64,000 nucleotides of DNA. It comes from Bacteroidales bacterium. GTDB taxonomy: Bacteria; Bacteroidota; Bacteroidia; Bacteroidales; UBA5342. The notes under the pieces are model-generated. The model saw nothing but the letters and a program-made list of their open reading frames with translations, did no database searches and was not told the DNA's origin. A program made the translations under genes and the position numbers. The stretch spans positions 17,143 through 81,142 of the forward strand of contig JBFHER010000001.1 of assembly GCA_041584055.1 (NCBI GenBank). Reading direction: 5' to 3'. Below are positions 1 through 64,000 of this stretch, piece by piece (position 1 is the first letter of the stretch; the number at the start of each line of letters is the position of its first letter).

Positions 1-917
1 TTGGTGCTTTCATAGGGGTGAATCTACTTTCTGCCCTGAAAGATCCTGCCACTGATTTTTCATTGTTTATTGTAGATAATCAGTCTTTAGCACTTGATTC
101 TTCATTGTTTGTTGCTGAATTACCAAATGGGAGATTTCAGATTTTGGCCTACGACCATCAGGAAGAAAAGCTTGTTAACATGTTAGGAAGTGAATACAAA
201 GGCATCTTTAAGCGTAGATTGTTTGGTCAGATTGGGGTACAACCGATATTAGGGCTGGCAAAACGTGAGTTTGTAGAAACGCTGGATGGCCGTCATATTG
301 TGGTGCAGAATGATACTGTCTCCGGAGGAGCTCCATCACAGTTTGGCTTTAATTCTGGTCGGGATACAACCGTTGTTTTTACCGAAATAGCCGATTTTCC
401 AATCACCAATGGCCACGTTTATGAATGTGATGGTTGGTTTGAATTCCCAACAAAGAATACCTATGAATATTTAAGAAATACGAAATTCCTAACCTTACTA
501 AATAAAGTTGGGCTTGCAAGTACTTTGAATCAACGGCTCACCTTTATGGATCCAACCGAGCGTTATACAATATTCGTACCTTCAGATGCTGCCTTAAATA
601 GTATTCAGGTGGATACGCTTTCGTTGGTGGAAATAAAAAAACTTGTGAGTTTTCACATTGTGAAAGGAGAGTTGATTTTTACAGATGGCCGATTGCCGCA
701 GAAGGCTTATCGTACACTTGATAATCAGTTTCTAAATCTTAATCCTCAGCCTGATAACCTGCTGATATTAGACAAGAATAATGATGTGTATTATGATAAG
801 TTAGTATTGTCCTCCAGGTCGAATTTAATGGGAATGTACCAGCAAAACCTTTCTGAAAAGTACTATTTATCAAATGCTGTGGTGCATCAAATCGATGCAG
901 TTATTCTGCCTTATTAG
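1..917 (+). CDS. Fasciclin (FAS1) domain protein, 5'-truncated by window edge
   Basis: The frame is open from base 3 with no stop before the GTG at 18, so the gene probably starts upstream of the window. FAS1 hallmarks: 'YTIFVPSDAALNS', 'LVSFHIVKGEL', 'NAVVHQIDAVILP'. Confidence 0.75.
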   Translation, partial: GAFIGVNLLSALKDPATDFSLFIVDNQSLALDSSLFVAELPNGRFQILAYDHQEEKLVNMLGSEYKGIFKRRLFGQIGVQPILGLAKREFVETLDGRHIVVQNDTVSGGAPSQFGFNSGRDTTVVFTEIADFPITNGHVYECDGWFEFPTKNTYEYLRNTKFLTLLNKVGLASTLNQRLTFMDPTERYTIFVPSDAALNSIQVDTLSLVEIKKLVSFHIVKGELIFTDGRLPQKAYRTLDNQFLNLNPQPDNLLILDKNNDVYYDKLVLSSRSNLMGMYQQNLSEKYYLSNAVVHQIDAVILPY

Positions 918-961
918 AGGATGTTACGCTTGCAAAATTGTAAAAAGATTAAATTAAAAAT

Positions 962-3900
962 ATGAAACATTTACTGTTGCTATTATGCATGGCAGCTTTT
1001 GCTACCCAGATGAATGCCCAAAACCATATTGTACGTGGTAAGGTAAGTGATGCATCGGGTGGGATTATTGGGGCTACCGTTGTTGAACTTGATGCCAACG
1101 AAAGGATTATAACTGGTACAATTACAAATATTGATGGTGATTATACAATACAGGTTTCCAATCCTGATGCAACCATTCAGTTTAGCTTTATTGGTTATAA
1201 AACCGTGATTGAACCTGTGAAGGGGAGGTCTACGATTGACATGACCATAGTGCCAAATGAAATCACCATGAAAGAATTTGTTGTTACTGCAGTTGCCAGT
1301 GCTCAGGCCATAACAGGTGTCAACACCAGAGATCAAACCGGCTCATCAACCCTTGTTAAAATGGAAGGAGTACAAAGTACAACAGTGTCAAATATTGGGG
1401 ATGCACTGCAAGGACAGGTGGCTGGTCTCGACATTGTTGGCGGAGGTAGCCCGGGGAGTGGCTCAAGCATCGTTATACGTGGTCTGGGGAGCTTGAGTGG
1501 AAGTAACCCGCTTGTTGTTGTTGATGGTATTATTCAGAGAGTTAGTACCAGTGATCTCGATTTTGCCTCGGCGGATGAAGAGGACATAGGTATGCTTGTG
1601 AGCATTGCTCCTGAAGACATTAAATCAGTGCGTGTATTGAAAGATGCTGCCGAAACGGCTGTGTATGGGACACAAGGTGCCAATGGTGTTTTGGAGATTG
1701 AAACAAATAAAGGTATGAGAGGGAAAACCGTGTTTGATGCCAGTTATAAAAAATCATTGTCCTTTGAACCTCCTCGGATCCCAATGTTAAACGGAGATGA
1801 GTATGTAATGCTTCAACAGGAAATGTATCACAATCGCTATGGTGTAATTGATTTAACTCCTGAAATCTCAAATGATGTCGATTATCTCGATTATTATAAT
1901 TATGCACAGAACACTGATTGGGTGGATGATATAACACGTCTCGGGCAGATTGATGACTTTGGGTTTAAGCTTTCAGGAGGTGGAGATAAAACATCTTATT
2001 ATGCCTCTGTGAACTATCAAAACAATATAGGAACTGTTAAAAATACAGCCAATAGACGTTTTACAACACGTGTTAACCTCGGTTATAAAATATCAAACAA
2101 GTTGAATCTGAATACAACCATCAGTTATGTGAATATGTATAAGGATGACAACTGGTCAAGCGAAGGAAATGTTCGCTCCATGGCATATCGAAAAGCACCC
2201 AACATGGCCATTTACGAACACACCCCGGATGGTGTTAAAACCAACGAATTTTTTACCCCGATTGAAAACTATCAGGGCAATGGAATCGAAAACTTTAATC
2301 CCAGCGCGGTGGTTGCTTTAAGTGACAATGATCAGCAAAATAACGATTTTCAGACCAACTTTACACTGAGGTATAACCCCAATGAGTGGCTGACAATGAG
2401 GCAAGTAATGTCCTTTCAGTTTCAGAATTCAAAGCGGCTCGAATTTTTGCCTTATACTGCCATTGGAGCTGTTTGGTTGGATTCCGAGAATAATTCATCC
2501 ATGGAACGCAATTCTACCGGGACATTGTTGAGCTCACAAACCTATCTGAACTTTACTGCTTTAAAAAACAACACGCATGTTTTGAGTGGAATGCTTATGT
2601 TCGAAACCACCCAAAACAAAGATGAGTATATTCAAACGGCGACGGGGAGTGGGCCAAGTACAGCAATTACTGATCCTGCTGCCAGTCCGATGCGTTCAAG
2701 CCTCACCTCCGGTTCATCTGTTGTGAACACGGTTGGATTCCTGGGCAATCTGCACTATAAATTATTAGATCGACATATTTTTCAGGTAAACATGAGAAGT
2801 GATGCAAGTTCGCGTTTTGGCACAAGTTCGCGATGGGGGTATTTCCCAAGTGTTTCTTATGCCTGGCGTTTTTCTGGAGAACCTTTTCTGGATAATTGGC
2901 GCTTTCTTGATGACAGTAAGTTGCGTGTAAGTTACGGTCTGTCAGGTAACTCTGATGTGAAAGCTTACGATCGCCATGGTCTGTATGGATCTACCGGAAA
3001 AGGTGGATATATGGATTTGCAAAGCGTAATCCCAACGCAAGCACAACTCCAAAGACTGCAATGGGAAACAAAAACAACGCTTAATGTGGGGATTGATGTT
3101 TCTTTTTTTGAATATAGATTGAACGTGATTGGGGAGTACTATGATAATATCACAGAAAATATTCTGTGGCCAAACTACAAACTCCCAAGTTCGGCTGGAT
3201 TTACAACCCTTAAACAGTTTAACGATGGAAAAATTCAAAATTCAGGATTTGAGTTTACTACTAATGTAACTGCAATCAAGCAGAAGAACCTTACAGTGAG
3301 TTTAAACTATAACATATTCTTCAATGAAAATAAATTCCTGAGTTTCCCATCTAACATTATTGATGAGCAAACGGATATAAGTAATGGCAAATATCCAGTT
3401 AAAGCAGAAATAGGAAAACCTGTTGGCTCTTTCTTCGGTTTCCGTTATGAAGGCGTCTATCCAACCACTGCCGATGCGGTTGCACACAATGCCGATGGTT
3501 CCGTAAAACTGGATCCATATGGAAAACCGATTCCAATGTTTTATGGCGGGCAAACTTCATATAGGTTTGAGGGTGGCGATGCCAAATATCAGGATGTAAA
3601 TTACGATGGGATCATTGATTTGAACGATGTTGTCTATCTAGGGGACTCAAATCCTGATTTTGCCGGAGGATTTGGCTTTAATGTTGGATACAAAGGTTTA
3701 CAATTGAATGCTCAATTCCTTTATCGATATGGCTACCAGATTGTTAACCAGGTGGCCTTGAATGCAGAAAGCATGTCAAATAAGGACAATCAAAGTATCG
3801 CAGTTCTAAATCGCTGGCGGGTTTCTGGTGATGATTATCCCAATATGATTCCGCGTGCTTATCAGGGGCATCCGGCTAATAACCTTGGCTCAGATCGCTA

Positions 3901-4156
3901 CGTTGAAGATGCAAGTTTCCTGCGTCTGAACAATGTATCTCTGAATTACACATTCCCGTCAAGCTTCGTTAAAGCTATGAATGTTAGAAGTATGCGCGTG
4001 GGAATTCAGGCAAGAAAGCTATTTACCTTTACAAATTACACTGGGCAGGATCCCGAAGTACAAATGAAGCGAGAGGATGCCCTGTGGTTTGGAAAAGATA
4101 CAGGAACCGTTCCTCCTCCAATCGTTACTGCACTCAACATCTCCGTGGGTTTCTAG
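962..4156 (+). CDS. SusC/RagA-family TonB-dependent outer-membrane transporter (pair 1)
   Basis: 1064 aa with a signal peptide. CarboxypepD_reg-like N-terminus ('VRGKVSDASGGIIGATVV..DGDYTI'). Plug motifs 'IVIRGLGSLSGSNPLVVVDGI' and 'VLKDAAETAVYGTQGANGVLEIET'. Long beta-barrel ending in an aromatic residue ('LNISVGF'). Confidence 0.95.
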   Translation: MKHLLLLLCMAAFATQMNAQNHIVRGKVSDASGGIIGATVVELDANERIITGTITNIDGDYTIQVSNPDATIQFSFIGYKTVIEPVKGRSTIDMTIVPNEITMKEFVVTAVASAQAITGVNTRDQTGSSTLVKMEGVQSTTVSNIGDALQGQVAGLDIVGGGSPGSGSSIVIRGLGSLSGSNPLVVVDGIIQRVSTSDLDFASADEEDIGMLVSIAPEDIKSVRVLKDAAETAVYGTQGANGVLEIETNKGMRGKTVFDASYKKSLSFEPPRIPMLNGDEYVMLQQEMYHNRYGVIDLTPEISNDVDYLDYYNYAQNTDWVDDITRLGQIDDFGFKLSGGGDKTSYYASVNYQNNIGTVKNTANRRFTTRVNLGYKISNKLNLNTTISYVNMYKDDNWSSEGNVRSMAYRKAPNMAIYEHTPDGVKTNEFFTPIENYQGNGIENFNPSAVVALSDNDQQNNDFQTNFTLRYNPNEWLTMRQVMSFQFQNSKRLEFLPYTAIGAVWLDSENNSSMERNSTGTLLSSQTYLNFTALKNNTHVLSGMLMFETTQNKDEYIQTATGSGPSTAITDPAASPMRSSLTSGSSVVNTVGFLGNLHYKLLDRHIFQVNMRSDASSRFGTSSRWGYFPSVSYAWRFSGEPFLDNWRFLDDSKLRVSYGLSGNSDVKAYDRHGLYGSTGKGGYMDLQSVIPTQAQLQRLQWETKTTLNVGIDVSFFEYRLNVIGEYYDNITENILWPNYKLPSSAGFTTLKQFNDGKIQNSGFEFTTNVTAIKQKNLTVSLNYNIFFNENKFLSFPSNIIDEQTDISNGKYPVKAEIGKPVGSFFGFRYEGVYPTTADAVAHNADGSVKLDPYGKPIPMFYGGQTSYRFEGGDAKYQDVNYDGIIDLNDVVYLGDSNPDFAGGFGFNVGYKGLQLNAQFLYRYGYQIVNQVALNAESMSNKDNQSIAVLNRWRVSGDDYPNMIPRAYQGHPANNLGSDRYVEDASFLRLNNVSLNYTFPSSFVKAMNVRSMRVGIQARKLFTFTNYTGQDPEVQMKREDALWFGKDTGTVPPPIVTALNISVGF

Positions 4157-4205
4157 TTTTGGAGTTTATATTTTTAAGAGATTATAATTATCAATCATAA
4201 CAATT

Positions 4206-5696
4206 ATGAAACAACAATTATCACGATACATAAGCATCAAAGCATCGATTTTAGTGATCCTCTTTGGCGTATCATTATCATCGTGTGAGGATTTTTTAGA
4301 TCAAAAACCGACGGATGGCTTAGTGCTTGAGGAATATTGGAAAAACAAAGAAGAAGTTCTTTCTACCCTCGGTGGTGCATACCAACTTTTTTCGGAGTTG
4401 GATTACCTGCTTTTCATTCATGGCGAGATACGGGGAGATATGTTGCAACCAAACGGTACCAGAACAGGTGCTTCGGAAAGGGCAGTGATGTCTGCAAATA
4501 TTGAAACAAATCAATGGTTTGCACGCTGGGATAATTTTTACAAAACAATTAATGTGTGCAATCATGTTATAGAATTAACCCCTGAGGTCGAGGACCCAAC
4601 ATTCACTGATTATCTCAAACAGCAGATGATATCTGAAGCTACCTTTTTACGAAGTCTTTGTTACTTTTATCTGGTCCGCGTCTGGAAAGATGTGCCTTTT
4701 GTAACGGAGCCAACCAAGACGGATGAAGGTGAGTTTTTTCCAGGTTTAACATCAGGTGAGGACATTCTTAAAAGTATAAAGGCGGATCTCATCGATATTC
4801 GTAATAAAATGCCTGATCATCCAAGCATAGAAAAATCAAAGTCGCGTGCCACTGCAGGTGCCGTAAATGCTTTATTGGCAGATATATCGTTGTGGAATTT
4901 TGAGTATGACGAGTGTATCAGCTACATCGATGCGGTTGAAAACAGTGGACAATACTTTTTATTGCCTGCAACCGAATGGTATCACAATTATAATCCTGGG
5001 TTCACCCTTGAGAATATTTTTGAAATCTTTTTTGATCAGCCAGCAGGACAGGGGAATAATTTCGCCGACAGAACATATTCATCCTCTGCAGCAGGAATCT
5101 ATTATTTCGCCAGTGATTATGCGCAGGAGATATTAAGTGTTGAAACAACAGAAGCAGGAGAATTAATCAGAGGGAATGGGTCATTATCAACGAACCATCA
5201 AATCTGGAAGTTTGCCGGAGCAATTGCCGATAAAAGCACCTTGCGCCCTTCAAACGCGAGTACCAGTGCTAATTTTATTGTGTATCGATTGGCAGATCTT
5301 TACCTCATGAAGGCAGAAGCATATTCTCAAAAGGAATCGCCGGATTTTCCCAGGGCACTGGAGTATCTGAATGCAGTGAGAGTACGCTCAAACATGCAAC
5401 CCTATGCCCAGTTTTCCAGGGCACAGGATTTTGAAGATGCCATTTTGTTGGAACGTGCAAAAGAATTAGCCTTCGAAGGTAAGCGTTGGTTCGACTTATT
5501 GCGGATGGGTAGAAGAAACGATTATGCCAGAAAAGAGAATCTTATCGAGATATTAATCCAGAATGTTCCTTCAACGCAGAAACTGGTGCTAAAATCGCGT
5601 TTGAGTGACCCAAATGGCTGGTATATGCCAATCCATAGCACCGAGATTGATAGAAATAAAAACTTGACGCAAAATCCATATTACGATGAAAATTAA
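4206..5696 (+). CDS. SusD/RagB-family nutrient-binding lipoprotein (pair 1)
   Basis: Lipobox and typical SusD start 'LSSCEDFLDQKP'. 'FLRSLCYFYLVRVWKDVPF'. C-terminal 'ERAKELAFEGKRWFDLLRMGR'. Lies immediately downstream of SusC. Confidence 0.93.
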   Translation: MKQQLSRYISIKASILVILFGVSLSSCEDFLDQKPTDGLVLEEYWKNKEEVLSTLGGAYQLFSELDYLLFIHGEIRGDMLQPNGTRTGASERAVMSANIETNQWFARWDNFYKTINVCNHVIELTPEVEDPTFTDYLKQQMISEATFLRSLCYFYLVRVWKDVPFVTEPTKTDEGEFFPGLTSGEDILKSIKADLIDIRNKMPDHPSIEKSKSRATAGAVNALLADISLWNFEYDECISYIDAVENSGQYFLLPATEWYHNYNPGFTLENIFEIFFDQPAGQGNNFADRTYSSSAAGIYYFASDYAQEILSVETTEAGELIRGNGSLSTNHQIWKFAGAIADKSTLRPSNASTSANFIVYRLADLYLMKAEAYSQKESPDFPRALEYLNAVRVRSNMQPYAQFSRAQDFEDAILLERAKELAFEGKRWFDLLRMGRRNDYARKENLIEILIQNVPSTQKLVLKSRLSDPNGWYMPIHSTEIDRNKNLTQNPYYDEN

Positions 5697-7266
5697 TAGA
5701 AATTATTTCAACAGGAAGTTGATATATGTCTTTTGGGTAGCGTTATTCGGCCTTGTGTCATGCAATAACGATGATGAAGCAGATGTTCTTTTTACAGGTG
5801 ATTCGTACCAAAATATCATGCAATACATTGAAGAAAATCAAGACTATAGTTCTTTTACTAAGATTGTGTATGCCGGAAAAATGGTGGATGCCTTAAGTGC
5901 TTATAATAGCAACGGAGGTGTAGGCTATACTTTGTTCTTACCAACGAACGAGGCGATCACAAAATTTATTAGCGAAAGTGATCGATATACATCTTTTGAA
6001 GCATTGCTGGCGGATACCGAATATGCTGCAGAGATTGTTCGTTATCACCTGGTGAACGGAAATACGCCTTCCAAAGACTTTCCAAATGGAGCACTTGAGA
6101 GTAAAACAATTTCAAATTATTTCTTAACAATAACCTTCAGAGAGGAAAATGGGGTAATATCCTTTGCAGTGAACGATGTTTCGAAGGTGTTAACGACCGA
6201 TATTGTTCTTGACAATGGTACAATCCATACAATCGATAAGATGCTGACACCAGTTGTTTTTACATCCTTTCAGTGGATTGAGCAAGGCAGCGATTTCAGT
6301 ATTTTTTCTGAATTATTAAAAAAATGTGGTTTGGAAGATACTTTAAATGCCTTTGAATTAGATGAATTAGGGCGTGAAATCTACTCAGAATATACCTTGA
6401 TGGCCGAATCAAATTCACTTTATGAAAGTAAAGGAATTTCATCATTCGACGATTTAATCCATGCCATTGATCCTGCAGCGACTGCGTCGCAGGATTTTAC
6501 AAGCTTATCGAATGCAATTAATAAATACGCGCGCTATCACATATTGGAAAAAAGTGTGTTCCTTGATGAGTTTGCCACTGAAGTGTACAATACTTATGGT
6601 GAGCTTCCGCTGTCAGTTGATCTGGATGATATTCTAAAAGTGAATACTGGCGTCATGGTATTTGATACAATCATTGGTGCCGGAGATACGGTCCTTGTAA
6701 ATTACTTGCAAATCAATACAGAAGAAAGCAACATTGTTACGCGAAGCGGTGCGATTCATCAATTAGATCAGCTTTTGTTTCCTTATCTGCCCGGCCGAAA
6801 AACGGTGACATATCAGTTTTACGAAGAGCCGGTGATTAATGGTTTAAAAGACATTGAAGGCAATCATACAATCAGCGATGATGACCTGGAATTTATCAGT
6901 TTAATTGGGATAAAGAATTTAACCTTTGTGAAATCACCCACAGAAATTACAGGGAACTCCAATAATGACTACATTGAACTATCAGGCGACGTGGATTTCA
7001 GTTTTGTTACACCAAAGATTTTGGCAGGACGGTATACTTTAAAAATCGTAATTCAACGCGGCTATTCATACCTGGCAAATGTACAGACGTATGTGGATGG
7101 AAAAAAGGTAGGCGTCGTGCTTGATCCAACAACGGATACCCGGGTATTTAGAACGTTTCCACTGGGGACCGTGGAATTCTCCGATTTTAGCACTCATACA
7201 GTTAAAATAAGGACCATTATTCCAGGTCGTGTACTTTTAGACCGCATCATATTTGAACCAATTTAA
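5686..7266 (+). CDS. Lipoprotein with two FAS1 (fasciclin) domains and a C-terminal beta-sandwich (CBM-like) region
   Basis: Lipobox 'LVSCNNDD'. FAS1 repeat 1: 'YTLFLPTNEAITKF','RYHLVNG','GTIHTIDKMLTP'. Repeat 2: 'RYHILEKS','GAIHQLDQLLFP'. The start overlaps the susD-like stop by 11 nt. Confidence 0.85.
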   Translation: MKINRNYFNRKLIYVFWVALFGLVSCNNDDEADVLFTGDSYQNIMQYIEENQDYSSFTKIVYAGKMVDALSAYNSNGGVGYTLFLPTNEAITKFISESDRYTSFEALLADTEYAAEIVRYHLVNGNTPSKDFPNGALESKTISNYFLTITFREENGVISFAVNDVSKVLTTDIVLDNGTIHTIDKMLTPVVFTSFQWIEQGSDFSIFSELLKKCGLEDTLNAFELDELGREIYSEYTLMAESNSLYESKGISSFDDLIHAIDPAATASQDFTSLSNAINKYARYHILEKSVFLDEFATEVYNTYGELPLSVDLDDILKVNTGVMVFDTIIGAGDTVLVNYLQINTEESNIVTRSGAIHQLDQLLFPYLPGRKTVTYQFYEEPVINGLKDIEGNHTISDDDLEFISLIGIKNLTFVKSPTEITGNSNNDYIELSGDVDFSFVTPKILAGRYTLKIVIQRGYSYLANVQTYVDGKKVGVVLDPTTDTRVFRTFPLGTVEFSDFSTHTVKIRTIIPGRVLLDRIIFEPI

Positions 7267-7302
7267 TGTCAAAGCAATAGAATCAAAAAAACAAGCAATC
7301 AT

Positions 7303-8856
7303 ATGATTAATAAAATAAGTTTATTTCTACTGTTGTCCATCCTGTTTTTTTCGTGTCAGGAAGAAATTGATGAATACTATTATGAGGGGACAGAAGCTTC
7401 TGTTGATACTGATATTTTGACCTTGTTGAAAGAGAAGCCGGAATATTCTGAGTTTGTGTCTCTTTTGGAACAGTTTAGGGTTGACACTTTGCTTGAGCAG
7501 GGAAAGATCTTCACATTCTTTGTGCCTAACAACAGTGCCATGGAAACCATGGAGAACGGCACATTGGGGGATAAAGAGTTAGTTGAATACCTGATCACAG
7601 AATCCTATGTAAATCTGAATCAAATTGTTGGTCAGAATAAAATACAAACACAGGGGGGAAAGTTTGCGCTTATTCAGCAAGTAGGAGGGGCTAGCTATAC
7701 ATTTGATGGAATTGCCATCGTAAATGGAGGACCTTTAACCAATAACGGACGTTACTATGAAATTGCAAAGGTTGCGGAACCAAAGCCAAGTTTGTATCAA
7801 TACATTGCGGCAACAAACGATTTCTATCGTTCTTACCTGGATTCCAGAGATTCCATCTACCTTGACAAAGAGTTGAGTACGCCCATTGGTTATACGAATG
7901 ATGGTTTAACCATTTACGATACGGTGCTGACAACAGTTAATTTGTTTGAGGAATTCTATTTCCCTGTTTCGGAAGAGTTCAGAGACTACAAAGCAACAAT
8001 GCTTTTATTTACTCAGGAGCAATACGACAATGCTCTTGAAATTGTGGCTAACGCGTTAAACATCCCTCTGGGAAACATCCCCGGCATTTGGCAAAATGAG
8101 GTGTTAATGCCTTACCTGCTGGAACAGAGCGTGTTTAGAAATTCACTTCCCTACTCTGCATTTTCAAAGGGGCGGGCTAAAAACATTCTTGGGGATAGTG
8201 TGGATGTAAATCCGCAGAATATTACGTTTGAATCTTTTGAATGTAGCAATGGGAGAGCATATAACTTTATTGACTTTCAAGTGCCTGAATTTCTGTATAA
8301 AGTAAACGATTCCATCGCGATGTCATCACTTTTATACAATAAAGGTTCCGACCTTTGGGGATGGAATGATGATGTGACCGTAACCGGCCAGACATTTAAT
8401 CCGCTTCGTGTTGCAAATGCCAATTCTATCTTTGGTAGTACCTTACTGATTGATATGGGTAAAAGCTTTAACGGAAATTTCTCATTTGCATATACCCACA
8501 AGAATATATTCCCGGCAACGTACAAGTTAACGATACGCGCCAATGTTAGTAAAACAGGTATTTATAATATTTATGTTAATGGCAAACACTATCCTGTGGA
8601 TATTAATGATGGCAAAGGTCCGCAGTACGATTTTGATTTCTTTAACCTTAGGTCCGGGGTTGTTAGCCCTGTGACAAACAAGTATTACCCTTTCGAAAAC
8701 AACTTCTGTAAGTTTGATATTTTAGTAGATAACATAACAGAATTTGGGGATGTTGAGGTTAAACTTGATTATGTTAAGCCCAGTCAACGAAACAGTAATA
8801 ATTGCGGTCTCAATATCGATTTTATTTCTCTGGAATATTTAAATAACGGTAATTAA
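7303..8856 (+). CDS. FAS1 (fasciclin) domain lipoprotein with C-terminal beta-sandwich region
   Basis: Lipobox 'FFSCQEE'. FAS1 motif 'FTFFVPNNSAMETM'. The C-terminal third ('TYKLTIRANVSKTGIYNIYVNGK...NIDFISLEYL') resembles the tail of the preceding FAS1 protein. Confidence 0.8.
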   Translation: MINKISLFLLLSILFFSCQEEIDEYYYEGTEASVDTDILTLLKEKPEYSEFVSLLEQFRVDTLLEQGKIFTFFVPNNSAMETMENGTLGDKELVEYLITESYVNLNQIVGQNKIQTQGGKFALIQQVGGASYTFDGIAIVNGGPLTNNGRYYEIAKVAEPKPSLYQYIAATNDFYRSYLDSRDSIYLDKELSTPIGYTNDGLTIYDTVLTTVNLFEEFYFPVSEEFRDYKATMLLFTQEQYDNALEIVANALNIPLGNIPGIWQNEVLMPYLLEQSVFRNSLPYSAFSKGRAKNILGDSVDVNPQNITFESFECSNGRAYNFIDFQVPEFLYKVNDSIAMSSLLYNKGSDLWGWNDDVTVTGQTFNPLRVANANSIFGSTLLIDMGKSFNGNFSFAYTHKNIFPATYKLTIRANVSKTGIYNIYVNGKHYPVDINDGKGPQYDFDFFNLRSGVVSPVTNKYYPFENNFCKFDILVDNITEFGDVEVKLDYVKPSQRNSNNCGLNIDFISLEYLNNGN

Positions 8857-8891
8857 TAAGTTCTTTTTAAGGAACACAATAATAGTATAAC

Positions 8892-11800
8892 ATGAACAGA
8901 CTATTAACCAAATTTGCTTTCGTAATACTAACCTTATTTTTGACCTTACCCGGCTTTGGGCAAAGTACAAAAATGATTTCAGGACTTGTTTTGAATGATG
9001 CCAAACAGCCTGTAAGTCAGGTAACCATTAATATTCCCGGTTCAAAACCAGTGTACACCGGAGAGGATGGTGTGTTTTCGATCCCACGGGTCGATAAAAA
9101 GGAATGGCTTTTTGTAACTCCGCTCGAAGGAGAAGGGTACAACCCGAAGAAAATCCTCTTAATCGACCAGGAACAAATTACGATATATCTGACAAGCAGT
9201 GATATAGAGTCACCCTATGCAGAAGTACTTACACCGCTGGATAATAAAACAAGTCGGGACATCATCTCTTCTTTTAATGTTTTAGAGCCTGACAAATTCG
9301 TAAATATGCCTTATACATCCACCGAACAATACCTGCAGGGTAATGTTTCAGGTACTTTTGTTACCCAATCATCAGGCATGCCTGGCAGTGGGGCAAGTGT
9401 GAATATTCGTGGCTATTCGTCTTTTCTTTCAAATAACCAACCTTTGTATATCATCGATGGTTTACCAATTGAAAACAGCAATATTTACGATGGTTTACTT
9501 GAAGGTGTTAATTTCAGTCCCATTTCAACTCTTGATCCACTGGATGTTTCTGAAATTACAGTTTTGAAAGATGCTGCTGCTACTGCGTTGTATGGTGCGA
9601 AAGGGGCCAATGGTGTGGTGATTATCAAAACACTGGAGCCAAAAGAAACAAAAACAACAATTAATTTTCTATACCGAACAGGCCTATCGTTAGCCCCGGA
9701 GCAGCTTCCTCAGCTCAATGCCAAAGCTTATAAAACCCTAGCGAATGAAATGCTATTTTCAAGCGGGATGGCAGAAGAAGAATACAAGGACAGCTATCCT
9801 GGTTTATTTTTAACCTCTGCTGATAATGATTTTATTCGTTACAATCACAACAAAAACTGGCAGGATGAAGTCTTTAATAATGCGGTAATGAACAATGTGC
9901 GTTTCTCTATAAAGGGAGGGGATGCTATTGCTAAATATGGTTTATCTGTTGGGTATTTAAAGAACAACGGCATTGTAAAAAATACCTCGTACGATCGCTT
10001 GAATATCCGACTGATTGGTGCTTTTGACATATTCTCATGGTTAAAAATGGATGTGGCTTCAAACTTAACAACCAGTACGTCATTCCTCGAAGAATCAGGT
10101 CTGTCTCCTGTAACCAATCCCCTGTTATCAGCTTTGTGGAAGAGCCCGATGTTAAATCCCTACGAGTATGATGATGATGGCAATCTTTTAAAAATAATTG
10201 ACGAAGTGGATCAATTGGGAACATCCAATCCCACAGCAATTGTTGATTTGTCTGAAGCGCGCTCGAAGAATTATAGGTTTATGACCTCCGTAAATTTAAC
10301 TGGTGAAATTACAGAAAGTCTTCGGTTTACATCACTCATTGGTTTAAACTCTAGCAATACAAAAGAATCGTTGTTTATTCCTGACAGAGGTTTTGACCTG
10401 CTGTACGATGGTGAGGTGTTTAATGAATCCAAAGGGCAGAACAATTCATTGTTTACCTTTTACAACGACAACCGAATTTTTTATAATAAAGCCATAAATC
10501 GGGTGCATGCCCTGTATGGAGCAATAGGCCTGAGGTGGCAAACGAATCAGTACGATCAGGATTACGGCATTGCAAGAAATACATCAAGTGACTATTTTAC
10601 AAATCTAAATCGCGGGACCAATTTGTTAAATATAATTGGAGGAAATAATCGTGCCTGGAACTGGGGTGCCCTTTATTCCAATTTATCCTATGCATATGCT
10701 GACAAATACTTAGTTTCTGCAATCTTATCTTCTGACATTTCTTCACGCGTTGGTAAAAATGCGGCTAATACCTTAAAAGTTGGGGATATGCCTGTTGGGA
10801 TTTTTTATTCTTTGGCCGGAGCCTGGCGTATTTCTAACGAAAAGTTCTTTGCTGATGTTGATGCCATTGAGGAAGTAAAATTACGCGCTTCCTATGGTGT
10901 TACCGGAAATGATGATGTTGGTGAAGTGAATAGCTTTTCCCATTATCTTGTAAGTCAATATCGGGATGCATCCGTATTGATCCCCGGTGGTCTGGCCAAT
11001 GATGAATTAACGTTCCAAACAAAAAAACAGTTTAATATAGGCCTGGATTTTAGTGTTCTGGCAAACCGGCTTCACTTTACGGTGAATTACTTTGATAATA
11101 AAAATGATAATGTGGTCATCATGGAACTTCAGAACAGTTACCTGGGCTACGATACATACCCCACAAATTCTGCATCTTTTTTTACAACAGGATTTGAAAC
11201 AGAAGCATTTTGGCGTGTTGTGAGTCATACCGATTTTTCATTTGACCTTGGTCTAAACGTTTCTAAATACAGTACGATCATCGATCAGATTGCTTCGGGA
11301 CAGCAAATTGTGGATGCTCCCGGGCAGATGCAAATTATTAACCGTGTTGGTGAGCCGATCAACAGCTTTTATGGGTATCGCTTCAAAGGGGTATATGCAA
11401 CTTCTCAAGAAGCAAACGAAGCAAATATGTACAATTTTAGAAAGTTGCCTTATAGAGCCGGAGATGCGATTTATGAAAATGTTCCAGATGAAAATGGAAA
11501 CCTTGATAATGTTATTGATAAGAATGACAAGCAGGTGCTTGGTTCTTTTGAGCCTGATTTATTTGGAGGCTTCTTCATGAATGCCCGCTATAGAAATATT
11601 AGTCTGAATGTGTTTTTTCAGGGCGTTTATGGAAATGAAGTTTATAATTATTTGAGACAGCAAAATGAAAGCATGACAGGTCTCGAAAATCAGAGCATTA
11701 AAACCTTGCAACGTTGGCAGTATGAAGGTCAGCAAACAATGGTTCCTCAGGCAACCTGGGGTGACCCTATGGGAAACAGCGATTTTTCTGACAGGTGGAT

Positions 11801-12041
11801 TGAGGATGGTTCATATTTACGATTGAAAAATTTAACCTTAAGCTACGATGTTAATCGAAAAGTGATGGGACTTTCCAGTCTTAAAGTTTTTGCAACAGCA
11901 ACCAATGTTTTCACCTTAAGTAAATATTTAGGCTACGATCCCGAGTTTAGCTATTCTCAGGATATGGTGAGTCAGGGAGTTGATTATGCTAATATGCCTG
12001 TAAGTAAGCAGTTTATGTTAGGTGTGAAAATCGGACTGTAA
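8892..12041 (+). CDS. SusC/RagA-family TonB-dependent outer-membrane transporter (pair 2)
   Basis: 1049 aa. 'ISGLVLNDAKQPVSQVTINIPG' (CarboxypepD_reg-like). 'VNIRGYSSFLSNNQPLYIIDGLPI' and 'VLKDAAATALYGAKGANGVVIIKT' (plug). Barrel terminus 'LGVKIGL'. Confidence 0.95.
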   Translation: MNRLLTKFAFVILTLFLTLPGFGQSTKMISGLVLNDAKQPVSQVTINIPGSKPVYTGEDGVFSIPRVDKKEWLFVTPLEGEGYNPKKILLIDQEQITIYLTSSDIESPYAEVLTPLDNKTSRDIISSFNVLEPDKFVNMPYTSTEQYLQGNVSGTFVTQSSGMPGSGASVNIRGYSSFLSNNQPLYIIDGLPIENSNIYDGLLEGVNFSPISTLDPLDVSEITVLKDAAATALYGAKGANGVVIIKTLEPKETKTTINFLYRTGLSLAPEQLPQLNAKAYKTLANEMLFSSGMAEEEYKDSYPGLFLTSADNDFIRYNHNKNWQDEVFNNAVMNNVRFSIKGGDAIAKYGLSVGYLKNNGIVKNTSYDRLNIRLIGAFDIFSWLKMDVASNLTTSTSFLEESGLSPVTNPLLSALWKSPMLNPYEYDDDGNLLKIIDEVDQLGTSNPTAIVDLSEARSKNYRFMTSVNLTGEITESLRFTSLIGLNSSNTKESLFIPDRGFDLLYDGEVFNESKGQNNSLFTFYNDNRIFYNKAINRVHALYGAIGLRWQTNQYDQDYGIARNTSSDYFTNLNRGTNLLNIIGGNNRAWNWGALYSNLSYAYADKYLVSAILSSDISSRVGKNAANTLKVGDMPVGIFYSLAGAWRISNEKFFADVDAIEEVKLRASYGVTGNDDVGEVNSFSHYLVSQYRDASVLIPGGLANDELTFQTKKQFNIGLDFSVLANRLHFTVNYFDNKNDNVVIMELQNSYLGYDTYPTNSASFFTTGFETEAFWRVVSHTDFSFDLGLNVSKYSTIIDQIASGQQIVDAPGQMQIINRVGEPINSFYGYRFKGVYATSQEANEANMYNFRKLPYRAGDAIYENVPDENGNLDNVIDKNDKQVLGSFEPDLFGGFFMNARYRNISLNVFFQGVYGNEVYNYLRQQNESMTGLENQSIKTLQRWQYEGQQTMVPQATWGDPMGNSDFSDRWIEDGSYLRLKNLTLSYDVNRKVMGLSSLKVFATATNVFTLSKYLGYDPEFSYSQDMVSQGVDYANMPVSKQFMLGVKIGL

Positions 12042-12088
12042 GCCGGAATAGGCATTATTATTTTGTATAAATACAATAATTTGAAAAA

Positions 12089-13963
12089 ATGAAAAAGATA
12101 GTATTTTATATTCTATTGTTACTTCTTATAAGCACAGGATGTGAAGATTTTTTAAACCCTGAACAAGGTTTGGTGTTGCCCGAAAGTCAGGTGCCTGCTG
12201 ATGAAGTTGAATTGCGTTCAATCAGTTTGGGTTTGTATCGTTTGCAACAGGATTTGGTTGAACAGATTGTAATCCTGGGAGAATTGCGTGGCGACCTTTT
12301 AGTGGTCACTGATAATGCAGATCCGGATTTAAGAGAAATAAACTCTTTTCAGGTAAGCGCCAGCAATAAATATGCCAGTCCTTCAAATTTTTACAGACTC
12401 ATTGCTGCCAGTAATAAGGTGATTCGAATATTGGAAGCGTTGTATCCCGAGGTAATGGACGAGAACTCAACCGTAACAAATTACCACCGCCTGTATGGGG
12501 AGGCCATTGTTATGCGCTCCTGGGCATACTTCTATGCAGTAAGGATTTTTAATGAAGTACCCTATATTCCTGAAACTCTGAACACCATCGAAGAGATTAA
12601 CGCATATGTTAACTCACCAGGAGAATATACCGACAGTGTTTACGTTGATTACGCCCCAAATGGTTTGGATACCCACACCGTGTTTGATACCACTTTTATT
12701 TACACCGACAGAAAGTTCTTAAATCAGGACATGATGACGCGTCAGTGTATCAAAGACATCAGAGAAAAAGTTCGATATGTTGGTGTTGATTACTCGAACA
12801 AGGATGAAGTAAACGACCCGACATGGAACATTACAGTGTGGAACGAAGATGCACTTCAGGCATTTCTCGTGCAAATGTATATGCACATCAATAACTACGA
12901 CGATGCTCTGGCCATTCTAGTGCCCACATTTTTACGACGCACCGTTGAAAATGTAGACGATACATACATTAAATATGCTGTGGATAACAGGTTTGCCGGA
13001 AATGCCTGGAGCTCCATTTTTACATCAATCGATAACCTGGAACACATATTTACCCTACAGTTCCAAAAAACGCAAGCCTCGTGGCAGCTAAATAATCTCC
13101 AGCACTATTTTTCAATAATGCCTCCCAATATCTATGCTGTTAAGCCTACCGCGAAGTCCATTCGTTTGTGGGAGTCTCAGTGGAAAAATTATAGCATCAA
13201 TACAACGAATCCTAACAATGCTTATACAATAAATCCCGGAATTCCCGGCGATTTCTCAAGAGGGTATGGCAGTTCGTATATCTATGTTAAAAATGGTGTG
13301 CCTCTTGAAAAGACTCAGGTGTCAGAAATGCTCAATCTTAAGCTGCTTGGAAACTGGGATGAAGTAAACGACATCATGCAAGGTGTGGATACGGTGGCTT
13401 ACAAATATACAATCGGAAGATCTCCTTTTGACAAAGATGCCAACTTTATCGTTTACCGTGCAGCAGCAATGCATTTATATGCAGCGGAATTAATGACTAA
13501 CCGTCAATACATGGAAGGAAACAGTTTCCGTCACGATCTTTTTGCTGCTGAAGATTATATTTATACAGGCGATTATATTAGTTCCAATGATAACCGCATG
13601 GGTACTTCAGGAAGAGCCGGTTTTTCATCTAAGCTTGGTAAAACAGCAGACAGGGATCGTTATTACATATTTGACCCAAATACGAACGAAATCATTGGCT
13701 ATAAAAGCATTGCTTCCACCTTGCTTCAACAGTTGTATTTAGAGGATATTATCATGGACGAACGTGCCCGTGAATTGGCATTTGAAGGAGAACGTTTTTA
13801 CGACTTCGTTCGAATGGCAAGACGTCGAGAAAAAGCAGGGAATAATGGAATCGAATGGCTGGCAACAAAAATTTCAGAATCACGTCCTGAGAACGAAAGA
13901 TCTGCAATTAAAGCTCGTTTAATGGATGAGAATAACTGGTACCTGCCATTCATCCTGAAGTAA
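12089..13963 (+). CDS. SusD/RagB-family nutrient-binding lipoprotein (pair 2)
   Basis: 'STGCEDFLNPEQ' lipobox and SusD start. 'MRSWAYFYAVRIFNEVPYI'. 'ERARELAFEGERFYDFVRMARR'. Confidence 0.93.
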   Translation: MKKIVFYILLLLLISTGCEDFLNPEQGLVLPESQVPADEVELRSISLGLYRLQQDLVEQIVILGELRGDLLVVTDNADPDLREINSFQVSASNKYASPSNFYRLIAASNKVIRILEALYPEVMDENSTVTNYHRLYGEAIVMRSWAYFYAVRIFNEVPYIPETLNTIEEINAYVNSPGEYTDSVYVDYAPNGLDTHTVFDTTFIYTDRKFLNQDMMTRQCIKDIREKVRYVGVDYSNKDEVNDPTWNITVWNEDALQAFLVQMYMHINNYDDALAILVPTFLRRTVENVDDTYIKYAVDNRFAGNAWSSIFTSIDNLEHIFTLQFQKTQASWQLNNLQHYFSIMPPNIYAVKPTAKSIRLWESQWKNYSINTTNPNNAYTINPGIPGDFSRGYGSSYIYVKNGVPLEKTQVSEMLNLKLLGNWDEVNDIMQGVDTVAYKYTIGRSPFDKDANFIVYRAAAMHLYAAELMTNRQYMEGNSFRHDLFAAEDYIYTGDYISSNDNRMGTSGRAGFSSKLGKTADRDRYYIFDPNTNEIIGYKSIASTLLQQLYLEDIIMDERARELAFEGERFYDFVRMARRREKAGNNGIEWLATKISESRPENERSAIKARLMDENNWYLPFILK

Positions 13964-14032
13964 TACGACCTGGTTTATATGAATAATCATTTATTAATTT
14001 AGATTGTATATGTTGAGTTATTTGGACAATTT

Positions 14033-14075
14033 GTTAACTGTTGGAAACTCATTCCATGAGTTTTCAATGGTTAAC
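14033..14075 (+). other. Long strand-specific RNA hairpin (20-bp stem, 3-nt loop) in the susD-GH5 intergenic region
   Basis: Left arm gttaactgttggaaactcat, loop tcc, right arm atgagttttcaatggttaac. On the + strand transcript all 20 positions pair if three G-U wobbles are allowed. On the opposite strand those positions would be C-A mismatches. Confidence 0.35.
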
Positions 14076-14097
14076 ATCTTATTCTGAATCTATTAAC

Positions 14098-14120
14098 AAA
14101 CCACATTATATGTGGTTTTT
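14098..14120 (+). terminator. Candidate intrinsic terminator after the SusC/D-FAS1 block
   Basis: Perfect 9-bp stem aaaccacat / atgtggttt with loop tat. It runs directly into a T tract (tgtggtttttc), about 135 nt after the susD-like stop. Confidence 0.4.
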
Positions 14121-14225
14121 CTGTAGGAGCTTGTATCAGAAATGCCTGTGCTGATGTGGCATGCCTCAGGGATGCAAACCAGATCTCTGCTCAATTTTTA
14201 ATATCATCTATTTACATTCAAAAAT

Positions 14226-15605
14226 ATGAAAAGTCTTGTTATTACCAGCATTCTTATTTTTTCATCACTCCTTGTATCAGCCGGAATGAATCATGCTCTG
14301 CGTGATGAAAATGGTCGGCATGTTATCAATCGTGGTTATGTTGTTGTTACGAATGAAGGCAATTTTACAAAAGAAGATTATTTGCGAATGGTTCGGCTTG
14401 GTGCAAATGCTCAGGTGATTCGCTTAGAATTGGGAAGACTTAGCTCTTTTCCGGGAGCAGTATTGAGTCAGGATTATTTGCTTAAACTTGACTCACTTGT
14501 ACATTTTGGGAAAAATGCCGGTTTAACAACTATATTTAAAATGACCGTTTATGGTGTTAGTAAGTTTTCCTGGGAGGAATTCTGGAAGAATGAAAATAAT
14601 GAACATCAAATTTATACGGATGCATGGATGGTGGTCTGGAAAAGATACAAAAATGAATCATCCGTCATTGGTTATGACATTGTAAATGAACCAAGGAAAT
14701 TATCAATGGACATTTCTTATAATGACCTTACAAATCAATATCTCATTCCACTTTATCAGCAATTGATCGATGCATCACAGAAGGTCAATCCTGACAAATA
14801 CTGTCTTCTGCAATCCATTTTTATGAATAAAGGAGAAAAAGTAAACGGGAATCAGTATGCTGAAATTACAAGACGCGTAAACCGGAAGAATATTCTGTTT
14901 GCGCCTCACATCTATCAGCAGGAAAAAGACCTTGTATTACCGACATTGCTACGCTTCGAAAAGGAATCTGACTTGCTTCATGCACCTGTATATATTGGTG
15001 AATGGGGATTTCCTACCTTTGCCACAACAGATTCAACAATAAACGGTAATCTTGGGCAATTGAACTACATTGATTTTTACATCCGCACAGCTGAGCTGTT
15101 CGACAGTTTGGGAATGAATACAATAAAAGCATGGTTCTCCGGTAATCCAAGAATGCAAAATTTTATGGCGGGAGGACGTTCTACCTGGGCTATTTTTAGC
15201 GATAAAAATGCAATTGGCACTGTGGAACGTAAATACATTACCGACATCATAGCACGCCCTTATCCGCAATGTATCGCCGGTGATATTCACGCCTTTAAAT
15301 ACGATTTCTCCACGCGAAGTCTTGATGTCCATCTTAAAACAGATAACAGCAAGGGGGCTTCTAAACTATTTATCGGGGCCGACCGACACTATCCAGATGG
15401 ATTTTCAGTTGTATGTAACGATCTGTTTGTTATGAGTTTTAATCCATTAAAAAATACAGGATTGGAAGTTTTTAGTACAGATGAGAACAGTAATCCTGCT
15501 GATTTTATATGGGATGAGAGCCGGCAACAATTGGTCATCCTGAAGTGGCCGACGGATAAGTCTGATCTGCATCTAAAGATAGTTCCTGGAATAAATAATA
15601 AGTAA
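14226..15605 (+). CDS. Secreted clan GH-A glycoside hydrolase, GH5-like
   Basis: Signal peptide. 'VIGYDIVNEPRK' (NEP acid/base motif) and 'VYIGEWGFP' (nucleophile Glu context), at spacing typical of GH5 TIM barrels. Confidence 0.7.
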   Translation: MKSLVITSILIFSSLLVSAGMNHALRDENGRHVINRGYVVVTNEGNFTKEDYLRMVRLGANAQVIRLELGRLSSFPGAVLSQDYLLKLDSLVHFGKNAGLTTIFKMTVYGVSKFSWEEFWKNENNEHQIYTDAWMVVWKRYKNESSVIGYDIVNEPRKLSMDISYNDLTNQYLIPLYQQLIDASQKVNPDKYCLLQSIFMNKGEKVNGNQYAEITRRVNRKNILFAPHIYQQEKDLVLPTLLRFEKESDLLHAPVYIGEWGFPTFATTDSTINGNLGQLNYIDFYIRTAELFDSLGMNTIKAWFSGNPRMQNFMAGGRSTWAIFSDKNAIGTVERKYITDIIARPYPQCIAGDIHAFKYDFSTRSLDVHLKTDNSKGASKLFIGADRHYPDGFSVVCNDLFVMSFNPLKNTGLEVFSTDENSNPADFIWDESRQQLVILKWPTDKSDLHLKIVPGINNK

Positions 15606-15696
15606 GAACGAATTGTCAGAAAAAGGGATAAGTCTGTTGGGCAATTCGTTTTAGAAAAGAAAATGGTCAACGCTAAAAAGTAATCAACAACATAAA

Positions 15697-18600
15697 ATGA
15701 ATATGCACACATCAGGCATTTTTAAACAACGAAGAACTGGAATTTTGTTGGCAATGATTTTTGTTTCAATGCTGGTTTTTTCGCAACGTACAACCACAAA
15801 TTTTAATCATAACTGGCGTTTTGTTCTGGAGGACAATGCATCCTTTTGGCAGGAACATGTGGATGACGCTTCCTGGCGTGTTTTAAATGTTCCACATGAC
15901 TGGTCCTTCGAAAAAGGGGTTAGAGTAGGAGGAGATCAAGGACAGGGGGGAGGTTATCATGATGGAGGAATTGCCTGGTATCGCAAAACTTTTATGGTTA
16001 ATAAAAGGAGTTTGTCGATGGTAAACTATATTCAGTTTGATGGGGTTTATATGAACAGTGAAGTCTGGATAAATGGTCATTACCTTGGGAAAAGACCCTA
16101 TGGTTACATCAGTTTTCGTTACGATATTTCAAATTATTTAAAGGAAGGAAGCAACCGAATTGCAGTGAGAGTTGATAATGGGTTGGAACCTTCGGCTCGT
16201 TGGTACCATCCCTGCGGTATTTATGCGCCGGTTACCTTAACAGAAGTGCATCCAACACACATAGCCCCAAATGGAATATGTATAACTACCCCGGAGATAG
16301 GCAGTTCAAAAGCCTCTGTGAAAACCCACCTACACATCCTTGGCGATCCCAAAAACAAGGTATTAAAAAACCGTATCCTTTCTCCTTCAGGTGAGACGCT
16401 GATTTACAGTACTCAAAAATTAAACAAAGCTCAAAATGTAGAAAGCGAACTGGTCGTAAAAAAACCAAAATTATGGAGTCCGGAAACACCGTTTTTATAT
16501 ACACTTGTTTCACAGATTTACGATGGGAAAGATGTGATTGATGAAGTCAGAACACCTTTTGGATTCAGAACAGTAGAATGGAAAACAGAAACAGGGTTCT
16601 GGCTAAATGGACAGAATGTAAAACTTAAGGGCGTTTGCGAACATTGGGAAGGAGGACCCGTCGGAGGTGCGTGGACAAAGCCAATGTTGCGATGGAAACT
16701 ACAGCTGTTAAAAGAGATGGGGATCAATGCCATTCGTCCGTCTCACAATCCAACACCGCCCATGTTTTATGATATTTGCGATGAAATTGGCTTGTTGGTA
16801 ATGGATGAGATCTTTGACGGCTGGCACAAAAAAGCACCAGAAGATTATGGAAAACAGGCTTTTGACACCTGGTGGAAGCGTGACATGGAAGAATGGATTA
16901 CGCGGGATCGCAATCATCCAAGCATTTTTGTGTATAGCCTGGGCAATGAAACGCACAGTGATGTTGCACCTGAACTGGTCGCTTTTGGCAAAAGTTTAGA
17001 CAGCACCCGTTTATTTACCTCCGGTGCGGGGAATAGCGAAGACATGGATATCATCGGGGTTAATGGCGGTTCAGAAACGCAATTATTTCTCGAAAATAGT
17101 ACATTTGATAAACCATTTGTCTCAACAGAAGCCCCACATACATGGCAAACACGGGGCTATTACCGCACACAAACATGGTGGCGCGATAATGAATTGCCAG
17201 GGACTTACCCTTTGCCGGATTTAACAGAAAAAGAGATTTTCTTTTATGAAGGATTAAATCCTAAAGACTGGAAAAACAGAAAGCAACGCTTCAATTCATC
17301 TTACGACAATGCAACGGTTCGAATTTGTGCAAGAAAAAACTGGGAGGTAATGCGGGATACCCCCTGGCACAGTGGCCATTTCCGTTGGACAGGTTTTGAT
17401 TATTACGGCGAAGCAGGTTTAGCACATGGTGGCTTGCCTTTTAATTTATTTATGGGAGGCGTGCTTGATGTGGCTGGCTTTCAGAAGGATTTGTATTATT
17501 TCTATCAAAGTCAGTGGACCACCAAAACAATGCTTCATATGCTTCCGGGTTGGACACACCCAGGTATGAAAGAGGGGACGCTAATTCCCGTATGGGTGTA
17601 TTCCAATGCAGAAGAAGTAGAATTGTTCTTAAATGGAAAATCATTGGGAAAAGATAAGCCCGGGACGGTTTGGAACGAAATGCAATGCGAGTGGATGGTC
17701 CCTTTTCATACCGGGACCATAGAAGCCGTTGCTTTTAACAATGGTAAAGAAGTCAAACGAACTTCGTTTAGCACAAGCAAACAGCCATCGAAATTGCGGA
17801 ACACACTTACAAGGTTAAATGCTGAAGATGGTTTCCCCACGAGTTATATAATCACAACTGAAGGGATGGATGCGCATGGAAACCTGTTTCCATATGCCGA
17901 AAATAAGGTGTATTACAAGCTACAGGGAGATTTAAAGAAAGTGTCCATCGAAAATGGAAATCCAATCGATCAGGTGAGTCGTACAAAAGAAAACTTCAGA
18001 CAAATGTTTTTCGGAAAAGTAAGGCTGTTTCTAGAAGAGAAAGAAAATGCTCAACAGGGATCCGTTATTTATGCATCTATTTTGGGTGATAAAGCATTGC
18101 GTCTGTCCAAAACAATTGCAATTGACGCAAATCAATCCGTCATTCTTGGGAATGAAACAGATTGTAATTTAGACATAAAATACACCGTCGATGGTACAAG
18201 TCCGGAGACGCACGGCATCACGTATACAAAACCTTTTGAAGTACTTGATGGAACCACTGTAAAGGCCATTGTACTGCAAGGGGAGACCATTGTTTTAAAA
18301 ATGGATGAGGTCTTTGGAAAAGATGAAGGTCTGTTTTGGGGAAACGAACATGCTGCAGATATGTGGAAAGGCAGAGGTGTGAATATCCCTGCAGAAGATG
18401 CGACGCTTGAGGGAGGTGCCGTGGCTGATAACGACGCACATCATTTTAAGGGCAGTGGTTATGTTATGTTTCAGGGTAGAGAAGGTGCTGTTACCTGGTA
18501 CAAAGAAAATGATGGTGAAGCAGGCGATTACAGCATTCGATTCAGGTACATGCACAATGATACTGATAAGTACTATCCCATGAAACTATTTGTGAATAAT

Positions 18601-18759
18601 GAATACGTGCTTACTTTTGAATTTGAAGCAACCGGCGGATGGGTTCAGAATTGGAAATTTGTAAATACAATTGTGAATTTTAAATCGGGCGCAAATCATA
18701 TTAGGCTCGAAACGTCCGGAGAAAGCGGACCTTACATTGATGAACTCTTTATTGATTAA
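15697..18759 (+). CDS. GH2-family glycoside hydrolase (beta-galactosidase/beta-glucuronidase-like) with C-terminal CHB_HEX_C-like and CBM6/35-like modules
   Basis: 'NHNWRF...WRVLNVPHDWS' GH2 sugar-binding start. 'NHPSIFVYSLGNETH' (acid/base). 'FVSTEAPHTW' (nucleophile region). 'DIKYTVDGTSPE..YTKPFEV' module. Tail 'GSGYVMFQG..GDYSIRFRY..IRLETSG..YIDELFID' resembles CBM6/35. Confidence 0.88.
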   Translation: MNMHTSGIFKQRRTGILLAMIFVSMLVFSQRTTTNFNHNWRFVLEDNASFWQEHVDDASWRVLNVPHDWSFEKGVRVGGDQGQGGGYHDGGIAWYRKTFMVNKRSLSMVNYIQFDGVYMNSEVWINGHYLGKRPYGYISFRYDISNYLKEGSNRIAVRVDNGLEPSARWYHPCGIYAPVTLTEVHPTHIAPNGICITTPEIGSSKASVKTHLHILGDPKNKVLKNRILSPSGETLIYSTQKLNKAQNVESELVVKKPKLWSPETPFLYTLVSQIYDGKDVIDEVRTPFGFRTVEWKTETGFWLNGQNVKLKGVCEHWEGGPVGGAWTKPMLRWKLQLLKEMGINAIRPSHNPTPPMFYDICDEIGLLVMDEIFDGWHKKAPEDYGKQAFDTWWKRDMEEWITRDRNHPSIFVYSLGNETHSDVAPELVAFGKSLDSTRLFTSGAGNSEDMDIIGVNGGSETQLFLENSTFDKPFVSTEAPHTWQTRGYYRTQTWWRDNELPGTYPLPDLTEKEIFFYEGLNPKDWKNRKQRFNSSYDNATVRICARKNWEVMRDTPWHSGHFRWTGFDYYGEAGLAHGGLPFNLFMGGVLDVAGFQKDLYYFYQSQWTTKTMLHMLPGWTHPGMKEGTLIPVWVYSNAEEVELFLNGKSLGKDKPGTVWNEMQCEWMVPFHTGTIEAVAFNNGKEVKRTSFSTSKQPSKLRNTLTRLNAEDGFPTSYIITTEGMDAHGNLFPYAENKVYYKLQGDLKKVSIENGNPIDQVSRTKENFRQMFFGKVRLFLEEKENAQQGSVIYASILGDKALRLSKTIAIDANQSVILGNETDCNLDIKYTVDGTSPETHGITYTKPFEVLDGTTVKAIVLQGETIVLKMDEVFGKDEGLFWGNEHAADMWKGRGVNIPAEDATLEGGAVADNDAHHFKGSGYVMFQGREGAVTWYKENDGEAGDYSIRFRYMHNDTDKYYPMKLFVNNEYVLTFEFEATGGWVQNWKFVNTIVNFKSGANHIRLETSGESGPYIDELFID

Positions 18760-18762
18760 GAA

Positions 18763-20694
18763 ATGGAAAGAAGAGGTTTTATTCGACTATCGGCCATTAC
18801 CGGTTTAGGATTTTCACTGGCACCCCTAAAGGCATGCAATGCACCCTTCAATGACACAGGGCATTCAAAGGAAACCATGAAGCTGTACTACTCCCTCCTT
18901 AAGGATTGGTGTGATGGCATGATCCATATTCAGGTTGTAAATCCGAATGATATGACAGTGCATGGATCTCTTGATTGTCCCTCCTGTTTACATATTCATG
19001 GTCGGTGCATGGATGCGGTTTATCCTTTTATGTTTATGGCGGATAAAACTGGAGAAAAGAAGTATTTAGATGCGGCGGTTTTAGTAATGCAATGGGCTGA
19101 AAACAACGTGTCGCAGGAAGATGGAAGTTGGACCGTGATTCCAAATCCAAAATCCTGGAAGGGAATATCGGTCTTTGGGGCCATTGCTCTGGCCGAAGGA
19201 CTTCACTATCATGGACATATTCTGGATGATGATTTGCGGCAGCAATGGATGGATCGTTTGGCTCGGGTGGGGGACTATATTTACAAGACTTTTACAATTT
19301 CATTTACGAATATTAACTATGGTGGAACTGCTGTATATGGACTAAATCTTTTAGGTCGTGTCCTTGGAAATGATAGCTTTATAGTTAAAAGTCATCGCCT
19401 CGCGGCCGATGTAAAAGCCTATTTTACAAAGAATAACAATCTGCTCTTTGGTGAAATTAAACCTGATTCTAACAAAACAAGCGCCAAGGGATTAAAAGGG
19501 GTTGATTTAGGGTACAATGTAGAAGAAACCCTAAACGGACTGGTAATGTATGCCCTGCACGAAAAGGATGAAGAATTGCTTCAGATTCTGCAAAAATCTC
19601 TGGACAGTCATTTGGCATTTATGTTGCCTGATGGCGCCTGGGACAACAGTTGGGGAACACGACAATACAAATGGAGTTACTGGGGAAGTCGCACCTGTGA
19701 TGGGAGTCAACCTGCGTTTGCAATGATGGCTAAGTACAATGGTGCCTATGCTACTGCAGCCATTAAAAACACAGAGCTGCTCAGGCGCTGCACAGCAAAC
19801 GGACTCTTGCATGGTGGTCCACACTTTGTGTCGCATGGGGTTAAACCGTGTGTGCATCATACCTTTGCACACGCAAAACCTTTGGCTTCTTTGTTGGACC
19901 ATTGGGCGCATTTGCCAGAACAAAACACCAATATACCTTTGCCTCGTGAAGTGGTTGATGGCCTGACATACTATAAAGACCTGGATGTTTCGCTTTTTGC
20001 CCGGGGTGATTGGCGAGGAACGATATCTGCTTACGATGCGGAGTACCATTACAAGCATGACTACCGTCAGGCTACCGGCGGGGCATTGGCCATGTTATAT
20101 CACGCCAAAGTAGGCACAATATTAACTGCAAGCATGGCTGTTTATAAGTTGGTTGAAGTGAATAATCAACAGGAGGCAGCCGGTGAGGATATTGCTCTTA
20201 CACCACGAGTAGAGACCTATAAAGATGGGGTTTGGTTCACCAACCTATTTGATCTTACCGCAACTTTTAAGTCAGCGGATGTGGACGGAAAAATAGGCAT
20301 AGATGCAGATGTTCTCCTAAAAAACGAATCGCGTGATGTCGTAAACGGCACAGCCAATCAGTTTAAATTAACCTATACCTGTACTGTAGATAAAATGCAG
20401 ATAGCGGTATCAACTTATCAGGATATTATAGGAAAAACTGCACTGGTATTGCCCATCGTTTCACAAACAGGAGAAAAAATTTCCTGGAATTCACCTTCCG
20501 AAATGACAATTGAAAAAAGCAATGGGCTGGTGCTTGTCAAAGCAAATGCACCCCTTGGTATAAAAAGCATGTCGGGAACCCGCACGTTTAATCAGGTTCC
20601 AGGTGTAGAGGCAATTCCTGTGATTGCAACGATTCCTGAGGGTGAACAGTCTGTAACTGTTACCATTGAGATTGTGTCGTATGTTGACTTTTAG
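18763..20694 (+). CDS. Tat-signal protein of unknown function; predicted alpha-helical toroid plus beta-sandwich architecture with a Cys-rich motif
   Basis: N-terminus 'MERRGFIRLSAITGLGFSLAP' fits the twin-arginine consensus (RRxF-hydrophobic-K/R). 'CPSCLHIHGRC' cluster. Helix-rich first ~400 aa, beta-rich last ~230 aa. Starts 3 nt after the GH2 stop and is followed by GH105. I recognise no family. Confidence 0.6.
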   Translation: MERRGFIRLSAITGLGFSLAPLKACNAPFNDTGHSKETMKLYYSLLKDWCDGMIHIQVVNPNDMTVHGSLDCPSCLHIHGRCMDAVYPFMFMADKTGEKKYLDAAVLVMQWAENNVSQEDGSWTVIPNPKSWKGISVFGAIALAEGLHYHGHILDDDLRQQWMDRLARVGDYIYKTFTISFTNINYGGTAVYGLNLLGRVLGNDSFIVKSHRLAADVKAYFTKNNNLLFGEIKPDSNKTSAKGLKGVDLGYNVEETLNGLVMYALHEKDEELLQILQKSLDSHLAFMLPDGAWDNSWGTRQYKWSYWGSRTCDGSQPAFAMMAKYNGAYATAAIKNTELLRRCTANGLLHGGPHFVSHGVKPCVHHTFAHAKPLASLLDHWAHLPEQNTNIPLPREVVDGLTYYKDLDVSLFARGDWRGTISAYDAEYHYKHDYRQATGGALAMLYHAKVGTILTASMAVYKLVEVNNQQEAAGEDIALTPRVETYKDGVWFTNLFDLTATFKSADVDGKIGIDADVLLKNESRDVVNGTANQFKLTYTCTVDKMQIAVSTYQDIIGKTALVLPIVSQTGEKISWNSPSEMTIEKSNGLVLVKANAPLGIKSMSGTRTFNQVPGVEAIPVIATIPEGEQSVTVTIEIVSYVDF

Positions 20695-20878
20695 ATCGAT
20701 GGTGACGATCGTAGTATGTGAAGCAAAGGTGTGAAATGAATCTTCATTCAGATAGGGTGCCAAATAAAGTGATGAATTTTTGGTTTTTTTGATTTTGTTA
20801 ACTTCAATACCTTTAAAGCGTAAAATTGAATACTAAAATTTAAAATTATTGATTTCTTTTTAGTTAAAAGTAAGATTT

Positions 20879-21991
20879 ATGAGACGTATAATTGGATTGT
20901 TTTTGTTTGTGGCTCTGAGTATTTTTACAAATGCCCAGACAAATAGGCCTGAGGATGTAAAGAAGGCTATGAAACGGGTTGCCGACTGGCAGATAGAGCA
21001 TTTTAAAGACACTTACAGTGGGCGAAATGAACCGCATCACCCCCTGGCATGGACCAATGGTGCCTTGTATGTGGGAATGGTCAAGTGGGCTGAAATGGCG
21101 GATGATGACACCTATTGGAATTGGATGAAGCAAATTTCAGAAGCGCACGAATGGAAGTTACATGAGCGGATGTATCATGCCGATGATCATACAGTAGGGC
21201 AGATGTACATCGAACTGTTTCGAAAATATGGGGATGAAAAGATGTTGGCCCCGACACAAAAACAATTGGAATACATTTATTATCATCCGGCAAATACATC
21301 CTTACAGTGGGTAGGCAACGCTTTTTATAAGCATGATCGTTGGAGTTGGTGTGACGCCCTGTTTATGTCACCCCCAGTTTGGGCAAAACTGTATAAGGAA
21401 ACAGGGGATGAAAAGTATCTTAACTTTTTGATGAAAGAGTTTAAAGCCACCACGGATTATCTGTTCGATAAAAAGGAAAACCTTTATTATCGCGATCAAA
21501 GCTATATGGGTAAATTGGATAATGGGACTAAAATTTTCTGGGGACGTGGCAACGGTTGGGTGTTTGCCGGACTTACTAATGTGATGGAAGAACTGGATCC
21601 CGGCTCAAAGGAGTACAAATATTTTCTTAAAATTTATAAGAAGATGGCGAAAAAGCTCATAGAAATTCAAACAGAAAAAGGACACTGGGCAATGAGTTTG
21701 CTGGGTGATGCGTTTTACCCAACGCCCGAAACCAGTGGTTCATCTTTCTTTGTATATGGATTGGCATGGGGAATCAATAAGGGTATTTTAGACAATGAGA
21801 AATATGAACCAGCAACCATCAAAGGTTGGAATGCAATGCTTAGCCATATTACCGAAGATGGGATGTTGGGCTATGTCCAACCGATTGGTGCCGCGCCAGG
21901 AAAAGCATGGCCTGATAAAACCGAGGTTTATGGAACTGGAGCCTTTTTAAGTGCAGGGGCTGAAGTTTATAAGTTATTTGGTGGAAAATAA
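20879..21991 (+). CDS. GH105 unsaturated rhamnogalacturonyl/uronyl hydrolase (YteR-like, GH88/GH105 fold)
   Basis: Signal peptide. 'HDRWSWCDALFMSPPVWAKLY' (catalytic Asp context). 'FWGRGNGWVFAGL'. 'SSFFVYGLAWGI'. Size of 370 aa is typical. Confidence 0.85.
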   Translation: MRRIIGLFLFVALSIFTNAQTNRPEDVKKAMKRVADWQIEHFKDTYSGRNEPHHPLAWTNGALYVGMVKWAEMADDDTYWNWMKQISEAHEWKLHERMYHADDHTVGQMYIELFRKYGDEKMLAPTQKQLEYIYYHPANTSLQWVGNAFYKHDRWSWCDALFMSPPVWAKLYKETGDEKYLNFLMKEFKATTDYLFDKKENLYYRDQSYMGKLDNGTKIFWGRGNGWVFAGLTNVMEELDPGSKEYKYFLKIYKKMAKKLIEIQTEKGHWAMSLLGDAFYPTPETSGSSFFVYGLAWGINKGILDNEKYEPATIKGWNAMLSHITEDGMLGYVQPIGAAPGKAWPDKTEVYGTGAFLSAGAEVYKLFGGK

Positions 21992-22055
21992 ACCTTTTAT
22001 TGGTTTTATTTGAATAATTTTAAATAAGCTAACGTTCTGATAATCCCCTTTTAAG

Positions 22056-22095
22056 AACCAGAATTGTGCGAAATATGTGCAATCCTGGTTTTTTT
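22056..22095 (+). terminator. Candidate intrinsic terminator between the convergent GH105 and AraC genes
   Basis: Imperfect stem aaccagaattg / caatcctggtt (one mismatch) followed by seven T (22089-22095). Lies 65 nt after the GH105 stop and 16 nt before the AraC stop codon on the other strand. Confidence 0.5.
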
Positions 22096-22110
22096 GGCAC
22101 AGGTTAGGTT

Positions 22111-22989
22111 CTATCTTTGGGTTGTTCTGAATTCTTTTGGTGTAACTCCCGTTTTTTGCCTGAAGATGCGATTGAAATAATGATCCGATTTAAATCCCAA
22201 AACACAGGCAATCTCCTTTCCACTCAACTGTGAGCTAAGCAGGAGCTCCTTCGCTTTTTCAATCTTTAGCAATAGAAAATATTGCAACGGAGCCAAACCG
22301 GTTTGTCGTTTGAAATCACTTCTGAATTTCGAATAGCTGATCCTTAGATTGCTGGCAAGAGTCATAAAATCGATTTCTTCATCAATTTTTTCGTTCATAA
22401 TATGTTTTGCCCGTGAAATCGGGGAGGCGTGTTTTAATTCTGACCCGTGTTGTGTATTGCAAAACTCTGTCACTAATTGCATGCAAATCGCTGATGCGGA
22501 GCGTTGAAATCCAAAAGGTTCTTCTTTAATTAGTTGGTGCAGCGTTTTGAAAAGTTTAGATACCAGTTGGTTGTTGAATTTTTGAGCCACAGGATGCGCT
22601 TTATTAAAAAAATAGTCCTTCATGATTTCATCAGCCATAGGGCCAGAAAACCCAACCCAGTGCTCTGTCCATCCTGATTTTTTTAGTGGTTTGTACCTAT
22701 GCCATTCTCCGGGGAACACTAAAAAGCCATCTCCCGCTTGTATTTTTCGTCTCCCGGCTGATTTGCTCTCAAACACCCCGGCTCCTTTGGATATAAGTAC
22801 CAGATGATATTCCTCAATAATACGCCCTGTTTCCCAGGAGAACATGTATGCACCGGGATGTCCTTTTGAAGGATAATCCGAATCTTTTATATAGGTGGCA
22901 TATCCGGTATCGTTAATAATAAAGCCCCATTTATGATCTAGCTCAGAAATGATGAGGTACTTCTTGAAGCTGTTCAAGTCTGATGTCAT
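22111..22989 (-). CDS. AraC-family transcriptional regulator (cupin-type sensor domain plus dual HTH)
   Basis: The only minus-strand gene. N-terminal cupin-like 'GDGFLVFPGEWHRY'. C-terminal AraC HTH 'ISYSKFRSDFKRQTGLAPLQYFLLLKIEKAKELL...LGFKSDHYFNRIFRQKTGVTPKEFR'. Confidence 0.92.
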   Translation of the reverse strand: MTSDLNSFKKYLIISELDHKWGFIINDTGYATYIKDSDYPSKGHPGAYMFSWETGRIIEEYHLVLISKGAGVFESKSAGRRKIQAGDGFLVFPGEWHRYKPLKKSGWTEHWVGFSGPMADEIMKDYFFNKAHPVAQKFNNQLVSKLFKTLHQLIKEEPFGFQRSASAICMQLVTEFCNTQHGSELKHASPISRAKHIMNEKIDEEIDFMTLASNLRISYSKFRSDFKRQTGLAPLQYFLLLKIEKAKELLLSSQLSGKEIACVLGFKSDHYFNRIFRQKTGVTPKEFRTTQR

Positions 22990-23387
22990 TTTGTGTACCT
23001 AATTTGTCAAATTCTCCATTTTAAAAGATATATTATATATCTAATATTGGCATTAAATATACTAAAAATAGCGTAAATAGAACTTTTAGTGTGTGTGAAT
23101 AAGAAATTGGTCTGAAGTGTTGTTACATTCTGCTGAGATATCAAATCATACCATTACCGAAGGCGATGGTCGGCTGAAATGTTTATGCTAAAACAGTATT
23201 ATTACAATCTAATATCATTTCTAGTTTGTATTATGCTTTAAAAATCGGATTTGTCCATGGTGGAAAGCATGCTTCGCATTGCTTTCTTCCGGATTGTCTG
23301 GACCTGTGCGATTAACGACTCTAAATAAGTAATGGAGGAGAACGTTTTTTAACGGTGTTTCAGGAAATATATCAAAAAAATATAGAA

Positions 23388-24800
23388 ATGGTGAAAATAG
23401 GTTTGTTCGGCATCGGTTTAAATACATATTGGGACCAATTTGATGGATTATTGGAGAGACTAACTGCCTACCAAAAACAGATTGCCCATAAAATGGTGGA
23501 ATTTGGTGCCGATGTGATGGATGCCGGTTTAGTGGATTCTCCCGGGAAAGCCAGGGAATCCGGTGAATACCTAAAGAACAATGATGTGGACATTGTTTTT
23601 CTTTACGTGTCAACCTATGCTTTGTCTTCAACTGTTTTACCGATAGCTCAAAAGTTGAAATGTCCTCTCATTATATTAAATATTCAGCCGGTAGCTGCCA
23701 TTGATTATGAAAGCTTTAATATGTTGGGTGATCGTGGAAAAATGACCGGGGAATGGTTGGCGCATTGTCAGGCATGTTCTGTACCTGAAATCGCCAATGT
23801 GTTTAATCGTGCCGGAATCGCTTACGATATTGTTACCGGTTATTTGGGTGAGCAGTCTGTTTGGGATGAAATACATGGCTGGATTGAAGCCGCAACTGTC
23901 GCAAGGGTGATGCGAAATAACCGTCTGGGCGTGTTGGGGCATTATTACGGCGGCATGCTGGATGTTTATACTGATCTTACCAAACAGACAGCCGCATTTG
24001 GTACACACATCGAATTGCTTGAAATGTGTGAGGTGAAAAAATACCACGACGAAGCGACGGATGCCGAATTAGAAGCTAAAATAAATGAGTTCAACGCCAC
24101 TTTTGAAGTCGTGGATGCATGCGAACAGAAAGAAATTAAACGTGCCGCCCGAACATCCGTTGCACTTGATAAATTGGTTGAAGCCCACAAACTGGGCGCT
24201 ATGGCCTATTACTACGAGGGAGAAGCCGGTAACGACTACGAAAACATTGTCACTTCGGTCATTGCCGGAAATACATTGCTTACAGGCAAAAATATTCCGG
24301 TGGCAGGAGAGTGCGAAGTGAAAAATGCACAGGCCATGAAAATTATGGATTCCTTTGGGGTAGGTGGTTCATTCTCCGAGTTCTATGCCATGGATTTCAA
24401 CGATGATATTGTGATGTTGGGCCACGATGGGCCGGCTCATTTTGCCATTGCAGAAGGAAATGTACAATTGGTGCCGCTTCCAATCTATCATGGTAAGCCT
24501 GGGAAAGGTTTATCCATTCAAATGACTGTGAAACATGGCCCTGTTACCATTCTTTCGGTAGTAGAAGACAAAGAAAAGGTATTTTTATTGGTAGCAGAAG
24601 GAGAATCAGTAGAAGGACCAATCCTTCAGATTGGCAATACCAATAGTAGGTATCGATTTTCCATTGGAGCCAGAGAATTCATAAATCAGTGGTCGAAGCA
24701 GGGACCGGCACATCATTGTTCAATCGGTGTGGGGCATATTGCCAACAAAATTGAAAAGCTGGGGCACATCCTTGATATGGATGTAGTTAAAATTTGTTAG
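23388..24800 (+). CDS. L-arabinose/L-fucose isomerase-family protein (cytoplasmic sugar isomerase)
   Basis: No signal peptide. 'MVKIGLFGIGLNTYWDQFDGL...DIVFLYVSTYALSS...LIILNIQP' resembles the AraA/FucI-superfamily N-terminus. 'VAGECEVKNAQAMKI','GHDGPAH'. The track ORF begins at GTG 23355. The ATG at 23388 (MVKIGLFG) is the more likely start. Confidence 0.75.
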   Translation: MVKIGLFGIGLNTYWDQFDGLLERLTAYQKQIAHKMVEFGADVMDAGLVDSPGKARESGEYLKNNDVDIVFLYVSTYALSSTVLPIAQKLKCPLIILNIQPVAAIDYESFNMLGDRGKMTGEWLAHCQACSVPEIANVFNRAGIAYDIVTGYLGEQSVWDEIHGWIEAATVARVMRNNRLGVLGHYYGGMLDVYTDLTKQTAAFGTHIELLEMCEVKKYHDEATDAELEAKINEFNATFEVVDACEQKEIKRAARTSVALDKLVEAHKLGAMAYYYEGEAGNDYENIVTSVIAGNTLLTGKNIPVAGECEVKNAQAMKIMDSFGVGGSFSEFYAMDFNDDIVMLGHDGPAHFAIAEGNVQLVPLPIYHGKPGKGLSIQMTVKHGPVTILSVVEDKEKVFLLVAEGESVEGPILQIGNTNSRYRFSIGAREFINQWSKQGPAHHCSIGVGHIANKIEKLGHILDMDVVKIC

Positions 24801-24871
24801 ATATAAATTTCAAAAAATAAAGCTGTGAAAAATATGATCAGCCATTAGAGAATGAATTATTCAGTTCTAAG

Positions 24872-26605
24872 ATGAAAAAAATAGTAGTAACGATATTGAT
24901 ATTTGGCAGTATAATTGGATGTAATAACCCACATTCTGCACAGAAAGAGGGCGATGAGTACTCTTATAAAATTGAGCGCACTTACATTACACCAACTAGA
25001 ATAGTTTGGAAATCTGGTATTGTAAAAAACACACAACAACTTCTGCAAGCAGGTAGACATCAAAGCACAACAAAAAAGAACGATTTGATAGAATTCAACA
25101 ATAGCGATGGGACAGCCGCTATTTTATTGGACTTTGGTAAAGAGATGCATGGCGGTTTGGAGATTGTTACTGCAATGTTTAAGGGGAAAGAACCCATCAA
25201 AGTTCGGATTCGTTTTGGCGAGTCGGTTTCTGAGGCGATGTCTAACGTAGGCGAAGATGGTGCCACAAATGACCATGCGGTGAGAGACATGAAACTAGCG
25301 CTACCGTGGTGTGGAAAAATAGAAGTAGGGAATACGGGCTTTCGTTTTGTACGCATTGATTTACTGGACAAGGACCGGGTGTTGCATTTGAAGGAAATAA
25401 GTGCAATATCTGTTATGCGTGATATTCCTTATTTGGGTTCTTTTAAATCAAATGACGAACGCCTGAATAAAATCTGGAAAACAGGTGCTTATACCGTTCA
25501 TCTTAACATGCAAGAGTATTTATGGGACGGCATCAAACGCGACCGCCTCGTTTGGGTGGGGGATATGCACCCCGAAGTCATGACCATTCTTGCGGCTTTT
25601 GGAGCCAATGAGGTGGTGACAAAATCCCTGGATTTAATGGAAGAAATTACACCCCTCCCCGGTTGGATGAATGGTAAATTTCACTCATACTCTATGTGGT
25701 GGCTGCTTATTCAGCACCAATGGTTCATGAATACTGGTGATTTGAATTATCTGGAAAAACACAAAGAATACATTTATGGCTTATTAGCAGTTTTAGAAGA
25801 AAATATTGATAGTGAAGGAAAGGAAAGTTTTGAAGGCGAGTGTTTCCTGGATTGGCCTACCCGAAGTGACCAGGTTGAGGTGAGAAAGGGCATGCAAGCT
25901 TTGCTGGCCATGTCCTTCGATGCAGGTGAAGATATTGCCTTATCATTAAAAAACAATGAGAAAGCTGCGCATTACAAGTTGGTATCTCAAAAAGTGAAAA
26001 GTTATAAACACACGTTTCCTTCACGAAAATCGCCAGGGGCATTGTTGGCGATGTCAGGCATCTTAGATCCTAAAGTGGTAAATGATGACTTATTGGTAAA
26101 AGATGGTGTTAAAGACATTTCTACATTCTACGGCTATTACGTCTTAAATGCCATGGCTCTGGGTGGAAACCATCAAGGAGCAATCGATGTGATTAGAAAG
26201 TACTGGGGCGGAATGCTCGATTTGGGAGCCACCTCGTTTTGGGAGGATTTTGATATTGACTGGTTGGATAATGCCGGGCGTATTGATGAAATCGTTCCCG
26301 ATGATAAAGTGGATGTACATAGAACCTATGGTAAATATTGCTACGTTGGCCTCAGACATAGCTTTTGTCATGGCTGGGCATCAGGCCCAACAGCGTGGTT
26401 GTCGCAATACGTTCTTGGTGTAAATATAGTGGCTCCTGGCTGTAAGAAAATAAGCATAGAACCACACCTGGGAGATCTGGAATGGGTGGAAGGAACCTAT
26501 CCTACGCCTTATGGTCTGGTGCATATTAAGCATACAAAGGACAGTAAAGGGAACATAAAATCTGAAATAAAAGCGCCAAAAGAGGTTAAGATTATTAAAC
26601 CCTGA
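24872..26605 (+). CDS. GH78-related six-hairpin glycosidase lipoprotein (short alpha-L-rhamnosidase-like protein)
   Basis: Lipobox 'IIGCNNP'. 'WDGIKRDRLVWVGDM' is equivalent to the GH78 'DCPxRERxxWxGD' segment. (alpha/alpha)6-type helical repeats, then 'CHGWASGPTAWL' and a C-terminal beta domain. Confidence 0.65.
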   Translation: MKKIVVTILIFGSIIGCNNPHSAQKEGDEYSYKIERTYITPTRIVWKSGIVKNTQQLLQAGRHQSTTKKNDLIEFNNSDGTAAILLDFGKEMHGGLEIVTAMFKGKEPIKVRIRFGESVSEAMSNVGEDGATNDHAVRDMKLALPWCGKIEVGNTGFRFVRIDLLDKDRVLHLKEISAISVMRDIPYLGSFKSNDERLNKIWKTGAYTVHLNMQEYLWDGIKRDRLVWVGDMHPEVMTILAAFGANEVVTKSLDLMEEITPLPGWMNGKFHSYSMWWLLIQHQWFMNTGDLNYLEKHKEYIYGLLAVLEENIDSEGKESFEGECFLDWPTRSDQVEVRKGMQALLAMSFDAGEDIALSLKNNEKAAHYKLVSQKVKSYKHTFPSRKSPGALLAMSGILDPKVVNDDLLVKDGVKDISTFYGYYVLNAMALGGNHQGAIDVIRKYWGGMLDLGATSFWEDFDIDWLDNAGRIDEIVPDDKVDVHRTYGKYCYVGLRHSFCHGWASGPTAWLSQYVLGVNIVAPGCKKISIEPHLGDLEWVEGTYPTPYGLVHIKHTKDSKGNIKSEIKAPKEVKIIKP

Positions 26606-26631
26606 TAACTAAATACCAAAGAGTAAAAAGA

Positions 26632-29600
26632 ATGAAACGAAAGATACATCTCAAATCAAACGCAACTATTTTGCTGTTCAGTTTGCTATCAATTTCAGTA
26701 TTCGGAAATGGTTTGAAGACCCAGGATTTACGATGTGAATATCGCGTGAATCCATTGGGTATTGATAATGAGTCCCCTCGTTTAAGCTGGAAAATAATTG
26801 ATCCGCTAAATACACGTGGGCAAAAGCAAACAGCCTATCGAATTCTGGTAGCGAGCAGTTTAGATAATTTGAATGGTAACAAGGGAGATTTGTGGGATTC
26901 TGGGAAGGTTGTAAGCAGCCAATCGGTGAACAATACCTATCAGGGACAGGCTTTAAAGTCTGCAACAAAGTATTTCTGGAAAGTAAAAGTGTGGGATGCT
27001 GATGGGAAGAGCTCTGATTGGAGTGAAGCCGGGTATTTTTCTATGGGCTTGTTAAAACAATCGGATTGGAAAGGCGAATGGATTCTGAAACCGGATCAGG
27101 AAAAGACAGATCATAACTGGTATAGAAAAACTTTTAAGTTAAATGAAAAAGCAACATCTGCCTTTGTTTATGTAGGTTCTTTTGGTTATCACGAATTATA
27201 TGTGAATGGTAAAAAAGTAACAGATAATGTAATGAACCCGGTTTCTTCTTATATGAAAAAACGAATTCCTTATTTGACCTATGATATTACTCAATTTTTG
27301 AATGTAGGTGATAATGTAATTGCCATTTGGCATGCAGCAGGTTGGGCACGTTGGGATCGCATTATTGATTATCGTAATCCACCGTTTGTGTTTAAAGCGC
27401 AAACGAATATATTGACTAGTAAGGGTGAAATGGTATTCGGGACTGATGAAACCTGGAAATGTAAAAAAAGCCATAGTTCTTATTATGGCGATTGGGATAT
27501 TTTAGATTTTGGTGGTGAAACCATAGATGACAGGTTTAAGGAAGATGATTGGAATGCCATTGCATATAACGATGCTGATTGGGGCAATGCCAGTTCTTAC
27601 AATGCTGAAAAATTAAATGCATCACTCGAAAAAATCAATGATTCTTTTGAGGTTAAAGAAGATAAACTAATAGGTAAAAATAAATTTAAAAATAGAAAAT
27701 TCAGTAGCATTACCGCACAACTAAGTGCTCAAATGGTAGAGCCTCAAATTAAATTCAGAGAAATTACACCTATGGCCATCACCCAAAATGACGATGGTAC
27801 TTATAGGGTAGATATGGGCGAAAACTATACGGGTTTTTTTGAAATGGATTTATTTCAAGGAAAAGAAGGAGATTCTATTGTATTTGAAATAAGCGATGTA
27901 GAAGATGTGCGATCTAATTGGAAGCAAAAAAGCAAATACATTTTTGGAAAATCGGGTGAAGGTAAATTTGCCAACCGTTTTAATGTGGCAGGCGGACGCT
28001 GGATGACCGTTTATGGCCTAAAATATGAACCTAACTTATCCGACATCAAAGGCTATGTGGTGACGAATAATCGTAAACAGATCAGTCAATTTGAATCATC
28101 AGATCCATTACTCAATAAAATATACAACATAAACCTTGCTACCTACTTAGCAAATACCATGGACGGTATATTGGTCGATTGTCCACACCGTGAACGCAGA
28201 GGCTGGGGAGAAGTAACGGTTGCAGCCATGTATGGTGATGCGCTGCCCAATTTCGAGAGTGGTGCTTATATGGATCAATATCTGCAATATACAAGAGATG
28301 CACAACTTCCCGATGGTCAAATAAGGGGCATTATAAATGAAAATGACCGACCGTTTTTAATGTGGAAAGCCAATAATCCCTTAACGGTTTGGGAAACCTA
28401 CAGCATGTTGGGCGACAAAAAAGTATTGGAAGATAATTACGACGCCATGAAAAAATGGATGACGTGGATGTATAAGAATTCTAATTATGAAACAGGTGGC
28501 GCATTAATAACTGGTGAGCAAGGAGCTAGAGCATTTCCAGGCTTGGGTGATTGGTGTACTCCGCGAGGTAATTTTTGGACTAGCAGTAATTCTCCTGCAG
28601 CCATCCATTTTAACAATTGTGTATACGCCTATATGTTAGACAATGCGATGCAAATCGCGAAGGTTTTAGGTAAAACAGAAGATGCCAGGATATATGCCGA
28701 ACGATTAAAAGTGCAGCGCGAATCGACTCATAGACTATCATACAATCCAGAGACAGGCAAGTATGTGGATGGCTTACAGGTCGATCAGGCTTTTGCCCTT
28801 TTGGCTGGCGTAACTCCAGAGACTGAACGCAAAAAAGTATATGATAATTTGGTGGATAATGTACTCTATAAATTTCCTTACTACGATACAGGAAGTTCAG
28901 GACAGGCATTGTACACACGCTATTTTATTGAATCGGGTGAACGCATGGATTTAATTTATGAGCTACTTCGAGACAAGCACCACCCGAGTTATGGTTATTT
29001 TATCGGGCAAGGGAAAACTGTTTGGCCAGAGCGCTGGTCTGCTGTTGGAGTAAGTCAAATTCATACCTGCTATACAGGCATTGGAGGCTATTTTATCAAA
29101 GGTTTTGGAGGCATACGCCCAAATGCTGATGGTGCAGGTATGCAACACATGCGTATTAAACCCACTCTTGTTGACGATATTGCTTTCGCAAATACTGCGT
29201 ATGAATCCCTGTATGGTAATGTGGTGGTTAATTGGAAGAAATACGAAAAAGGAGCAAGCTTTCACATTGAAATTCCTGCCAATACAAGCGCAAAAGTATA
29301 TTTGCCGGCGACTGATAAAAAGGTTGTGAAAGAAGGGAATACACGGGCAGAAAACGCCGAGGGAATATCCTATGCAGGAACAGAAAAAAGTGATGCTGTC
29401 GGAAACTATGTAATATATAATGTTGTTTCCGGTGTGTATGATTTTGTGGTAGAAACCTTACCCGAAGTATCCTTCCCTGATCCGATAATAGCGTCGCAAA
29501 ACCTGGCCACTTTGGGTAGAATGAATGCTTCTTCTATGTTTATTGAAACCGAAAAATTACCCGGGTTTGAAGCCTTTAAAGCCAACGACGAAGATGCAGA

Positions 29601-29880
29601 GACTTGCTGGTTAGCTGATGCCGCAAAAAATCAATATTTAGAAGTTGAATGGTTAAAACCGCAACGCTTTAGCCAAATTGTTATTGATGAGGTAGATAAT
29701 AATATTACGGCTTATAAACTTCAATACTTTGATAATGGTGATTGGATCGACCTTGTAAATGGAACAACATGTGGTAGCAATAAAAACCATCGTTTTGAAA
29801 CAGTTACAGCTACAAAGTGCAGGATATTTATGATGGATGCCCAAACGGCCCCCTCTATTTCAGAGATAAAGATTTTTTAA
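26632..29880 (+). CDS. GH78 alpha-L-rhamnosidase with C-terminal F5/8 type C (discoidin/CBM32-like) domain
   Basis: Canonical GH78 N-terminus 'LRCEYRVNPLGIDNESPRLSW...QTAYRILVASS...LWDSGKV...YFWKVKVWD'. 'VDCPHRERRGWGE'. Tail 'FKANDEDAETCWLAD..QYLEVEW..AYKLQYFDNGDW' is discoidin-like. Confidence 0.9.
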   Translation: MKRKIHLKSNATILLFSLLSISVFGNGLKTQDLRCEYRVNPLGIDNESPRLSWKIIDPLNTRGQKQTAYRILVASSLDNLNGNKGDLWDSGKVVSSQSVNNTYQGQALKSATKYFWKVKVWDADGKSSDWSEAGYFSMGLLKQSDWKGEWILKPDQEKTDHNWYRKTFKLNEKATSAFVYVGSFGYHELYVNGKKVTDNVMNPVSSYMKKRIPYLTYDITQFLNVGDNVIAIWHAAGWARWDRIIDYRNPPFVFKAQTNILTSKGEMVFGTDETWKCKKSHSSYYGDWDILDFGGETIDDRFKEDDWNAIAYNDADWGNASSYNAEKLNASLEKINDSFEVKEDKLIGKNKFKNRKFSSITAQLSAQMVEPQIKFREITPMAITQNDDGTYRVDMGENYTGFFEMDLFQGKEGDSIVFEISDVEDVRSNWKQKSKYIFGKSGEGKFANRFNVAGGRWMTVYGLKYEPNLSDIKGYVVTNNRKQISQFESSDPLLNKIYNINLATYLANTMDGILVDCPHRERRGWGEVTVAAMYGDALPNFESGAYMDQYLQYTRDAQLPDGQIRGIINENDRPFLMWKANNPLTVWETYSMLGDKKVLEDNYDAMKKWMTWMYKNSNYETGGALITGEQGARAFPGLGDWCTPRGNFWTSSNSPAAIHFNNCVYAYMLDNAMQIAKVLGKTEDARIYAERLKVQRESTHRLSYNPETGKYVDGLQVDQAFALLAGVTPETERKKVYDNLVDNVLYKFPYYDTGSSGQALYTRYFIESGERMDLIYELLRDKHHPSYGYFIGQGKTVWPERWSAVGVSQIHTCYTGIGGYFIKGFGGIRPNADGAGMQHMRIKPTLVDDIAFANTAYESLYGNVVVNWKKYEKGASFHIEIPANTSAKVYLPATDKKVVKEGNTRAENAEGISYAGTEKSDAVGNYVIYNVVSGVYDFVVETLPEVSFPDPIIASQNLATLGRMNASSMFIETEKLPGFEAFKANDEDAETCWLADAAKNQYLEVEWLKPQRFSQIVIDEVDNNITAYKLQYFDNGDWIDLVNGTTCGSNKNHRFETVTATKCRIFMMDAQTAPSISEIKIF

Positions 29881-29903
29881 AACAAGAACAGTTAACACTA
29901 TCG

Positions 29904-32771
29904 ATGCAAAAAGAGTATTGGTTAAATATAAGAAGTGGATTTGTAATTGCATGGTTATTGGTGCTAACGTCTTGTTTTGCGCCATTGCAAAAGGAGGATC
30001 AGCTTGCCTCAAACTTTAAAAACCCACCCCATGAGGTTCGTCCGCAGGCATGGTGGTGGTGGCTTCAAACACCTACAACGAAAGAGGCCATTACGCTCGA
30101 TCTGGAAGAAATGAAGGCGAAAGGCCTTTCTGGCTGCATGGTTCTGGATGGAGGAGTTGGGCCTTTTGGCCCCAATAAGTGGAAAAAGCTTACCATCATC
30201 GATACCACCGAAATAAGGTATGAACTGACTGATGAATACAAAGGCGGAAGTCTGGCTCAGCCAATGGAGAAAATGGAAATGTGGTCAAAGCCCTGGCGTG
30301 ATATGGTGCGTTTTGCATCGAAAGAAGCTGGTAGACTGGGATTGGATTTTGGTGTGTTCATAGGACCCGCCGGTTGTGCTGCTCCCTGGGTAACGCCCAA
30401 TTACGGTCAGCAGGAGTTGGTTTGGGATGATACAACAGTAGTTGGAGGCCAGCGGATAGAGCAAACGCTTGAAAAACCGCACACGCCGGTTCAAACAAAA
30501 AGGCAGCCTGAAAATCAGGTCGTAAAGGATGCTCAAAACGCCTTTTACAATGATGTTGCTGTTTTGGCCATTCCTGAAAAGCGAAATCTGAAATTGAATG
30601 AAGTACTTGATATTACCGATAAATTGGATGAAAATGGTTATCTAAAATGGGAGGCTCCGCAAGGCCAGTGGCGAATTATTCGTTTCGGCTATCGTCCAAC
30701 TGGGCGAAATTTGGGAGGCATTTTTTATATTGATCACTTGAGCAAAGAGGTTTTTGATCTGCATTGGGCAAATACAGCAGGTTTACTATTAAGTGAAATG
30801 AGTGATGATGAACGGGTCGCATTTAAGTACGTTGAGTGCGATAGTTGGGAAGCAGGTGATCCAAACTGGACGAAACATTTCCCACAGGAATTTAAAGAAC
30901 GCCGTGGCTATGATATGTTAAAACATCTGCCTGCACTAATTGGTGTAAGCATTGATTCAGAAGAATCTACGAAACATTTTATAAATGATTTCCAATTAAC
31001 CATTAGCGATTTGATTTCCGAAAATCACTATGGAAGGCAGCAGGAAGTGGCTCATGAACAGGGCTTACAATCCTATGCCGAGGCAGCAGGCCCGCACCAG
31101 TATCAGGCTGATTTGAAAAAATGTGTTAGCAAATGTGATGTGGCGATGGGCGAGTTTTGGATGCCTTCGCCTCACCGCGAAAAGCCCAGTGGTCGTTTTT
31201 TTGTGCGCGAGGCAGCAACATCGGCTCATATTTATGGCATCAGGCAGGTTTTTGCTGAATCGTTTACCTCGGTGGGTCCCAACTGGGAGGTGTCGCCATT
31301 TATGATGAAAGCTGCTGCCGATCAGGCCTTTTGCGATGGCTTGAACTGGATTTGCTTCCACACCTTTACCCATCGTCCGTCGGTGACCGAGGTGCCGGGT
31401 TTAACCCATAGTGCCGGAACGCATTTCGACCGCACAAATACATGGTGGAATCAATCGGCACCTTTTGTTACGTATCTTTCACGCTGTTCCTACATGCTTC
31501 AACAAGGCTTGTTTGCTGCCGATGTGCTAATTTATAACGGACATGGCTTGAGAAGGGGTGCAGATGCTTTAGAATGGGCTGATGGCATGAAAAACCCACC
31601 CGCGAGTTTGGGCGCTGGCTACGATTACGACAAGTGCAATGAGGAGGTACTGTTAACCCGACTTGACGTGCAAAACGGAAAGCTCATATTGCCCGACGGC
31701 ATGGATTACAAGCTTTTGGTGATCGATGAAAAAACACCCGTGTCGTTAAATGCGCTCAAAAAGATAGTGAGCCTGGTTGAGCAGGGAGCAACGGTTATGG
31801 GCAAAATAGAAATCCCAATGTTGAGTAAAGCGGATGATGCCGCTGAGTATCAAAAACTATTGAAGCGCATTTGGGGCAATACAGAGGAAGGCGAAAACGC
31901 CTTTGGGAAAGGACAAGTGGTGTGGAACCGAAGCATACGTGAGGTCTTGCAAAACAAGAACATACTTCCCGATTTTGAGTGTTCAGGTTTAAGCGATGCC
32001 GGAGTGGTGGATTTTATTCATCGCAAAACAGAAGATGGAGATATTTATTACCTTGCCAGTCGATGGCAGCCAAGTGAGAAAGTGGAATGTACATTCAGGG
32101 TAAGTGGCAAGCAACCCGAATTGTGGGATCCAGTGACGGGAGAAACACGTATTTTAACCAAGTTTAAGGTTGAAAACGGCCGTACCATCATTCCAATGGA
32201 ATTTGGACCTTGTTCATCATACTTTGTTGTTTTTAAAGAACCAATATCGGTACAGAATTCAGCTTCAAACTGGCCGACATTTAAACCGGTACAACAAATA
32301 GAAGGGGCTTGGGAAGTGCATTTTGATAAAAAATGGGGAGGGCCCGAATCTGTGATCTTTAAAAACCTAAGTGATTGGTCAAAGCATACTGATGCAGGAA
32401 TCAAATATTATTCAGGCACAGCGACATACCACAAGTCTTTTGATTGTAATAATTGGAATGAGGATGGCGAGCTTTATCTCGATTTAGGAAAAGTACACGA
32501 ATTAGCTCAGGTGAAATTAAACGGCGTCGATTTAGGCGTAGCCTGGACAAAACCTTTTCGTGTCGATATCACCTCGCATGTCAGGGCCAAAGGCAACCAA
32601 CTGGAGATTGCGGTGGTCAACCTCTGGCCCAATCGCCTTATTGGTGATGAGTTTCTTCCTGAAGAAGAAAGATATACGCAAACGAATATCCGTAAATTTA
32701 CTAAAAACAGCAGCTTGCTACCTTCTGGCCTAATTGGGCCAGTCCAAATCATCACAAAAAAGAATGATTAA
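29904..32771 (+). CDS. GH106-like glycoside hydrolase lipoprotein (putative alpha-L-rhamnosidase) with C-terminal jelly-roll domain
   Basis: 'FKNPPHEVRPQAWWWWL' N-terminal signature. C-terminal 'YYSGTATYHKSF...VVNLWPNRLIGDE...LLPSGLIGPV'. The track start at 29817 overlaps the previous gene by 64 nt. The ATG at 29904 gives the lipoprotein signal '...LVLTSCF'. Confidence 0.65.
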   Translation: MQKEYWLNIRSGFVIAWLLVLTSCFAPLQKEDQLASNFKNPPHEVRPQAWWWWLQTPTTKEAITLDLEEMKAKGLSGCMVLDGGVGPFGPNKWKKLTIIDTTEIRYELTDEYKGGSLAQPMEKMEMWSKPWRDMVRFASKEAGRLGLDFGVFIGPAGCAAPWVTPNYGQQELVWDDTTVVGGQRIEQTLEKPHTPVQTKRQPENQVVKDAQNAFYNDVAVLAIPEKRNLKLNEVLDITDKLDENGYLKWEAPQGQWRIIRFGYRPTGRNLGGIFYIDHLSKEVFDLHWANTAGLLLSEMSDDERVAFKYVECDSWEAGDPNWTKHFPQEFKERRGYDMLKHLPALIGVSIDSEESTKHFINDFQLTISDLISENHYGRQQEVAHEQGLQSYAEAAGPHQYQADLKKCVSKCDVAMGEFWMPSPHREKPSGRFFVREAATSAHIYGIRQVFAESFTSVGPNWEVSPFMMKAAADQAFCDGLNWICFHTFTHRPSVTEVPGLTHSAGTHFDRTNTWWNQSAPFVTYLSRCSYMLQQGLFAADVLIYNGHGLRRGADALEWADGMKNPPASLGAGYDYDKCNEEVLLTRLDVQNGKLILPDGMDYKLLVIDEKTPVSLNALKKIVSLVEQGATVMGKIEIPMLSKADDAAEYQKLLKRIWGNTEEGENAFGKGQVVWNRSIREVLQNKNILPDFECSGLSDAGVVDFIHRKTEDGDIYYLASRWQPSEKVECTFRVSGKQPELWDPVTGETRILTKFKVENGRTIIPMEFGPCSSYFVVFKEPISVQNSASNWPTFKPVQQIEGAWEVHFDKKWGGPESVIFKNLSDWSKHTDAGIKYYSGTATYHKSFDCNNWNEDGELYLDLGKVHELAQVKLNGVDLGVAWTKPFRVDITSHVRAKGNQLEIAVVNLWPNRLIGDEFLPEEERYTQTNIRKFTKNSSLLPSGLIGPVQIITKKND

Positions 32772-32930
32772 ATGTTCATCAATATAAAAACGAGCCAACA
32801 CAAATAATGCTTTTAAAAAGACAATAAATAATCGGCGAGATCCGCAAAACACTTAAAAAAAAGATACATGAAACATGTGGCTTCCGATGGCTATCGGAAC
32901 CATCTGATAAAAAAATAAAATTATATACAG

Positions 32931-35264
32931 ATGAAAAAAATGCTATTCGTTGCAATCATTATTTTTACAACACACCATGCAAATGCTGCCAATTGGAAAA
33001 ACGCCCGGTGGATTTGGCAACAAGAGGATGGACCATCCAACACCTGGATGAGTTTTAGAAAAACAGTAAGCATTGATGAAGTACCTGAGGTGGTGGAAGC
33101 ACAGATTTCTGTGGATAGTAAATTTTGGCTTTGGATCAATGGCGAGTTGGTACTGTTCGAAGGTGGATTGTCTAGAGGGCCAAGTCAGGCTGGTGAGTGG
33201 GTTAGAAAAAAACAAATAACCCCGGCCAACTCGTGGTATGAAACCGTAAATATTCAACCTTATTTAAAGAAAGGTGAAAATACAATTGCCGTTTTGGTGT
33301 GGTATTGGGGACGCGAAACCCATAAAGGAACGCACATCGATAGTAAAAAAGGAGGCCTGTTATTTTCTTCACTTATTGGAAAACAAAAAGTGGTCTCAGA
33401 TGCTTCATGGAAAGCAATACAGCATCCTGCATATGATAATACCATTGATCCGGCCAGCAAAAATTTGGTTCAGTACAGTGTGAAGTTTGATGCGCAACTA
33501 GCGATGAATGATTGGTCGGATAAGGCCTGGTATACATCCGATTTCTCAGATAAAGAGTGGCCTGCTGCCATTGAAAAAGGAGCGGTAGGTATTGCCCCCT
33601 GGTATAATACAGAAAAGAATATCGTACCGCACTTAGTCAATCATGGTTTGCAGAACTATGACAATCATTCCGACTTAAAATTACCTTTCACAAGTCAAGG
33701 GAAAACCATAAAATGTCGCTTACTTTTTAATAAACAAATTACTCCCTATTTAGAAATTGAAGCCAAAGCGGGTGATACAATTTTTATGACGACCGATAAC
33801 CGCCTGAATGGCATCAATGCCACTTACATTACCAAAGAAGGTACGCAATCCTTCGAGAGCTTTTCTTGGATGAGTGGTCATGAAGTGCACTACACCATTC
33901 CTGCGGGTGTTAAGGTGAAAGCCTTGAAATACCGATGGATGAGCGTGGGCGAAATGGTTGGAAAATTTGAAGTGGATGATCCGTTTTATACTCGTTTATG
34001 GGAAATGGGAAATAACACCCTGTTTGTTTGTGCGCGCGATAATTTTATGGATTGTCCCGATAGAGAACGTGCTTTGTGGATTGGCGATGTGGCTGACCAA
34101 ACCGGTTATTTGTTCTATTCAATGGACAATGCCGGTCGTCAATTACTGAAAAAGGCCATTTTACAGACTGTACGTTTTAGTCAGGATGGTGTGCTTGGTG
34201 CACTGGGTCCACTTCGTGTTCGTGAACTCGTTGGTCAGAGCCTACAGTTTATCGCCCAGGTGGTTTGGCCTTACTATTTCAATACCGGCGACCTGGAAAC
34301 ACTGGAAATAGCCTATCCGTATGTGTATGATTATTTAGCCCTTTTCCCAATGGAAAGTAATGGTTTGCCTCAGTACCGCAAAGGCCAAAGTCCTGATTCG
34401 TGGGACTGGCTGGATTGGGGTGTAAAAGGTACTATAGATGCACAACCCATGCAACCGGCGTATTATTACCAGGCTTTAATTGAAGCAAGAAAAATGGCTG
34501 AAGTTCTCGGAATAAAGGAGCACCTGGCATTTTACTCCGAGCGTATTAATAGCATCAAAGAAAATTACGATAAGGCATTTTGGAAAGATGGATACTACAG
34601 TTCCGATGGTAAGTTGAAAGACGACCGGGCCAATGCTCTGGCAGTTACATCAGGCCTGGCAAAACCAGAAAACTACGAAGCCATTGTCGAAAATGTATTG
34701 GTGCCTATTAAATACAGCAGTCCGCATTTTGAATGGGTGGCCGAAGAGGCTTTATTTATTGCCGGAGCGCCAGAACTTTCATTAGAGCGTATGAAATCAC
34801 AATACGAAGGTCAAGTAAATTCAGGCTTATCCACGCTTTACGAAATGTTCCCCAAAGGCGGCAGTTACAACCACGCATGGAATGGGTCCAATACCATCCT
34901 ATCTAAATACATTGCTGGGGTAGCACCGACCAAAGTAGGGTGGAGCGAATATCAAATTATGCCAACGCTACTTCATTTTAAGCAGTTGAAGAAAACCATC
35001 CCAACTGTAAAAGGGAATGTTGATATCGCAATGGAAGTAACGGATGAAAACTATCAGATGGAACTCGTTTCTCCTGAAAATACGGTTGCTGTTGTAGGTA
35101 TTCCAAAACAAGGACGCGAAATATCAGAAGTAAGGGTAAATGGCGAGTTGGTATGGAAGAATAACTACAAAGCAAAAGCTGATGGGGTGTCATGGAAGGG
35201 TGAGGACGATGACTATCTATTATTTTTGGTTGAACCGGGGGAGTGGTTATTCATTGCCCAGTAG
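32931..35264 (+). CDS. GH78 alpha-L-rhamnosidase
   Basis: Signal peptide. 'ARWIWQQED...AQISVDSKFWLWINGELV' (Bac_rhamnosid_N-like). 'MDCPDRERALWIGD'. Six-hairpin region and C-terminal beta domain. Confidence 0.85.
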   Translation: MKKMLFVAIIIFTTHHANAANWKNARWIWQQEDGPSNTWMSFRKTVSIDEVPEVVEAQISVDSKFWLWINGELVLFEGGLSRGPSQAGEWVRKKQITPANSWYETVNIQPYLKKGENTIAVLVWYWGRETHKGTHIDSKKGGLLFSSLIGKQKVVSDASWKAIQHPAYDNTIDPASKNLVQYSVKFDAQLAMNDWSDKAWYTSDFSDKEWPAAIEKGAVGIAPWYNTEKNIVPHLVNHGLQNYDNHSDLKLPFTSQGKTIKCRLLFNKQITPYLEIEAKAGDTIFMTTDNRLNGINATYITKEGTQSFESFSWMSGHEVHYTIPAGVKVKALKYRWMSVGEMVGKFEVDDPFYTRLWEMGNNTLFVCARDNFMDCPDRERALWIGDVADQTGYLFYSMDNAGRQLLKKAILQTVRFSQDGVLGALGPLRVRELVGQSLQFIAQVVWPYYFNTGDLETLEIAYPYVYDYLALFPMESNGLPQYRKGQSPDSWDWLDWGVKGTIDAQPMQPAYYYQALIEARKMAEVLGIKEHLAFYSERINSIKENYDKAFWKDGYYSSDGKLKDDRANALAVTSGLAKPENYEAIVENVLVPIKYSSPHFEWVAEEALFIAGAPELSLERMKSQYEGQVNSGLSTLYEMFPKGGSYNHAWNGSNTILSKYIAGVAPTKVGWSEYQIMPTLLHFKQLKKTIPTVKGNVDIAMEVTDENYQMELVSPENTVAVVGIPKQGREISEVRVNGELVWKNNYKAKADGVSWKGEDDDYLLFLVEPGEWLFIAQ

Positions 35265-35310
35265 AGAATGTTATAAAAAGGTGATTTATTTATCATTAGA
35301 ATTTTAGAAA

Positions 35311-36735
35311 ATGAGAATTATTTTATGTGTGATGATGGCAATCTTGATGATGTCATGCCAATCAAAAAAAGAAGTTAAACAACCCAATGTGGTTTTTGTA
35401 TTAACCGATCAGTGGAGAGCGCAAGATCTTGGTTTTGTTGGTAACGAACAGGTTATTACACCTGCTATTGATAAATTGTCTAAAGAAGCTGTGGTTTTCA
35501 CAAATGCCATCTCAAACATTCCAGTTTGTACACCAGCTCGAGCTTCGTTAATGACAGGTAAATATCCTCTTAGTCATGGACTTTTTTACAATGATAAACC
35601 GCTGAAAACGGAAGAGTATTGTATTGCTGAGGTGTATAAGGAGAACGGTTACAATACGGGTTATATTGGCAAATGGCATATCAATGGTCATCCAAAAGGA
35701 ATGAAAAACAATGAAGGACGAGCATTACCTGTGACTGCCGATCGTCGTCAGGGATTTGATTACTGGAAAGTGCACGAATGCACCCACAACTACAACAACT
35801 CGGATTATTTTGATGAAAATAATGTAAAACACACCTGGGAAGGTTACGATGCCATTGCTCAAACCAGGGATGCGATTCAGTATATGCAGGCTAATAAAGA
35901 GAAGCCCTTTGTTTTATTTGTTTCATATGGGCCGCCACATGCGCCTTATCAAACAGCCCCTAAAGAGTATAAGGATATGTACAAAGATATGGACATTCAA
36001 TTGCGCCCGAATGTGCCGGAAGATAAAGCTGCAAAAGCCAGGGAAGATATCAGAGGCTATTATGCTCATATCACCGCACTCGATGATTGTATCGCTGAAT
36101 TACAACAAGAAATTAAAAATTTAGGGTTAGAAGAAAACACCATTTTCGTTTTCACCTCCGACCATGGCGATATGCTTTATTCTCACTCACAAACAAAAAA
36201 GCAAAAGCCCTGGGAAGAGTCAATTCACATCCCTTTTATGCTAAAATATCCAGCTAAGCTAAAAGCAGGAACGCAAATGACGAAGATGTTTTCATTTCCA
36301 GATATTATGCCCACGCTTTTAGGAATGTGTAATTTACCTATTCCAGAAACGGTAGAAGGAGTGGATTATACAGGGCAATTATTAGGAACGGAGGAATTGG
36401 ATGTAGAGGCCGCCTTCATTACCTGTCCTGTTCCTTTTCACCAATGGAAATATCTGGTTGGAGGCCGCGAATATAGAGGGGTGAGAACAGAAAGATACAC
36501 CTATGTGTGCGACCTCAATGGCCCTTGGTTATTGTATGATAATTTGAATGATCCTTATCAATTGAATAATGTAGTAGGTCAAGATGCATATAAATCAATT
36601 CAAGCTGATTTATATGCTGAGCTACAAGCGATTTTAGACAAGCATGGGGATGAATTTTTACCTGGTGAAGACTATATGGAACAATGGGGATACCATTGGG
36701 ATGGTAGTGATAGTCTAAAAGCTAAAAACAGGTAA
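35311..36735 (+). CDS. S1-family (formylglycine-dependent) sulfatase, lipoprotein
   Basis: 'PNVVFVLTDQWRAQ', FGly motif 'CTPARASLMTGKYP', 'GKWH', 'FVFTSDHGDM'. Confidence 0.93.
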   Translation: MRIILCVMMAILMMSCQSKKEVKQPNVVFVLTDQWRAQDLGFVGNEQVITPAIDKLSKEAVVFTNAISNIPVCTPARASLMTGKYPLSHGLFYNDKPLKTEEYCIAEVYKENGYNTGYIGKWHINGHPKGMKNNEGRALPVTADRRQGFDYWKVHECTHNYNNSDYFDENNVKHTWEGYDAIAQTRDAIQYMQANKEKPFVLFVSYGPPHAPYQTAPKEYKDMYKDMDIQLRPNVPEDKAAKAREDIRGYYAHITALDDCIAELQQEIKNLGLEENTIFVFTSDHGDMLYSHSQTKKQKPWEESIHIPFMLKYPAKLKAGTQMTKMFSFPDIMPTLLGMCNLPIPETVEGVDYTGQLLGTEELDVEAAFITCPVPFHQWKYLVGGREYRGVRTERYTYVCDLNGPWLLYDNLNDPYQLNNVVGQDAYKSIQADLYAELQAILDKHGDEFLPGEDYMEQWGYHWDGSDSLKAKNR

Positions 36736-36765
36736 GAAGTTCGGAAACTCGAATAACAGTATTAA

Positions 36766-37170
36766 ATATCAAAAATATTTGGAAATGAAGACAATAAGTA
36801 TTTCTCTGGCATAGCTTATTATTGCACTGGTTTTGAGTTAAACGAAGCAGAGGCACAGCAGTCACTTTCTATTGGTTTTGAACGAATCAGTACCATGACA
36901 GCTGAGAAGTTGAACAGAAAGGAGCTTGGGACCTTTGGGAGCACGTTTTGCCGTATGCATATTTCGTCTGCAACCAAGACAGGTGTAAACCAGCCAGAGG
37001 GGAAGGTGACTAATAATTGGGTCAACCAACTGCTATGGCGAACAAATAAACCAGTAGAAAAACGAGACACCTGGCAACTGGTACATGTGCTTGAGGAAAT
37101 GCCCAATGATGGCATCATGTCTTCTGGTATTTGGGGCGAAGTGATGATATTAACTGTGAATGATAAATAA
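36766..37170 (+). pseudogene. Decayed relic of the C-terminal jelly-roll domain of a GH106-like gene
   Basis: An open frame runs from 36766 (the track lists only 36895-37170). 'YFSGIAYYCTGF...LNRKELGT..FCRMHIS..EGKVTNNWVNQLL...SSGIWGEVMIL' aligns by eye with 'YFSGTATYKKDF...VNGHNLGV..PYRMNMD..EVRVTNLWPNRLIGDE...PSGLLGPVKIV' of the next gene. No N-terminal catalytic part, and the conserved motif is degraded. Confidence 0.55.
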
Positions 37171-37178
37171 ACGATATA

Positions 37179-40100
37179 ATGGATAATCGAGTAATGAAAA
37201 TAATATTAAAAGCATTGCTAAGCAAAACCATCTTTATTGCCTTATTACTGAATGTGCTTCTATCAGATATAGAAGCTCAAAACACATCGCTAGAACATCA
37301 ATTTCAGAATCCGCCATCTTCGGCAAAGGCCATCGTTTGGTGGCACTGGATAAATGGAAATGTGAACAAAGAGAACATAACAGCTGACCTGGAAGCGATG
37401 AAAGAAATTGGGATTCAAGGTGCCCAGCTTTTTGATGTTAGCTTAGGGCAGCCCGAAGGACCGATATCTTATTTAAGTACGGAATGGCTCGAACTCTTTA
37501 ATTTTGCGGCTTTAGAAGCCCAACGTTTGGGACTCGACCTTGCTTTTCATAATTGCGCAGGTTGGTCATCAACGGGTGGACCATCCATCACCCCGGAATA
37601 TGCTATGCAAAAACTGGTTTATACTGAGACCTTACATCAAGGAGACCATTTATTCAAAGCTCAGTTAGCTCAACCAGAAACTAATTTGGGCTACTACAAA
37701 GACATTGCTATACTTGCCTTTCCCAAACCACAACACGATGAGCGTATCAATGATTTGGATTTCAAAAGCCTTGCTGGTAAAGTACGCAACCATTTAGCGC
37801 CTGATGATAAAACTGTTTCTGAACAGGCAGTGGTGAAAAAATCGGATATTATTGATTTGACATCAAGGGTGCGTATTGATGGTAGCTTAGAATGGGAGGC
37901 TCCGGAGGGAGAATGGGTCATTCTGCGATTGGGACATACACCAACGGGTATGATGAATCGTTTTCCTAGTCATGGTGGTCGTGGCTTAGAGTGTGATAAA
38001 ATGAATCGTCAGGCCGTTGATGTATTTTGGGAAGGCGGCATTCAGCCCATCATTAACCGACTAGATACACTAATAGGTACGGTCGTTAAAAAATGTCATA
38101 TTGATAGTTATGAGGTGGGAACAGCCAACTGGACGTCGAATTTTGCCAATGAGTTCAAAAAACTTCGGGCTTACAATTGTCGGTCGTATTTGCCTGCTTT
38201 GGCTGGTTACTATGTGGAAAGTGGTGAAGAAACAGAGCGTTTTCTTTGGGATTTCCGTCGTACCATTGGCGATTTAATGGCTGAGCATTATTACGGGCGT
38301 TTTAGTGAACTTTGTCACCAACATGGGATGATTTTTTCAACAGAACCCTACTGGGGACCTTTTGATAATATGCAAGTGGGCGCAACGGCTGACCTGGTTA
38401 TGTCTGAGTTTTGGAGTGGTAGTTTAGCATTTTTTGATTCGCCAAAATTTGTGGCTTCCATTGCTAAATTAAATGGAAGTACTATAGCTGAGGCCGAAGC
38501 CTTTACTGCCATGGGAGGGTGGAATGAACATCCGGCCTCTCTGAAAGCAATGGGTGATATGGCTTGGGCGCAAGGCATCAATCGTTTTGTTTTTCACAGC
38601 TATGTACACCAACCGTGGGAAGTGGCACCTGGTCTAACCTTAGGGCCTTTTGGTATTGACTTTAACCGTTTAAATACCTGGTGGGATCAGGGTAAACCGT
38701 TTATCGATTATATCGCCCGAGGGCAGTTTCTATTGCAGCAAGGCACATCAGTAGCCGATGTGTTGGTCTTTACAGGCGAGGCTTCACCTAATGATGGATT
38801 GCTGATACCTGAGTTAAAAGCAATGGGTTATGATTACGATTTGATAGGGAAAAACAAGTTGGATGTACTTAGCGTAAAGGATGGGTTGATTTGTACTCCG
38901 CTTGGGGATTCTTATCAAGCGTTGGTGATTCCTAAAACCAACTGGTTAACGCCTGAAGTACTAAACATAATTGATAAGTTGGTAAAGTCTGGTGCAACGA
39001 TCATTGGGTCTAAACCTACAAAATCACCAGGTCTTCAGAATTATCCGGAATGCGATCAGCAGGTCGCACAACTGGCTGAATACTTATGGGGAAGCAACTT
39101 AATAAGAGATGGTTCAGTGGTTGATTTTCTGAAAAATGGGACACTTCTACCCGATTTTTCAATTGAAAAAGGGAGTAGAGAAGAAATTGACTATTTACAC
39201 CGAAGAACAAAGGAGGAAGATATTTATTTTGTAGCCAACGCTAGAAGAGAGAACCGTAAGGAATCTTGTTGTTTTCGTGTGTCAGGCAAAGTGCCCGAAT
39301 TGTGGAATGCCGAAACGGGTACATTATCACAAGCTTCTGTATGGCAAGATAACGGTGATGGTACTACAACAGTTGATATTCCATTTGACTCAGAAGGATC
39401 TGTATTTGTTGTCTTCAGAAAGCCTGTGTCTTCAGACGAACACATTGTGCGCACATCAATGATACTTCATAAGCCAGCACTAAAACCACTGCTCAACTTA
39501 GAGATTATAAAGGCCGAATATGGCACCTTTTTACCCGATGGTTTGGTGGATGTGACTGAAATTGTCAAGCATAAAGTTCAGGATAACAGCTTAATAGTAG
39601 AAGCTACGCGTAGCCTTTGTGATGGTGATCCTGCTCCTGGTTATCATAAGGAACTACGCATTCAATATCGCATAAATAATGTCATTCTGGAAAAGAATGC
39701 CATGGAAAAAGAATGGCTTGAAATAGTCAATGCAGAACGTGGAGAACTTGAGATTATGAAAGCCGTTTTTGGTAAGTTCGAACGTGGCGTAGATGGTATA
39801 CCTCCTAACAAACCGATTTACGATGTCACGGAAAAAGTGAAAGCTCAAATTGCTAATGGCACTTTGGAGATTCCCATAAACGACGCTTTTGTGAAAGACA
39901 AACCAGGCTTTAACACAACCCATGCATTACGTATCACTTATACCACAAAAAGTGGAGAGTTTACCCGTACAGTGCCTCAGGGCAGCGTTTTGAGCTTGAA
40001 TCAGGATATGTCACCTTCACAACTGATCAATAAAAACGGTAAAGCCATTTGGCGAACGCCTTACCCAGGTACCTTAAAGTATACGACTTCCCTGGGGAAA

Positions 40101-40688
40101 ACAAAGAAAGTTAAAGTGAAATCGCTACCAGAGCCAATGGAATTAAGAGATGCCTGGCAGCTGCAATTTCCTAATTTTGAACACACAAGCTTTGATGAGC
40201 TGATTTCCTGGGCAGCATCGCCTGACGATAATATCCGCTACTTTTCAGGAACAGCAACTTATAAAAAGGATTTTACAGTTTCCAAAGCGATGCTGAAGGA
40301 CGACACTTCATTGGAGTTGGATCTTGGGAGTGTGAAAGAAATTGCTGAGGTTATTGTGAATGGGCACAACCTGGGGGTTTTATGGAAAGCTCCTTACAGA
40401 ATGAATATGGATAAAGTGCTTAAAGAAGGAAACAATACGCTGGAAGTACGGGTAACTAACCTGTGGCCTAACCGTTTGATTGGCGATGAGCAGTTCCCTT
40501 TAGATTATGAACGAAAAGGGCCAAACCTGAAACAATGGCCCGAGTGGCTTTTGAATAATAACACCCGCCCAACTGAACGTACTACTTTTGCTGCGTTTAA
40601 ACATTGGCATAAAGACTCAGAATTGCTGCCATCTGGTTTATTGGGACCAGTGAAAATTGTGGTTTTTAAGGTCCTGGAAATTGAATGA
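37179..40688 (+). CDS. GH106-like glycoside hydrolase (putative alpha-L-rhamnosidase) with two inserted tandem beta-modules and a C-terminal jelly-roll domain
   Basis: 'FQNPPSSAKAIVWWHWINGN'. C-terminus 'YFSGTATYKKDF...VTNLWPNRLIGDEQ...LLPSGLLGPVKIV'. Paralogous along its length to 29904-32771 but about 185 aa longer. Confidence 0.65.
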   Translation: MDNRVMKIILKALLSKTIFIALLLNVLLSDIEAQNTSLEHQFQNPPSSAKAIVWWHWINGNVNKENITADLEAMKEIGIQGAQLFDVSLGQPEGPISYLSTEWLELFNFAALEAQRLGLDLAFHNCAGWSSTGGPSITPEYAMQKLVYTETLHQGDHLFKAQLAQPETNLGYYKDIAILAFPKPQHDERINDLDFKSLAGKVRNHLAPDDKTVSEQAVVKKSDIIDLTSRVRIDGSLEWEAPEGEWVILRLGHTPTGMMNRFPSHGGRGLECDKMNRQAVDVFWEGGIQPIINRLDTLIGTVVKKCHIDSYEVGTANWTSNFANEFKKLRAYNCRSYLPALAGYYVESGEETERFLWDFRRTIGDLMAEHYYGRFSELCHQHGMIFSTEPYWGPFDNMQVGATADLVMSEFWSGSLAFFDSPKFVASIAKLNGSTIAEAEAFTAMGGWNEHPASLKAMGDMAWAQGINRFVFHSYVHQPWEVAPGLTLGPFGIDFNRLNTWWDQGKPFIDYIARGQFLLQQGTSVADVLVFTGEASPNDGLLIPELKAMGYDYDLIGKNKLDVLSVKDGLICTPLGDSYQALVIPKTNWLTPEVLNIIDKLVKSGATIIGSKPTKSPGLQNYPECDQQVAQLAEYLWGSNLIRDGSVVDFLKNGTLLPDFSIEKGSREEIDYLHRRTKEEDIYFVANARRENRKESCCFRVSGKVPELWNAETGTLSQASVWQDNGDGTTTVDIPFDSEGSVFVVFRKPVSSDEHIVRTSMILHKPALKPLLNLEIIKAEYGTFLPDGLVDVTEIVKHKVQDNSLIVEATRSLCDGDPAPGYHKELRIQYRINNVILEKNAMEKEWLEIVNAERGELEIMKAVFGKFERGVDGIPPNKPIYDVTEKVKAQIANGTLEIPINDAFVKDKPGFNTTHALRITYTTKSGEFTRTVPQGSVLSLNQDMSPSQLINKNGKAIWRTPYPGTLKYTTSLGKTKKVKVKSLPEPMELRDAWQLQFPNFEHTSFDELISWAASPDDNIRYFSGTATYKKDFTVSKAMLKDDTSLELDLGSVKEIAEVIVNGHNLGVLWKAPYRMNMDKVLKEGNNTLEVRVTNLWPNRLIGDEQFPLDYERKGPNLKQWPEWLLNNNTRPTERTTFAAFKHWHKDSELLPSGLLGPVKIVVFKVLEIE

Positions 40689-40705
40689 TAAATTAAAATA
40701 ATGAT

Positions 40706-43012
40706 ATGAGATTAATTGTAATCTTCTTTTTGTGTCTCAACACTTTTGTACAGGCCATTGAAGTGAAAGATTTAAAATGTGAGTCTGAAACAAATCCCAT
40801 AGGAATAACAACAGCAAGACCTGGCTTTAGCTGGACTTTCGTTGGTGATGATAAAAGTCCGCAACAAGGGGGTTTTCGTATTCTGATGGCCTCAAGTATT
40901 GAGAAATTAAAGTATCCTGATATTTGGGATACAGGACCAACCAGTAAGTCTGAAACAGGACCTTATCTCTACCTTGGAGAACCATTAAAGTCCGGTCAGA
41001 AAGTTTACTGGCAGGTAAGTGTCTGGGGTAATAACAGAGGGGTGGTGCATAGCGAACCCGCCTGGTTTACTATGGGTGAAATCGTGAATCCTGAAAAATC
41101 TTTTGAGCCGCCGGTTTTTGAGCAAAAAGATGGGGTAGTGAGAATTACCCTGAATCCCAAAGATAATGGAAGAACCTTTGAAGGTATTGGCGGGGTAAGT
41201 GCCGGCGCATCAAGCGATTTATTATACGATTACAAGGATCCATATCGCAGTCAAATACTTGATATTCTGTTCAAACCAAAATTTGGTGCTGCTTTTCAGC
41301 ATTTGAAAGTTGAAATGGGTGGAGGCGAAAATTCAACCTGTGGATCAGAACCCTCGCATGCAATTACACGTGAAGAGCTAAAAAATCCCGTTTCGCGTGG
41401 TTATGAATTTTGGTTGATGAAAGAAGCGAAGAAACGAAATTCGGATATGATTTTAGAGTACCTGCCATGGAGTTTTCCTGGTTACCTAAAAGAAAACATT
41501 TTTACCAGGGAGTCGGCAGAATATTTTGTGAGTTTTATGGATGTGGCAAAACGAGAATGGGATTTGGATATTGATTGGGTAGCAGCAGCTGAAAACGAGA
41601 ACGATACCGATAGAGATTGGTTGGTGAACGAAGTTCGCCCCATGTTGGATGCCCGGGGTTATGAAAATGTGAAGATTCAAGGACCGGATGATAATAGTGG
41701 CGATTGGCAAATTTTTGAAGAATTTGATGGTGATCCTGAATTTGATAAGGTGGTAGAGGCTGTAGGATACCACTATGTGACAGGCCGCGAGTTTACCGAA
41801 GATATGGTGGATGGTCGTGGTCGTCCTACTACAAAGAAAGCCAAAGCATCGGACAAACCCCTATGGGCCAGTGAGGATTGGAGCTGGACCGGAAAAGACT
41901 GGGGCGGTGCCGGTGCACTTAACCTTGCACGCATTTACAATAAGTTTTACATTCGTGATCAGATTACAAAAACGCTTATATGGGCTCCCATTGGTTCGAT
42001 TTATAAATCGGTGACCTGGGACAAAGCAGGAGCGATGAAAGCAAATAGCCCGTGGAGTGGCTACTACGAAGTGTGGCCAACCATTTGGGCTACGGCACAC
42101 ACCACCCAGTTTGCTGAACCTCATAGCTGGCAATATTTAGATGGAGCATGCGGACTTTTTGATGCTTCCACTTACAAAGGCAGCTGTGTTACTCTAAAAG
42201 AAAAAAACAGTTCAAACTGGAGTATGATTATCTGCACCGAAGAACCTGAAAAAATGGAGGTAAATATTAGCAAAGGCCTTTCGGATAAGATCGTACATGT
42301 CTGGAGATCCGATGAAAACGAGCAATTTATTCAGCAGAAGAGTATTCGTCCGAAAAATGGGGTGTTTACCATTGAGCTGGACCCACTATGCATATATTCA
42401 TTAACAACTACCGATGGTCAGCAAAAAGGACAATATGAAATACCCGAAGAAGCAGCATTCCCATTCCCTTATAAGGAGGACTATGAGGATAGGGAAGCAG
42501 GCGATTTGCCAAAATATCATTCGGATCAAACAGGGAGCTTCGTCATTGCCAAAAGAGATGACGGTACAAACTGTTTAAAGCAAATAAACCCGGAACAAGG
42601 TTACGACTGGATGCGCGTTTACCGACGTTCAAATATTAAGCCTAATACTTTGATTGGAGATGTAAACTGGAAGGATTTTACGTGTAGTGTTGATGCTTTT
42701 ATAAAAGGCGGCAATGTAGAATTAGGTGGCAGGGTTCAGGGGAGTTATTTGAGAGGGGTTCGCTTTGTGCTCGAAAAAAGTGGGGACTGGAAACTTGTTT
42801 TTGATAAAGATATACTTTCAGAAGGAAGCATTGATGATTTTGATGGAGTTGTGTGGCACAACATAAAACTTCGGTTTGATGATAAAGAGATTCATGCCTT
42901 TGTTGATGAAGAATTCATGACCAAGGTGAACCATGAAAGTCAATCCGGGTATGTTTTATTGGGAAGCTCGTATGATGCTAACCTATTTGATAATTTGGTG
43001 ATATCAGATTGA
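40706..43012 (+). CDS. GH59 (galactocerebrosidase-like beta-galactosidase) fused to a GH78-type N-terminal module; C-terminal lectin-like domain
   Basis: '[61 protein letters not shown]' closely parallels the animal GALC segment '[49 protein letters not shown]' (quoted from memory). '[10 protein letters not shown]' matches the GALC nucleophile context. The first ~110 aa, '[45 protein letters not shown]', are the GH78 N-terminal module. Confidence 0.8.
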   Translation: [768 protein letters not shown]

Positions 43013-43085
43013 AAATCTCAAATCAATAATGCGTTTAATCTAAGTTCGAAATAAAATATTGGATTCAGAGAGCTTTTAAGAAGGG

Positions 43086-44579
43086 ATGTTGAATAGAAAT
43101 AAATTAAAAGTTATGACAGAAAGGTATTTAGCTATTGTAATAATACTGGTTGCAGCATTCAGCTCTTGCAAAAAGCAGGAACAAGTTAGCAAACCCAACG
43201 TTGTTTATATCCTCACCGACCAATGGCGTGCACAGGCGCTTGGGTATGCTGGCGATCCAAATGTGAAAACGCCTCAACTCGATAAATTTGCAAAAGAAGC
43301 AGTTAATTTTGCCAATGCTGTGTCGGTAGCTCCCGTTTGTACGCCACATCGTGCTGCATTGATGACGGGGCGCTATCCAACCAGTACAGGTATGTTTTTA
43401 AACGATCTTTACTTGCCAGATGAAGAATTGTGCATGGCAGAGATATTCAAAGCACAGGGCTATCAAACGGCACATGTTGGGGGGAAGTGGCACTTAGATG
43501 GTCACGGTCGGCTGAATAATGTAGCGCCGGAACGGCGTCAAGGGTTCGATTTTTGGATGGGGAACGAATGTTCGCACAATTACGCTAAAGAACCGTACTA
43601 CAAAAATGATGAACCCAATGTGAAATACTACGAAAGGTATTCTCCATATGCCATAGCCAATGCTGCCAACGACTATTTGACTAAAAATGCAGCAAGCGAA
43701 AAGCCCTTTTTACTTTTTATCTCCATCGGCACCCCTCATTTTCCACATCATTCAGCACCAAAAGAGATGAAGGAGATTTATCCAATGGAGGACCTGGTTT
43801 TGCCACCGAATGTGCCGCAGGAAGTGGAGGTACGAACACGCAAAGAGTTACAAGGCTATTATGGGCACTGCACGGCTACGGACAAAGCCATTGGCACCGT
43901 ATTGGATAAATTGAACGATTTGGAACTAATGAAGAATACCATTTTTGTTTTTACCGCTGATCACGGCGAAATGATGGGATCACACGGTGTTAATCCCTAT
44001 AAAAAACAGTTGGGTTGGGACGAATCCATCAAAGTACCTTTTCTTATTAGCTACCCATCCATTGGAAAGAACAGAGGTGCAGTGGTTAATGCACCCATCA
44101 ACACGCCTGATATTTTGCCATCACTGCTTGGCCTGGCTAATCTCAGTATTCCGGAAACCATAGAAGGAGAGGATATTTCAGAATTGATCAGAAATCCTGA
44201 CCCCTATGCTGACCGTACTGCCTTGGTTATGGGTGTTTGTCCTTTTGGTGGTAATATAAAGGATTCTGAATATCGTCTTATACGTACAAAACAGTATACC
44301 TACGAACGAACCTTAGAAGGGGCAAGCAAGCTTTTTGATAATCTCAATGATCCATATCAGATGAATAACCTTGTGAATAAACCGGATTTTGAAGCTTTAC
44401 AGAACGATTTAGATGACCGGCTCGAGGATGAACTGAATAAGATCGGAGATGCCTTTAAACCCCGGGAATACTATTTGAAGCACTGGCATTATACTTTAGA
44501 CGAAAAGAAAAATGCCATTGATTATTGGAGTTTTGAACGTGGAGAAGGTGTGGTTGTATCACCAGGTCCTGGAAAATGA
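43086..44579 (+). CDS. S1-family sulfatase, lipoprotein
   Basis: 'PNVVYILTDQWRAQ', 'CTPHRAALMTGRYP', 'GKWHLDG', 'FVFTADHGEMMG'. Paralog of 35311-36735. An alternative start is the ATG at 43113. Confidence 0.93.
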   Translation: MLNRNKLKVMTERYLAIVIILVAAFSSCKKQEQVSKPNVVYILTDQWRAQALGYAGDPNVKTPQLDKFAKEAVNFANAVSVAPVCTPHRAALMTGRYPTSTGMFLNDLYLPDEELCMAEIFKAQGYQTAHVGGKWHLDGHGRLNNVAPERRQGFDFWMGNECSHNYAKEPYYKNDEPNVKYYERYSPYAIANAANDYLTKNAASEKPFLLFISIGTPHFPHHSAPKEMKEIYPMEDLVLPPNVPQEVEVRTRKELQGYYGHCTATDKAIGTVLDKLNDLELMKNTIFVFTADHGEMMGSHGVNPYKKQLGWDESIKVPFLISYPSIGKNRGAVVNAPINTPDILPSLLGLANLSIPETIEGEDISELIRNPDPYADRTALVMGVCPFGGNIKDSEYRLIRTKQYTYERTLEGASKLFDNLNDPYQMNNLVNKPDFEALQNDLDDRLEDELNKIGDAFKPREYYLKHWHYTLDEKKNAIDYWSFERGEGVVVSPGPGK

Positions 44580-44909
44580 ATCGCATTAAACAAATGTTAC
44601 ATTTTGCAACATACATTCATGGATGACCAGTTTTTACAATAAATAGTTCAAATAGTTCAAAAGCCTGTTTGTGTTATAACTTATTTTTGATATGGTAAAA
44701 AAGTAACCAAAGGGATGTCTGGGTTGTTTGAACTTTTGAAGTTATAACGATTTAATAGTGAAAAGTGCCTTATATTTTTTGATGCTCAGGACAGGATGCT
44801 TAACTTGATAAAGCACAATCATTATTCTAAGGGCTTTAGCCCAAACCTTACACAAGGCGCAGTTTAGGATATAACATGGTATTACATGCCTAAAAAAGAT
44901 GGGAGAAAT

Positions 44910-45761
44910 ATGAAAAAAATAATATTCGTTTTGACTTTAGCCTTTGTGGCAAATGCAGTATTTTCTTCTCAAAAAATAAATCCTCCCAAAGGCAGAATAG
45001 CCATTGTTGCAGATGGTAATTCTCCCGACCCAGATGATTTGGGTGGTACCGCGGTGTCAATTGCTTTGTTGCGAGCTTCAGGTTTAGAAGATCGTTTGGT
45101 GCATTATTCCTATTGCTGCGACTTAATCGTAGGAAGCAGAATTTCGGAAGAGGCAGAATTGGAACGACACGCAATGATGCAAACTGCTTGTAATGGTACT
45201 GCAAGACGCTGGGGTGGCTTTGAAGGTCTTCCTTTTTATGATGCCAGGTGGCAATTGGACCAAACCATAAAAGATTTGAGCAAAGCAATTAACGTATCTA
45301 CAGAAGAAGATCCGCTTTGGATTGTGGAGGCAGGTGAGCCTGATATCATTGGTTTTGCGTTGGCATCATCTAACAAAGAAAAACATCAATTTGTGAAGGT
45401 GGTATCACACCACCCCGCTAACGATAATGCCGGCGATTTTTACCGTTGGCAGGACATCCTCGATTTTGGTGTGGAGCAAGTTCGCATTCCCGATCAAAAT
45501 ATAAACTTAAAAGTTGAAAAAACGAAGTGGGACTGGGCCATGAATCATCCGGATGACCGCATACAATTTGTGTGGTTGATGGGCAAAATGGCCGAAGTAG
45601 ATGATGTGGTGAAATTTCAAAAAGGAAAGTGGGATTGCTCCGATGCAGGGATGGTCCTTTACTGGATTACGGGAGCAAACGTTAATCATGGATTAAAACA
45701 AGGTACAGTTGAGAATGTCAAAAATTTACTTTTGAATTTCATTGAAAGCAATCCGAAATAG
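44910..45761 (+). CDS. Secreted hypothetical protein with a nucleoside-hydrolase-like N-terminal motif
   Basis: Signal peptide 'MKKIIFVLTLAFVANAVFS' from the ATG at 44910 (track start is 44886). 'IAIVADGNSPDPDDLGGTAVSIALL' resembles the DxDxxxDD fingerprint of IU-nucleoside-hydrolase and Sde182-NH-like folds. No other motif recognised. Confidence 0.45.
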   Translation: MKKIIFVLTLAFVANAVFSSQKINPPKGRIAIVADGNSPDPDDLGGTAVSIALLRASGLEDRLVHYSYCCDLIVGSRISEEAELERHAMMQTACNGTARRWGGFEGLPFYDARWQLDQTIKDLSKAINVSTEEDPLWIVEAGEPDIIGFALASSNKEKHQFVKVVSHHPANDNAGDFYRWQDILDFGVEQVRIPDQNINLKVEKTKWDWAMNHPDDRIQFVWLMGKMAEVDDVVKFQKGKWDCSDAGMVLYWITGANVNHGLKQGTVENVKNLLLNFIESNPK

Positions 45762-45812
45762 AAGTGATAAAATCTTGCAAGGTTGATATTAGCGTTGCTA
45801 AATACAGAATAA

Positions 45813-47561
45813 ATGATTAAAACAATGTTAAAAATGGGAATAAAGATGAGCATCGTGCTATCCTTAATATTTTTTCCCGCCTGTCAAAACAATACTGAAC
45901 AGAATAAATCTAAAGTGCTTGATTACACGAGTCTTCAACTGGAGGAGAAGCCCAATATTCTTTGGTTGGTTACCGAAGATATGTGTGCTTACCTTCCTGC
46001 TTTTGGCGATTCAACCATAAAAACACCGAACCTCAGCCGTCTTGCTGCCGAAGGGATAATTTATCCCAACTTATACTCAGTGGCGGGCGTTTGTGCACCA
46101 AGCAGAGCAGCCATCGCAACAGGGATGTATCCCACAAGCATTGGCGCCAGTAATATGCGCACAAATTCTGATACGCAGGAAACAGGATTAAGGGCTTACG
46201 AAGCCATTCCACCAGGCAATGTGAAAATGCTGAGTGAATGGCTCAGAAAACAAGGTTACTATTGTACCAATAACTATAAAACAGATTATCAGTTTAAACA
46301 TCCTCTCACAGCCTGGGATGAGAGTAGTCCTTATGCACATTGGCGTAACAGGGCTGAAGGACAACCATTTTATGCCGTTTTTAATTTTACCGAAACGCAT
46401 GAGTCAGGCTTATTTGAGCCATATGGATTCAGACATATTGAAACAAGGCACTACCATGAAGGTGACCGGGATTATACCTGGAATGACGACCGAATGACGG
46501 AGGAAGAAACACCTGTTCACTTACCTAAAGATACCAAATTTAAGATTCCGCCATATTTGCCCGATAACGATGTGGTACGCCGGGATTTCTGGAAAGAATA
46601 CAACAACATTGCGGAGATGGACAGACAAGTTGGTGCTGTATTGAAGCAGTTGGAAGAGGATGGCCTTTTGGAAAATACTATCATCTTCTTCTATGGAGAT
46701 CATGGCGGCCCTTATCCCAGACAAAAGCGTTTAGTTTATGATTCAGGCCTTAACACACCTATGATCATTCGACTTCCTGATAAACAATTGGCAGGAAGTA
46801 AAGACAATCAGCTGATTAGTTTTGTTGACTTTGCTCCAACACTTCTTTCATTGGTGGGCATTGCTCCGCCCAGCTATTTGCAGGGACATGCATTTATGGG
46901 AAGATACGCCGCAAAACAGAAACGTCAATACATTCATGCTGCTGCCGACAGGTTTGATGCAGAGACAGATGCCATCCGCGCTGTACGTGACAAGCAGTAT
47001 AAATACATCCGCAACTATCGCCCCCAACAGGGGTATTATTTACCTGTAGCTTTTCGCGAGAGGATTCCAACCATGCAGGAATTACTGCGTTTGCGAGACG
47101 AAGGTCAGCTGGATAGTGTTCAGGCACAATGGTTTCGCGAGAGCAAGCCAACAGAAGAGTTGTTTGATTGTAATGCAGATCCACATGAAATATATAATAT
47201 CGCTGATCTTCCTGAGTATCAGGAGAAATTGGTAGAGTTAAGACTTGAGATGGACCGATGGATTCAGGAGATAGGAGATCAACCTAATCTGCCCGAGGCC
47301 GAACTCATTTCCCAATTATGGAATGGCGCCGAGAAGCAACCTGTAACTGCAGAGCCAATCATCCTGGTCAACGATGGAAAAATTGAAATTTCTTGTGCCA
47401 CTGATGGCGCATCGATTGGCTATAAAATTATTGATGCTGACGGTGTGGAACCTATGGCGTGGTCTGTTTATCAGGGGCCTTTTGATATTCACAAAGCAGC
47501 ATATGTTAAGGTGATGGCCCACCGAATTGGATTCAAAGAAAGTAGGGTCATACTACATTAA
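45813..47561 (+). CDS. S1-family sulfatase, lipoprotein, with C-terminal extra domain
   Basis: '[11 protein letters not shown]', '[14 protein letters not shown]', '[10 protein letters not shown]'. About 80 aa of C-terminal beta-rich extension. Confidence 0.93.
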
Positions 47562-47580
47562 CCCAGAGAAAAATAAAAAA

Positions 47581-49017
47581 ATGAAAAATACATTCGTAAT
47601 CCTGATTCTGTCACTTATGAACTGCTGCATTGTTTTTGCAGGCGAAAAACAGCCCAATGTAGTTGTTTTTCTTGTTGACGATCTGAGAACTGAATTAGCT
47701 TGTTATGGCAGTCAAACCGTAAAGAGTCCGCATATAGATGCACTGGCAAAAGATGGGGTGAGATTTACCAATGCTTACTGTCAGGAGGCCATTTGTGCGC
47801 CTTCAAGAATGAGCATTCTAACGGGCCTGCGTCCTGAAACCATAGGCATTTATTCAATATTCACCCCGCTTCGCAAAAAACATAAAGACATGGTGACCAT
47901 GCCTCAGTTTTTTAAAAAGAATGGTTATACCACGGTAAGCGTCGGGAAAGTATATCACCATACAAATGATGATAAGGAAAGCTGGAGTATTCATATTCCA
48001 AAGGAGAATAATTCCTGGGTGAAACCAGCAAATATTGCATTGATTGATAGCCTTAACAAAGCGGGCGTAAAGAGGAATGGCCCAGCATACGAATGTGTTG
48101 ATGTAGAGGATGATGCTTACAAGGATGGTCGATCCGCCAATCATGCCATCACAGCGCTCCGAAAGATTAAAAACGATAGGTTTCTGATGTTTGTGGGAAT
48201 GAGTAAACCACATCTTCCATTCAATGCCCCTAAAAAATATTGGGATTTATATGATAAAAATGATTTTGTGGTGCCTGCAAGGGAGGAGCCCAAAGGTATG
48301 AATAAACTGGCTCTCACCAGTTGGGGCGAATTGCGAGGCTATTATGGAATTCCTGAGGAAGGCCACTTAGATGATGCAACAACCATCGATTTAATACATG
48401 GATACCATGCCTGCGTCAGTTATATCGATGCACAGATAGGGAAAGTTATGAAAGCATTGGAAGACCTTGGATTAAGGGAAAATACAATGGTGATTCTGAT
48501 GAGTGACCACGGGTGGAAGCTAGGTGAATATGGCGCATGGTGTAAGCATACCAACTTCGAACTGGATGTAAACGTGCCTTTAATTGTTAGCCGTGAAACA
48601 AGTAATGAAAAGAGAAAAACCAATGTAACTTCCGATGCACTTGTTGAAAATGTGGACCTGTTCGCAACACTGGCTGATTATTGCGGATTTGCAACGCACC
48701 CTTTGGAAGGTAAAAGTTTTCTTCCTTTACTGGACAGGCCCAACAAAAAATGGGACTCTGCTGCTTATAGTTTGTACCCGCGTGGTGAAAAATACATGGG
48801 TTGCACCTGCTCTGATGGTGAATGGAGGTACACAGAGTGGCGTAATATCAATGGAGAGGTGGGTGTAGAATTGTACAATCACAGCGCAAGTTCACTGGCG
48901 AACGAAAATTTTTCCGGAACCCCAAAGTTTAAAAAAGTTGAAAAACGGATGAAACAACTGTTGGAAGTTCAATTTCCATCCGATAGGAAATCATTTTATA
49001 CTGAAAATGATGATTAA
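47581..49017 (+). CDS. S1-family sulfatase, iduronate-2-sulfatase-like
   Basis: '[61 protein letters not shown]' parallels the human IDS N-terminus. '[16 protein letters not shown]'. '[12 protein letters not shown]'. The ATG at 47581 removes the 35-nt overlap produced by the track start at 47527. Confidence 0.92.
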
Positions 49018-49039
49018 TATTAAGGCTATTAATAAAGAT

Positions 49040-51403
49040 ATGAAGAAAGCAATTGTAACTTTTTTAATCCTGCTATGTGGACTTACGCTGCAGTTACAGG
49101 GACAGATAAGCTTTGAAGCTGATTTTACGGATACAACTCAGGCAAGAAGGGCTATTCATCATCCTCTGGATATCTACAATCGTATTTCTCCCATCACTGG
49201 CTTTGCAAGTCCGGTCACCGAAAATGCCAAATTATGCATTGTTCGTCCTTTGGGCGGAAAATATAAAGACGGAAGTGCAAATATAAGCGAAGATACCTAC
49301 CTGTGGGATGAAGAACAACAAACCTTCTTTACCGATTTCACCTTGCTGAAAAAGCAAATCGATGGTGTGTTCAACAAAGGGTTTGGCATTCATCAGATTG
49401 TGTTGGATAACCCTTCCTGGGCATTTCAACGTGATTCACTTGGTAATTTGGAAGGCGGTTCCTTAAAGGTTTCCACCTACGGAAATGCAGAGCCTCCAAG
49501 AGACTTTAACGCCTGGGCTGACTATCTGAAAGAAGTGATGAACTTTTTAATTTCCACTTATGGAGAACAAGAGATGTTGAAAATCCAGTTCGGGATCGGT
49601 CGTGAAATTGGAACAGAAGGTCACTGGACGGGGACGAAAGAGCAGTTCTTTGACTTTTACAGGAAATCGGTAGCTGCAATTCACGAGGTACTTCCTGAAG
49701 CAAAGGTAGGTTCTCACTTTTTATGGGGATCTTCGTCTAAATCATGGGCAGTGGATTTTGTGAAGTGGTGCAAAACCAACAATGTCGATTACGATCAGCT
49801 TGGTGTTTCGTATTATCCTTTTTATAATCAAATAAGCAGAACATATTTTCCTCAAGTATACAACACTGACTTTGGCCTTATAAAAGATATCCCCGAATGG
49901 AATGAGAATGCAGTCTTTGAAATTCATGAATATGCATTGATAGAAACAATGAATAGCCAGGGGAATGGTTATGAGAGTGCTGCTGCCAAATATCAGAATT
50001 CTTTTTTAGTAGGACTAATGAAAATGTTCTTTGAAAATGATATGAAAAACCTGTTTCAATGGGGGACTGGAACACAATATATGCCGGCAAGTACCGAAAT
50101 TTTAAAAATGAAGGGAAACATTTATTACCAAAGTACAACGAGCGATGATCAGATATTAAATATGTATTTTGTTGATGCCATTTTTGCAAAGGATACAGTT
50201 CAACATAAGTATAATGTAATGATCTACAATTATAATGCAAATCCTTTATCAAATGGAATTATAAATGCAACTGTTCAGGCTACAATTGATGCTCCACCGG
50301 GAACGAATATCAAATACCGTTCTGCGGTTTATAATAAGGCGGATGGAACATTGCCGTGGTCATCGTGGCAATTTGCCACTACTGAAGGATCGTTCTCCAA
50401 TGTATCAACGATAAGGTTTAATGAACAACTACCCGTTTTTTCGTTCCTAAAGTATGAATTTCTAGTTACGGATGAAGAACCGGAAGAAATCGATTCAGCT
50501 TCAATGGTGGATAAGCTGATTTTCTATTATCCACTCGAAAACAATGGAATGGATGCGAGCAAGAATAAAAATCATGCCACCTTAGGAAGTGCGGTTACAT
50601 TCTCATCCGGAAAAGAAGGACAAGGTGCCTCCTTTAGCTATACTGAAGGGTCATTTTTAACATCTGCTGATTCTGTATTTAAATACAGCTATCCAACGGC
50701 TTATACCATTGCATTTTGGTTAAAGGTTTCGGACTATAGTCAACGTGGAGATATCTTACAACCTGCTGGCGGTAGAACACTCCTTTATTCAAACGGAGAT
50801 TTGAGTTTCAGAACATTTCATCAAAAACAATCCGTTTCTTTTAGCGTGAGTGAGGAAGAAAAAGATGAATGGTTTCATGTGGCGATGGTGATCGATCAGC
50901 GAGAAGGACAAACGCAGCATAAGTTTTATGTCAATGGCGTGCCAAGGGGCTCCGTAGCTGATGGGTACCTGCTGGAAACAGATAAACCACAATCCATTGG
51001 TCGTTTAATCTTTGGGGCTTCTTCCGATGAGCAATTACAACGTAATTTTAGTGGCATGCTGGATGAGATATACTTGTTTGATGACGTCCTTTCTGAAATG
51101 GAGATTGACTTTTTGATGAATTCTAAAGGTTTGATTGATTATACCTCCGTTAACACAGGCATTCATAACATGAATCGCAAGGATAATATAAAATTGTTTC
51201 CTATTCCGGCAAATAGCATCCTGAATATTAGCGGCGTAAATGCTATTGACGCGGGGGTTTACGATTTATCAGGTGCCTTACTAAAAATATATAATGTAAC
51301 GAATAATCAACTGGATGTTACTTCGCTGAGAAAAGGCATGTATTTACTTAAAATCTCAGACATAAACGGGAGGGAAGCAATCAAACGTTTTATGATCCGA
51401 TAG
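49040..51403 (+). CDS. T9SS-secreted multidomain enzyme: divergent clan GH-A (GH39-like) barrel, LamG/ConA-like domain and Por/T9SS C-terminal sorting domain
   Basis: GH39-like string 'YGNAEPPRDFNAWADYLKEVMNFLISTYGEQEMLKIQFGIGREIG...AKVGSHF...GVSYYPFY...FEIHEYAL'. LamG-like 'YTIAFWLKV..WFHVAMVID..KFYVNGV..FSGMLDEIYLFD'. T9SS CTD 'IKLFPIPANSILNISG...GMYLLKISDINGREAIKRFMIR'. Confidence 0.6.
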   Translation: MKKAIVTFLILLCGLTLQLQGQISFEADFTDTTQARRAIHHPLDIYNRISPITGFASPVTENAKLCIVRPLGGKYKDGSANISEDTYLWDEEQQTFFTDFTLLKKQIDGVFNKGFGIHQIVLDNPSWAFQRDSLGNLEGGSLKVSTYGNAEPPRDFNAWADYLKEVMNFLISTYGEQEMLKIQFGIGREIGTEGHWTGTKEQFFDFYRKSVAAIHEVLPEAKVGSHFLWGSSSKSWAVDFVKWCKTNNVDYDQLGVSYYPFYNQISRTYFPQVYNTDFGLIKDIPEWNENAVFEIHEYALIETMNSQGNGYESAAAKYQNSFLVGLMKMFFENDMKNLFQWGTGTQYMPASTEILKMKGNIYYQSTTSDDQILNMYFVDAIFAKDTVQHKYNVMIYNYNANPLSNGIINATVQATIDAPPGTNIKYRSAVYNKADGTLPWSSWQFATTEGSFSNVSTIRFNEQLPVFSFLKYEFLVTDEEPEEIDSASMVDKLIFYYPLENNGMDASKNKNHATLGSAVTFSSGKEGQGASFSYTEGSFLTSADSVFKYSYPTAYTIAFWLKVSDYSQRGDILQPAGGRTLLYSNGDLSFRTFHQKQSVSFSVSEEEKDEWFHVAMVIDQREGQTQHKFYVNGVPRGSVADGYLLETDKPQSIGRLIFGASSDEQLQRNFSGMLDEIYLFDDVLSEMEIDFLMNSKGLIDYTSVNTGIHNMNRKDNIKLFPIPANSILNISGVNAIDAGVYDLSGALLKIYNVTNNQLDVTSLRKGMYLLKISDINGREAIKRFMIR

Positions 51404-51450
51404 TGATTGGATATAAAAATGGTTGGTATTATTAGTTTTAAACAGGAGAG

Positions 51451-52836
51451 ATGATTATAATAAAAAAAACGACATTTTTGTTGATGGTACTTGTCGTGCT
51501 ATTTTCAAGCTGTAAGAAAAGTGAGAAGCCTAATGTTTTGTTTATTGCCATTGATGATTTACGCCCCGAACTGGGCTGCTACGGTGCACCACAGGTAAAG
51601 TCACCTAACATTGATCAATTGGCTGCAGAAGGGCTTGTTTTTAACCGGGCATACTGCAATGTTCCCGTTTGTGGCGCGTCAAGGGCCAGTCTGCTGACAG
51701 GTATTTTGCCAACCAAAAATCGTTTTATCGATTATTTGGCGAAAGCCGAAGTCGATGTCCCTAAGGCGCAGACTCTACCCGGCGTATTTAAAGCAGCCGG
51801 ATATACGTGTATTTCTAACGGTAAAATATTTCATTATAACAAAGATGCGCAGGATCAAAGTTGGAGTCAAAAACCCTGGATGCCGAATGTTTCTCATCGG
51901 GTAAGTTTTGACCCGGTTTCCACTAAGGAGCTTACAAAATCTGGTAATGGTCGTGTATACGAAGCCCCGGAAGTGGCAGACAGCGTTTATCCAGATTACA
52001 AAATTGCGCAAAAAACCATCCGTGATTTACGCCGTTTTAAAGCCTCGGGAGAATCCTTTTTTATGGCTTGTGGGTTTTTCAGACCCCATATGCCATTTTA
52101 TGCCCCTAAGAAATACTGGGATTTGTATGAGAGAGATGCTATTGAGATAGCCCAAAACCGTTATCGTCCCGAAAATGCTCCCGCTTTATTAAGTGGAAGT
52201 GGCGAATTCAGAACCTATACCTTTGGTGATTACACACCAAATACCGACGAATTTCATAAGATGATGCGACATGGGTATTATGCTTGTGTGAGCTATGTAG
52301 ACCAGTTGGTAGGTGAAGTGCTGAGCGAGCTTGAAAACCTCGGTTTGGCAGAGAATACAATTGTTGTACTATGGGGTGACCACGGTTGGCATTTGGGAGA
52401 ACATGAGTTCTGGGGTAAGCATAACACCTTACACAATGCTTTGCAAATTCCGTTAATTGTAAAAGTCCCGGGCAAAGCCAAAGGCAAACAAACCAGGGCA
52501 TTGGTCGAGAGTGTTGATATCTATCCTACACTCTGCCATTTAGCCCAGCTGTCTGTACCTGAGTACATCATGGGCGAGAGCTTTCAATCGATACTTGATC
52601 AGCCTGATCAGAAGTTCAGAGAGGCAGTATATGCGCGTTTTAAAGTGGCAGACGCCGTTGTTACGCAGGATTTTTCGTATTCCTTGTACGAAAACGGAGA
52701 GGAGATGTTGTATAATCGCAAACAGGATCCGGAAGAAAATATGAATGTTGTTGCGGATGCTAACTACGAAAAGGTGCTCGAAGAAATGCGAAATGCATTG
52801 AAAATGAAAAGAAAAAAAGCATCGAGTTATAAATAG
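51451..52836 (+). CDS. S1-family sulfatase, iduronate-2-sulfatase-like, lipoprotein
   Basis: 'PNVLFIAIDDLRPELGCYGAPQVKSPNIDQLAAEGLVFNRAYCNVPVCGASRASLLTGILP' (CxAxR variant). '[16 protein letters not shown]'. 'VLWGDHGWHLGE'. Confidence 0.92.
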   Translation: MIIIKKTTFLLMVLVVLFSSCKKSEKPNVLFIAIDDLRPELGCYGAPQVKSPNIDQLAAEGLVFNRAYCNVPVCGASRASLLTGILPTKNRFIDYLAKAEVDVPKAQTLPGVFKAAGYTCISNGKIFHYNKDAQDQSWSQKPWMPNVSHRVSFDPVSTKELTKSGNGRVYEAPEVADSVYPDYKIAQKTIRDLRRFKASGESFFMACGFFRPHMPFYAPKKYWDLYERDAIEIAQNRYRPENAPALLSGSGEFRTYTFGDYTPNTDEFHKMMRHGYYACVSYVDQLVGEVLSELENLGLAENTIVVLWGDHGWHLGEHEFWGKHNTLHNALQIPLIVKVPGKAKGKQTRALVESVDIYPTLCHLAQLSVPEYIMGESFQSILDQPDQKFREAVYARFKVADAVVTQDFSYSLYENGEEMLYNRKQDPEENMNVVADANYEKVLEEMRNALKMKRKKASSYK

Positions 52837-52842
52837 AAATTT

Positions 52843-54492
52843 ATGAAAATAACAAAAATAACCGTCATAAAAAAAGCAGTTTTCGCATACCTAATACTGA
52901 TGGTATGCCTCACTACTAATCTAATGGGGCAACAACCTAATATCGTTTTTATTATGGCGGATGATTTGGGTTGGACCGATTTAAGCTCTTCTAACACCAG
53001 TCTGGGAAACGAATCCAAATATTATGAAAGTCCACATATCGACAGATTGGCTCAGCAAGGAATGTCCTTTACTTACGCCTATTCGCAGCAAAACTGTCAA
53101 CCCACCCGAGCGGCGCTGCATACCGGACAATATGCAACAGGGCCTCAAAATGGAGTGTACAATGTGGGGAGTCTTCATCGAGCCACAAAGGGTGTTATAA
53201 CCTCGATCGTTTCACACGATCAAACCAACTATTTATCAGAAAAATGTGTCTCAATCTTCGAAACTTTAAAAAAGGTTGGTTACCAGACGGCATGGTTTGG
53301 CAAATTTCATGCAATTAAAACGAGTAATCATGCCAAAAGCTTTCTTGGTGTGGATTATAATTTGGCCGTTCATAAAGAAACCAAAGCGACCGTAAATGGA
53401 AAACAAGTAAATAATGAATTTTTTGCACAAAATGACGACACCAAGGGTTGGATGTTTGAAATAGAAGGTTTAAAACCGTATGCCCAGCCCTATGATTCGA
53501 GCTATATTCACAATGTGTTGGACCCCATTAAGAATGGAAATGATCCATGGCTCTTGGTAGAAACACCAAAACACCTGACAGATGCCCTAGGTGATGCTGT
53601 CGTAGATTATATAAAAGACAAAGCTCACGAGAACAAACCATTTTTTGCCTATGTACCTTTTCATGCAGTTCATGTGACGATTCTTCCTCGTCCTGATTTA
53701 GAATCAAAGTATCAGGCAAAGACATCTTCAGATGAACGTCATGATCATGTTAAATATGCTGCCTTTGTTGAACTGTTGGATCAAACGGTGGGGCGTATCT
53801 TAAATGCGCTTGACGATCCCAACGGAGATGGTGATACCTCAGATGGCATTGCTCAAAATACCTTAGTCGTTTTTTATTCGGACAATGGCGGTTTTATGGG
53901 GCCTACAGATAACACACCATTGCGTTCAAGAAAAGGAACTTACTTTGAAGGTGGTCTTCGTGTTCCTTTGATCTTCAGGTATCCTGGCGTGATAGCATCA
54001 AATGCTGTTAATACCACACAGGAAGTGCATGCCATTGATTTTTATCCAACACTGGCAGAAATGGGAGGGGCAAAGCTTCCAAATCCTCTTGAGCATGAAA
54101 TTGATGGTAAGTCGATTGCTGCAGTCTTAAATGGTGAAACGGAAGCCATTGATGATAAAAGGGTGCTCTATTGGCATTTTCCGGGCTATATGGATGTGCG
54201 CAACATGCCTCAATCTGTTATTCATTATAGGCATTCAGATAATCAACACTATAAGCTTTTTTATCGTTACGAAGATGGATCCTATGAACTCTATAACCTC
54301 AGTGAAGACATTGGTGAAACGACCAATCTTTTAGAATGGTATCCTGATGATGCGACCCTTAATTTAGCCAGAAAGATGAATAATGACTTGCGGGAATGGC
54401 TTATGAAATGCAATGCTCCTACGGGTGCATGGCGAGCTACGGGGAAAACTGTTGCTTATCCGCCCTTGAATATGGATAATAATTACAATTGA
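52843..54492 (+). CDS. S1-family sulfatase (arylsulfatase-like)
   Basis: 'PNIVFIMADDLGWTDL', 'CQPTRAALHTGQY', 'FYSDNGG', 'LYNLSEDIGETTNL'. Confidence 0.92.
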   Translation: MKITKITVIKKAVFAYLILMVCLTTNLMGQQPNIVFIMADDLGWTDLSSSNTSLGNESKYYESPHIDRLAQQGMSFTYAYSQQNCQPTRAALHTGQYATGPQNGVYNVGSLHRATKGVITSIVSHDQTNYLSEKCVSIFETLKKVGYQTAWFGKFHAIKTSNHAKSFLGVDYNLAVHKETKATVNGKQVNNEFFAQNDDTKGWMFEIEGLKPYAQPYDSSYIHNVLDPIKNGNDPWLLVETPKHLTDALGDAVVDYIKDKAHENKPFFAYVPFHAVHVTILPRPDLESKYQAKTSSDERHDHVKYAAFVELLDQTVGRILNALDDPNGDGDTSDGIAQNTLVVFYSDNGGFMGPTDNTPLRSRKGTYFEGGLRVPLIFRYPGVIASNAVNTTQEVHAIDFYPTLAEMGGAKLPNPLEHEIDGKSIAAVLNGETEAIDDKRVLYWHFPGYMDVRNMPQSVIHYRHSDNQHYKLFYRYEDGSYELYNLSEDIGETTNLLEWYPDDATLNLARKMNNDLREWLMKCNAPTGAWRATGKTVAYPPLNMDNNYN

Positions 54493-54529
54493 TTCTCAAA
54501 ATAACATTCAAAATATAAAATTTGCAACT

Positions 54530-55960
54530 ATGTTATATATTATCAGATCTATTCTAGTAGCATTGGTACTGTTATTGGGTTTCCCGAATTTAGGTAAGGC
54601 AAAACAAACGTCAAAACCCAATATCATTTTTTACCTGGCCGATGATCAGGATAAATATGATTATGGCTGTTATGGAAATGATAAAATTAATACGCCGGCT
54701 GTTGATCGATTGGCAAAAGAAGGGATGTTGTTCGAAAATGCCTTTACCGGGCAATCCATTTGTGCACCAAGTCGTTCTCAGCTTTATACTGGTAATTATC
54801 CTCTTAAAAATGGCTGTTTCATCAATCACTTTAGATCAAAGCCTGATCAAAAATCAGTAAGCGCTTATTTAAGAGATCTTGGCTATGAAGTAATCCTTGC
54901 AGGGAAAAGCCATGTGCAACCAGTCTCGGTGTACGATTGGGATTTTGAATGGCCTTCAGTTGATGGCAATGGCCCGCGCAAAGAAATACCATTGGATAGC
55001 ATTCATGCTTATTTTAAAAATGCTAATCAGCCGTTTTGTATGTTTATTACATCTGCCTATCCGCATGCGGAGTATTTTGATGTGCCGGGTAAACCTGCCG
55101 ATAGTCTTCAGTTCTATCCCTTTAATGATCATCTAAAAGCGGATGTGGCAACGCTTAAAAGAAAAAGTGGCTATTATCGCAGCGTGGAAGAGGATAATCA
55201 TCATTTAGCACAGGTGCTACAATATGTGGATGAGGAATTGGACGACAATACATTGTTTATTTACAGTGCGGATCATGGGGTATCGGGAAAATTTACCGTT
55301 TACGACCGTGGTTTGAATGTACCCTTTGTAGCGCGTTGGCCCAAAGTGATAAAAGCCGGTTCGCGTTCCGATGCCTTAATACATTATACCGATGTGGTGC
55401 CTACTTTCATAGATATGGCCGGTGGGGATCCTATTCCTGATATTGACGGAAAAAGTTTCCTGCCGATTCTTAAAGGGGATGATACAGAAATCCACGACTA
55501 TGTGTATGGCGTGCAAACAAATCAGGGGATATTGGCAGCATCTGTATTTCCTGCGCGTTCCATCCGTAGTAAAAAATATCATTACATCCGGAATTTTAAT
55601 GCTTTGGACGTGCTTGATCAAAATTTAGGAAATAATTCTTATGTCAACGCTTTCTTATACATCGGAGCAAATAAGTATAAAAATATACCTTATGAGGAAT
55701 TGTACGATATCGTAAACGATCCTTTTGAGCAGAATAACCTGGCACAAGATGCATCCTGCGCTGCTGTAACAGAACAGTTGGCTGTTGATTTAATAAAATG
55801 GATGAAAGCGCAAGGCGATATCTTAACCGGGGAACCGGGGTATATGCCGCTTATCTATACCAAAAAGTTTCTCATTGATCAGTCAAGAAGTACATTACAA
55901 GTTCCGGATAGCCTTGAAAATACACTTAGGTTGGAAGATTATCTGATATTGGATTATTAA
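54530..55960 (+). CDS. S1-family sulfatase
   Basis: 'PNIIFYLADDQD', 'CAPSRSQLYTGNYP', 'FIYSADHG', 'LYDIVNDPFEQNNL'. Confidence 0.92.
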   Translation: MLYIIRSILVALVLLLGFPNLGKAKQTSKPNIIFYLADDQDKYDYGCYGNDKINTPAVDRLAKEGMLFENAFTGQSICAPSRSQLYTGNYPLKNGCFINHFRSKPDQKSVSAYLRDLGYEVILAGKSHVQPVSVYDWDFEWPSVDGNGPRKEIPLDSIHAYFKNANQPFCMFITSAYPHAEYFDVPGKPADSLQFYPFNDHLKADVATLKRKSGYYRSVEEDNHHLAQVLQYVDEELDDNTLFIYSADHGVSGKFTVYDRGLNVPFVARWPKVIKAGSRSDALIHYTDVVPTFIDMAGGDPIPDIDGKSFLPILKGDDTEIHDYVYGVQTNQGILAASVFPARSIRSKKYHYIRNFNALDVLDQNLGNNSYVNAFLYIGANKYKNIPYEELYDIVNDPFEQNNLAQDASCAAVTEQLAVDLIKWMKAQGDILTGEPGYMPLIYTKKFLIDQSRSTLQVPDSLENTLRLEDYLILDY

Positions 55961-55984
55961 CCCTGGTGGAGGAAAATTTGAATT

Positions 55985-58237
55985 ATGAAAAACAATCGAT
56001 TATTAAGAATCGTGGTTGTAACATTGGTTTTAGCTTCTGCCATGAGTTGTAAGCCATCATTGGAAAAAGATTTTAAAAATCCTCCATGGGAGTTCAAACC
56101 CATGCCTTTTTGGCACATCAATGGTGAACTCACCGGGGATGGCATCCGGCAGCAGATGAAAGATGCAAAGGCAGCTGGTTTTTCGGGGGTCACGCTATTG
56201 CCCCTTGCCGAAAAGAGTCCAACACGTCCTGGTACTTCGCCCAAATTTCTATCGGATGATTATTTTGAGCGTTATCAGGATATGATAGATATTGCCGAAG
56301 AGCTGGATATGGAGATTATTCTTTATGATGACAATGATTTCCCCAGTGGAATGGCTGGTGGTAAAATGGAAGAACTGTATCCGGAACACACCATGAAACG
56401 ACTGGATAAGTTGGAGTACTCCGTAAAAGGGCCACTATTGTTTTCAGAGCCTGTGAATGGCGTTCAGTTGATGTCTGCTGTTGCGATAAATCAAAAAACA
56501 AATGAACGAATAGATATCAGTAGCTTTGAGAATAACGGGAAACTAGAATGGCAAGTCCCTGAGGGCGTATGGAATATTCTTATGTTCCCTTTGGTGAAAG
56601 ATAGTTTCCATAAAAAATACCTCTGCATGGATTTTATGGACACCGTGGCTGTTCGTCACATGATTAATGAGACCTATGAAAAGTATAAAAAACGCTTTGC
56701 TCAGTATTTCGGGAATACCATTAAGACAACTTTTTTTGATGATGTTGGCTTTTGGCGTCATCCACGCAGCTGGACAGCAAAATTCAATGCAAAGTTTGAA
56801 GAGATAAATGGTTATGATCCAAAACCATACTATCCGGCATTGTGGTACGACATTGGCTCGGAAACAGAAGCTGTCAGAAATGCCTTTTTTAATACCAGAG
56901 CAGAGTTGCTGGCAGAGGGATTTCCAAATTTGGTAGGGAAATGGAACGAAGCCAACGGACTGAACAGCACTGGACATCCTCCCGGAAATTATAACGTTTC
57001 TCCCATCGATATGAATGGCGATATTTTTAAGTTTTACAGACACACGCAAATTCCATTAACCGATGCCATTATTGCTTATCAATACGGACAAAATGGGCAT
57101 AAACTGATTGGCTCAGCTGCTGACTATTATGACCGTCCTTTGGTAGCTACGGAGATTTATGGCGCATATAAAGAGGCATCGTTTGATTCCTTAATGTTAT
57201 ACCGTTCAATGATGGATTTATTTGCCCGGGGAGTTAATATGGTAATACCGCACGGCATGTGGTACAATCCTAAATTGGTTTATATCTCCCCTTTGGTGTC
57301 ACCTTACAGCGAGAAAATAGGAGCGGCTTTACCTGCTTATTCCGACTATGTAGGACGTGCAAGTATGTTGCTGCGTGGCGGAAGGCGGGTTAGTGAGATT
57401 GCAGTCCTGTATCCGTTTGAAGGCTTGGCCGGTTGGTTCCGTTTCGATAATCCTGATAAGGTTCGACAAGGGTATTACGTGGCGCCCGAAACCGACTACC
57501 AAATCATCGGTGGCTGGCTTACAAATAATCTTCGACGTGACTTTACCTTTGTGCATCCTGAGCTCTTTTTGAATGAAAAGTATAGCATCGAAAATGATGT
57601 TGTCGTACTCAATAATGAAGAGAACTACCAGGTATATAAAGTAATGATGCTCACTGGAAGCAAAGTCATCTCCTTAAAAACTCTTCAAAAGCTAAAGAAC
57701 TATTACGACCAGGGTGGGAAAATAATAGCAAGCACCTTATTGCCATTTAAATCAGCAGAAAGAGGACTTGATGAGGAAGTGGTGAACCTGGTAAAAGACA
57801 TTTTTGGTATCAATCCTACACGGCAAGATACATTGGTGAAAAATGTGTATAGCTCTAATAATAAGGGAGGAAGCGCGATATTTATGCCGAAACCTGATTC
57901 TGATAACCTGACTCTGGCATTTGAACAATTATCGCTTTCTGCGGATGTAGCTTTCGAAGAAAATCCTCAACTCTCCACCGACTTTGGTAAGTTTAACTAT
58001 ATACACAAAATTAAAGATGGGAAGCATATTTATTTCTTTACCAATTCAAGTGATGAATTGATTCAAACTGAAGTAGTCCTTCGAGGTCAACTAAGATTAG
58101 AGCACTGGGATCCACATAATGGCAAAATATCTAAGCTTGAAACGATGACTTTGGTTGATGGGGATGAAATGATTCATACCAGATGTAAACTCAGGTTGGC
58201 GCCAGTAAGTTCTGCCTTTTGGATAGCTAAGGAATAA
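55985..58237 (+). CDS. Short GH106-like ('NPP..FWxxNG') glycoside hydrolase lipoprotein
   Basis: Lipobox 'AMSCKPS'. 'FKNPPWEFKPMPFWHINGELT..MKDAKAAGFSGVTLLPL' is homologous to the N-termini of 29904 and 37179. It lacks their 'NLWPNRLIGDE' tail. Confidence 0.55.
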   Translation: MKNNRLLRIVVVTLVLASAMSCKPSLEKDFKNPPWEFKPMPFWHINGELTGDGIRQQMKDAKAAGFSGVTLLPLAEKSPTRPGTSPKFLSDDYFERYQDMIDIAEELDMEIILYDDNDFPSGMAGGKMEELYPEHTMKRLDKLEYSVKGPLLFSEPVNGVQLMSAVAINQKTNERIDISSFENNGKLEWQVPEGVWNILMFPLVKDSFHKKYLCMDFMDTVAVRHMINETYEKYKKRFAQYFGNTIKTTFFDDVGFWRHPRSWTAKFNAKFEEINGYDPKPYYPALWYDIGSETEAVRNAFFNTRAELLAEGFPNLVGKWNEANGLNSTGHPPGNYNVSPIDMNGDIFKFYRHTQIPLTDAIIAYQYGQNGHKLIGSAADYYDRPLVATEIYGAYKEASFDSLMLYRSMMDLFARGVNMVIPHGMWYNPKLVYISPLVSPYSEKIGAALPAYSDYVGRASMLLRGGRRVSEIAVLYPFEGLAGWFRFDNPDKVRQGYYVAPETDYQIIGGWLTNNLRRDFTFVHPELFLNEKYSIENDVVVLNNEENYQVYKVMMLTGSKVISLKTLQKLKNYYDQGGKIIASTLLPFKSAERGLDEEVVNLVKDIFGINPTRQDTLVKNVYSSNNKGGSAIFMPKPDSDNLTLAFEQLSLSADVAFEENPQLSTDFGKFNYIHKIKDGKHIYFFTNSSDELIQTEVVLRGQLRLEHWDPHNGKISKLETMTLVDGDEMIHTRCKLRLAPVSSAFWIAKE

Positions 58238-58614
58238 GGCAATCCTAAATGGCATTTATGAAACAACAACGCACAAAAAAGGATTTCATTTGAAAAACTG
58301 ACGATTGACAACAGGATAGAAACAAACCTTATCTTCCCGAAAACATAATATAATCCCACGTTGGGCAATCGTGTTGGAAATATTGATTGGCAGTAACTTC
58401 AAGGTGGGTTGAAAACGATGTCACAATAGTAAGTAGGAAATCCTTTTGAGAGATATCAACCCGCAGTTGTTGACTTTCAGTTTTCAAACTCCTTCTGCCG
58501 CTTGAAGTAAATTGTTCGGCTAAACCAGTTCCTTTGGAAGTTTATTTTTCCCTACGTTATTGTTATGCTTAGAATTGTTCTATTTTTGCATTTGCACTTG
58601 CAGTATCAGACTTA

Positions 58615-58770
58615 ATGAAAAAAACGGGAGTTACCATAGCATTTGTCTTCTTTTTAAACCTCTTGTTGTTTTCGCAACGTCCTGCGATGCATTTTAAACA
58701 TATAACGAGCGATCAAGGTCTTCTGTCAAATTACATTACCTCAATTGTTGAGGATAAACTTGGTTTCTGA
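58615..58770 (+). pseudogene. 51-codon remnant of the N-terminus of a hybrid two-component system / Reg_prop sensor
   Basis: ATG at 58615, TGA at 58768-58770. 'MKKTGVTIAFVFFLNLLLFSQ' is a signal/anchor. 'FKHITSDQGLLSNYITSIVEDKLGF' matches the first two-component-regulator propeller repeat (consensus F.HLT..DGLS.N.V..I.QD..GF.W). The frame stops where the propeller should continue. Not in the ORF track because it is too short. Confidence 0.55.
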
Positions 58771-58777
58771 ATTCGCC

Positions 58778-58785
58778 TATCTTTG
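58778..58785 (+). promoter_or_regulatory. Candidate Bacteroidota -7 promoter box (TAnnTTTG) for the GH95-like gene
   Basis: 'tatctttg' lies 82 nt upstream of the ATG at 58867. It matches the published Bacteroides sigma-ABfr -7 consensus TAnnTTTG. A single 8-mer match can arise by chance. Confidence 0.25.
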
Positions 58786-58866
58786 AAATGGATGGTTTAA
58801 ATTGATTGTAATTGTCGTAAAAGATGAAAGCAAAGCCTTTAACTTTTACAAGAAAAAAATAAATAA

Positions 58867-61173
58867 ATGAGTAATTTTAAGTCTTTAATTCCGGGCATAT
58901 GGCTATTTCTTTTGTTATTAAGTGCTTGTAACGAAAAAAGTAAAGTCCCTGAAAACAACGTACAGTGGCCTGAATTTATGGCCCAACACGATCTGGTATG
59001 GGAAGAAATTCCTTTGCAATGGAACGAAGGCGCTTTTACAGGAAACGGGCAGGTGGGAATGATGATTTATGCCACAATGAAAGATAATCGCCTTGATTTT
59101 CATATGGGGCGTCAGGATGTGACCGATCATCGCAAAGCTCCTGATAAGAAAACATCCATGGGCGTGAAAGGAGCTGATTTAATGGATCACTCCCGGCATG
59201 ACATTGGCAGAATGTATCTTCGGCCGGCAGGAACAATACTATCCATGAAGGTGCGTCAACACCTTTGGAATGCAGAAGTAAGAGGAACCATCGTAACCGA
59301 TCTCGGTGAATTAACCTTCCGGGCGTTTACACCTTATGATCGCATGTTAAATGTAGTTGAGGTGCAATCAACAGAAAAAAAGGATGGGAAATCACTTGCT
59401 TACAGCTGGGAATGGAAGGCCGGAAACCCAATTTCGCCGCGGGCGCTGGCAATGCCCGACAGATATCCTGACATTGCATTGAACCCCAGGCCAGTAGTGT
59501 TAAAAAAAGGTGATATGAATGTTTGTGTGCAGGCCTTAAACGCAGGCGGTGATTATGCAACAGTCTGGAAAGAAAATAAAAATTCTGATACAGCTTCCAC
59601 CATGTACCTTTCTATAGCCAATGAAATTCCAGCATCCGGGGAATCGGAAAAAGTGGCCACGAAGACGGTAAACGATGCAGCTGCTGTCTCCATTTCTGAC
59701 ATTGAAAAAAAACATAGGAGTTGGTGGCACAGTTATTTTCAAAAATCATTTTTATCAATGCCTGATGGAAGAATGGAGTCCTTCTACTGGATACAGGTGT
59801 ATAAAATGGGCGTTTGTTCAAGAGCCGACGGACCTGCCCTGGATTTAAATGGTCCCTTTTTAAAAGTAACATCCTGGCCAGGTCTGTGGTGGAACCTGAA
59901 TGTGCAATTAACATACTGGCCTTTTAATACAAGCAACCACTTAGATATTGCAGAAAATTATATAAATCTAATTGATGATTACGGAGCACAGATGCTTAAA
60001 AATCGTTTTAGTGGATCTTCTTTGGGTGATTATGCCTGGGCATTGCAAAACTACTGGTTGTATTACCGTTACAAAGGCGATTGGGAAGCGATTCAGAGAA
60101 AATGGGTTCCCAAAGCCATGGAGGTTGCTAAAATTTACGAAGGAAAGCAGGTTAAAAACGATAGGGGTCAGATTGAACTGATTGCCATGGGCTCCCCTGA
60201 ATACCATGGATTTAAATCATTTAAAAATACGAATTACAACCTGGCACTTTTGCGTTGGTTGTTAAACGCTTTAATTGAGTCAAACGAAAAGGCCGGGACA
60301 AATGCCGGTGACCTTGTAAAGTGGAAACAAACGCTCGAAGATTTAATCGCCTATCCGGTAGATGAAAATGGCTTGATGATTGGTAGCGAACAGCCTGTTG
60401 ATATGTCGCATCGACACTATTCGCACCTGCTGGCCTTGTACCCCTTATTTCAGCTTAATCCTGACGCGCCGGACGATCGCGCGCTTGTTGATAAATCGGT
60501 GGTGCACTGGCATAAAATAGAAGGGGGGAAAGGTTTGGCAGGCTATTCATACACGGGAGCGGCTTCATTGTATAATGCCCTGGGCCGTGGAAACGATGCA
60601 TACCCGATCTTGCACCATTTTCTAACAAAACAAATTGGCAAAGGCAGTGCCGTGTTGTTACCCAATACTTTTTATATGGAAGGTTGGGGGAAAAATCCCG
60701 TCATTGAAACGCCACTAAGCGCCGCTTCATCTATCATGGAATTCTTTTTACAAAGCTGGGGTAATAAAATCAGAGTATTTCCTGCTGTTCCCGATGTATG
60801 GGAAGAGGCATCCTTCGATAAGTTGCGGGCACAAGGTGGTTTTTTGGTCAGTGCAGCACGTAGCAATCGTCAAACCAAATGGGTAGCCATCAAAAGCGAG
60901 GCTGGCGAACCCTGTGTTCTTAAAGTGCCGGGTTGGAAGTCTGCAATTCAAATTGGAGGAAGTGAAAAAGTAACCGTGAAAAAAATAGCGGAGGGCGAGT
61001 TTGAAATTGCATTGAATAAAGGACAGGAAATTGTTCTTGCATCGTCAGCAGACATTCAACCGCAGTTAAAACCTGTGGCACACAAACCTACGGAAATAAA
61101 TCTCTATGGCGTAAAAAAAGGAATGAATTATAAGGAGATCATGGAATATGACGTTCAAGAGTATGTTTATTAA
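58867..61173 (+). CDS. GH95-like glycoside hydrolase lipoprotein (alpha-L-fucosidase/alpha-L-galactosidase family)
   Basis: Lipobox 'LLSACNE'. N-terminus 'LVWEEIPLQWNEGAFTGNGQVGMMIY' resembles GH95 'W.EALP.GNG.lG.mv.G'. 'WPGLWWNLNVQLTYWPFN' resembles the GH95 'NINLQMNYW' catalytic Asn-x-Asn segment. 768 aa is typical. Confidence 0.6.
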   Translation: MSNFKSLIPGIWLFLLLLSACNEKSKVPENNVQWPEFMAQHDLVWEEIPLQWNEGAFTGNGQVGMMIYATMKDNRLDFHMGRQDVTDHRKAPDKKTSMGVKGADLMDHSRHDIGRMYLRPAGTILSMKVRQHLWNAEVRGTIVTDLGELTFRAFTPYDRMLNVVEVQSTEKKDGKSLAYSWEWKAGNPISPRALAMPDRYPDIALNPRPVVLKKGDMNVCVQALNAGGDYATVWKENKNSDTASTMYLSIANEIPASGESEKVATKTVNDAAAVSISDIEKKHRSWWHSYFQKSFLSMPDGRMESFYWIQVYKMGVCSRADGPALDLNGPFLKVTSWPGLWWNLNVQLTYWPFNTSNHLDIAENYINLIDDYGAQMLKNRFSGSSLGDYAWALQNYWLYYRYKGDWEAIQRKWVPKAMEVAKIYEGKQVKNDRGQIELIAMGSPEYHGFKSFKNTNYNLALLRWLLNALIESNEKAGTNAGDLVKWKQTLEDLIAYPVDENGLMIGSEQPVDMSHRHYSHLLALYPLFQLNPDAPDDRALVDKSVVHWHKIEGGKGLAGYSYTGAASLYNALGRGNDAYPILHHFLTKQIGKGSAVLLPNTFYMEGWGKNPVIETPLSAASSIMEFFLQSWGNKIRVFPAVPDVWEEASFDKLRAQGGFLVSAARSNRQTKWVAIKSEAGEPCVLKVPGWKSAIQIGGSEKVTVKKIAEGEFEIALNKGQEIVLASSADIQPQLKPVAHKPTEINLYGVKKGMNYKEIMEYDVQEYVY

Positions 61174-61320
61174 CATGAGTGTCTAATAAATAGTATTGTA
61201 GTAAAAATGAACGTACTAAAGTTTCTCTAGCATTGGTGCTTGCGTTTTCATTTCACTCACTGGATTATTCCGATTCCTAAGTGTAAATTCAATCAGTGAT
61301 TTAAAATTGTATCTTGATGA

Positions 61321-61584
61321 TTGTCTTCAACAATAGAGCTAAAACATAAGGTTAAAGGTATTCAATCGTATCCTAACCCTGCAAATCATACTTTGTATAT
61401 AAAAAACATTGAAACAGTGTCAGCAATTATTAATATCTTTGATCTTACGGGTACAAAAATCACATCTGCTCAATTTGATTCGACTTACAATTCAATTGAT
61501 GTTAGTGGTTTATTACCAGGGGTCTATCTGGTTCATATTAAGGATGGAAACAAGATCGTTACGAATAAATTTATAAAAGAATAA
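61321..61584 (+). pseudogene. Orphan T9SS (Por) C-terminal sorting domain; probable remnant of a deleted secreted protein
   Basis: 'YPNPANHTLYIKNI...IINIFDLTGTKI...GLLPGVYLVHIKDGNKIVTNKFIKE' is a complete T9SS CTD with nothing attached. The ORF opens with TTG directly after in-frame TGA TGA. A stranded signal-peptide-like start (ATG 61207, 'MNVLKFL*' then 'ALVLAFSFHS' in another frame) lies 110 nt upstream. Confidence 0.5.
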
Positions 61585-61597
61585 ATATTAAACAATT

Positions 61598-64000
61598 ATG
61601 AGATACGCCTTATTTATCACCATTTCAGTGGCATTCATTTTTTCCGTTTCTACTCACGCACAGACGAATCAAACACATAAGTTTCAGGATACATCGCTGG
61701 ACTTTGAAACCAGGGCAGCAGATCTTGTCATGCAAATGACCCTGGATGAAAAGATTGCAGAGTTAGGAGATCACGCACCTGGAATTCCACGTTTAGGTGT
61801 GCCGGAATACAACTGGTGGAATGAATGCCTGCATGGTGTGGCACGGTCTGGAGAAGCTACTATGTTTCCTCAGGCCATTGGAATGGCTGCGACCTTTGAT
61901 ACCAACATGATGAAGAAAGTGGCCGATGTGATTAGCGATGAAGCACGTGCAAAACATCACGATGCCGTTCGTAAAGGGAATTTCAATAGATACTATGGTT
62001 TGACTTTTTGGTCGCCAAATATCAATATATTCAGAGATCCGCGTTGGGGGCGTGGTCACGAAACATATGGCGAAGACCCTTACCTTACCGGACAAATGGG
62101 CATTCAGTTTGTTAAAGGCTTACAGGGAGAAGATCCCAAATACATGAAACTGGTGGCGACGGCCAAGCACTTTGCCGTGCACAATGGTCCGGAACCGGAT
62201 AGGCACACCTTTAATGTGACACCCAATACGCGCGATTTGTGGGAAACATATTTGCCAGCATTTGAAGATCTGATTGTGGATGCAAAAGCATATTCGATCA
62301 TGGGGGCTTACAATCGGGTAGATGGAGAATCAGCAAGCGCAAGTTGGTTATTGCTTGAAGATATCTTGCGAAATAAATGGAATTTCGAAGGTTATGTAGT
62401 GTCCGATTGTGGTGCGATAAGAGATATTCATGCTTTTCATAAAATTGTGAATACACCCGAAGAAGCTGCAGCAATTGGTGTTCGCAAAGGCTGTGATTTA
62501 AACTGTGGGTCTGTCTACCAAAAGTATTTGAAGAATGCCGTTGAATTGGGCCTGATCGATGAAGGTGAAATCGATTTGTCGGTCTATCGTCTGGTACTGG
62601 CAAAAATGAAATTAGGAATGTTCGATCCGGCAGAGATGGTACCTTACGCAAATATTCCCATGGCGGTTAATGACAGTAAACCACATGATGAAATGGCTCT
62701 GGCCATGGCACAAAAGTCGATGACTTTGTTGAAGAACGATGGAATCCTTCCCTTGAAAAAGAATAAGCTAAAAAGAATCGCTGTGGTTGGACCCAATGCC
62801 AATAGTACAAATGCGTTAAGAGGCAATTACTTTGGAACAGCATCCAACCCTGTTACCGTGATCGATGGTATCAGAAAAGCGGTTGGTAGTGATGTTGCGA
62901 TCACGTATAACGATGGCGTGCCCATGGTGATTTACGACATTTCTGAAAAAGATTTTCCGATGATTGATGCAAAGTACATAACTACTGTTGATGAGAAAGG
63001 GAAAACGGTAGAAGGTTTAACCGGACATTATTTCAATAACATGAACCTGGAAGGCGAAGCCGATTTTATAAGAATAGATCCTCAAGTAAAATTCAAATGG
63101 AGCAAGACAGAATCACCAACATCTACTGAAGTTGCTCAGGGGATTATTACTGCTGATAAAGCGATTCAGAATGATCACTTTTCCATCAGTTGGACCGGAA
63201 AATTACAGGCCCCAATGTCAGGGACATATAAACTGGGAGTTGCTTCAGATGATGGATGTCGCCTTTGGATTGATGGTAAAAAAATTGCCGATGGCTGGCA
63301 TAATCATGGTTTGACGCCCTTTCTGGGAGAGGTACAACTGGAAAAGGGACAATTCTATGCCATTAAAGTTGATTATTACGATAATACTGCTGATGCAGAG
63401 GTGAAACTTATATGGGAAACTCCAGCACATCTTGCGAAAAATACAGTTGATCCTACCGTACTGTCTAAAGAAACCTTAGCAGAGGTTAAAAAGGCAGATG
63501 TGGCCATATTTGTAGGTGGTTTAGACGCCACATGGGAAGGCGAAGAAATGAGAGGACGTGACAATATTGATGGCTTTTATCGTGGTGATCGTACTAAGAT
63601 AGAACTTCCCCAAACGCAAATGAAGGCTCTAAAAGCAATGAAGGAAACCGGAACGCCAGTGGTTTTCGTTCTAATGTCTGGCAGTGCCATGGCGTTTGAT
63701 GGTCTTGAAGAAGATTTAAATGCAATTCTAATGGCCTGGTATCCGGGTCAAAGAGGCGGTGATGCCGTGGCTGATGTGTTGTTTGGTGATTACAACCCCG
63801 CAGGTCGTTTGCCCATTACATTTTATCCATCAACCGATGAATTAGCAGATTTTAAGGACTATAACATGCGTGCCGGAAAAGGTTTTACTTATCGGTATTA
63901 TACTGGTGATGCGCTGTACCCTTTTGGACATGGACTGAGTTATACAACATTTGAATACTCAAATCTGAAAATTGATAAAACATCAGTTCACAGCGATGAT
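61598..64000 (+). CDS. GH3 glycoside hydrolase (beta-glucosidase/beta-xylosidase type) with inserted PA14 domain, 3'-truncated by window edge
   Basis: Absent from the ORF track because no stop is reached. My own translation from the ATG at 61598 gives 'MRYALFITISVAFIFSVSTHAQ..MTLDEKIAELGDHAPGIPRLGVPEYNWWNECLHGVAR'. 'FEGYVVSDCGAI' is the nucleophile Asp context. PA14: 'GLTGHYFNNMNLEG...FSISWTGKLQAPMSGTYKLGVASDDGCRLWIDGK'. The frame stays open for 801 codons to base 64000. Confidence 0.88.
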   Translation, partial: MRYALFITISVAFIFSVSTHAQTNQTHKFQDTSLDFETRAADLVMQMTLDEKIAELGDHAPGIPRLGVPEYNWWNECLHGVARSGEATMFPQAIGMAATFDTNMMKKVADVISDEARAKHHDAVRKGNFNRYYGLTFWSPNINIFRDPRWGRGHETYGEDPYLTGQMGIQFVKGLQGEDPKYMKLVATAKHFAVHNGPEPDRHTFNVTPNTRDLWETYLPAFEDLIVDAKAYSIMGAYNRVDGESASASWLLLEDILRNKWNFEGYVVSDCGAIRDIHAFHKIVNTPEEAAAIGVRKGCDLNCGSVYQKYLKNAVELGLIDEGEIDLSVYRLVLAKMKLGMFDPAEMVPYANIPMAVNDSKPHDEMALAMAQKSMTLLKNDGILPLKKNKLKRIAVVGPNANSTNALRGNYFGTASNPVTVIDGIRKAVGSDVAITYNDGVPMVIYDISEKDFPMIDAKYITTVDEKGKTVEGLTGHYFNNMNLEGEADFIRIDPQVKFKWSKTESPTSTEVAQGIITADKAIQNDHFSISWTGKLQAPMSGTYKLGVASDDGCRLWIDGKKIADGWHNHGLTPFLGEVQLEKGQFYAIKVDYYDNTADAEVKLIWETPAHLAKNTVDPTVLSKETLAEVKKADVAIFVGGLDATWEGEEMRGRDNIDGFYRGDRTKIELPQTQMKALKAMKETGTPVVFVLMSGSAMAFDGLEEDLNAILMAWYPGQRGGDAVADVLFGDYNPAGRLPITFYPSTDELADFKDYNMRAGKGFTYRYYTGDALYPFGHGLSYTTFEYSNLKIDKTSVHSDD

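Follow-up and report, generated by a model that had tools for sequence, protein, structure and literature searches.

A large, probable ulvan-type polysaccharide utilisation locus with a PL37-family gene in a putative marine, non-flavobacterial member of the Bacteroidia

Introduction

Ulvan is the sulfated sugar polymer of the cell wall of sea lettuce. To our knowledge, the gammaproteobacterial loci for its degradation possess neither SusC/D pairs nor a T9SS. Those of Alteromonas and Pseudoalteromonas are centred on lyases of families PL24, PL25 and PL40 (e.g. Uly1040, PMC12915356), which they combine with sulfatases, GH105/88 enzymes and rhamnosidases, a substrate logic that the locus described here shares. 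The flavobacterium Formosa agariphila KMM 3901 carries the ulvan PUL H (Reisky et al. 2019; Bäumgen et al. 2021, PMC8511951), whose P29_PDnc dehydrates GlcA/IdoA-Rha3S to Δ-Rha3S, the substrate of GH105, and showed no activity on the polymer (PMC8511951). P29_PDnc was a broad ulvan lyase in the first report and an ulvan-oligosaccharide dehydratase later on, and the role of PL37 (lyase or dehydratase) is disputed in the literature. The GH39 of F. agariphila has been described as an endo-rhamnosidase that acts on xylose-rich, lyase-resistant fragments and not on bulk ulvan (PMC8360166). Here, we analyse a 64-kb stretch of DNA (hereafter the window), which is probably, as judged from homology, an ulvan-type polysaccharide utilisation locus (PUL) of a marine, non-flavobacterial member of the Bacteroidia (Bacteroidales/Marinilabiliales-like). 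With 10 kb upstream of the window, the visible sequence amounts to ~74 kb.

Gene content and comparison with ulvan loci

The Pfam E-values of the enzyme families in the window (Table 1) are far beyond chance, and they bear out the whole inventory of the original prediction: two SusC/D pairs, seven intact S1 sulfatases, three GH78, three GH106, GH105, GH2, GH59, GH95-like, GH5-like, GH3-PA14 and a T9SS-exported GH39. The guess that the substrate is a green-algal, ulvan-type sulfated glycan of rhamnose, uronate and xylose was also right, but the further statement, that known PUL architectures do not make it obvious, does not hold: the genes come from the same pool as those of ulvan PULs, both known and putative. 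SusC/D uptake, the P29_PDnc/PL37 dehydratase alongside a step that depends on GH105, the endo-rhamnosidase type of GH39, sulfatases of the P18_S1_7 and S1_8 types, a GH3 β-xylosidase, GH78 rhamnosidases and T9SS export of the outermost enzyme are all common to PUL H and the window. The window differs in its non-flavobacterial host and in its additional genes, namely three GH106, GH59, GH5-like, the NH-fold protein and the fasciclin-domain lipoproteins. It lacks a close S1_25 (Rha3S) sulfatase and any P36-like GH78-sulfatase fusion, and an endolyase of family PL28 or PL40 is missing from the visible 74 kb.

Table 1. Predicted features of the window, in order of position
Feature	Position	Strand	Basis
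Fasciclin-domain protein, 773 aa, 3' part (gene starts upstream)	1..917	+	PF02469 E 7e-13; full gene L001:7635-9956
SusC-like TonB-dependent transporter 1	962..4156	+	Plug, CarboxypepD_reg domains
SusD-like protein 1	4206..5696	+	PF07980 E 1e-34, PF14322; lipobox LSSC
Fasciclin-domain lipoprotein	5686..7266	+	PF02469 E 4e-26, two stretches; lipobox LVSC
Fasciclin-domain lipoprotein	7303..8856	+	PF02469 E 1e-9; lipobox FFSC
SusC-like TonB-dependent transporter 2	8892..12041	+	Plug domain E 3e-17
SusD-like protein 2 (divergent)	12089..13963	+	PF14322, PF07980, E about 1e-7
GH5-like glycosidase	14226..15605	+	PF00150, PF18564
GH2, β-galactosidase/β-glucuronidase type, C-terminal CBM6/35-like domain	about 15703..18759	+	GH2 domains
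PL37-family protein, 643 aa, TAT signal peptide	18763..20694	+	PF25840 Ulvan_lyase_N, PF25841 Ulvan_lyase_C
GH105 unsaturated rhamnoglycuronyl hydrolase	20879..21991	+	PF07470 (GH88/105) E 6e-85
AraC-family regulator, divergent from rhamnosidase module	22111..22989	-	AraC_binding, HTH_18
AraA/FucI-like sugar isomerase	23388..24800	+	Weak matches: L-arabinose isomerase, sulfoquinovose isomerase models
GH78-type α-L-rhamnosidase (short form)	24872..26605	+	PF17389, PF17390
GH78 α-L-rhamnosidase, full-length, C-terminal F5/8-type-C-like (NedA-like galactose-binding) domain	26632..29880	+	PF17389 E 1e-54, other GH78 domains
GH106 α-L-rhamnosidase	about 29904..32771	+	PF17132 E about 2e-171
GH78-type α-L-rhamnosidase	32931..35264	+	PF17389 E 2e-25
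S1 sulfatase (a)	35311..36735	+	PF00884 E 3e-56; CTPAR motif
Relic: C-terminal jelly-roll domain of lost GH106 gene	36784..37170	+	blastx 33-36% identity to GH106 C-termini, E 9e-18; NF045579 E 1.3e-11
GH106 α-L-rhamnosidase	37179..40688	+	PF17132 E about 4e-183
GH59-family glycosidase, N-terminal Rha78A-like Ig domain	40706..43012	+	PF02057 E 3e-111
S1 sulfatase (b)	43086..44579	+	PF00884 E 1e-58; CTPHR motif
Secreted NH-fold protein (nucleoside-hydrolase-like)	44886..45761	+	AF2 pLDDT 90.9; Foldseek best matches nucleoside hydrolases, TM about 0.5
S1_8-type sulfatase (c)	45813..47561	+	Best PDB match 9BB9 'S1_8A sulfatase', 272 bits
S1_7 sulfatase (d)	about 47581..49017	+	PDB 6HHM, 667 bits, E 5e-199, full length
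T9SS-secreted GH39, endo-α-1,4-L-rhamnosidase type, LamG-like domain	49007..51403	+	NF042992; PF18962 C-terminal sorting domain
S1 sulfatase (e), S1_7-like	51451..52836	+	6HHM 259 bits
S1 sulfatase (f)	52843..54492	+	PF00884 E 1e-40; CQPTR motif
S1 sulfatase (g)	54530..55960	+	PF00884 E 6e-37
Divergent GH106-like protein	55985..58237	+	PF17132 E 2e-37
Possible relic: N-terminus of hybrid two-component sensor	58615..58770	+	51-aa ORF, signal-like start, partial Reg_prop repeat, Pfam E only 0.2
GH95-like glycosidase	58867..61173	+	PF22124, PF21307
Relic of lost secreted-protein gene: orphan T9SS C-terminal sorting domain	61321..61584	+	87-aa ORF; PF18962 E 3e-15, TIGR04183 E 2e-15
GH3-PA14, β-xylosidase/glucosidase type, cut by window end	61598..64000	+	NF041776 xylosidase_Xyl3A, 848 bits

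We compared the gene pool with 76 genomic PL37 loci, taking homologues within 10 kb of PL37 with at least 50% identity as likely orthologues. Of 24 enzyme genes examined, 22 have such counterparts in other marine Bacteroidota, where these often adjoin PL28, PL40 or BNR_4-type ulvan lyases. Homologues of this kind exist for GH2, GH105, AraC, the isomerase, the three GH78 (a/b/c), the three GH106 (a/b/c), GH59, each of the seven sulfatases, GH39, GH5 and the NH-fold protein. Synteny near-identical to a characterised PUL, named in the original prediction as a possible refutation, was not found among the loci compared; the synteny is at the level of modules, with putative ulvan PULs of marine Flavobacteriaceae (Algibacter, Lutibacter, Seonamhaeicola, Cellulophaga and Hyunsoonleella; L003-L030, L068, L076). 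The shared module runs from PL37 to AraC (minus strand) and GH78, then GH59, GH106, the isomerase or another GH78, at 50-84% identity. In most of these loci a T9SS-secreted PL28/BNR_4-type lyase with an ulvan-lyase β-trefoil domain lies directly upstream of PL37, whereas in the window GH2 is upstream of it and GH105 downstream. The nearest relatives of the PL37 protein belong to the Bacteroidales MAG loci L002 (Co_bin_835; 79% identity) and L008 (UBA5342; 70%), both of which share the GH2-PL37 adjacency, with AraC (minus strand) also following in L002.

The PL37-family gene and its GH105 neighbour

The locus was originally described as lyase-less, and on that view its GH105 would have no source of unsaturated uronates. 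Neither point is supported: the ORF directly upstream of GH105 encodes a protein of CAZy family PL37, a canonical PL-family match among the ORFs listed as unknown, of the kind that the prediction itself had named as counter-evidence. This known 'ulvan lyase/dehydratase' gene largely accounts for the missing lyase. The assignment is based on precomputed Pfam matches and residue mapping; local Pfam and NCBIfam scans of the window ORFs did not detect the PL37 domains. By sequence, the protein is an orthologue of P29_PDnc, since all eight residues mutated in that enzyme are present under the same numbers (D248, E254, E255, D269, D290, R300, K303 and Y306; compared with PMC8511951). In 196 relatives, seven of the eight do not vary, and the eighth, D269, is kept in 195. 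The AF2 model consists of an α-helical domain and a β-sandwich, and the PDB entries that match it best are polysaccharide lyases of several (α/α)-toroid plus β-sandwich families. The best PDB match of GH105 is likewise an ulvan enzyme, the 'unsaturated 3S-rhamnoglycuronyl hydrolase' 4CE7 (215 bits).

Sulfatases

The formylglycine motif C-x-[PA]-x-R is kept in all seven PF00884 sulfatases. Sulfatase (d) is likely an orthologue of P18_S1_7, the ulvan endo-xylose-2-sulfatase of F. agariphila, whose structure is 6HHM (PMC9096561). Orthologues of (c) occur in 15 PL37 loci (61-70% identity) and those of (g) in three (60-61%), while the nearest structures to (a) are 2QZU and the 4-O-endosulfatases 6J66 and 6S21. 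The rhamnose-3-sulfatase P36_S1_25 (6HR5) has no close orthologue in the locus; sulfatase (e) scores only 126 bits against it.

Glycosidases, uptake and regulation

The GH39 gene, read generically as 'GH39-like' before, belongs to the endo-α-1,4-L-rhamnosidases of ulvan, which are known to cleave the main chain without being lyases: it covers the whole 471-position profile of the α-1,4-L-rhamnosidase equivalog NF042992 with 777.6 bits (cut-off 850). The candidate rhamnosidases have orthologues in 14 PL37 loci for the full-length GH78 (62-77% identity), four for the third GH78 (68-73%) and eight for the second GH106 (52-69%); the first GH106 has a partial orthologue in L012 (74%), and the divergent one has orthologues near PL37 in the Arenibacter loci L033 and L034 (63-64%) and a homologue in L026 (50%). 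GH59 is near or adjacent to PL37 in six loci (75-84%), GH2 near it in nine (64-73%), the isomerase, whose start follows the gene call in L079, in six (75-82%), and AraC directly after it in 16 (50-54%). In L006, L080 and L081, orthologues of GH5-like (59-62%) have as neighbours the β-xylosidase, the NH-fold protein and a BNR_4 lyase. GH2 is not an orthologue of P17_GH2 (6HPD) of F. agariphila, to which it scores 148 bits against 566 bits to its best PDB match, 3GM8. Taken together, seven rhamnosidases, GH59 and a β-galactosidase-like GH2 are more than the canonical ulvan repeat requires.

The NH-fold protein has no Pfam, NCBIfam or PDB sequence match; its Asp cluster D43/D48/D50/D51 is invariant, and its orthologues in ulvan-type loci are 65-75% identical. 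Its fold (AF2/Foldseek) is not of the lyase kind. From its position after SusD, we infer that the first complete fasciclin-domain lipoprotein is a surface glycan-binding protein. Upstream of the window, a GH3 reaches 1332 of 1350 bits on the flavobacterial β-xylosidase equivalog model, and a hybrid two-component sensor and a 1237-aa LTD/T9SS protein are also found there.

Endolyases and depolymerisation

As originally predicted, PL24, PL25, PL28 and PL40 are absent from the visible 74 kb (Pfam, tblastn). No window ORF matches PF22826 (PL28), PF15892 (BNR_4) or the PL40 structure 9VTK, and in tblastn searches, bona fide lyases of the PL28, PL40 and BNR_4 types taken from related loci gave no catalytic-domain match in the window or the 10 kb upstream. 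The locus lacks a β-eliminating endolyase, and most depolymerisation would therefore require a lyase gene at another site in the genome or a supply of oligosaccharides from neighbouring bacteria.

It could instead be proposed that the bacterium possesses no endo-ulvan lyase at all, that secreted GH39 alone depolymerises ulvan, perhaps helped by the upstream LTD/T9SS protein, and that the PL37 dehydratase and GH105 clear all uronates. The absence of lyase genes, the T9SS export signal of GH39 and the enlarged set of exo-enzymes would fit such a pathway. It is also consistent with the slot after PL37, which is occupied by GH105 in the window (an arrangement shared by the short MAG contig L051) and by an endolyase in L002 (PL40, matching Uly1040/9VTK, E 6e-182) and L008 (BNR_4-type T9SS lyase). 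However, only 74 kb are visible and lyases are often unlinked: among 59 PL37 loci of at least 15 kb, 28 carry PL28, PL40 or BNR_4-type ulvan lyases, and 31 have none within 10 kb of PL37. Given also the preference of F. agariphila GH39 for lyase-resistant fragments and the inactivity of P29_PDnc on the polymer, we consider a lyase-independent pathway unlikely.

Mosaic structure

The description of a single co-directional locus is accurate as to strand, AraC being the sole gene on the minus strand, but not as to unity: three relics lie at module junctions, and the last two genes, GH95-like and GH3-PA14, are not linked to ulvan loci among the 76 PL37 loci compared. No coding part remains upstream of the GH106 relic, and no passenger domain precedes the orphan T9SS domain. 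These relics indicate that the locus is a rearranged mosaic, assembled with deletions. GH95-like has a homologue in none of the 76 loci and probably constitutes a neighbouring unit outside the ulvan locus. The best database relative of GH3-PA14 is from Saccharicrinis sp. (86% identical).

Substrate and proposed pathway

Another sulfated rhamnose-rich glycan, such as Monostroma-type rhamnan sulfate, a glucuronoxylorhamnogalactan sulfate or a microalgal or bacterial exopolysaccharide, could be degraded by enzymes that are merely common in ulvan PULs. The seven predicted rhamnosidases (three of them GH106), GH59, the β-galactosidase-like GH2, the GH95-like protein and the lack of an S1_25 orthologue and an endolyase would be compatible with this. 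It appears improbable, more so than the lyase-independent pathway, since ulvan enzymes (4CE7, 6HHM, NF042992 and PL37) provide the specific best matches, the same GH59, GH106 and GH78 orthologues adjoin bona fide PL28/PL40 ulvan lyases in many genomes, and a relic junction separates GH95-like and GH3-PA14, which are unlinked to PL37 elsewhere, from the rest. A Bacteroides-type PUL for plant pectin (RG-I/RG-II) or arabinogalactan-protein, with GH78, GH106, GH105, GH2 and GH95, is suggested by the GH families shared with the RG-II and AGP loci of B. thetaiotaomicron and by weak NCBIfam matches to the BT4145 rhamnosidase model, but is effectively refuted by the seven intact sulfatases and the ulvan-specific matches, together with the absence of PL1/9/11 and GH28 genes, Bacteroides-model scores far under their cut-offs, and close relatives that are all marine with genes co-localising with ulvan lyases.

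For the ulvan-type locus, a pathway can be proposed in which each step is deduced by homology to characterised enzymes of Formosa agariphila and Nonlabens. Outside the cell, the T9SS-secreted GH39 would cut the xylose-rich stretches of ulvan; the fasciclin-domain lipoproteins would bind oligosaccharides, and the two SusC/D pairs would import them. In the periplasm, sulfate may be removed by S1_7, S1_8 and the five other sulfatases, terminal rhamnose by GH78 and GH106, and xylose by GH3 β-xylosidases. TAT-exported PL37 would convert saturated non-reducing-end GlcA/IdoA to 4,5-unsaturated uronate, which the adjacent GH105 would release as 5-dehydro-4-deoxy-glucuronate, taking lyase-made Δ-ends directly. 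Control of expression presumably falls to the AraC regulator within the locus and the hybrid two-component sensor upstream of the window. The window is probably a large yet recognisable ulvan-digesting gene cluster of a known type, although the glycan it degrades in nature may be ulvan-like and more complex.

The protein upstream of GH105 is assigned to family PL37

The gene preceding GH105 encodes a 643-aa protein for which the local Pfam, NCBIfam and PDB sequence searches returned nothing, with no PDB match at E < 1, whereas the precomputed Pfam annotation of an identical protein (P0001) names Ulvan_lyase_N (PF25840) and Ulvan_lyase_C (PF25841) at E ≤ 1e-5. Both models are presumably absent from the local Pfam-A copy, whose verdict of no family is unreliable for recently added models. 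A homologue search gave 2801 relatives, of which those named at source are mainly marine Bacteroidota such as Nonlabens ulvanivorans and Hyunsoonleella ulvae; among the relatives listed, all carry PF25840 and PF25841 in the precomputed annotation. The characterised counterpart is P29_PDnc of the Formosa agariphila ulvan PUL H, a CAZy PL37 member originally described as an ulvan lyase of broad spectrum (Bäumgen et al. 2021, PMC8511951). The eight positions mutated in P29_PDnc (D248, E254, E255, D269, D290, R300, K303 and Y306) all match the window protein in residue and number; across the family, D269 is conserved as D in 195 of 196 members and the other seven positions do not vary. The numbering in PMC8511951 is internally inconsistent (R230/R300, with D242/R294/K297 in a legend), and the pattern D-x5-EE-x13-D-x20-D-x9-R-x2-K-x2-Y fits the window protein unambiguously. 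Three of these residues, D248, R300 and K303, are required for P29_PDnc activity (PMC8511951). It is from the precomputed Pfam names and this residue mapping that we assign the protein to PL37, since the local searches alone would have left it as 'unknown'.

The AF2 model (pLDDT 73.7) comprises helices at residues 36-380 (N-domain) and strands at 400-640 (β-sandwich C-domain), and model and Foldseek search together indicate the lyase-type fold of an (α/α)-toroid plus a β-sandwich. The top 45 Foldseek matches (E down to 6e-12, TM about 0.5) consist of polysaccharide lyases drawn from several families, acting on GAG, hyaluronate, chondroitin, alginate and heparan sulfate, together with dermatan-sulfate epimerase. 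The protein bears a twin-arginine signal peptide, and the GH105 gene starts 185 bp downstream. In the hands of Bäumgen et al. 2021, P29_PDnc was inactive on polymeric ulvan; on the disaccharide GlcA/IdoA-Rha3S at the non-reducing end it acted as a dehydratase, giving Δ-Rha3S, the substrate of GH105 (PMC8511951). It had seemed a paradox that a GH105, which needs an unsaturated uronate, should stand in a locus without a lyase. A known enzyme type, PL37/P29_PDnc, answers this paradox, and one of the ORFs then left without a name proves to match a canonical PL family.

Gene content of the locus and of its upstream flank

All the gene classes originally named are present in the ORF listing and Pfam scans. 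Two SusC/SusD pairs are interleaved with three fasciclin-domain proteins, and Pfam recognises three GH78-type and three GH106-type proteins (two of the latter very strong, E 1e-171 and 1e-183, and one divergent, E 2e-37), single copies of GH88/105, GH2, GH59, GH95-like and GH5-like enzymes, and a GH39-like protein with a LamG domain and a T9SS sorting tail. The window end cuts the GH3-PA14 gene, and the AraC regulator is the only gene on the minus strand. Two ORFs, the PL37 protein and a 291-aa protein, had no match in the Pfam scan of the window ORFs.

Several of these proteins resemble characterised ulvan enzymes. GH105 (PF07470, E 6e-85) has as its best PDB match 4CE7, an 'unsaturated 3S-rhamnoglycuronyl hydrolase' (215 bits). 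The seven sulfatases (PF00884, E 1e-37 to 1e-58) all possess the C-x-[PA]-x-R formylglycine motif followed by xxxxTG. Sulfatase d matches 6HHM at full length (667 bits), this being F. agariphila P18_S1_7, an endo-xylose-2-sulfatase of ulvan (PMC9096561), and sulfatase c reaches 272 bits against structures of S1_8, a subfamily that includes the ulvan exo-xylose-2-sulfatase P32_S1_8 of F. agariphila (PMC9096561). Against the S1_25 structure 6HR5 the score was just 126 bits, and no close Rha3S sulfatase of this type was found. The GH39-like protein scores 777.6 bits over the whole NF042992 'alpha-1,4-L-rhamnosidase' profile, for which the equivalog cut-off is 850; the GH39 endo-rhamnosidase is an unusual enzyme that degrades xylose-rich, lyase-resistant ulvan fragments (PMC8360166). 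GH2 was considered as an orthologue of the β-glucuronidase P17_GH2 and rejected at 148 bits, versus 566 bits to 3GM8; by sequence it resembles β-galactosidases more closely.

A Logan contig (L001) covering the ten kb 5' of the window carries a hybrid two-component sensor on the minus strand, a GH3, a 1237-aa LTD/T9SS protein and the start of the first fasciclin gene. The GH3, at 1332.5 bits, lies slightly below the cut-off of 1350 for the flavobacterial β-xylosidase equivalog NF041579, so that the SusC/D pair and β-xylosidase expected of an ulvan PUL are both represented; a metagenome scan with it returned relatives at 70% only. The 1237-aa protein has no other recognisable domain, no PDB or NCBIfam match beyond its T9SS tail, and no homologue across the 76 PL37 loci described below. 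It resembles neither PL40 nor the 1292-aa PL40-like T9SS protein of Lutibacter, and was rejected as a PL40-like lyase; its role may be in binding at the cell surface, or it may be an enzyme of a kind not yet recognised.

Features of the window and related contigs, with the number of PL37 loci holding a homologue of at least 50% identity within 10 kb of PL37 (positions refer to the window unless a contig is named; a single figure is a start)
Feature	Position	Strand	PL37 loci	Remarks
SusC/SusD pair 1	962-5696
SusC/SusD pair 2	8892-13963
PL37 protein	18763-20694	+		643 aa
GH105	20879-21991		8
AraC regulator	22111-22989	-	16
Isomerase	23388-24800	+	6
GH78b	26632		14
GH78c	32931		4
GH106 relic	36784-37170	+
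GH106b	37179		8
GH59 protein	40706-43012	+	6
291-aa protein	44886-45761	+	2
Sulfatase c	45813		15
Sulfatase d	47581-49017
Sulfatase g	54530		3
GH106c	55985		2
51-aa ORF	58615-58770	+
87-aa ORF	61321-61584	+
GH2			9
GH39			2
GH5			1
Upstream GH3	L001		2
1237-aa protein	L001:3600-7313			T9SS-secreted; lamin-tail domains; between β-xylosidase and first fasciclin gene
PL37 paralogues and PL40 lyase	L002:523-14878			Bacteroidales MAG Co_bin_835
PL40 lyase	L002:12371-14878

PL37 loci in other genomes and the absence of endolyases from the window

The comparison covered 76 PL37 loci with ±10 kb flanks, from GTDB representative genomes other than that of the window, and all locus ORFs were compared with the window proteins by BLAST (Table). 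The nearest PL37 relatives, at 79% and 70% identity, belong to Bacteroidales MAGs. GH78a, GH106a (a 74% partial match in L012) and sulfatases a, b, d, e and f (f at ~50%) have one or two matches each at the table's threshold, and on TARA contigs homologues of GH5 and the 291-aa protein lie beside a β-xylosidase and a BNR_4 lyase.

The PL37 neighbours without a counterpart in the window are endo-ulvan lyases of three types, PL28, BNR_4-type and PL40. Those of PL28 (PF22826) bear the ulvan-lyase β-trefoil (PF24208) and a T9SS tail, and the BNR_4-type propellers possess the same trefoil and tail. The PL40 lyase of L002 matches the Uly1040 structure 9VTK at E 6e-182, whereas the 643-aa protein has no 9VTK match, and PL40 was discarded as its family. 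The window order GH2-PL37-GH105 differs from that of the two nearest relatives, GH2-PL37-lyase, and in L002 the slot of GH105 is filled by the PL40 lyase. L002 also has PL37 in two paralogous copies, which share 63% and 79% identity with the window protein.

Neither PF22826 nor PF15892 (BNR_4) matched any window ORF, and 9VTK found no match in the window. With seven lyases from related loci as queries, tblastn against the window and the 10 kb upstream retrieved similarity to T9SS tails only, and the L002 PL40 retrieved nothing in the window. Since the lyase-detecting Pfam models are silent and tblastn gave tails only, PL24, PL25, PL28 and PL40 are truly absent from this stretch, as originally stated for the window. 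Among the 59 loci that span 15 kb or more, 28 carry an endo-ulvan lyase within 10 kb of PL37 and 31 do not, so a lyase unlinked to PL37 is common.

Conserved components of ulvan-type loci

Relatives of the secreted 291-aa protein number 637, and frequently they form one domain within very large multidomain proteins. The AF2 model of the protein (pLDDT 90.9) has an α/β fold resembling that of nucleoside hydrolases, with a cluster of invariant Asp residues (D43/D48/D50/D51), and this fold rules out a small PL28/PL7-like lyase. Orthologues at 65-75% identity occur in the ulvan-type loci L030, L063, L080 and L081; the protein is a conserved component of such loci and a candidate for a new carbohydrate-active family.

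The isomerase is AraA/FucI-like, with weak similarity to L-arabinose isomerase and the sulfoquinovose isomerase SftI, and is unusually conserved (75-82% identity) in ulvan-type loci from Jiulongibacter (L028) to several Flavobacteriaceae. The GH59 protein has an N-terminal Ig domain typical of GH78 rhamnosidases (Rha78A-like). Its orthologues (75-84%) lie near PL37, some directly adjacent, in Lutibacter, Polaribacter, Algibacter, Seonamhaeicola and Draconibacterium; in the ulvan literature considered, we found no role of GH59 in ulvan breakdown.

Gene relics and modular structure

Three intergenic gaps of the window hold gene relics. The 444-bp gap between sulfatase a and GH106b contains an uninterrupted 128-codon stretch whose counterpart is the jelly-roll at the C-terminus of GH106 proteins (blastx E 9e-18; NF045579 E 1e-11); from this homology we read it as a truncated pseudogene of another GH106. 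In the 630-bp gap after GH106c, a 51-aa ORF with marginal Pfam support (Reg_prop, E 0.2) may be a regulator relic, namely the truncated N-terminus (signal peptide and first propeller repeat) of a hybrid two-component sensor. Between GH95-like and GH3-PA14, the 87-aa ORF is a bare T9SS sorting domain (PF18962, E 3e-15), its passenger domain being absent. The similarity of this orphan domain to ulvan-lyase tails (27-36%) does not exceed that to T9SS tails of other proteins, and the domain was probably left behind when the rest of a gene for a secreted enzyme was deleted.

The GH95-like and GH3-PA14 genes are positioned past the last two scars. Near PL37 in the 76 loci, no homologue of GH3-PA14 reaches 40% identity, and for GH95-like none appears at any level. 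The database lacks an entry identical to GH3-PA14, the closest (86%) being from Saccharicrinis. The two genes are probably a neighbouring unit. The idea of a single giant PUL thus gives way to an assembly of modules, because the tail genes lie beyond the scars and lack linkage to PL37. The first module is an HTCS-controlled uptake module that also includes GH5, GH2, PL37 and GH105, the second is AraC-associated with rhamnosidases and sulfatases, and the third is the tail, whose affiliation is uncertain.

Discussion

From its gene content the locus is a further ulvan PUL, and its host is Bacteroidales/Marinilabiliales-like; for one flanking gene, the closest relative that bears a name comes from Saccharicrinis. 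A plant pectin or AGP PUL is ruled out by the sulfatase content and the marine ulvan-specific matches. The observation behind the original prediction was sound, and published biochemistry already accounts for the puzzle at its centre.

We propose a pathway drawn throughout from homology. The secreted GH39 would cut xylose-rich stretches of ulvan, and the resulting oligosaccharides, including Δ-terminated ones from an endolyase of the host or its neighbours, would be bound by the fasciclin lipoproteins and SusD and imported through the two SusC transporters. In the periplasm, the sulfatases, GH78 and GH106 rhamnosidases and GH3 xylosidases may trim from the non-reducing end. PL37 would turn saturated GlcA/IdoA ends into Δ-uronate, which GH105 would then release. 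Three features fit a minimal ulvan model poorly: no close S1_25-type Rha3S sulfatase is present, GH2 is β-galactosidase-like, and the rhamnosidases exceed the needs of the canonical repeat. These misfits leave room for a more complex ulvan-like substrate.

It can also be hypothesised that the lineage lost or never had β-eliminating ulvan endolyases, and that it either follows a hydrolase-plus-dehydratase route or is an obligate scavenger of its neighbours' lyase products. On the lyase-free route, the first cuts would be made by the secreted GH39 endo-rhamnosidase, possibly with the 1237-aa protein, and every uronate would be removed by PL37 dehydration and then GH105; for a scavenger, the orphan T9SS domain would be the scar of a lost secreted enzyme. 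The absence of endolyases from the window and its upstream flank is what such a lifestyle would leave, and lyases not linked to PL37 are frequent in the other loci; we regard a truly lyase-independent or scavenging lifestyle as improbable. The reading that we prefer remains that of an ulvan-type PUL able to receive the products of an endolyase of the host or its neighbours.

Green-tide blooms of Ulva contain much carbon as ulvan, which is also a candidate feedstock. The locus described here extends the ulvan-PUL gene pool from Flavobacteriia to a Bacteroidales/Marinilabiliales-like lineage, in which the PL37-GH105 pair stands alone as a module without an adjacent endolyase. It also provides, for enzyme discovery, a list of ulvan-PUL components that are conserved yet uncharacterised, comprising the GH59 with its Rha78A-like Ig domain, the nucleoside-hydrolase-fold protein, the AraA-like isomerase, the GH5-like enzyme, the GH106 paralogues and the sulfatases without a structural relative. 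If the whole genome were to be without endolyases, this bacterium would lend itself naturally to the study of ulvan use that is lyase-independent or depends on scavenging.

Follow-up and report, generated by a model that had tools for sequence, protein, structure and literature searches.

In the 64-kb window, by which we mean the whole stretch of DNA analysed, the gene of interest encodes a 643-aa protein, as originally described, and lies on the forward strand between a GH2 gene and a GH105 gene (Table 1). The spacing on both sides was verified: the GH2 stop codon (18757-18759) is separated from the ATG at 18763 by 3 nt (junction TAA GAA ATG), and 184 nt lie between the target and the next gene downstream. 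GH2 and the target are probably co-transcribed, and a GH2 gene is also directly upstream in the loci of the closest genomic relatives, the MAGs L001 (79%) and L007 (70%). No terminator-like site was found when the 184-nt gap was searched for intrinsic terminators; sigma-70-like matches in this gap are uninformative for Bacteroidota. We found no second copy of the target within the window.

Table 1 Features of the target gene and its surroundings (coordinates are those of the window)
Feature	Coordinates	Strand	Basis
GH2	15697..18759	+	Pfam GH2 N, TIM-barrel and C5 domains; stop 3 nt before target
PL37-family gene, 643 aa; putative uronate 4,5-dehydratase or 'ulvan lyase' of the P29_PDnc/Cdf79930 type	18763..20694	+	ORF; PF25840/PF25841 labels; P29_PDnc residue numbering
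Probable twin-arginine signal: ERRGFIR, weakly hydrophobic h-region, K23; ends at lipobox-like LKAC (Cys25)	18763..18837	+	TIGR01409; homologue motifs; pLDDT
N-terminal incomplete (alpha/alpha) toroid, ~aa 36-398	18868..19956	+	DSSP, 11-12 helices (H36-56 to H364-379); Foldseek lyases
C72-x-x-C75-x-x-x-H79, conserved part of Cys cluster	18976..18999	+	Conservation in 132 representatives
Catalytic segment D248...Y306	19504..19680	+	Same residues and same numbers as P29_PDnc; D248/R300/K303 essential there
C363-V-H365-H366 motif	19849..19860	+	C363 in 125/132, H365 in 123/132, H366 in 129/132
C-terminal beta-sandwich, ~aa 399-640	19957..20682	+	DSSP strands (E400 to E638); precomputed PF25841
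GH105, unsaturated 3S-rhamnoglycuronyl hydrolase homologue	20879..21991	+	Pfam Glyco_hydro_88 5.9e-85; 4CE7 E = 1e-64
GH78, GH78, GH106, GH78 and sulfatase block	24872..36735	+	Pfam
GH3 with PA14 insert, cut by window end	61598..64000	+	Pfam Glyco_hydro_3, Glyco_hydro_3_C, PA14

The downstream gene is indeed a GH105, with a match to Glyco_hydro_88 (a Pfam model that covers GH105 too) and a best PDB match over aa 53-366 to 4CE7, the ulvan-specific 'unsaturated 3S-rhamnoglycuronyl hydrolase'. The inventory of the window further includes GH78 (n = 4), GH106 (n = 3), GH3, GH39, GH2 and eight sulfatases, as well as GH59, GH95 and GH5-like genes. The GH78/GH106/sulfatase block would expose uronate ends by taking off rhamnose and sulfate, and the truncated GH3 shares its CAZy family with P34_GH3, a hydrolytic-branch enzyme that cleaves GlcA/IdoA-Rha3S (PMC8511951). 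Among window ORFs of at least 200 aa, none carried a PL domain, and no endo-lyase was recognisable. An unannotated 291-aa ORF (44886-45761) was considered as a hidden PL28-type lyase and set aside after it gained no Pfam or PDB sequence support; an endo-lyase could be this ORF or could sit beyond the window. In 75 related loci, the genes lying within 10 kb included sulfatases (n = 41), GH78 (n = 34), GH106 (n = 31) and GH105/88 (n = 26).

On sequence evidence, the target is a member of CAZy family PL37, a described enzyme family. Precomputed annotation from a newer Pfam release places PF25840 (Ulvan_lyase_N) and PF25841 (Ulvan_lyase_C) on a protein 100% identical to it (P0001) and on the gene called in locus L077, in both cases at E <= 1e-5, and the same pair is present on every protein listed in two homologue searches. 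The literature equates the PF25840/PF25841 family with CAZy PL37, for which a review table lists CDF79930.1. The original prediction had called the protein unclassifiable and a candidate for a new lyase or hydrolase family. The first description is true only for our local copies of Pfam, NCBIfam and PDB sequences, where the target had no match; the empty Pfam result arose because the two models are absent from that copy. The discovery of a new enzyme family does not stand, because the target belongs to PL37, known since 2018, when its founder was characterised, and studied again in 2021.

The founder is P29_PDnc from Formosa agariphila (also Cdf79930, BN863_22180 and WP_038530528.1), which carries the same Pfam pair as the target. 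We judged kinship to it by residue numbering, clade and Pfam labels; the founder sequence itself (WP_038530528.1/CDF79930.1) was not among the 76 genome loci or the two top-120 homologue lists. Eight residues of P29_PDnc (D248, E254, E255, D269, D290, R300, K303 and Y306) recur in the target at identical positions and are near-invariant in 132 diverse representatives (32-66% identity), with D248 in 132/132, R300 in 131/132 and K303 in 130/132. A second numbering in the P29 paper (D242, R294, K297) corresponds to 632-aa short-start forms of the D248 clade, and a paralogue clade is numbered D251/R303. In a neighbour-joining tree, the target, L001 and L007 together form the sister group of the D248 clade, whose members are ~638 aa long compared to 643 aa for the target. 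Because the target is only ~62-67% identical to the Flavobacteriaceae clade with P29's numbering, its substrate details may differ from those of that clade. The family as a whole comprises 820 representatives at 50% identity, some of which are cytoplasmic and lack a signal and some of which come from other phyla.

By eye, helix repeats had been proposed for the first two-thirds of the protein and beta structure for its tail, in the toroid-plus-sandwich layout of PL8/15/17/21 lyases. Both are seen in the AF2 model (m9435d9db6653; pLDDT 94.1, pTM 0.92), which DSSP describes as helical up to ~aa 380 and beta from ~aa 400 to 638 and which has the fold of PL8/12/15/17/21-type lyases. Foldseek matched this model with probability 1.0 to PL35 (8KHW), PL33 (8R72), PL12 heparinase III (4FNV), PL15 (3A0O), PL17 (4NEI, 7BM6) and PL8 (1EGU) lyases and to human dermatan-sulfate epimerase 1 (6HZN), all of which share the two-domain fold (E 1e-12 to 1e-8, ~8-12% identity, TM 0.42-0.55). 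These relatives are all known to begin by abstracting the uronate C5 proton. None of the toroid-plus-sandwich lyases was detectable from the target by sequence or profile search. The same architecture was described for Cdf79930 from Phyre2 and CD. When the family profile was compared with the PDB, only generic alpha/alpha-hairpin matches appeared (GH76, AGE epimerases and LanC-like 1, the last at E = 0.017). An analogy to LanC was dropped because the LanCL1 match begins at chain residue 329, past the Zn ligands, which we take to lie at about residues 322-323.

The motif CPSCLHIHGRC is present at aa 72-82, but the cluster that it was thought to form (CxxC..H.H..C) is conserved only in part. C72 (124/132), C75 (117/132) and H79 (123/132) are retained across the representatives, whereas H77 and C82 are not conserved: Arg is the usual residue at position 77, and only 58/132 have Cys at position 82. 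A fourth position, C363, varies together with the first three: among the seven sequences with Ser363, C75 and H79 are lost in 7/7 and C72 in 6/7, while H365 and H366 are kept in 7/7 and are conserved independently of the C363 unit. The grouping of C72, C75, H79 and C363 rests on these co-loss statistics (Fisher p ~3e-7 to 7e-11), and a rough tree separates the losses into two or more groups. We interpret the four residues as a unit whose members disappear together and which probably makes up a structural metal (Zn) site of Cys3His type within the toroid. That members lacking the unit retain D248, R300, K303 and H365/H366 argues for a metal with a structural and not a catalytic role. To our knowledge, no toroid-plus-sandwich lyase or epimerase relative carries a Cys3His motif at these positions. 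In the literature covered we found no PL37 structure or metal site, and neither primary paper mentions the Cys3His site.

The N-terminus of the target (MERRGFIRLSAITGLGFSLAPLKAC) carries a probable Tat signal, for which the evidence is uneven. In favour are the ERRGFIR motif and the presence of RRxF[LI] in 107/120 close homologues; against it, TIGR01409 scores 15.9 bits on the target, just below the cut-off of 16.7 (21.2 for the closest relative), and Pfam TAT_signal gave no match to the target. The h-region is Gly/Ser/Thr-rich, aa 1-30 of the AF2 model have pLDDT < 50, and a Cys in an L-x-[AS]-C context is found in 157/160 RR-bearing homologues. The product is probably a lipoprotein that Tat exports to the periplasmic side. 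It is also the sole RR-motif protein among window ORFs of at least 200 aa, the others looking Sec-type, in agreement with the original prediction. The further step from a Tat signal to a bound metal or cofactor is not secure, as RR-type signals are kept in 5/7 members without the Cys3His unit. Many of the exported members have Tat-type signals, and the Tat-lipoprotein signal appears to be a family-wide feature that is absent from both primary papers; in the founder, it was probably hidden by a mis-called start codon.

What the founder does is disputed. The initial report described an ulvan lyase of broad spectrum, with endolytic activity on ulvan, heparan sulfate and chondroitin sulfate and with products analysed by NMR and MS (Konasani 2018); the enzyme was later re-characterised as an oligosaccharide dehydratase. 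In the later work, P29_PDnc had no lyase activity on seven ulvans and turned GlcA/IdoA-Rha3S into delta-Rha3S, a product that GH105 went on to cleave (Baumgen 2021). The best founder biochemistry attributes the unsaturated end to dehydration of the terminal GlcA/IdoA and not to chain cleavage. D248N, R300E (written 'R230E' in the Results text) and K303I variants were inactive, and Y306F was active (PMC8511951). The 2021 study saw modest turnover by the dehydratase, with a TBA signal much weaker than that of the positive control, and its authors called the D248/K303 mechanism preliminary. CAZy and Pfam still name the PL37 family a lyase.

The analysis shows the fold, the gene context, the conserved residues and the membership of PL37; what the enzyme does, its substrate, its metal and its route of export are inferred. 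We infer from this biochemistry and from the gene context that the target is a P29_PDnc-type uronate dehydratase that is exported, acts with the neighbouring GH105 and has a probable Cys3His site, and we give this reading a probability of roughly 0.6. The protein, probably a Tat lipoprotein on the periplasmic side, would receive ulvan-like oligosaccharides that had been imported and trimmed by the sulfatases and GH78/GH106 enzymes of the locus to a saturated GlcA/IdoA-Rha3S non-reducing end. It would neutralise the carboxylate and abstract the uronate C5 proton, with D248 as base, R300 as stabiliser and K303 as acid if the proposal for P29_PDnc holds. Elimination of the 4-OH as water would leave a 4,5-unsaturated uronate (delta-Rha3S), which the adjacent GH105 is predicted to consume, hydrolysing it to 5-dehydro-4-deoxy-glucuronate and Rha3S. 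The chemistry would be that of a polysaccharide lyase, but with water leaving in place of the glycoside that leaves in the toroid-plus-sandwich lyases, and it would let a locus with no recognisable endo-lyase use GH105. The coupling to GH105 foreseen in the original prediction therefore appears right, in that the target very probably supplies the unsaturated uronate.

A genuine PL37 lyase, cleaving Rha3S-(1,4)-GlcA/IdoA linkages (endo or exo) by beta-elimination to give delta-uronate ends for GH105 and possibly bifunctional with the dehydratase, is the most serious competitor, although we regard it as considerably less probable. It draws on the 2018 kinetics for endolytic cleavage of ulvan (Km 0.77 mg/ml), on LC-MS and NMR of products, on a fold shared with true lyases of six PL families and on the lack of any other recognisable lyase in the window. 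Moreover, N185, Y186 and Y251 are invariant and H365/H366 near-invariant, and the set N185, Y186, Y251 and H366 resembles the canonical Asn/His/Tyr catalytic set of lyases; we flag these five residues for mechanistic work. However, the founder protein, tagged at either the N- or the C-terminus, showed no lyase activity on the seven ulvans when followed by A235, C-PAGE and reducing-end assays, in which a PL28 control worked (Baumgen 2021). The delta product is explained by the same chemistry with water leaving, and a predicted periplasmic lipoprotein suits oligosaccharide processing and not the first attack on the polymer. C5-proton abstraction might also have another outcome, either C5-epimerisation of GlcA to IdoA or dehydration or cleavage of a non-ulvan uronate glycan (GAG-like or another rhamnoglucuronan). 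This is compatible with the epimerase among the top structural matches, with the breadth of the family beyond the periplasm and beyond one phylum, with homologues in heparin and chondroitin loci (Konasani) and with the GH59, GH95 and GH5-like genes, types that are missing from the list of ulvan-degrading enzymes that the 2021 paper gives for F. agariphila PUL H. We nevertheless consider it unlikely: the immediate neighbour is a GH105 of the ulvan-specific 4CE7 type, the rhamnosidase/sulfatase/GH3 context fits the published ulvan alternative pathway and the target clusters with the ulvan-PUL clade.

Least probable of all, and in our view very improbable, is the reading with which the gene was first put forward, namely the founder of a new CAZyme family in which a Cys/His-bound metal is catalytic, with GH127/146-like or novel lyase or hydrolase chemistry. 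The empty local searches, the strong conservation and co-evolution of C72/C75/H79/C363 and the frequency of Tat-type signals in exported members would accord with it. Against it stand the existing PL37 and PF25840/PF25841 assignments, the survival of D248, R300, K303 and H365/H366 in members that have lost the unit, and a founder that was active without added cofactors. The GH127/146-like Cys/Zn chemistry in particular found no Pfam or PDB match by sequence or profile, and these families were absent among the 50 listed Foldseek matches. GH127/146 enzymes have a Cys3-Glu zinc site, whereas the set conserved in this family is Cys3His, and sequences that have lost it keep the catalytic residues.

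The P29_PDnc-type dehydratase reading can be set against other enzymes that act on the same kinds of ends. The GH154 beta-glucuronate dehydratases BcGDH and BT_3677 from Bacteroides follow the same proposed logic, converting a saturated non-reducing-end glucuronate to a delta-4,5 uronate that a GH88/GH105 exo-uronyl hydrolase can remove, and GH154 genes co-localise with GH88/GH105; their authors describe P29_PDnc and GH154 as unrelated in sequence. GH154 enzymes use chondroitin-type substrates, and the target has no GH154 Pfam match, making GH154 a functional analogue and not a relative. PL40 (F. agariphila P10_PLnc/CDF79911; Uly1040) is found in the same ulvan loci as PL37. Uly1040 is reported to be a two-domain Mn2+ enzyme with a His/Tyr mechanism, in which Mn is bound through His487 and Asp358 and the site includes His485 and Tyr305. 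PL40 identity was rejected for the target, as PL40 is a separate 856-aa protein in a separate CAZy family (CDF79911 vs CDF79930); PL40 was absent among the 50 listed Foldseek matches, and no chain in the PDB copy searched rose above noise with the target or the family profile. In gene context, the target shares with P29 an ulvan-type PUL containing GH105, GH78, GH3, GH39, GH2 and sulfatases, but its immediate neighbours differ, with GH2 upstream and GH105 downstream compared to an adjacent PL28 in Formosa. Also unlike P29, the target belongs to a Bacteroidales-like lineage that is uncultured, and no endo-lyase is seen within its 64-kb window.

The target is thus an ordinary component of a locus for degrading seaweed polysaccharides, with some details that had not been described before. 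A Bacteroidales-lineage member that lies beside GH105 in a window with no detectable endo-lyase offers circumstantial support for the dehydratase reading of the family. A more far-reaching interpretation, which we offer as speculative and doubtful, is that PL37 proteins are Tat-exported lipoproteins whose Cys3His zinc site lies on the catalytic face of the toroid beside H365/H366 and is functional, positioning these histidines or helping to expel the poor 4-OH, which could explain dehydration over cleavage; the locus would then give uncultured Bacteroidales a purely exo-acting way, independent of lyases, to break down ulvan-like rhamnoglucuronans (sulfatase, rhamnosidase, dehydratase, GH105). 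More immediately, the Cys3His unit and the Tat-lipobox could affect recombinant production of PL37 enzymes, as regards both the loading of metal and the choice of construct ends, and might be relevant to the conflict between the reports of PL37 activity.

ORF calling and translation confirmed the target as a 643-aa ORF with the N-terminus MERRGFIRLSAITGLGFSLAPLKAC. The upstream GH2 ORF ends at 18759, leaving a 3-nt spacer before the target ATG, and the downstream ORF starts at 20879 after a gap of 184 nt. The original prediction had called the product unclassifiable and proposed a new lyase or hydrolase family. Local (older) Pfam-A, NCBIfam and PDB-sequence libraries indeed returned no match, but newer precomputed annotation places PF25840 and PF25841 on the identical database protein and on all proteins listed in two homologue searches. 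Named Ulvan_lyase_N and Ulvan_lyase_C in the contig annotation, these domains trace to one protein, Formosa agariphila BN863_22180 (Cdf79930, P29_PDnc, WP_038530528.1), the PL37 entry in a review table (PMC11395424); dehydratase predictions by Baumgen et al. 2021 were made 'using the PL37 family' (PMC8511951). The target therefore almost certainly belongs to PL37, an already described family carrying PF25840/PF25841, and the new-family proposal is refuted. The window holds no second PL37 copy.

Eight conserved or mutated residues have been named for P29_PDnc (D248, E254, E255, D269, D290, R300, K303 and Y306) (PMC8511951), and all are identical in the target at exactly equal numbers. Across 132 diverse family representatives (32–66% identity), D248 is present in 132, R300 in 131 and K303 in 130. 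The same paper also uses D242, R294 and K297 (PMC8511951), which is the numbering of 632-aa short-start versions from the same Flavobacteriaceae clade; a paralogous Flavobacteriaceae clade, ~55% identical to the target, has D251/R303 numbering and matches neither scheme. On a neighbor-joining tree, the target groups with two Bacteroidales MAG sequences (loci L001, 79%, and L007, 70%) as sister to the D248 clade and apart from the paralogues. Residue numbers, clade and Pfam labels, rather than an alignment to the founder, thus provide a strong though indirect link to P29_PDnc. Neighbors of the Flavobacteriaceae D248 clade are GH106, AraC and GH78, and those of the D251 clade are GH2, GH106 and sulfatase; the differing numbering and neighbors suggest sub-functionalization inside PL37. 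Two paralogues co-occur in one locus or genome at L001, L018, L058 and L076, and L011 and L051 share one genome.

The two primary papers on the founder conflict over its activity. According to Konasani et al., the enzyme cleaves ulvan endolytically, and heparan sulfate and chondroitin sulfate likewise, whereas Baumgen et al. 2021 found no lyase activity on seven ulvans in either tag orientation (PMC8511951). Instead, P29_PDnc converted the saturated disaccharide GlcA/IdoA-Rha3S to delta-Rha3S by water loss, reversibly and with deuterium incorporation, and the product was then cleaved by P33_GH105; variants D248N, R300E (misprinted 'R230E' in the Results text but R300E in the variant list and supplement table) and K303I were inactive, and Y306F was active (PMC8511951). 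GH154, an unrelated family, has since been shown to serve GH88 in an analogous way in Bacteroides (PMC12269599).

Our favored function for the target, with a probability of roughly 60%, is an exo-acting uronate 4,5-dehydratase that feeds the adjoining GH105: it would dehydrate trimmed oligosaccharide ends to give the GH105 substrate, rather than cleave chains. The main rival, a true lyase or bifunctional lyase/dehydratase, has the Konasani et al. activities on its side and the negative ulvan assays against it, and we consider it unlikely. The downstream gene is a GH105, as predicted; its best solved relative is 4CE7 (E = 1e-64, residues 53–366 aligned), the Nonlabens 'unsaturated 3S-rhamnoglycuronyl hydrolase', a GH105 acting on delta-Rha3S. 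From the window's gene inventory, all enzyme classes of the published 'alternative ulvan pathway' are present (GH105, sulfatase, GH78, GH3 and the PL37 protein), a context that fits closely with the dehydratase pathway; the PA14-bearing GH3 of the window shares its CAZy family with P34_GH3, which offers a hydrolytic route in place of the dehydratase branch. Of 75 related loci, 41 have sulfatases within 10 kb of the homologue, 34 have GH78, 31 GH106, 26 GH105/88 and 18 AraC. Together, these observations make the earlier argument that something must feed the GH105 a sound one, but the likely feeder is an end-acting dehydratase and not a chain-cleaving lyase.

Features of the window surrounding the PL37 gene
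Feature	Coordinates	Strand	Remarks
Fasciclin-domain proteins (three)	18-917, 5686-7266, 7303-8856	+	flank first SusC/SusD pair
Target	18763-20694	+	643 aa
GH78 ORF	26632-29880		overlaps next GH106 ORF by 64 nt (29817-29880)
GH106 ORF	29817 (listed GTG start)
Secreted protein	44886-45761	+	291 aa; no Pfam or PDB sequence match
GH39-like enzyme	49007-51403	+	Laminin_G_3; type IX secretion C-terminal sorting domain
GH3	61598-64000	+	inserted PA14 domain; cut by 3' end of window
SusC/SusD			two pairs
GH2 and GH5-like enzyme
Rhamnosidases			four GH78-type, three GH106-type
GH59, GH95
Sulfatases			eight
AraC regulator

No lyase domain was found in any window ORF of at least 200 aa. The GH39-like enzyme, the only window protein with a type IX secretion tail, is a candidate extracellular first-attack enzyme for this locus without a visible lyase. 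The 291-aa protein, conceivably a small lyase, is a conserved component of this PUL type without annotation; in Algibacter marinivivus (locus L029), a homologue (65% identical) directly follows the PL37 homologue. The two longer fasciclin proteins (517–526 aa) are mostly unannotated, as the Pfam match covers only their N-terminal 160–190 residues. Because the listed GH106 start gives an N-terminus without signal-peptide-like character, the true start is probably further downstream.

The AlphaFold2 model of the target is of high confidence (mean pLDDT 94.1, pTM 0.92), with helices up to about residue 380 and only beta structure between about 400 and 638, in line with the predicted toroid-plus-sandwich layout. 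Foldseek found no close structure in the PDB (TM 0.42–0.55 and ~8–12% identity among the matches listed), and our literature search found no solved PL37 structure. The best matches were all uronate enzymes of that architecture: PL35 GAGases, PL33, PL17, PL12 heparinase III, PL15 and PL8, as well as human dermatan-sulfate epimerase 1. By its fold, the target is predicted to work like this structural class; by sequence, it is a member of none of those families. At target residues ~73–112 (18979-19098), a PL37 profile showed weak local similarity to GH76 mannanases (E = 1e-4), LanC-like protein 1 (E = 0.017) and AGE-family epimerases, which are likewise alpha/alpha-toroid proteins; this probably reflects nothing more specific than shared helix hairpins. 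In LanCL1, the match begins at chain residue 329, past the zinc ligands.

The motif CPSCLHIHGRC is present at residues 72–82 but conserved only in part: C72 (124/132), C75 (117/132) and H79 (123/132) are conserved, whereas most members have Arg in place of H77 and just 58/132 retain C82. A second motif, C363-x-H365-H366, had gone unflagged and is equally conserved (125/132, 123/132 and 129/132). All seven representatives with Ser363, which form at least two groups on an approximate tree, also lack C75 and H79, and six lack C72; all retain H365, H366 and catalytic D248, R300 and K303. This co-loss is significant (Fisher p ~3e-7 to 7e-11, statistics that ignore phylogeny), and C82, C343, C50, H365 and H366 showed no such association. 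The simplest reading is that C72, C75, H79 and C363 form one putative Cys3His metal site, probably for zinc, which would be structural and dispensable for core chemistry. In the model, these residues, H365/H366 and the catalytic residues all precede helices and should be on the same toroid face. Both primary papers are silent on a metal site; P29_PDnc was called cofactor-independent because activity needed no supplement (PMC8511951), a result that is compatible with a tightly bound metal.

As predicted, the target has the sole twin-arginine N-terminus among window ORFs of at least 200 aa, the others having ordinary Sec or lipoprotein leaders. Its signal is Tat-like (n-region, Gly/Ser/Thr-rich h-region, K23) and scores 15.9 bits against TIGR01409 (cut-off 16.7; closest relative 21.2). 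RRxF[LI] occurs in 107/120 close homologues; many distant exported members carry a textbook S/T-R-R-x-F-L-K, and other members, presumably cytoplasmic, have no signal. A Cys in L-x-[AS]-C context in 157/160 RR-bearing close homologues suggests lipoproteins routed through Tat. The step from Tat export to a bound metal is not established, because five of the seven members without the Cys3His unit keep RR signals. For Cdf79930, the annotated length is 622 aa and the leader is described as a '15-aa signal peptide'; Tat is nowhere mentioned. Full-length members of the clade of loci L002–L029 are 638 aa and start M-x-R-R-N-F; some NCBI records there are 632 aa. The start codon annotated for the founder probably lies downstream of the true one, masking the RR motif in the annotation of the characterized constructs.

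PL37 has three invariant residues, N185, Y186 and Y251, and a near-invariant pair, H365/H366 (within 19849-19860, residues 363–366), none of which was among the residues mutated in 2021 (PMC8511951). Their likeness to the Asn/His/Tyr catalytic set in related lyase folds means that the D248/K303 mechanism, as published, may lack a part. These residues hold the remaining mechanistic interest, alongside a locus apparently without a lyase within the 64-kb window and two features of PL37 in neither primary paper, the putative Cys3His unit and the Tat-lipoprotein-like signal.

Follow-up and report, generated by a model that had tools for sequence, protein, structure and literature searches.

We found that a gene at 40706..43012 of a 64-kb window (the whole stretch of Bacteroidales DNA analysed, 64,000 nucleotides) encodes a GH59 glycosidase headed by the N-terminal domain of GH78 rhamnosidases, and that this fusion is a conserved clade across three phyla, retained by 41 marine species or more. 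The protein is probably a secreted, likely periplasmic retaining exo-β-galactosidase that removes galactose from oligosaccharides of the ulvan type, rich in rhamnose and sulfated, with the N-domain as a non-catalytic accessory. The fusion gene and its parts, its two neighbours and the GH78 gene used for comparison lie on the + strand of the window.

Domain architecture of the fusion protein

One uninterrupted reading frame, intact over 768 codons plus stop, makes up the gene, and the protein has four parts: a signal peptide, an Ig_Rha78A_N domain, a GH59 catalytic domain and a GH59 C-terminal lectin domain. Residues 1–17 (40706..40756) read as a signal peptide of the signal peptidase I type. 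The Ig_Rha78A_N domain, the Ig/FN3-like 'domain N' of GH78 rhamnosidases, follows at residues 20–124 (40763..41077; Pfam PF25788, E 2.3e-22, 79.7 bits against a cut-off of 27.4, model positions 1–102 of 105). A linker and the first β-strand entering the GH59 body (residues 125–153; 41078..41164) lead to the (β/α)8 catalytic domain (residues 158–468; 41177..42109), which matches mouse GALC and the entire Pfam model PF02057, Glyco_hydro_59 (E 2.7e-111, 372 bits against a cut-off of 27, model positions 1–294 of 294). The GH59 β-sandwich domain and its connector (residues 469–606; 42110..42523), assigned from the GALC alignment and the structural model, lack the R380 loop. The C-terminal lectin domain (residues 607–767; 42524..43006; PF21708, Glyco_hydro_59_C, E 9.7e-12) includes W635. 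Orthologs of 767–779 aa have the identical three Pfam domains. The AlphaFold model of the protein has a pLDDT of 83.8 and a pTM of 0.82; in it, the N-domain is an all-β sandwich (block pLDDT 74–94) and residues 469–606 are mainly β, with block pLDDT mostly above 90.

The signal regions of most orthologs inspected end in AxA-like sites (VQA, AQA, IYA, AHA) and those of several contain no Cys, so a lipoprotein localisation is unlikely. We also rejected membership of GH78, because the (α/α)6 domain PF17389 and the flanking rhamnosidase β-domains are absent: the fusion protein has no Pfam match to PF17389, PF08531, PF05592 or PF17390, and the NCBIfam rhamnosidase equivalogs reach 55–56 bits against cut-offs of 1720–1800, confined to residues 4–126. 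NCBI and UniRef nevertheless often label the fusion orthologs "GH78 family protein", though they have no GH78 catalytic domain. Such labels inflate rhamnosidase counts and hide GH59 in marine genome surveys.

The GH59 body and its active site

The fusion protein shares its TIM barrel, β-sandwich and lectin body with mammalian GALC (GH59; mouse structures 3ZR5, 4CCC and 5NXB). Mouse GALC aligns with residues 154–695 (E 3e-73, 31% identity), and the AlphaFold model superimposes on it (4ccc) with a TM-score of 0.85 normalised to the target and an rmsd of 2.9 Å. An earlier note on this DNA, made from the sequence alone, had pointed to a stretch of ~60 aa nearly colinear with animal GALC and to a nucleophile motif; the alignment contains both, the former at the start of the GH59 core (its first ~60 residues) and the latter as LWASEDWS, which aligns with LWSSEDFS of mouse GALC, the segment that contains the nucleophile E258. 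N297–E298 and E390 form the clan GH-A pair aligned to GALC E182 and E258. E298 (codon 41597..41599, motif AAENEND) is the predicted acid/base and E390 (codon 41873..41875, motif LWASEDWS) the predicted nucleophile, and both glutamates are invariant in 120/120 homologs compared.

The likeness extends to the substrate pocket. GALC T93, W135, N181, E182, Y238, E258, S261, W291 and W524 correspond to T211, W255, N297, E298, Y357, E390, S393, W426 and W635 of the fusion protein. The window protein and all 85 fusion clusters keep these nine residues, save for W635 (the counterpart of the pocket-shaping W524); this Trp is present in 84/85 fusion and 35/35 non-fusion proteins. The roles of the GALC pocket residues have been described, including that of W291 in conferring specificity for galactose over glucose (PMC4445328). 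As far as aligned residues can tell, the galactose (−1) pocket hardly differs from that of the lysosomal galactocerebrosidase, and it is from the conservation of this −1 subsite that we infer retaining hydrolysis of terminal β-D-galactosides.

Compared with GALC, the fusion protein has the extra Ig_Rha78A_N domain, lacks the R380 loop, and has Ala in place of G48 in a Gly-rich loop that is one residue shorter. R380 is a galactose ligand in GALC. Its entire loop is gone from every bacterial GH59 compared, and we therefore rejected the change at R380 as a clade-specific specificity switch. The fusion clade and the GH59 proteins without the N-domain differ at 28 fixed positions. At position 171 the fusion clade has Asp (D171) where GALC and 34/34 proteins lacking the N-domain keep an Arg; the clade also has its own residues at E296, D391 and A427, and all four substitutions adjoin catalytic residues. 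Together, the substitutions at D171, E296, D391 and A427 could mean altered specificity.

The enzyme may have kept the GH59 fold and retaining mechanism while its specificity moved off β-D-galactose, for example to β-D-glucuronic acid, β-D-xylose, sulfated galactose or α-L-arabinopyranose, though we think this unlikely. Such a shift would suit the four substitutions, which are fixed in the clade and flank catalytic positions, the missing R380 loop, and the canonical building blocks of ulvan, namely Rha3S, GlcA, IdoA and Xyl (PMC10991135). Against it stand the (near) invariance of all nine pocket residues, among them W426, whose GALC counterpart W291 selects the axial O4, T211 (GALC T93) and S393 (GALC S261, one of the ligands of the 3-, 4- and 6-OH). 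Loss of the R380 loop is moreover common to GH59 proteins without the N-domain, which are found in galactoside contexts. Finally, the locus in the window already holds GH2 enzymes, members of the family that we take to supply the β-glucuronidase of the Formosa ulvan pathway. β-Galactosidase action remains our preferred reading of the pocket.

The N-terminal module

Several comparisons place the N-module with the GH78 domain N, as the earlier note had proposed. Besides the Pfam match, residues 3–124 align by BLASTP with residues 13–139 of the product of the full-length GH78 rhamnosidase gene of the same window (26632..29880; 32% identity, 127 columns, E 1e-19). That rhamnosidase carries PF25788 at residues 31–142 together with PF08531, PF05592, PF17389, PF17390 and PF22633. 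The module also matches residues 4–111 of SaRha78A (3w5m; E 2.7e-11) and DtRha (6i60; E 6.6e-10). It falls in the Pfam family defined on GH78 domain N and is not a generic FN3 domain unrelated to GH78. The motifs quoted in the note are all present, except that the GH59 protein reads FRILMASS where the note had YRIL; the motif and domain matches are far beyond chance. As in the GH78 enzymes SaRha78A (3W5M) and DtRha (6I60), the module (PF25788) sits directly behind the signal peptide, but it is only 29–46% identical to the GH78 N-domains found and precedes a retaining (β/α)8 GH59 domain, not β-domains and an inverting (α/α)6 barrel.

The nearest single-copy relatives of the module are GH78 N-termini, at about 40–46% identity. 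Those long proteins among the 150 best representatives that carry one copy just after the N-terminus have a GH78 body, save in the GH59 clade. The module is not exclusive to GH78, as it also occurs in arrays of 2–6 copies in subtilases and in FG-GAP, β-helix and BNR_4 proteins; this occurrence in tandem arrays of unrelated proteins marks it as a mobile Ig module. Nor is the N-domain a recent duplicate of a neighbouring GH78, because its identity is 32% to the window GH78 and 29–44% to co-located GH78 N-domains (45 comparisons).

Within the clade, mean pairwise identity is 73% for the N-domain, 70% for the β-sandwich, 69% for the lectin domain and 87% for the catalytic domain. By this measure the N-domain is as conserved as the β-sandwich and lectin domains. 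The linker (residues 125–153) is the least conserved mature segment, with 54% mean pairwise identity and 2/29 columns invariant. The N-domain is probably a non-catalytic accessory domain, gained once by the ancestor of the GH59 clade and since kept under purifying selection. Structural support, oligomerisation and glycan contact are all possible roles.

It is conceivable, though we would not expect it, that the N-domain is a targeting module that binds the sulfated rhamnose backbone or completes a +1 subsite, so that the fusion recruited a GH59 galactosidase to ulvan-type substrates. This would explain why one module heads both GH78 and GH59 proteins in one locus type, and it agrees with the gain of the domain only in the clade from rhamnosidase loci (37/42 loci against 0/9 for GH59 without the N-domain) and with conservation of the N-domain equal to that of integral GH59 domains. 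In the fusion clade, and there alone, an R to D charge reversal near the substrate loop (position 171) has become fixed, and the predicted pTM of 0.82 for the entire chain would allow the domains to pack in a fixed arrangement. On the other hand, the tandem arrays in proteases and FG-GAP proteins resemble a spacer or stalk, papers describe GH78 domain N merely as a β-sheet domain, and we know of no report that it binds carbohydrate. We think it unlikely that Ig_Rha78A_N is a sulfated-rhamnose-glycan recognition module, not a passive spacer, common to GH78 and the GH59 clade, and that its gain brought a galactosidase of family GH59 to the ulvan or rhamnan of green algae.

The locus and its counterparts in other genomes

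The fusion gene lies between a GH106 α-L-rhamnosidase gene (37179..40688; 1169 aa, Pfam PF17132, E 3.9e-183), whose stop codon is 18 nt before it, and a gene for an S1-type sulfatase (43086..44579; 497 aa, Pfam PF00884, E 1.2e-58). The window further holds two SusC/SusD pairs, GH2, GH88, a GH39-like gene, three GH78 or GH78-like and three GH106 or GH106-like rhamnosidase genes and, in all, eight sulfatases, all on the same strand. It has in this way the SusC/SusD pairs, rhamnosidases, unsaturated uronyl hydrolase and sulfatases expected of an ulvan-type PUL. In contrast to ulvan utilisation loci, Pfam and NCBIfam recognised no ulvan lyase within the 64-kb window, though ulvan-lyase domains lie beside several orthologs. 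Two ORFs (18763–20691 and 44886–45761) have no Pfam or NCBIfam match, in Pfam even at E ≤ 1.

We compared 42 fusion loci from other genomes with 9 loci of GH59 without the N-domain. A GH78 or GH106 gene lies within 10 kb in 37/42 of the former and 0/9 of the latter, and a sulfatase gene in 28/42 and 1/9, respectively. The same type of GH106 adjoins orthologs in Wenyingzhuangia, Pontiellaceae, Carboxylicivirga and Lutibacter. One Carboxylicivirga locus repeats the gene order of the window, with GH106 followed by the GH59 fusion and then by a sulfatase 78% identical to that of the window. Ulvan-lyase Pfam domains adjoin orthologs in Wenyingzhuangia fucanilytica and Polaribacter butkevichii, and a protein with PF24208, an ulvan-lyase β-trefoil domain, is encoded in 13/42 loci. 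The bacterial GH59 proteins without the N-domain (for example P0087–P0120, from Planctomycetota, Verrucomicrobiota and Bacteroidota) have the pocket residues and the loss of the R380 loop in common with the fusion but neither Ig_Rha78A_N nor, in the nine loci compared, a rhamnosidase gene within 10 kb. Two of their loci, inspected in detail, contain GH2, GH36 α-galactosidase and aldose epimerase genes, neighbours that fit galactoside metabolism for bacterial GH59 generally.

PUL H of Formosa agariphila, reportedly described by Reisky et al. in 2019, is the ulvan utilisation model of marine Flavobacteriia. It has SusC/SusD, GH78, GH2, GH88, GH39 and multiple S1 sulfatases in common with the window, and is not known to have a GH59 or a GH106. 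A text search of a paper on the Formosa ulvan pathway found no mention of GH106. F. agariphila was not returned by our genome scan for the fusion. Because of this, and because its ulvan locus is not known to have a GH59, we regard the fusion enzyme as accessory to ulvan breakdown, not essential.

This setting weighs heavily against a galactosylceramidase-like glycolipid hydrolase that acts with sulfatases on sulfated galactolipids, an activity we consider very improbable. Homology to GALC and the adjoining sulfatases are all that speaks for it, whereas the locus is a rhamnosidase-rich SusC/SusD polysaccharide locus, orthologs in other genomes associate with GH78, GH106 and ulvan-lyase domains, and we saw no gene for lipid handling within 10 kb. 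GALC acts in lysosomal glycolipid catabolism with saposin A; the fusion protein comes from bacteria, carries a signal peptidase I signal and belongs to a PUL. The analogy drawn in the note with GALC and arylsulfatase A in sulfatide breakdown finds no support; the context is an ulvan-type rhamnosidase/sulfatase polysaccharide locus and not glycolipid catabolism.

Distribution of the fusion clade

In a neighbour-joining tree from 603 core columns, the fusion proteins form one monophyletic GH59 clade. They fall into about 85 clusters at 90% identity, with 41 full-length loci (one genome per species, complete chromosomes included), and are carried by Marinilabiliales, Flavobacteriaceae, Verrucomicrobiota and Pontiellaceae. 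An artefact, in which misassembly or a frameshift would have fused the start of a GH78 gene (its 5' end) with a GH59 gene, has nothing but the nearby GH78 genes in its favour and is refuted by this recurrence of a 767–779 aa architecture across independent clusters and genomes; the N-domains, merely 29–44% identical to those of co-located GH78s, also speak against it. GH59 homologs without the N-domain are 49–54% identical over the whole GH59 body.

The author of the earlier note knew of no described fusion of this kind and took bacterial GH59 enzymes to be few and poorly characterised. The architecture is in fact recurrent and catalogued, although we found no paper characterising it in the literature searched, and at least 3280 proteins match GH59 at E ≤ 1e-10 (8000 candidates scored), so bacterial GH59s are not few. 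That they are poorly characterised agrees with our full-text literature search, which found no bacterial GH59 with a characterised activity or a solved structure and no paper that connects the family with sulfatases, with marine bacteria, with ulvan or with PULs. The literature mentioning GH59 treats the family as galactosylceramidase-only.

Proposed function

In the mechanism that we favour, the signal peptide would send the four-part glycosidase outside the cytoplasm, most likely to the periplasm. There the GH59 body, comprising the TIM barrel, β-sandwich and lectin domain, would act as a retaining exo-β-D-galactosidase of clan GH-A, with E298 as the acid/base and E390 as the nucleophile. 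The enzyme would serve a large PUL for a sulfated, rhamnose-rich algal glycan of the ulvan type, cutting terminal β-linked galactose off imported oligosaccharides. With the galactose gone, the rhamnosidases encoded nearby (GH78 and GH106) would be able to proceed, as would the sulfatases and the enzymes of families GH2 and GH88. The data show the architecture, the catalytic residues, the fold, the single origin of the clade and the genomic association; the galactosidase activity, the substrate, the localisation and what the N-domain does are inferred.

Ulvan does have some galactose, up to 10–16 mol% in Ulva ralfsii (PMC10991135). Counting against the proposal, canonical ulvan repeats have no galactose and the window has no detected ulvan lyase; the absent R380 loop, the G48 to Ala change and the clade-specific changes by the catalytic residues also count against it.

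In the literature searched, GH59 is known solely from the animal enzyme of Krabbe disease. The fusion clade is a well-defined, widely conserved group of bacterial GH59 proteins with a clear ecological setting, the ulvan-type loci of marine Bacteroidota, Verrucomicrobiota and Kiritimatiellota, and it amounts to a natural experiment on 'domain N', the unexplained module of GH78 enzymes. If Ig_Rha78A_N did turn out to recognise sulfated rhamnose glycans, the fusion enzyme would become the first GH59 from bacteria whose activity is defined, and a β-galactosidic decoration and a degradation step absent from the current ulvan pathway would be revealed. The clade itself suggests a galactose-containing substructure of algal glycans that lies outside the model ulvan pathway.

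A GH78-type N-terminal domain on a GH59 body

The gene at 40706–43012 (+ strand) is a single intact ORF of 768 residues. Pfam assigns Ig_Rha78A_N (PF25788) to residues 20–124 (E 2.3e-22), Glyco_hydro_59 (PF02057) to residues 158–468 (E 2.7e-111, entire model covered) and the lectin domain Glyco_hydro_59_C (PF21708) to residues 607–767 (E 9.7e-12). PF25788 also occurs at residues 31–142 of the full-length GH78 rhamnosidase of the window (26632–29880), and the two N-termini align with 32% identity over 127 columns (E 1e-19). In a search against solved structures, residues 18–124 matched residues 4–111 of the GH78 enzyme SaRha78A (3w5m; E 2.7e-11) as well as 6i60, and residues 154–695 matched mouse GALC, the GH59 lysosomal galactocerebrosidase (E 3e-73). 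The Pfam domains, the N-terminal alignment and the structure matches confirm the earlier proposal of a GH78-type module on a GH59 body. The motifs cited for it were all found, except that 'RILMASS' carries F where Y had been given.

Every GH59 hallmark that could be tested is present in the fusion protein. GH78 membership was rejected because the protein has no (α/α)6 domain, the defining feature of that family. NCBIfam rhamnosidase models, the only ones to hit, do so via the N-domain and score just 55–56 bits against cut-offs of 1720–1800; no NCBIfam GH59 model matched. Many orthologs (P0002, P0011, P0013, P0024, P0031 and others) are labeled 'glycoside hydrolase family 78 protein' in NCBI and UniRef despite lacking a GH78 catalytic domain, and this NCBIfam gap probably explains the misnaming. 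The signal peptides resemble signal peptidase I substrates, several orthologs having no Cys in them at all, which would make a periplasmic location most likely.

The fusion is a conserved clade

We searched 5.8 billion proteins and scored 8000 candidates, of which at least 3280 are GH59 relatives at E ≤ 1e-10. The first 85 matches share 64–100% identity, and 81 of them are at least 760 residues long; all 85 contain PF25788 and PF02057, and 84 also contain PF21708. Beyond these, identity falls sharply to 54% or less, and the proteins have the two GH59 domains only. A neighbor-joining tree of 603 core columns groups the fusion set as one clade, whose sole additional leaf is an N-truncated fragment on a 2.2 kb contig. 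The fusion is thus a conserved clade rather than a one-off. Mean pairwise identity within it is 87% for the TIM barrel, 73% for the Ig_Rha78A_N domain, 70% for the β-sandwich, 69% for the lectin domain and 54% for the linker; in its conservation the N-domain therefore behaves as an integral part of the protein.

A scan of one genome per species recovered 41 full-length fusion loci. The closest ortholog is in Saccharicrinis sp. 156 (89% identity), followed among Marinilabiliales by Carboxylicivirga (87%), Labilibacter (85%) and Draconibacterium (84%), which makes Marinilabiliales the probable order of origin of the window. Flavobacteriaceae carriers include Algibacter, Seonamhaeicola, Tamlana fucoidanivorans, Lutibacter, Polaribacter, Maribacter, Hyunsoonleella, Winogradskyella, Psychroserpens and others; the scan returned no Formosa locus. 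Verrucomicrobiota and Opitutae MAGs reach 71–72%, and one Pontiellaceae genome 70%. An identity of at least 70% over three phyla is a sign that the fusion gene has spread laterally.

Origin of the N-terminal module

Using phmmer with residues 18–128 against 1.84 billion representatives of 50% identity clusters, we found 5348 matching proteins at E ≤ 1e-3. The best 150 of these were sorted by BLAST against the GH78 and GH59 bodies of the window: 41 have a GH78 body, 33 are long proteins with neither body, 75 are short, with neither body, and unclassified, and 1 is a full-length GH59 fusion, the clade having one full-length representative in this library. The 33 long proteins mostly carry the module at an internal position, usually in more than one copy. 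Pfam analysis of eight of them (P0121, P0122, P0124, P0126, P0129, P0130, P0133 and P0141) gave tandem arrays of two to six copies beside subtilase, FG-GAP, right-handed β-helix or BNR_4 domains, so the name Ig_Rha78A_N understates the distribution of the module.

Among the long proteins of the best 150, a single copy directly after the N-terminus is followed by a GH78 body, the fusion clade being the sole exception; by identity, too, these single-copy GH78 N-termini come nearest to the fusion N-domain (about 40–46%). Co-located GH78 genes share just 29–44% identity with the fusion N-domain, which rules out a recent copy from a neighboring gene and indicates that the capture is old. In published accounts of GH78 structures, domain N, the Ig-like front domain, figures simply as one of several β-sheet domains and is given no function.

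The GH59 body and its predicted activity

GALC residues, with roles as described in PMC4445328, were transferred via a 121-sequence alignment. The acid/base motif N181–E182 corresponds to N297–E298 and the nucleophile E258 to E390, while pocket residues T93, W135, Y238, S261, W291 and W524 correspond to T211, W255, Y357, S393, W426 and W635; W291 is reported to confer galactose-over-glucose specificity (PMC4445328). The window protein and 85/85 fusion-clade clusters retain these residues (W635 in 84/85), as do nearly all 35 relatives without the N-domain. Unlike GALC, all bacterial homologs compared lack the R380-bearing loop and have a G47–G49 loop one residue shorter, with Ala replacing G48. 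An AlphaFold2 model built from a 46-sequence alignment (mean pLDDT 83.8, pTM 0.82) has three mouse GALC entries as its top PDB matches (target-normalised TM 0.85, rmsd 2.8–3.0 Å), with GH30 enzymes next and far below; the PDB copy searched held no bacterial GH59 structure.

Because the galacto-configured −1 pocket is intact and both catalytic glutamates are present, the best-supported reading is that the protein would act as a retaining exo-β-D-galactosidase. A less likely rival reading is a specificity shift away from galactose, prompted by residues peculiar to the clade. The fusion clade and the relatives without the N-domain have different fixed residues at 28 positions, and four of these substitutions (171, 296, 391 and 427) adjoin catalytic or substrate-loop positions: where the clade has D171, GALC (R53) and 34/34 such relatives have Arg, while E296 immediately precedes the N–E motif, D391 directly follows the nucleophile and A427 directly follows W426. 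Such changes may stem from a different + subsite or from contacts made with the N-domain. For the putative galactosidase, the predicted substrates are oligosaccharides brought in by SusC/SusD systems. Galactose is present to some extent in ulvan preparations, with values up to 10–16 mol% in Ulva ralfsii (PMC10991135), which makes ulvan a plausible source of substrate, one outside the canonical ulvan pathway. The suggested parallel with GALC and arylsulfatase A in sulfatide breakdown found no support. Substrate, activity, localization and the role of the N-domain are inferred.

The locus in the window

The window is a single long + strand locus. It opens with fasciclin-domain proteins and two SusC/SusD pairs, followed by GH5-like and GH2 genes, a 643-residue protein without a family hit and GH88; an AraC regulator (− strand) and an AraA-like isomerase; GH78-like, full GH78, GH106, second GH78-like and sulfatase genes; and GH106, then the fusion. 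Downstream lie three sulfatases, the first two separated by a 291-residue ORF; next come a GH39-like protein ending in a T9SS tail, three more sulfatases, and GH106-like and GH95-like genes. No ulvan lyase was identified within the window.

Several of these genes merit comment. The fasciclin-domain proteins (18–917, 5686–7266 and 7303–8856, +) flank both SusC/SusD pairs and may be surface glycan-binding proteins of the locus, which would be an unusual role for this domain. The 643-residue ORF (18763–20691, +) has no Pfam match even at E ≤ 1 and no NCBIfam match; a homolog lies within 10 kb of the fusion gene in 19/42 other genomes (51–54% identity in examples), making it a candidate for an as yet unrecognised CAZyme or lyase in loci of this kind. 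The 291-residue ORF (44886–45761, +) has no family hit and a homolog in 7/42 fusion loci. The AraA-like isomerase (23355–24800, +) scores far under the NCBIfam cut-offs for L-arabinose and sulfoquinovose isomerases, has homologs in 8/42 fusion loci (88% identity in Carboxylicivirga) and may act on a released deoxy-sugar. The listed GTG start of the GH106 ORF (29817–32771, +) overlaps the preceding GH78 end by 64 nt, and translation probably begins at an ATG further downstream, ahead of a hydrophobic signal segment.

Gain of the N-domain coincides with ulvan-type loci

Within 10 kb on each side, we compared 42 fusion loci with 9 loci of GH59 without the N-domain. GH78 is present in 31/42 versus 0/9, GH106 in 23/42 versus 0/9, either of them in 37/42 versus 0/9, and sulfatase in 28/42 versus 1/9. 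A GH78 gene is the direct neighbor upstream in 15 fusion loci and downstream in 15. In 13/42 there is a protein that combines BNR_4, CBM6 and the ulvan-lyase β-trefoil domain PF24208 with a T9SS tail, and a few loci have RhaT, GH3 or PL8. Examples are W. fucanilytica (GH78–GH78–GH2–GH2–fusion–GH106, with four sulfatases and an ulvan lyase), Pontiellaceae (GH78–fusion–GH106, with three sulfatases), Saccharicrinis aurantiacus (three GH106 genes upstream) and Polaribacter butkevichii (ulvan lyase, AraC, GH78, GH78, fusion, GH78, GH39, GH106). Of two loci of GH59 without the N-domain that were inspected in detail, one has GH2 and the other SusC/SusD, a GH36 α-galactosidase and an aldose epimerase.

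The genes accompanying the fusion (GH78, GH106, GH2, sulfatases and the 643-residue protein) are kept at 60–88% protein identity in shuffled order (loci L001–L053) across Bacteroidota, Verrucomicrobiota and Pontiellaceae, which suggests that a modular gene kit, and not a fixed operon, has spread laterally.

To our knowledge, the model ulvan locus of Formosa agariphila contains neither GH59 nor GH106; GH106 has zero mentions in a paper on the Formosa ulvan pathway (PMC8511951). A literature search found no paper on the fusion architecture, on the activity of any bacterial GH59, or on GH59 in marine or ulvan loci. Precomputed Pfam annotation already makes the architecture apparent in public databases. 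Given the rhamnosidase and sulfatase counts, GH59 genes that gained the N-domain are also those that reside in loci for sulfated, rhamnose-rich glycans of the ulvan type. The fusion proteins form a conserved, uncharacterised GH59 subclade that carries an extra accessory domain and occupies a new ecological setting.
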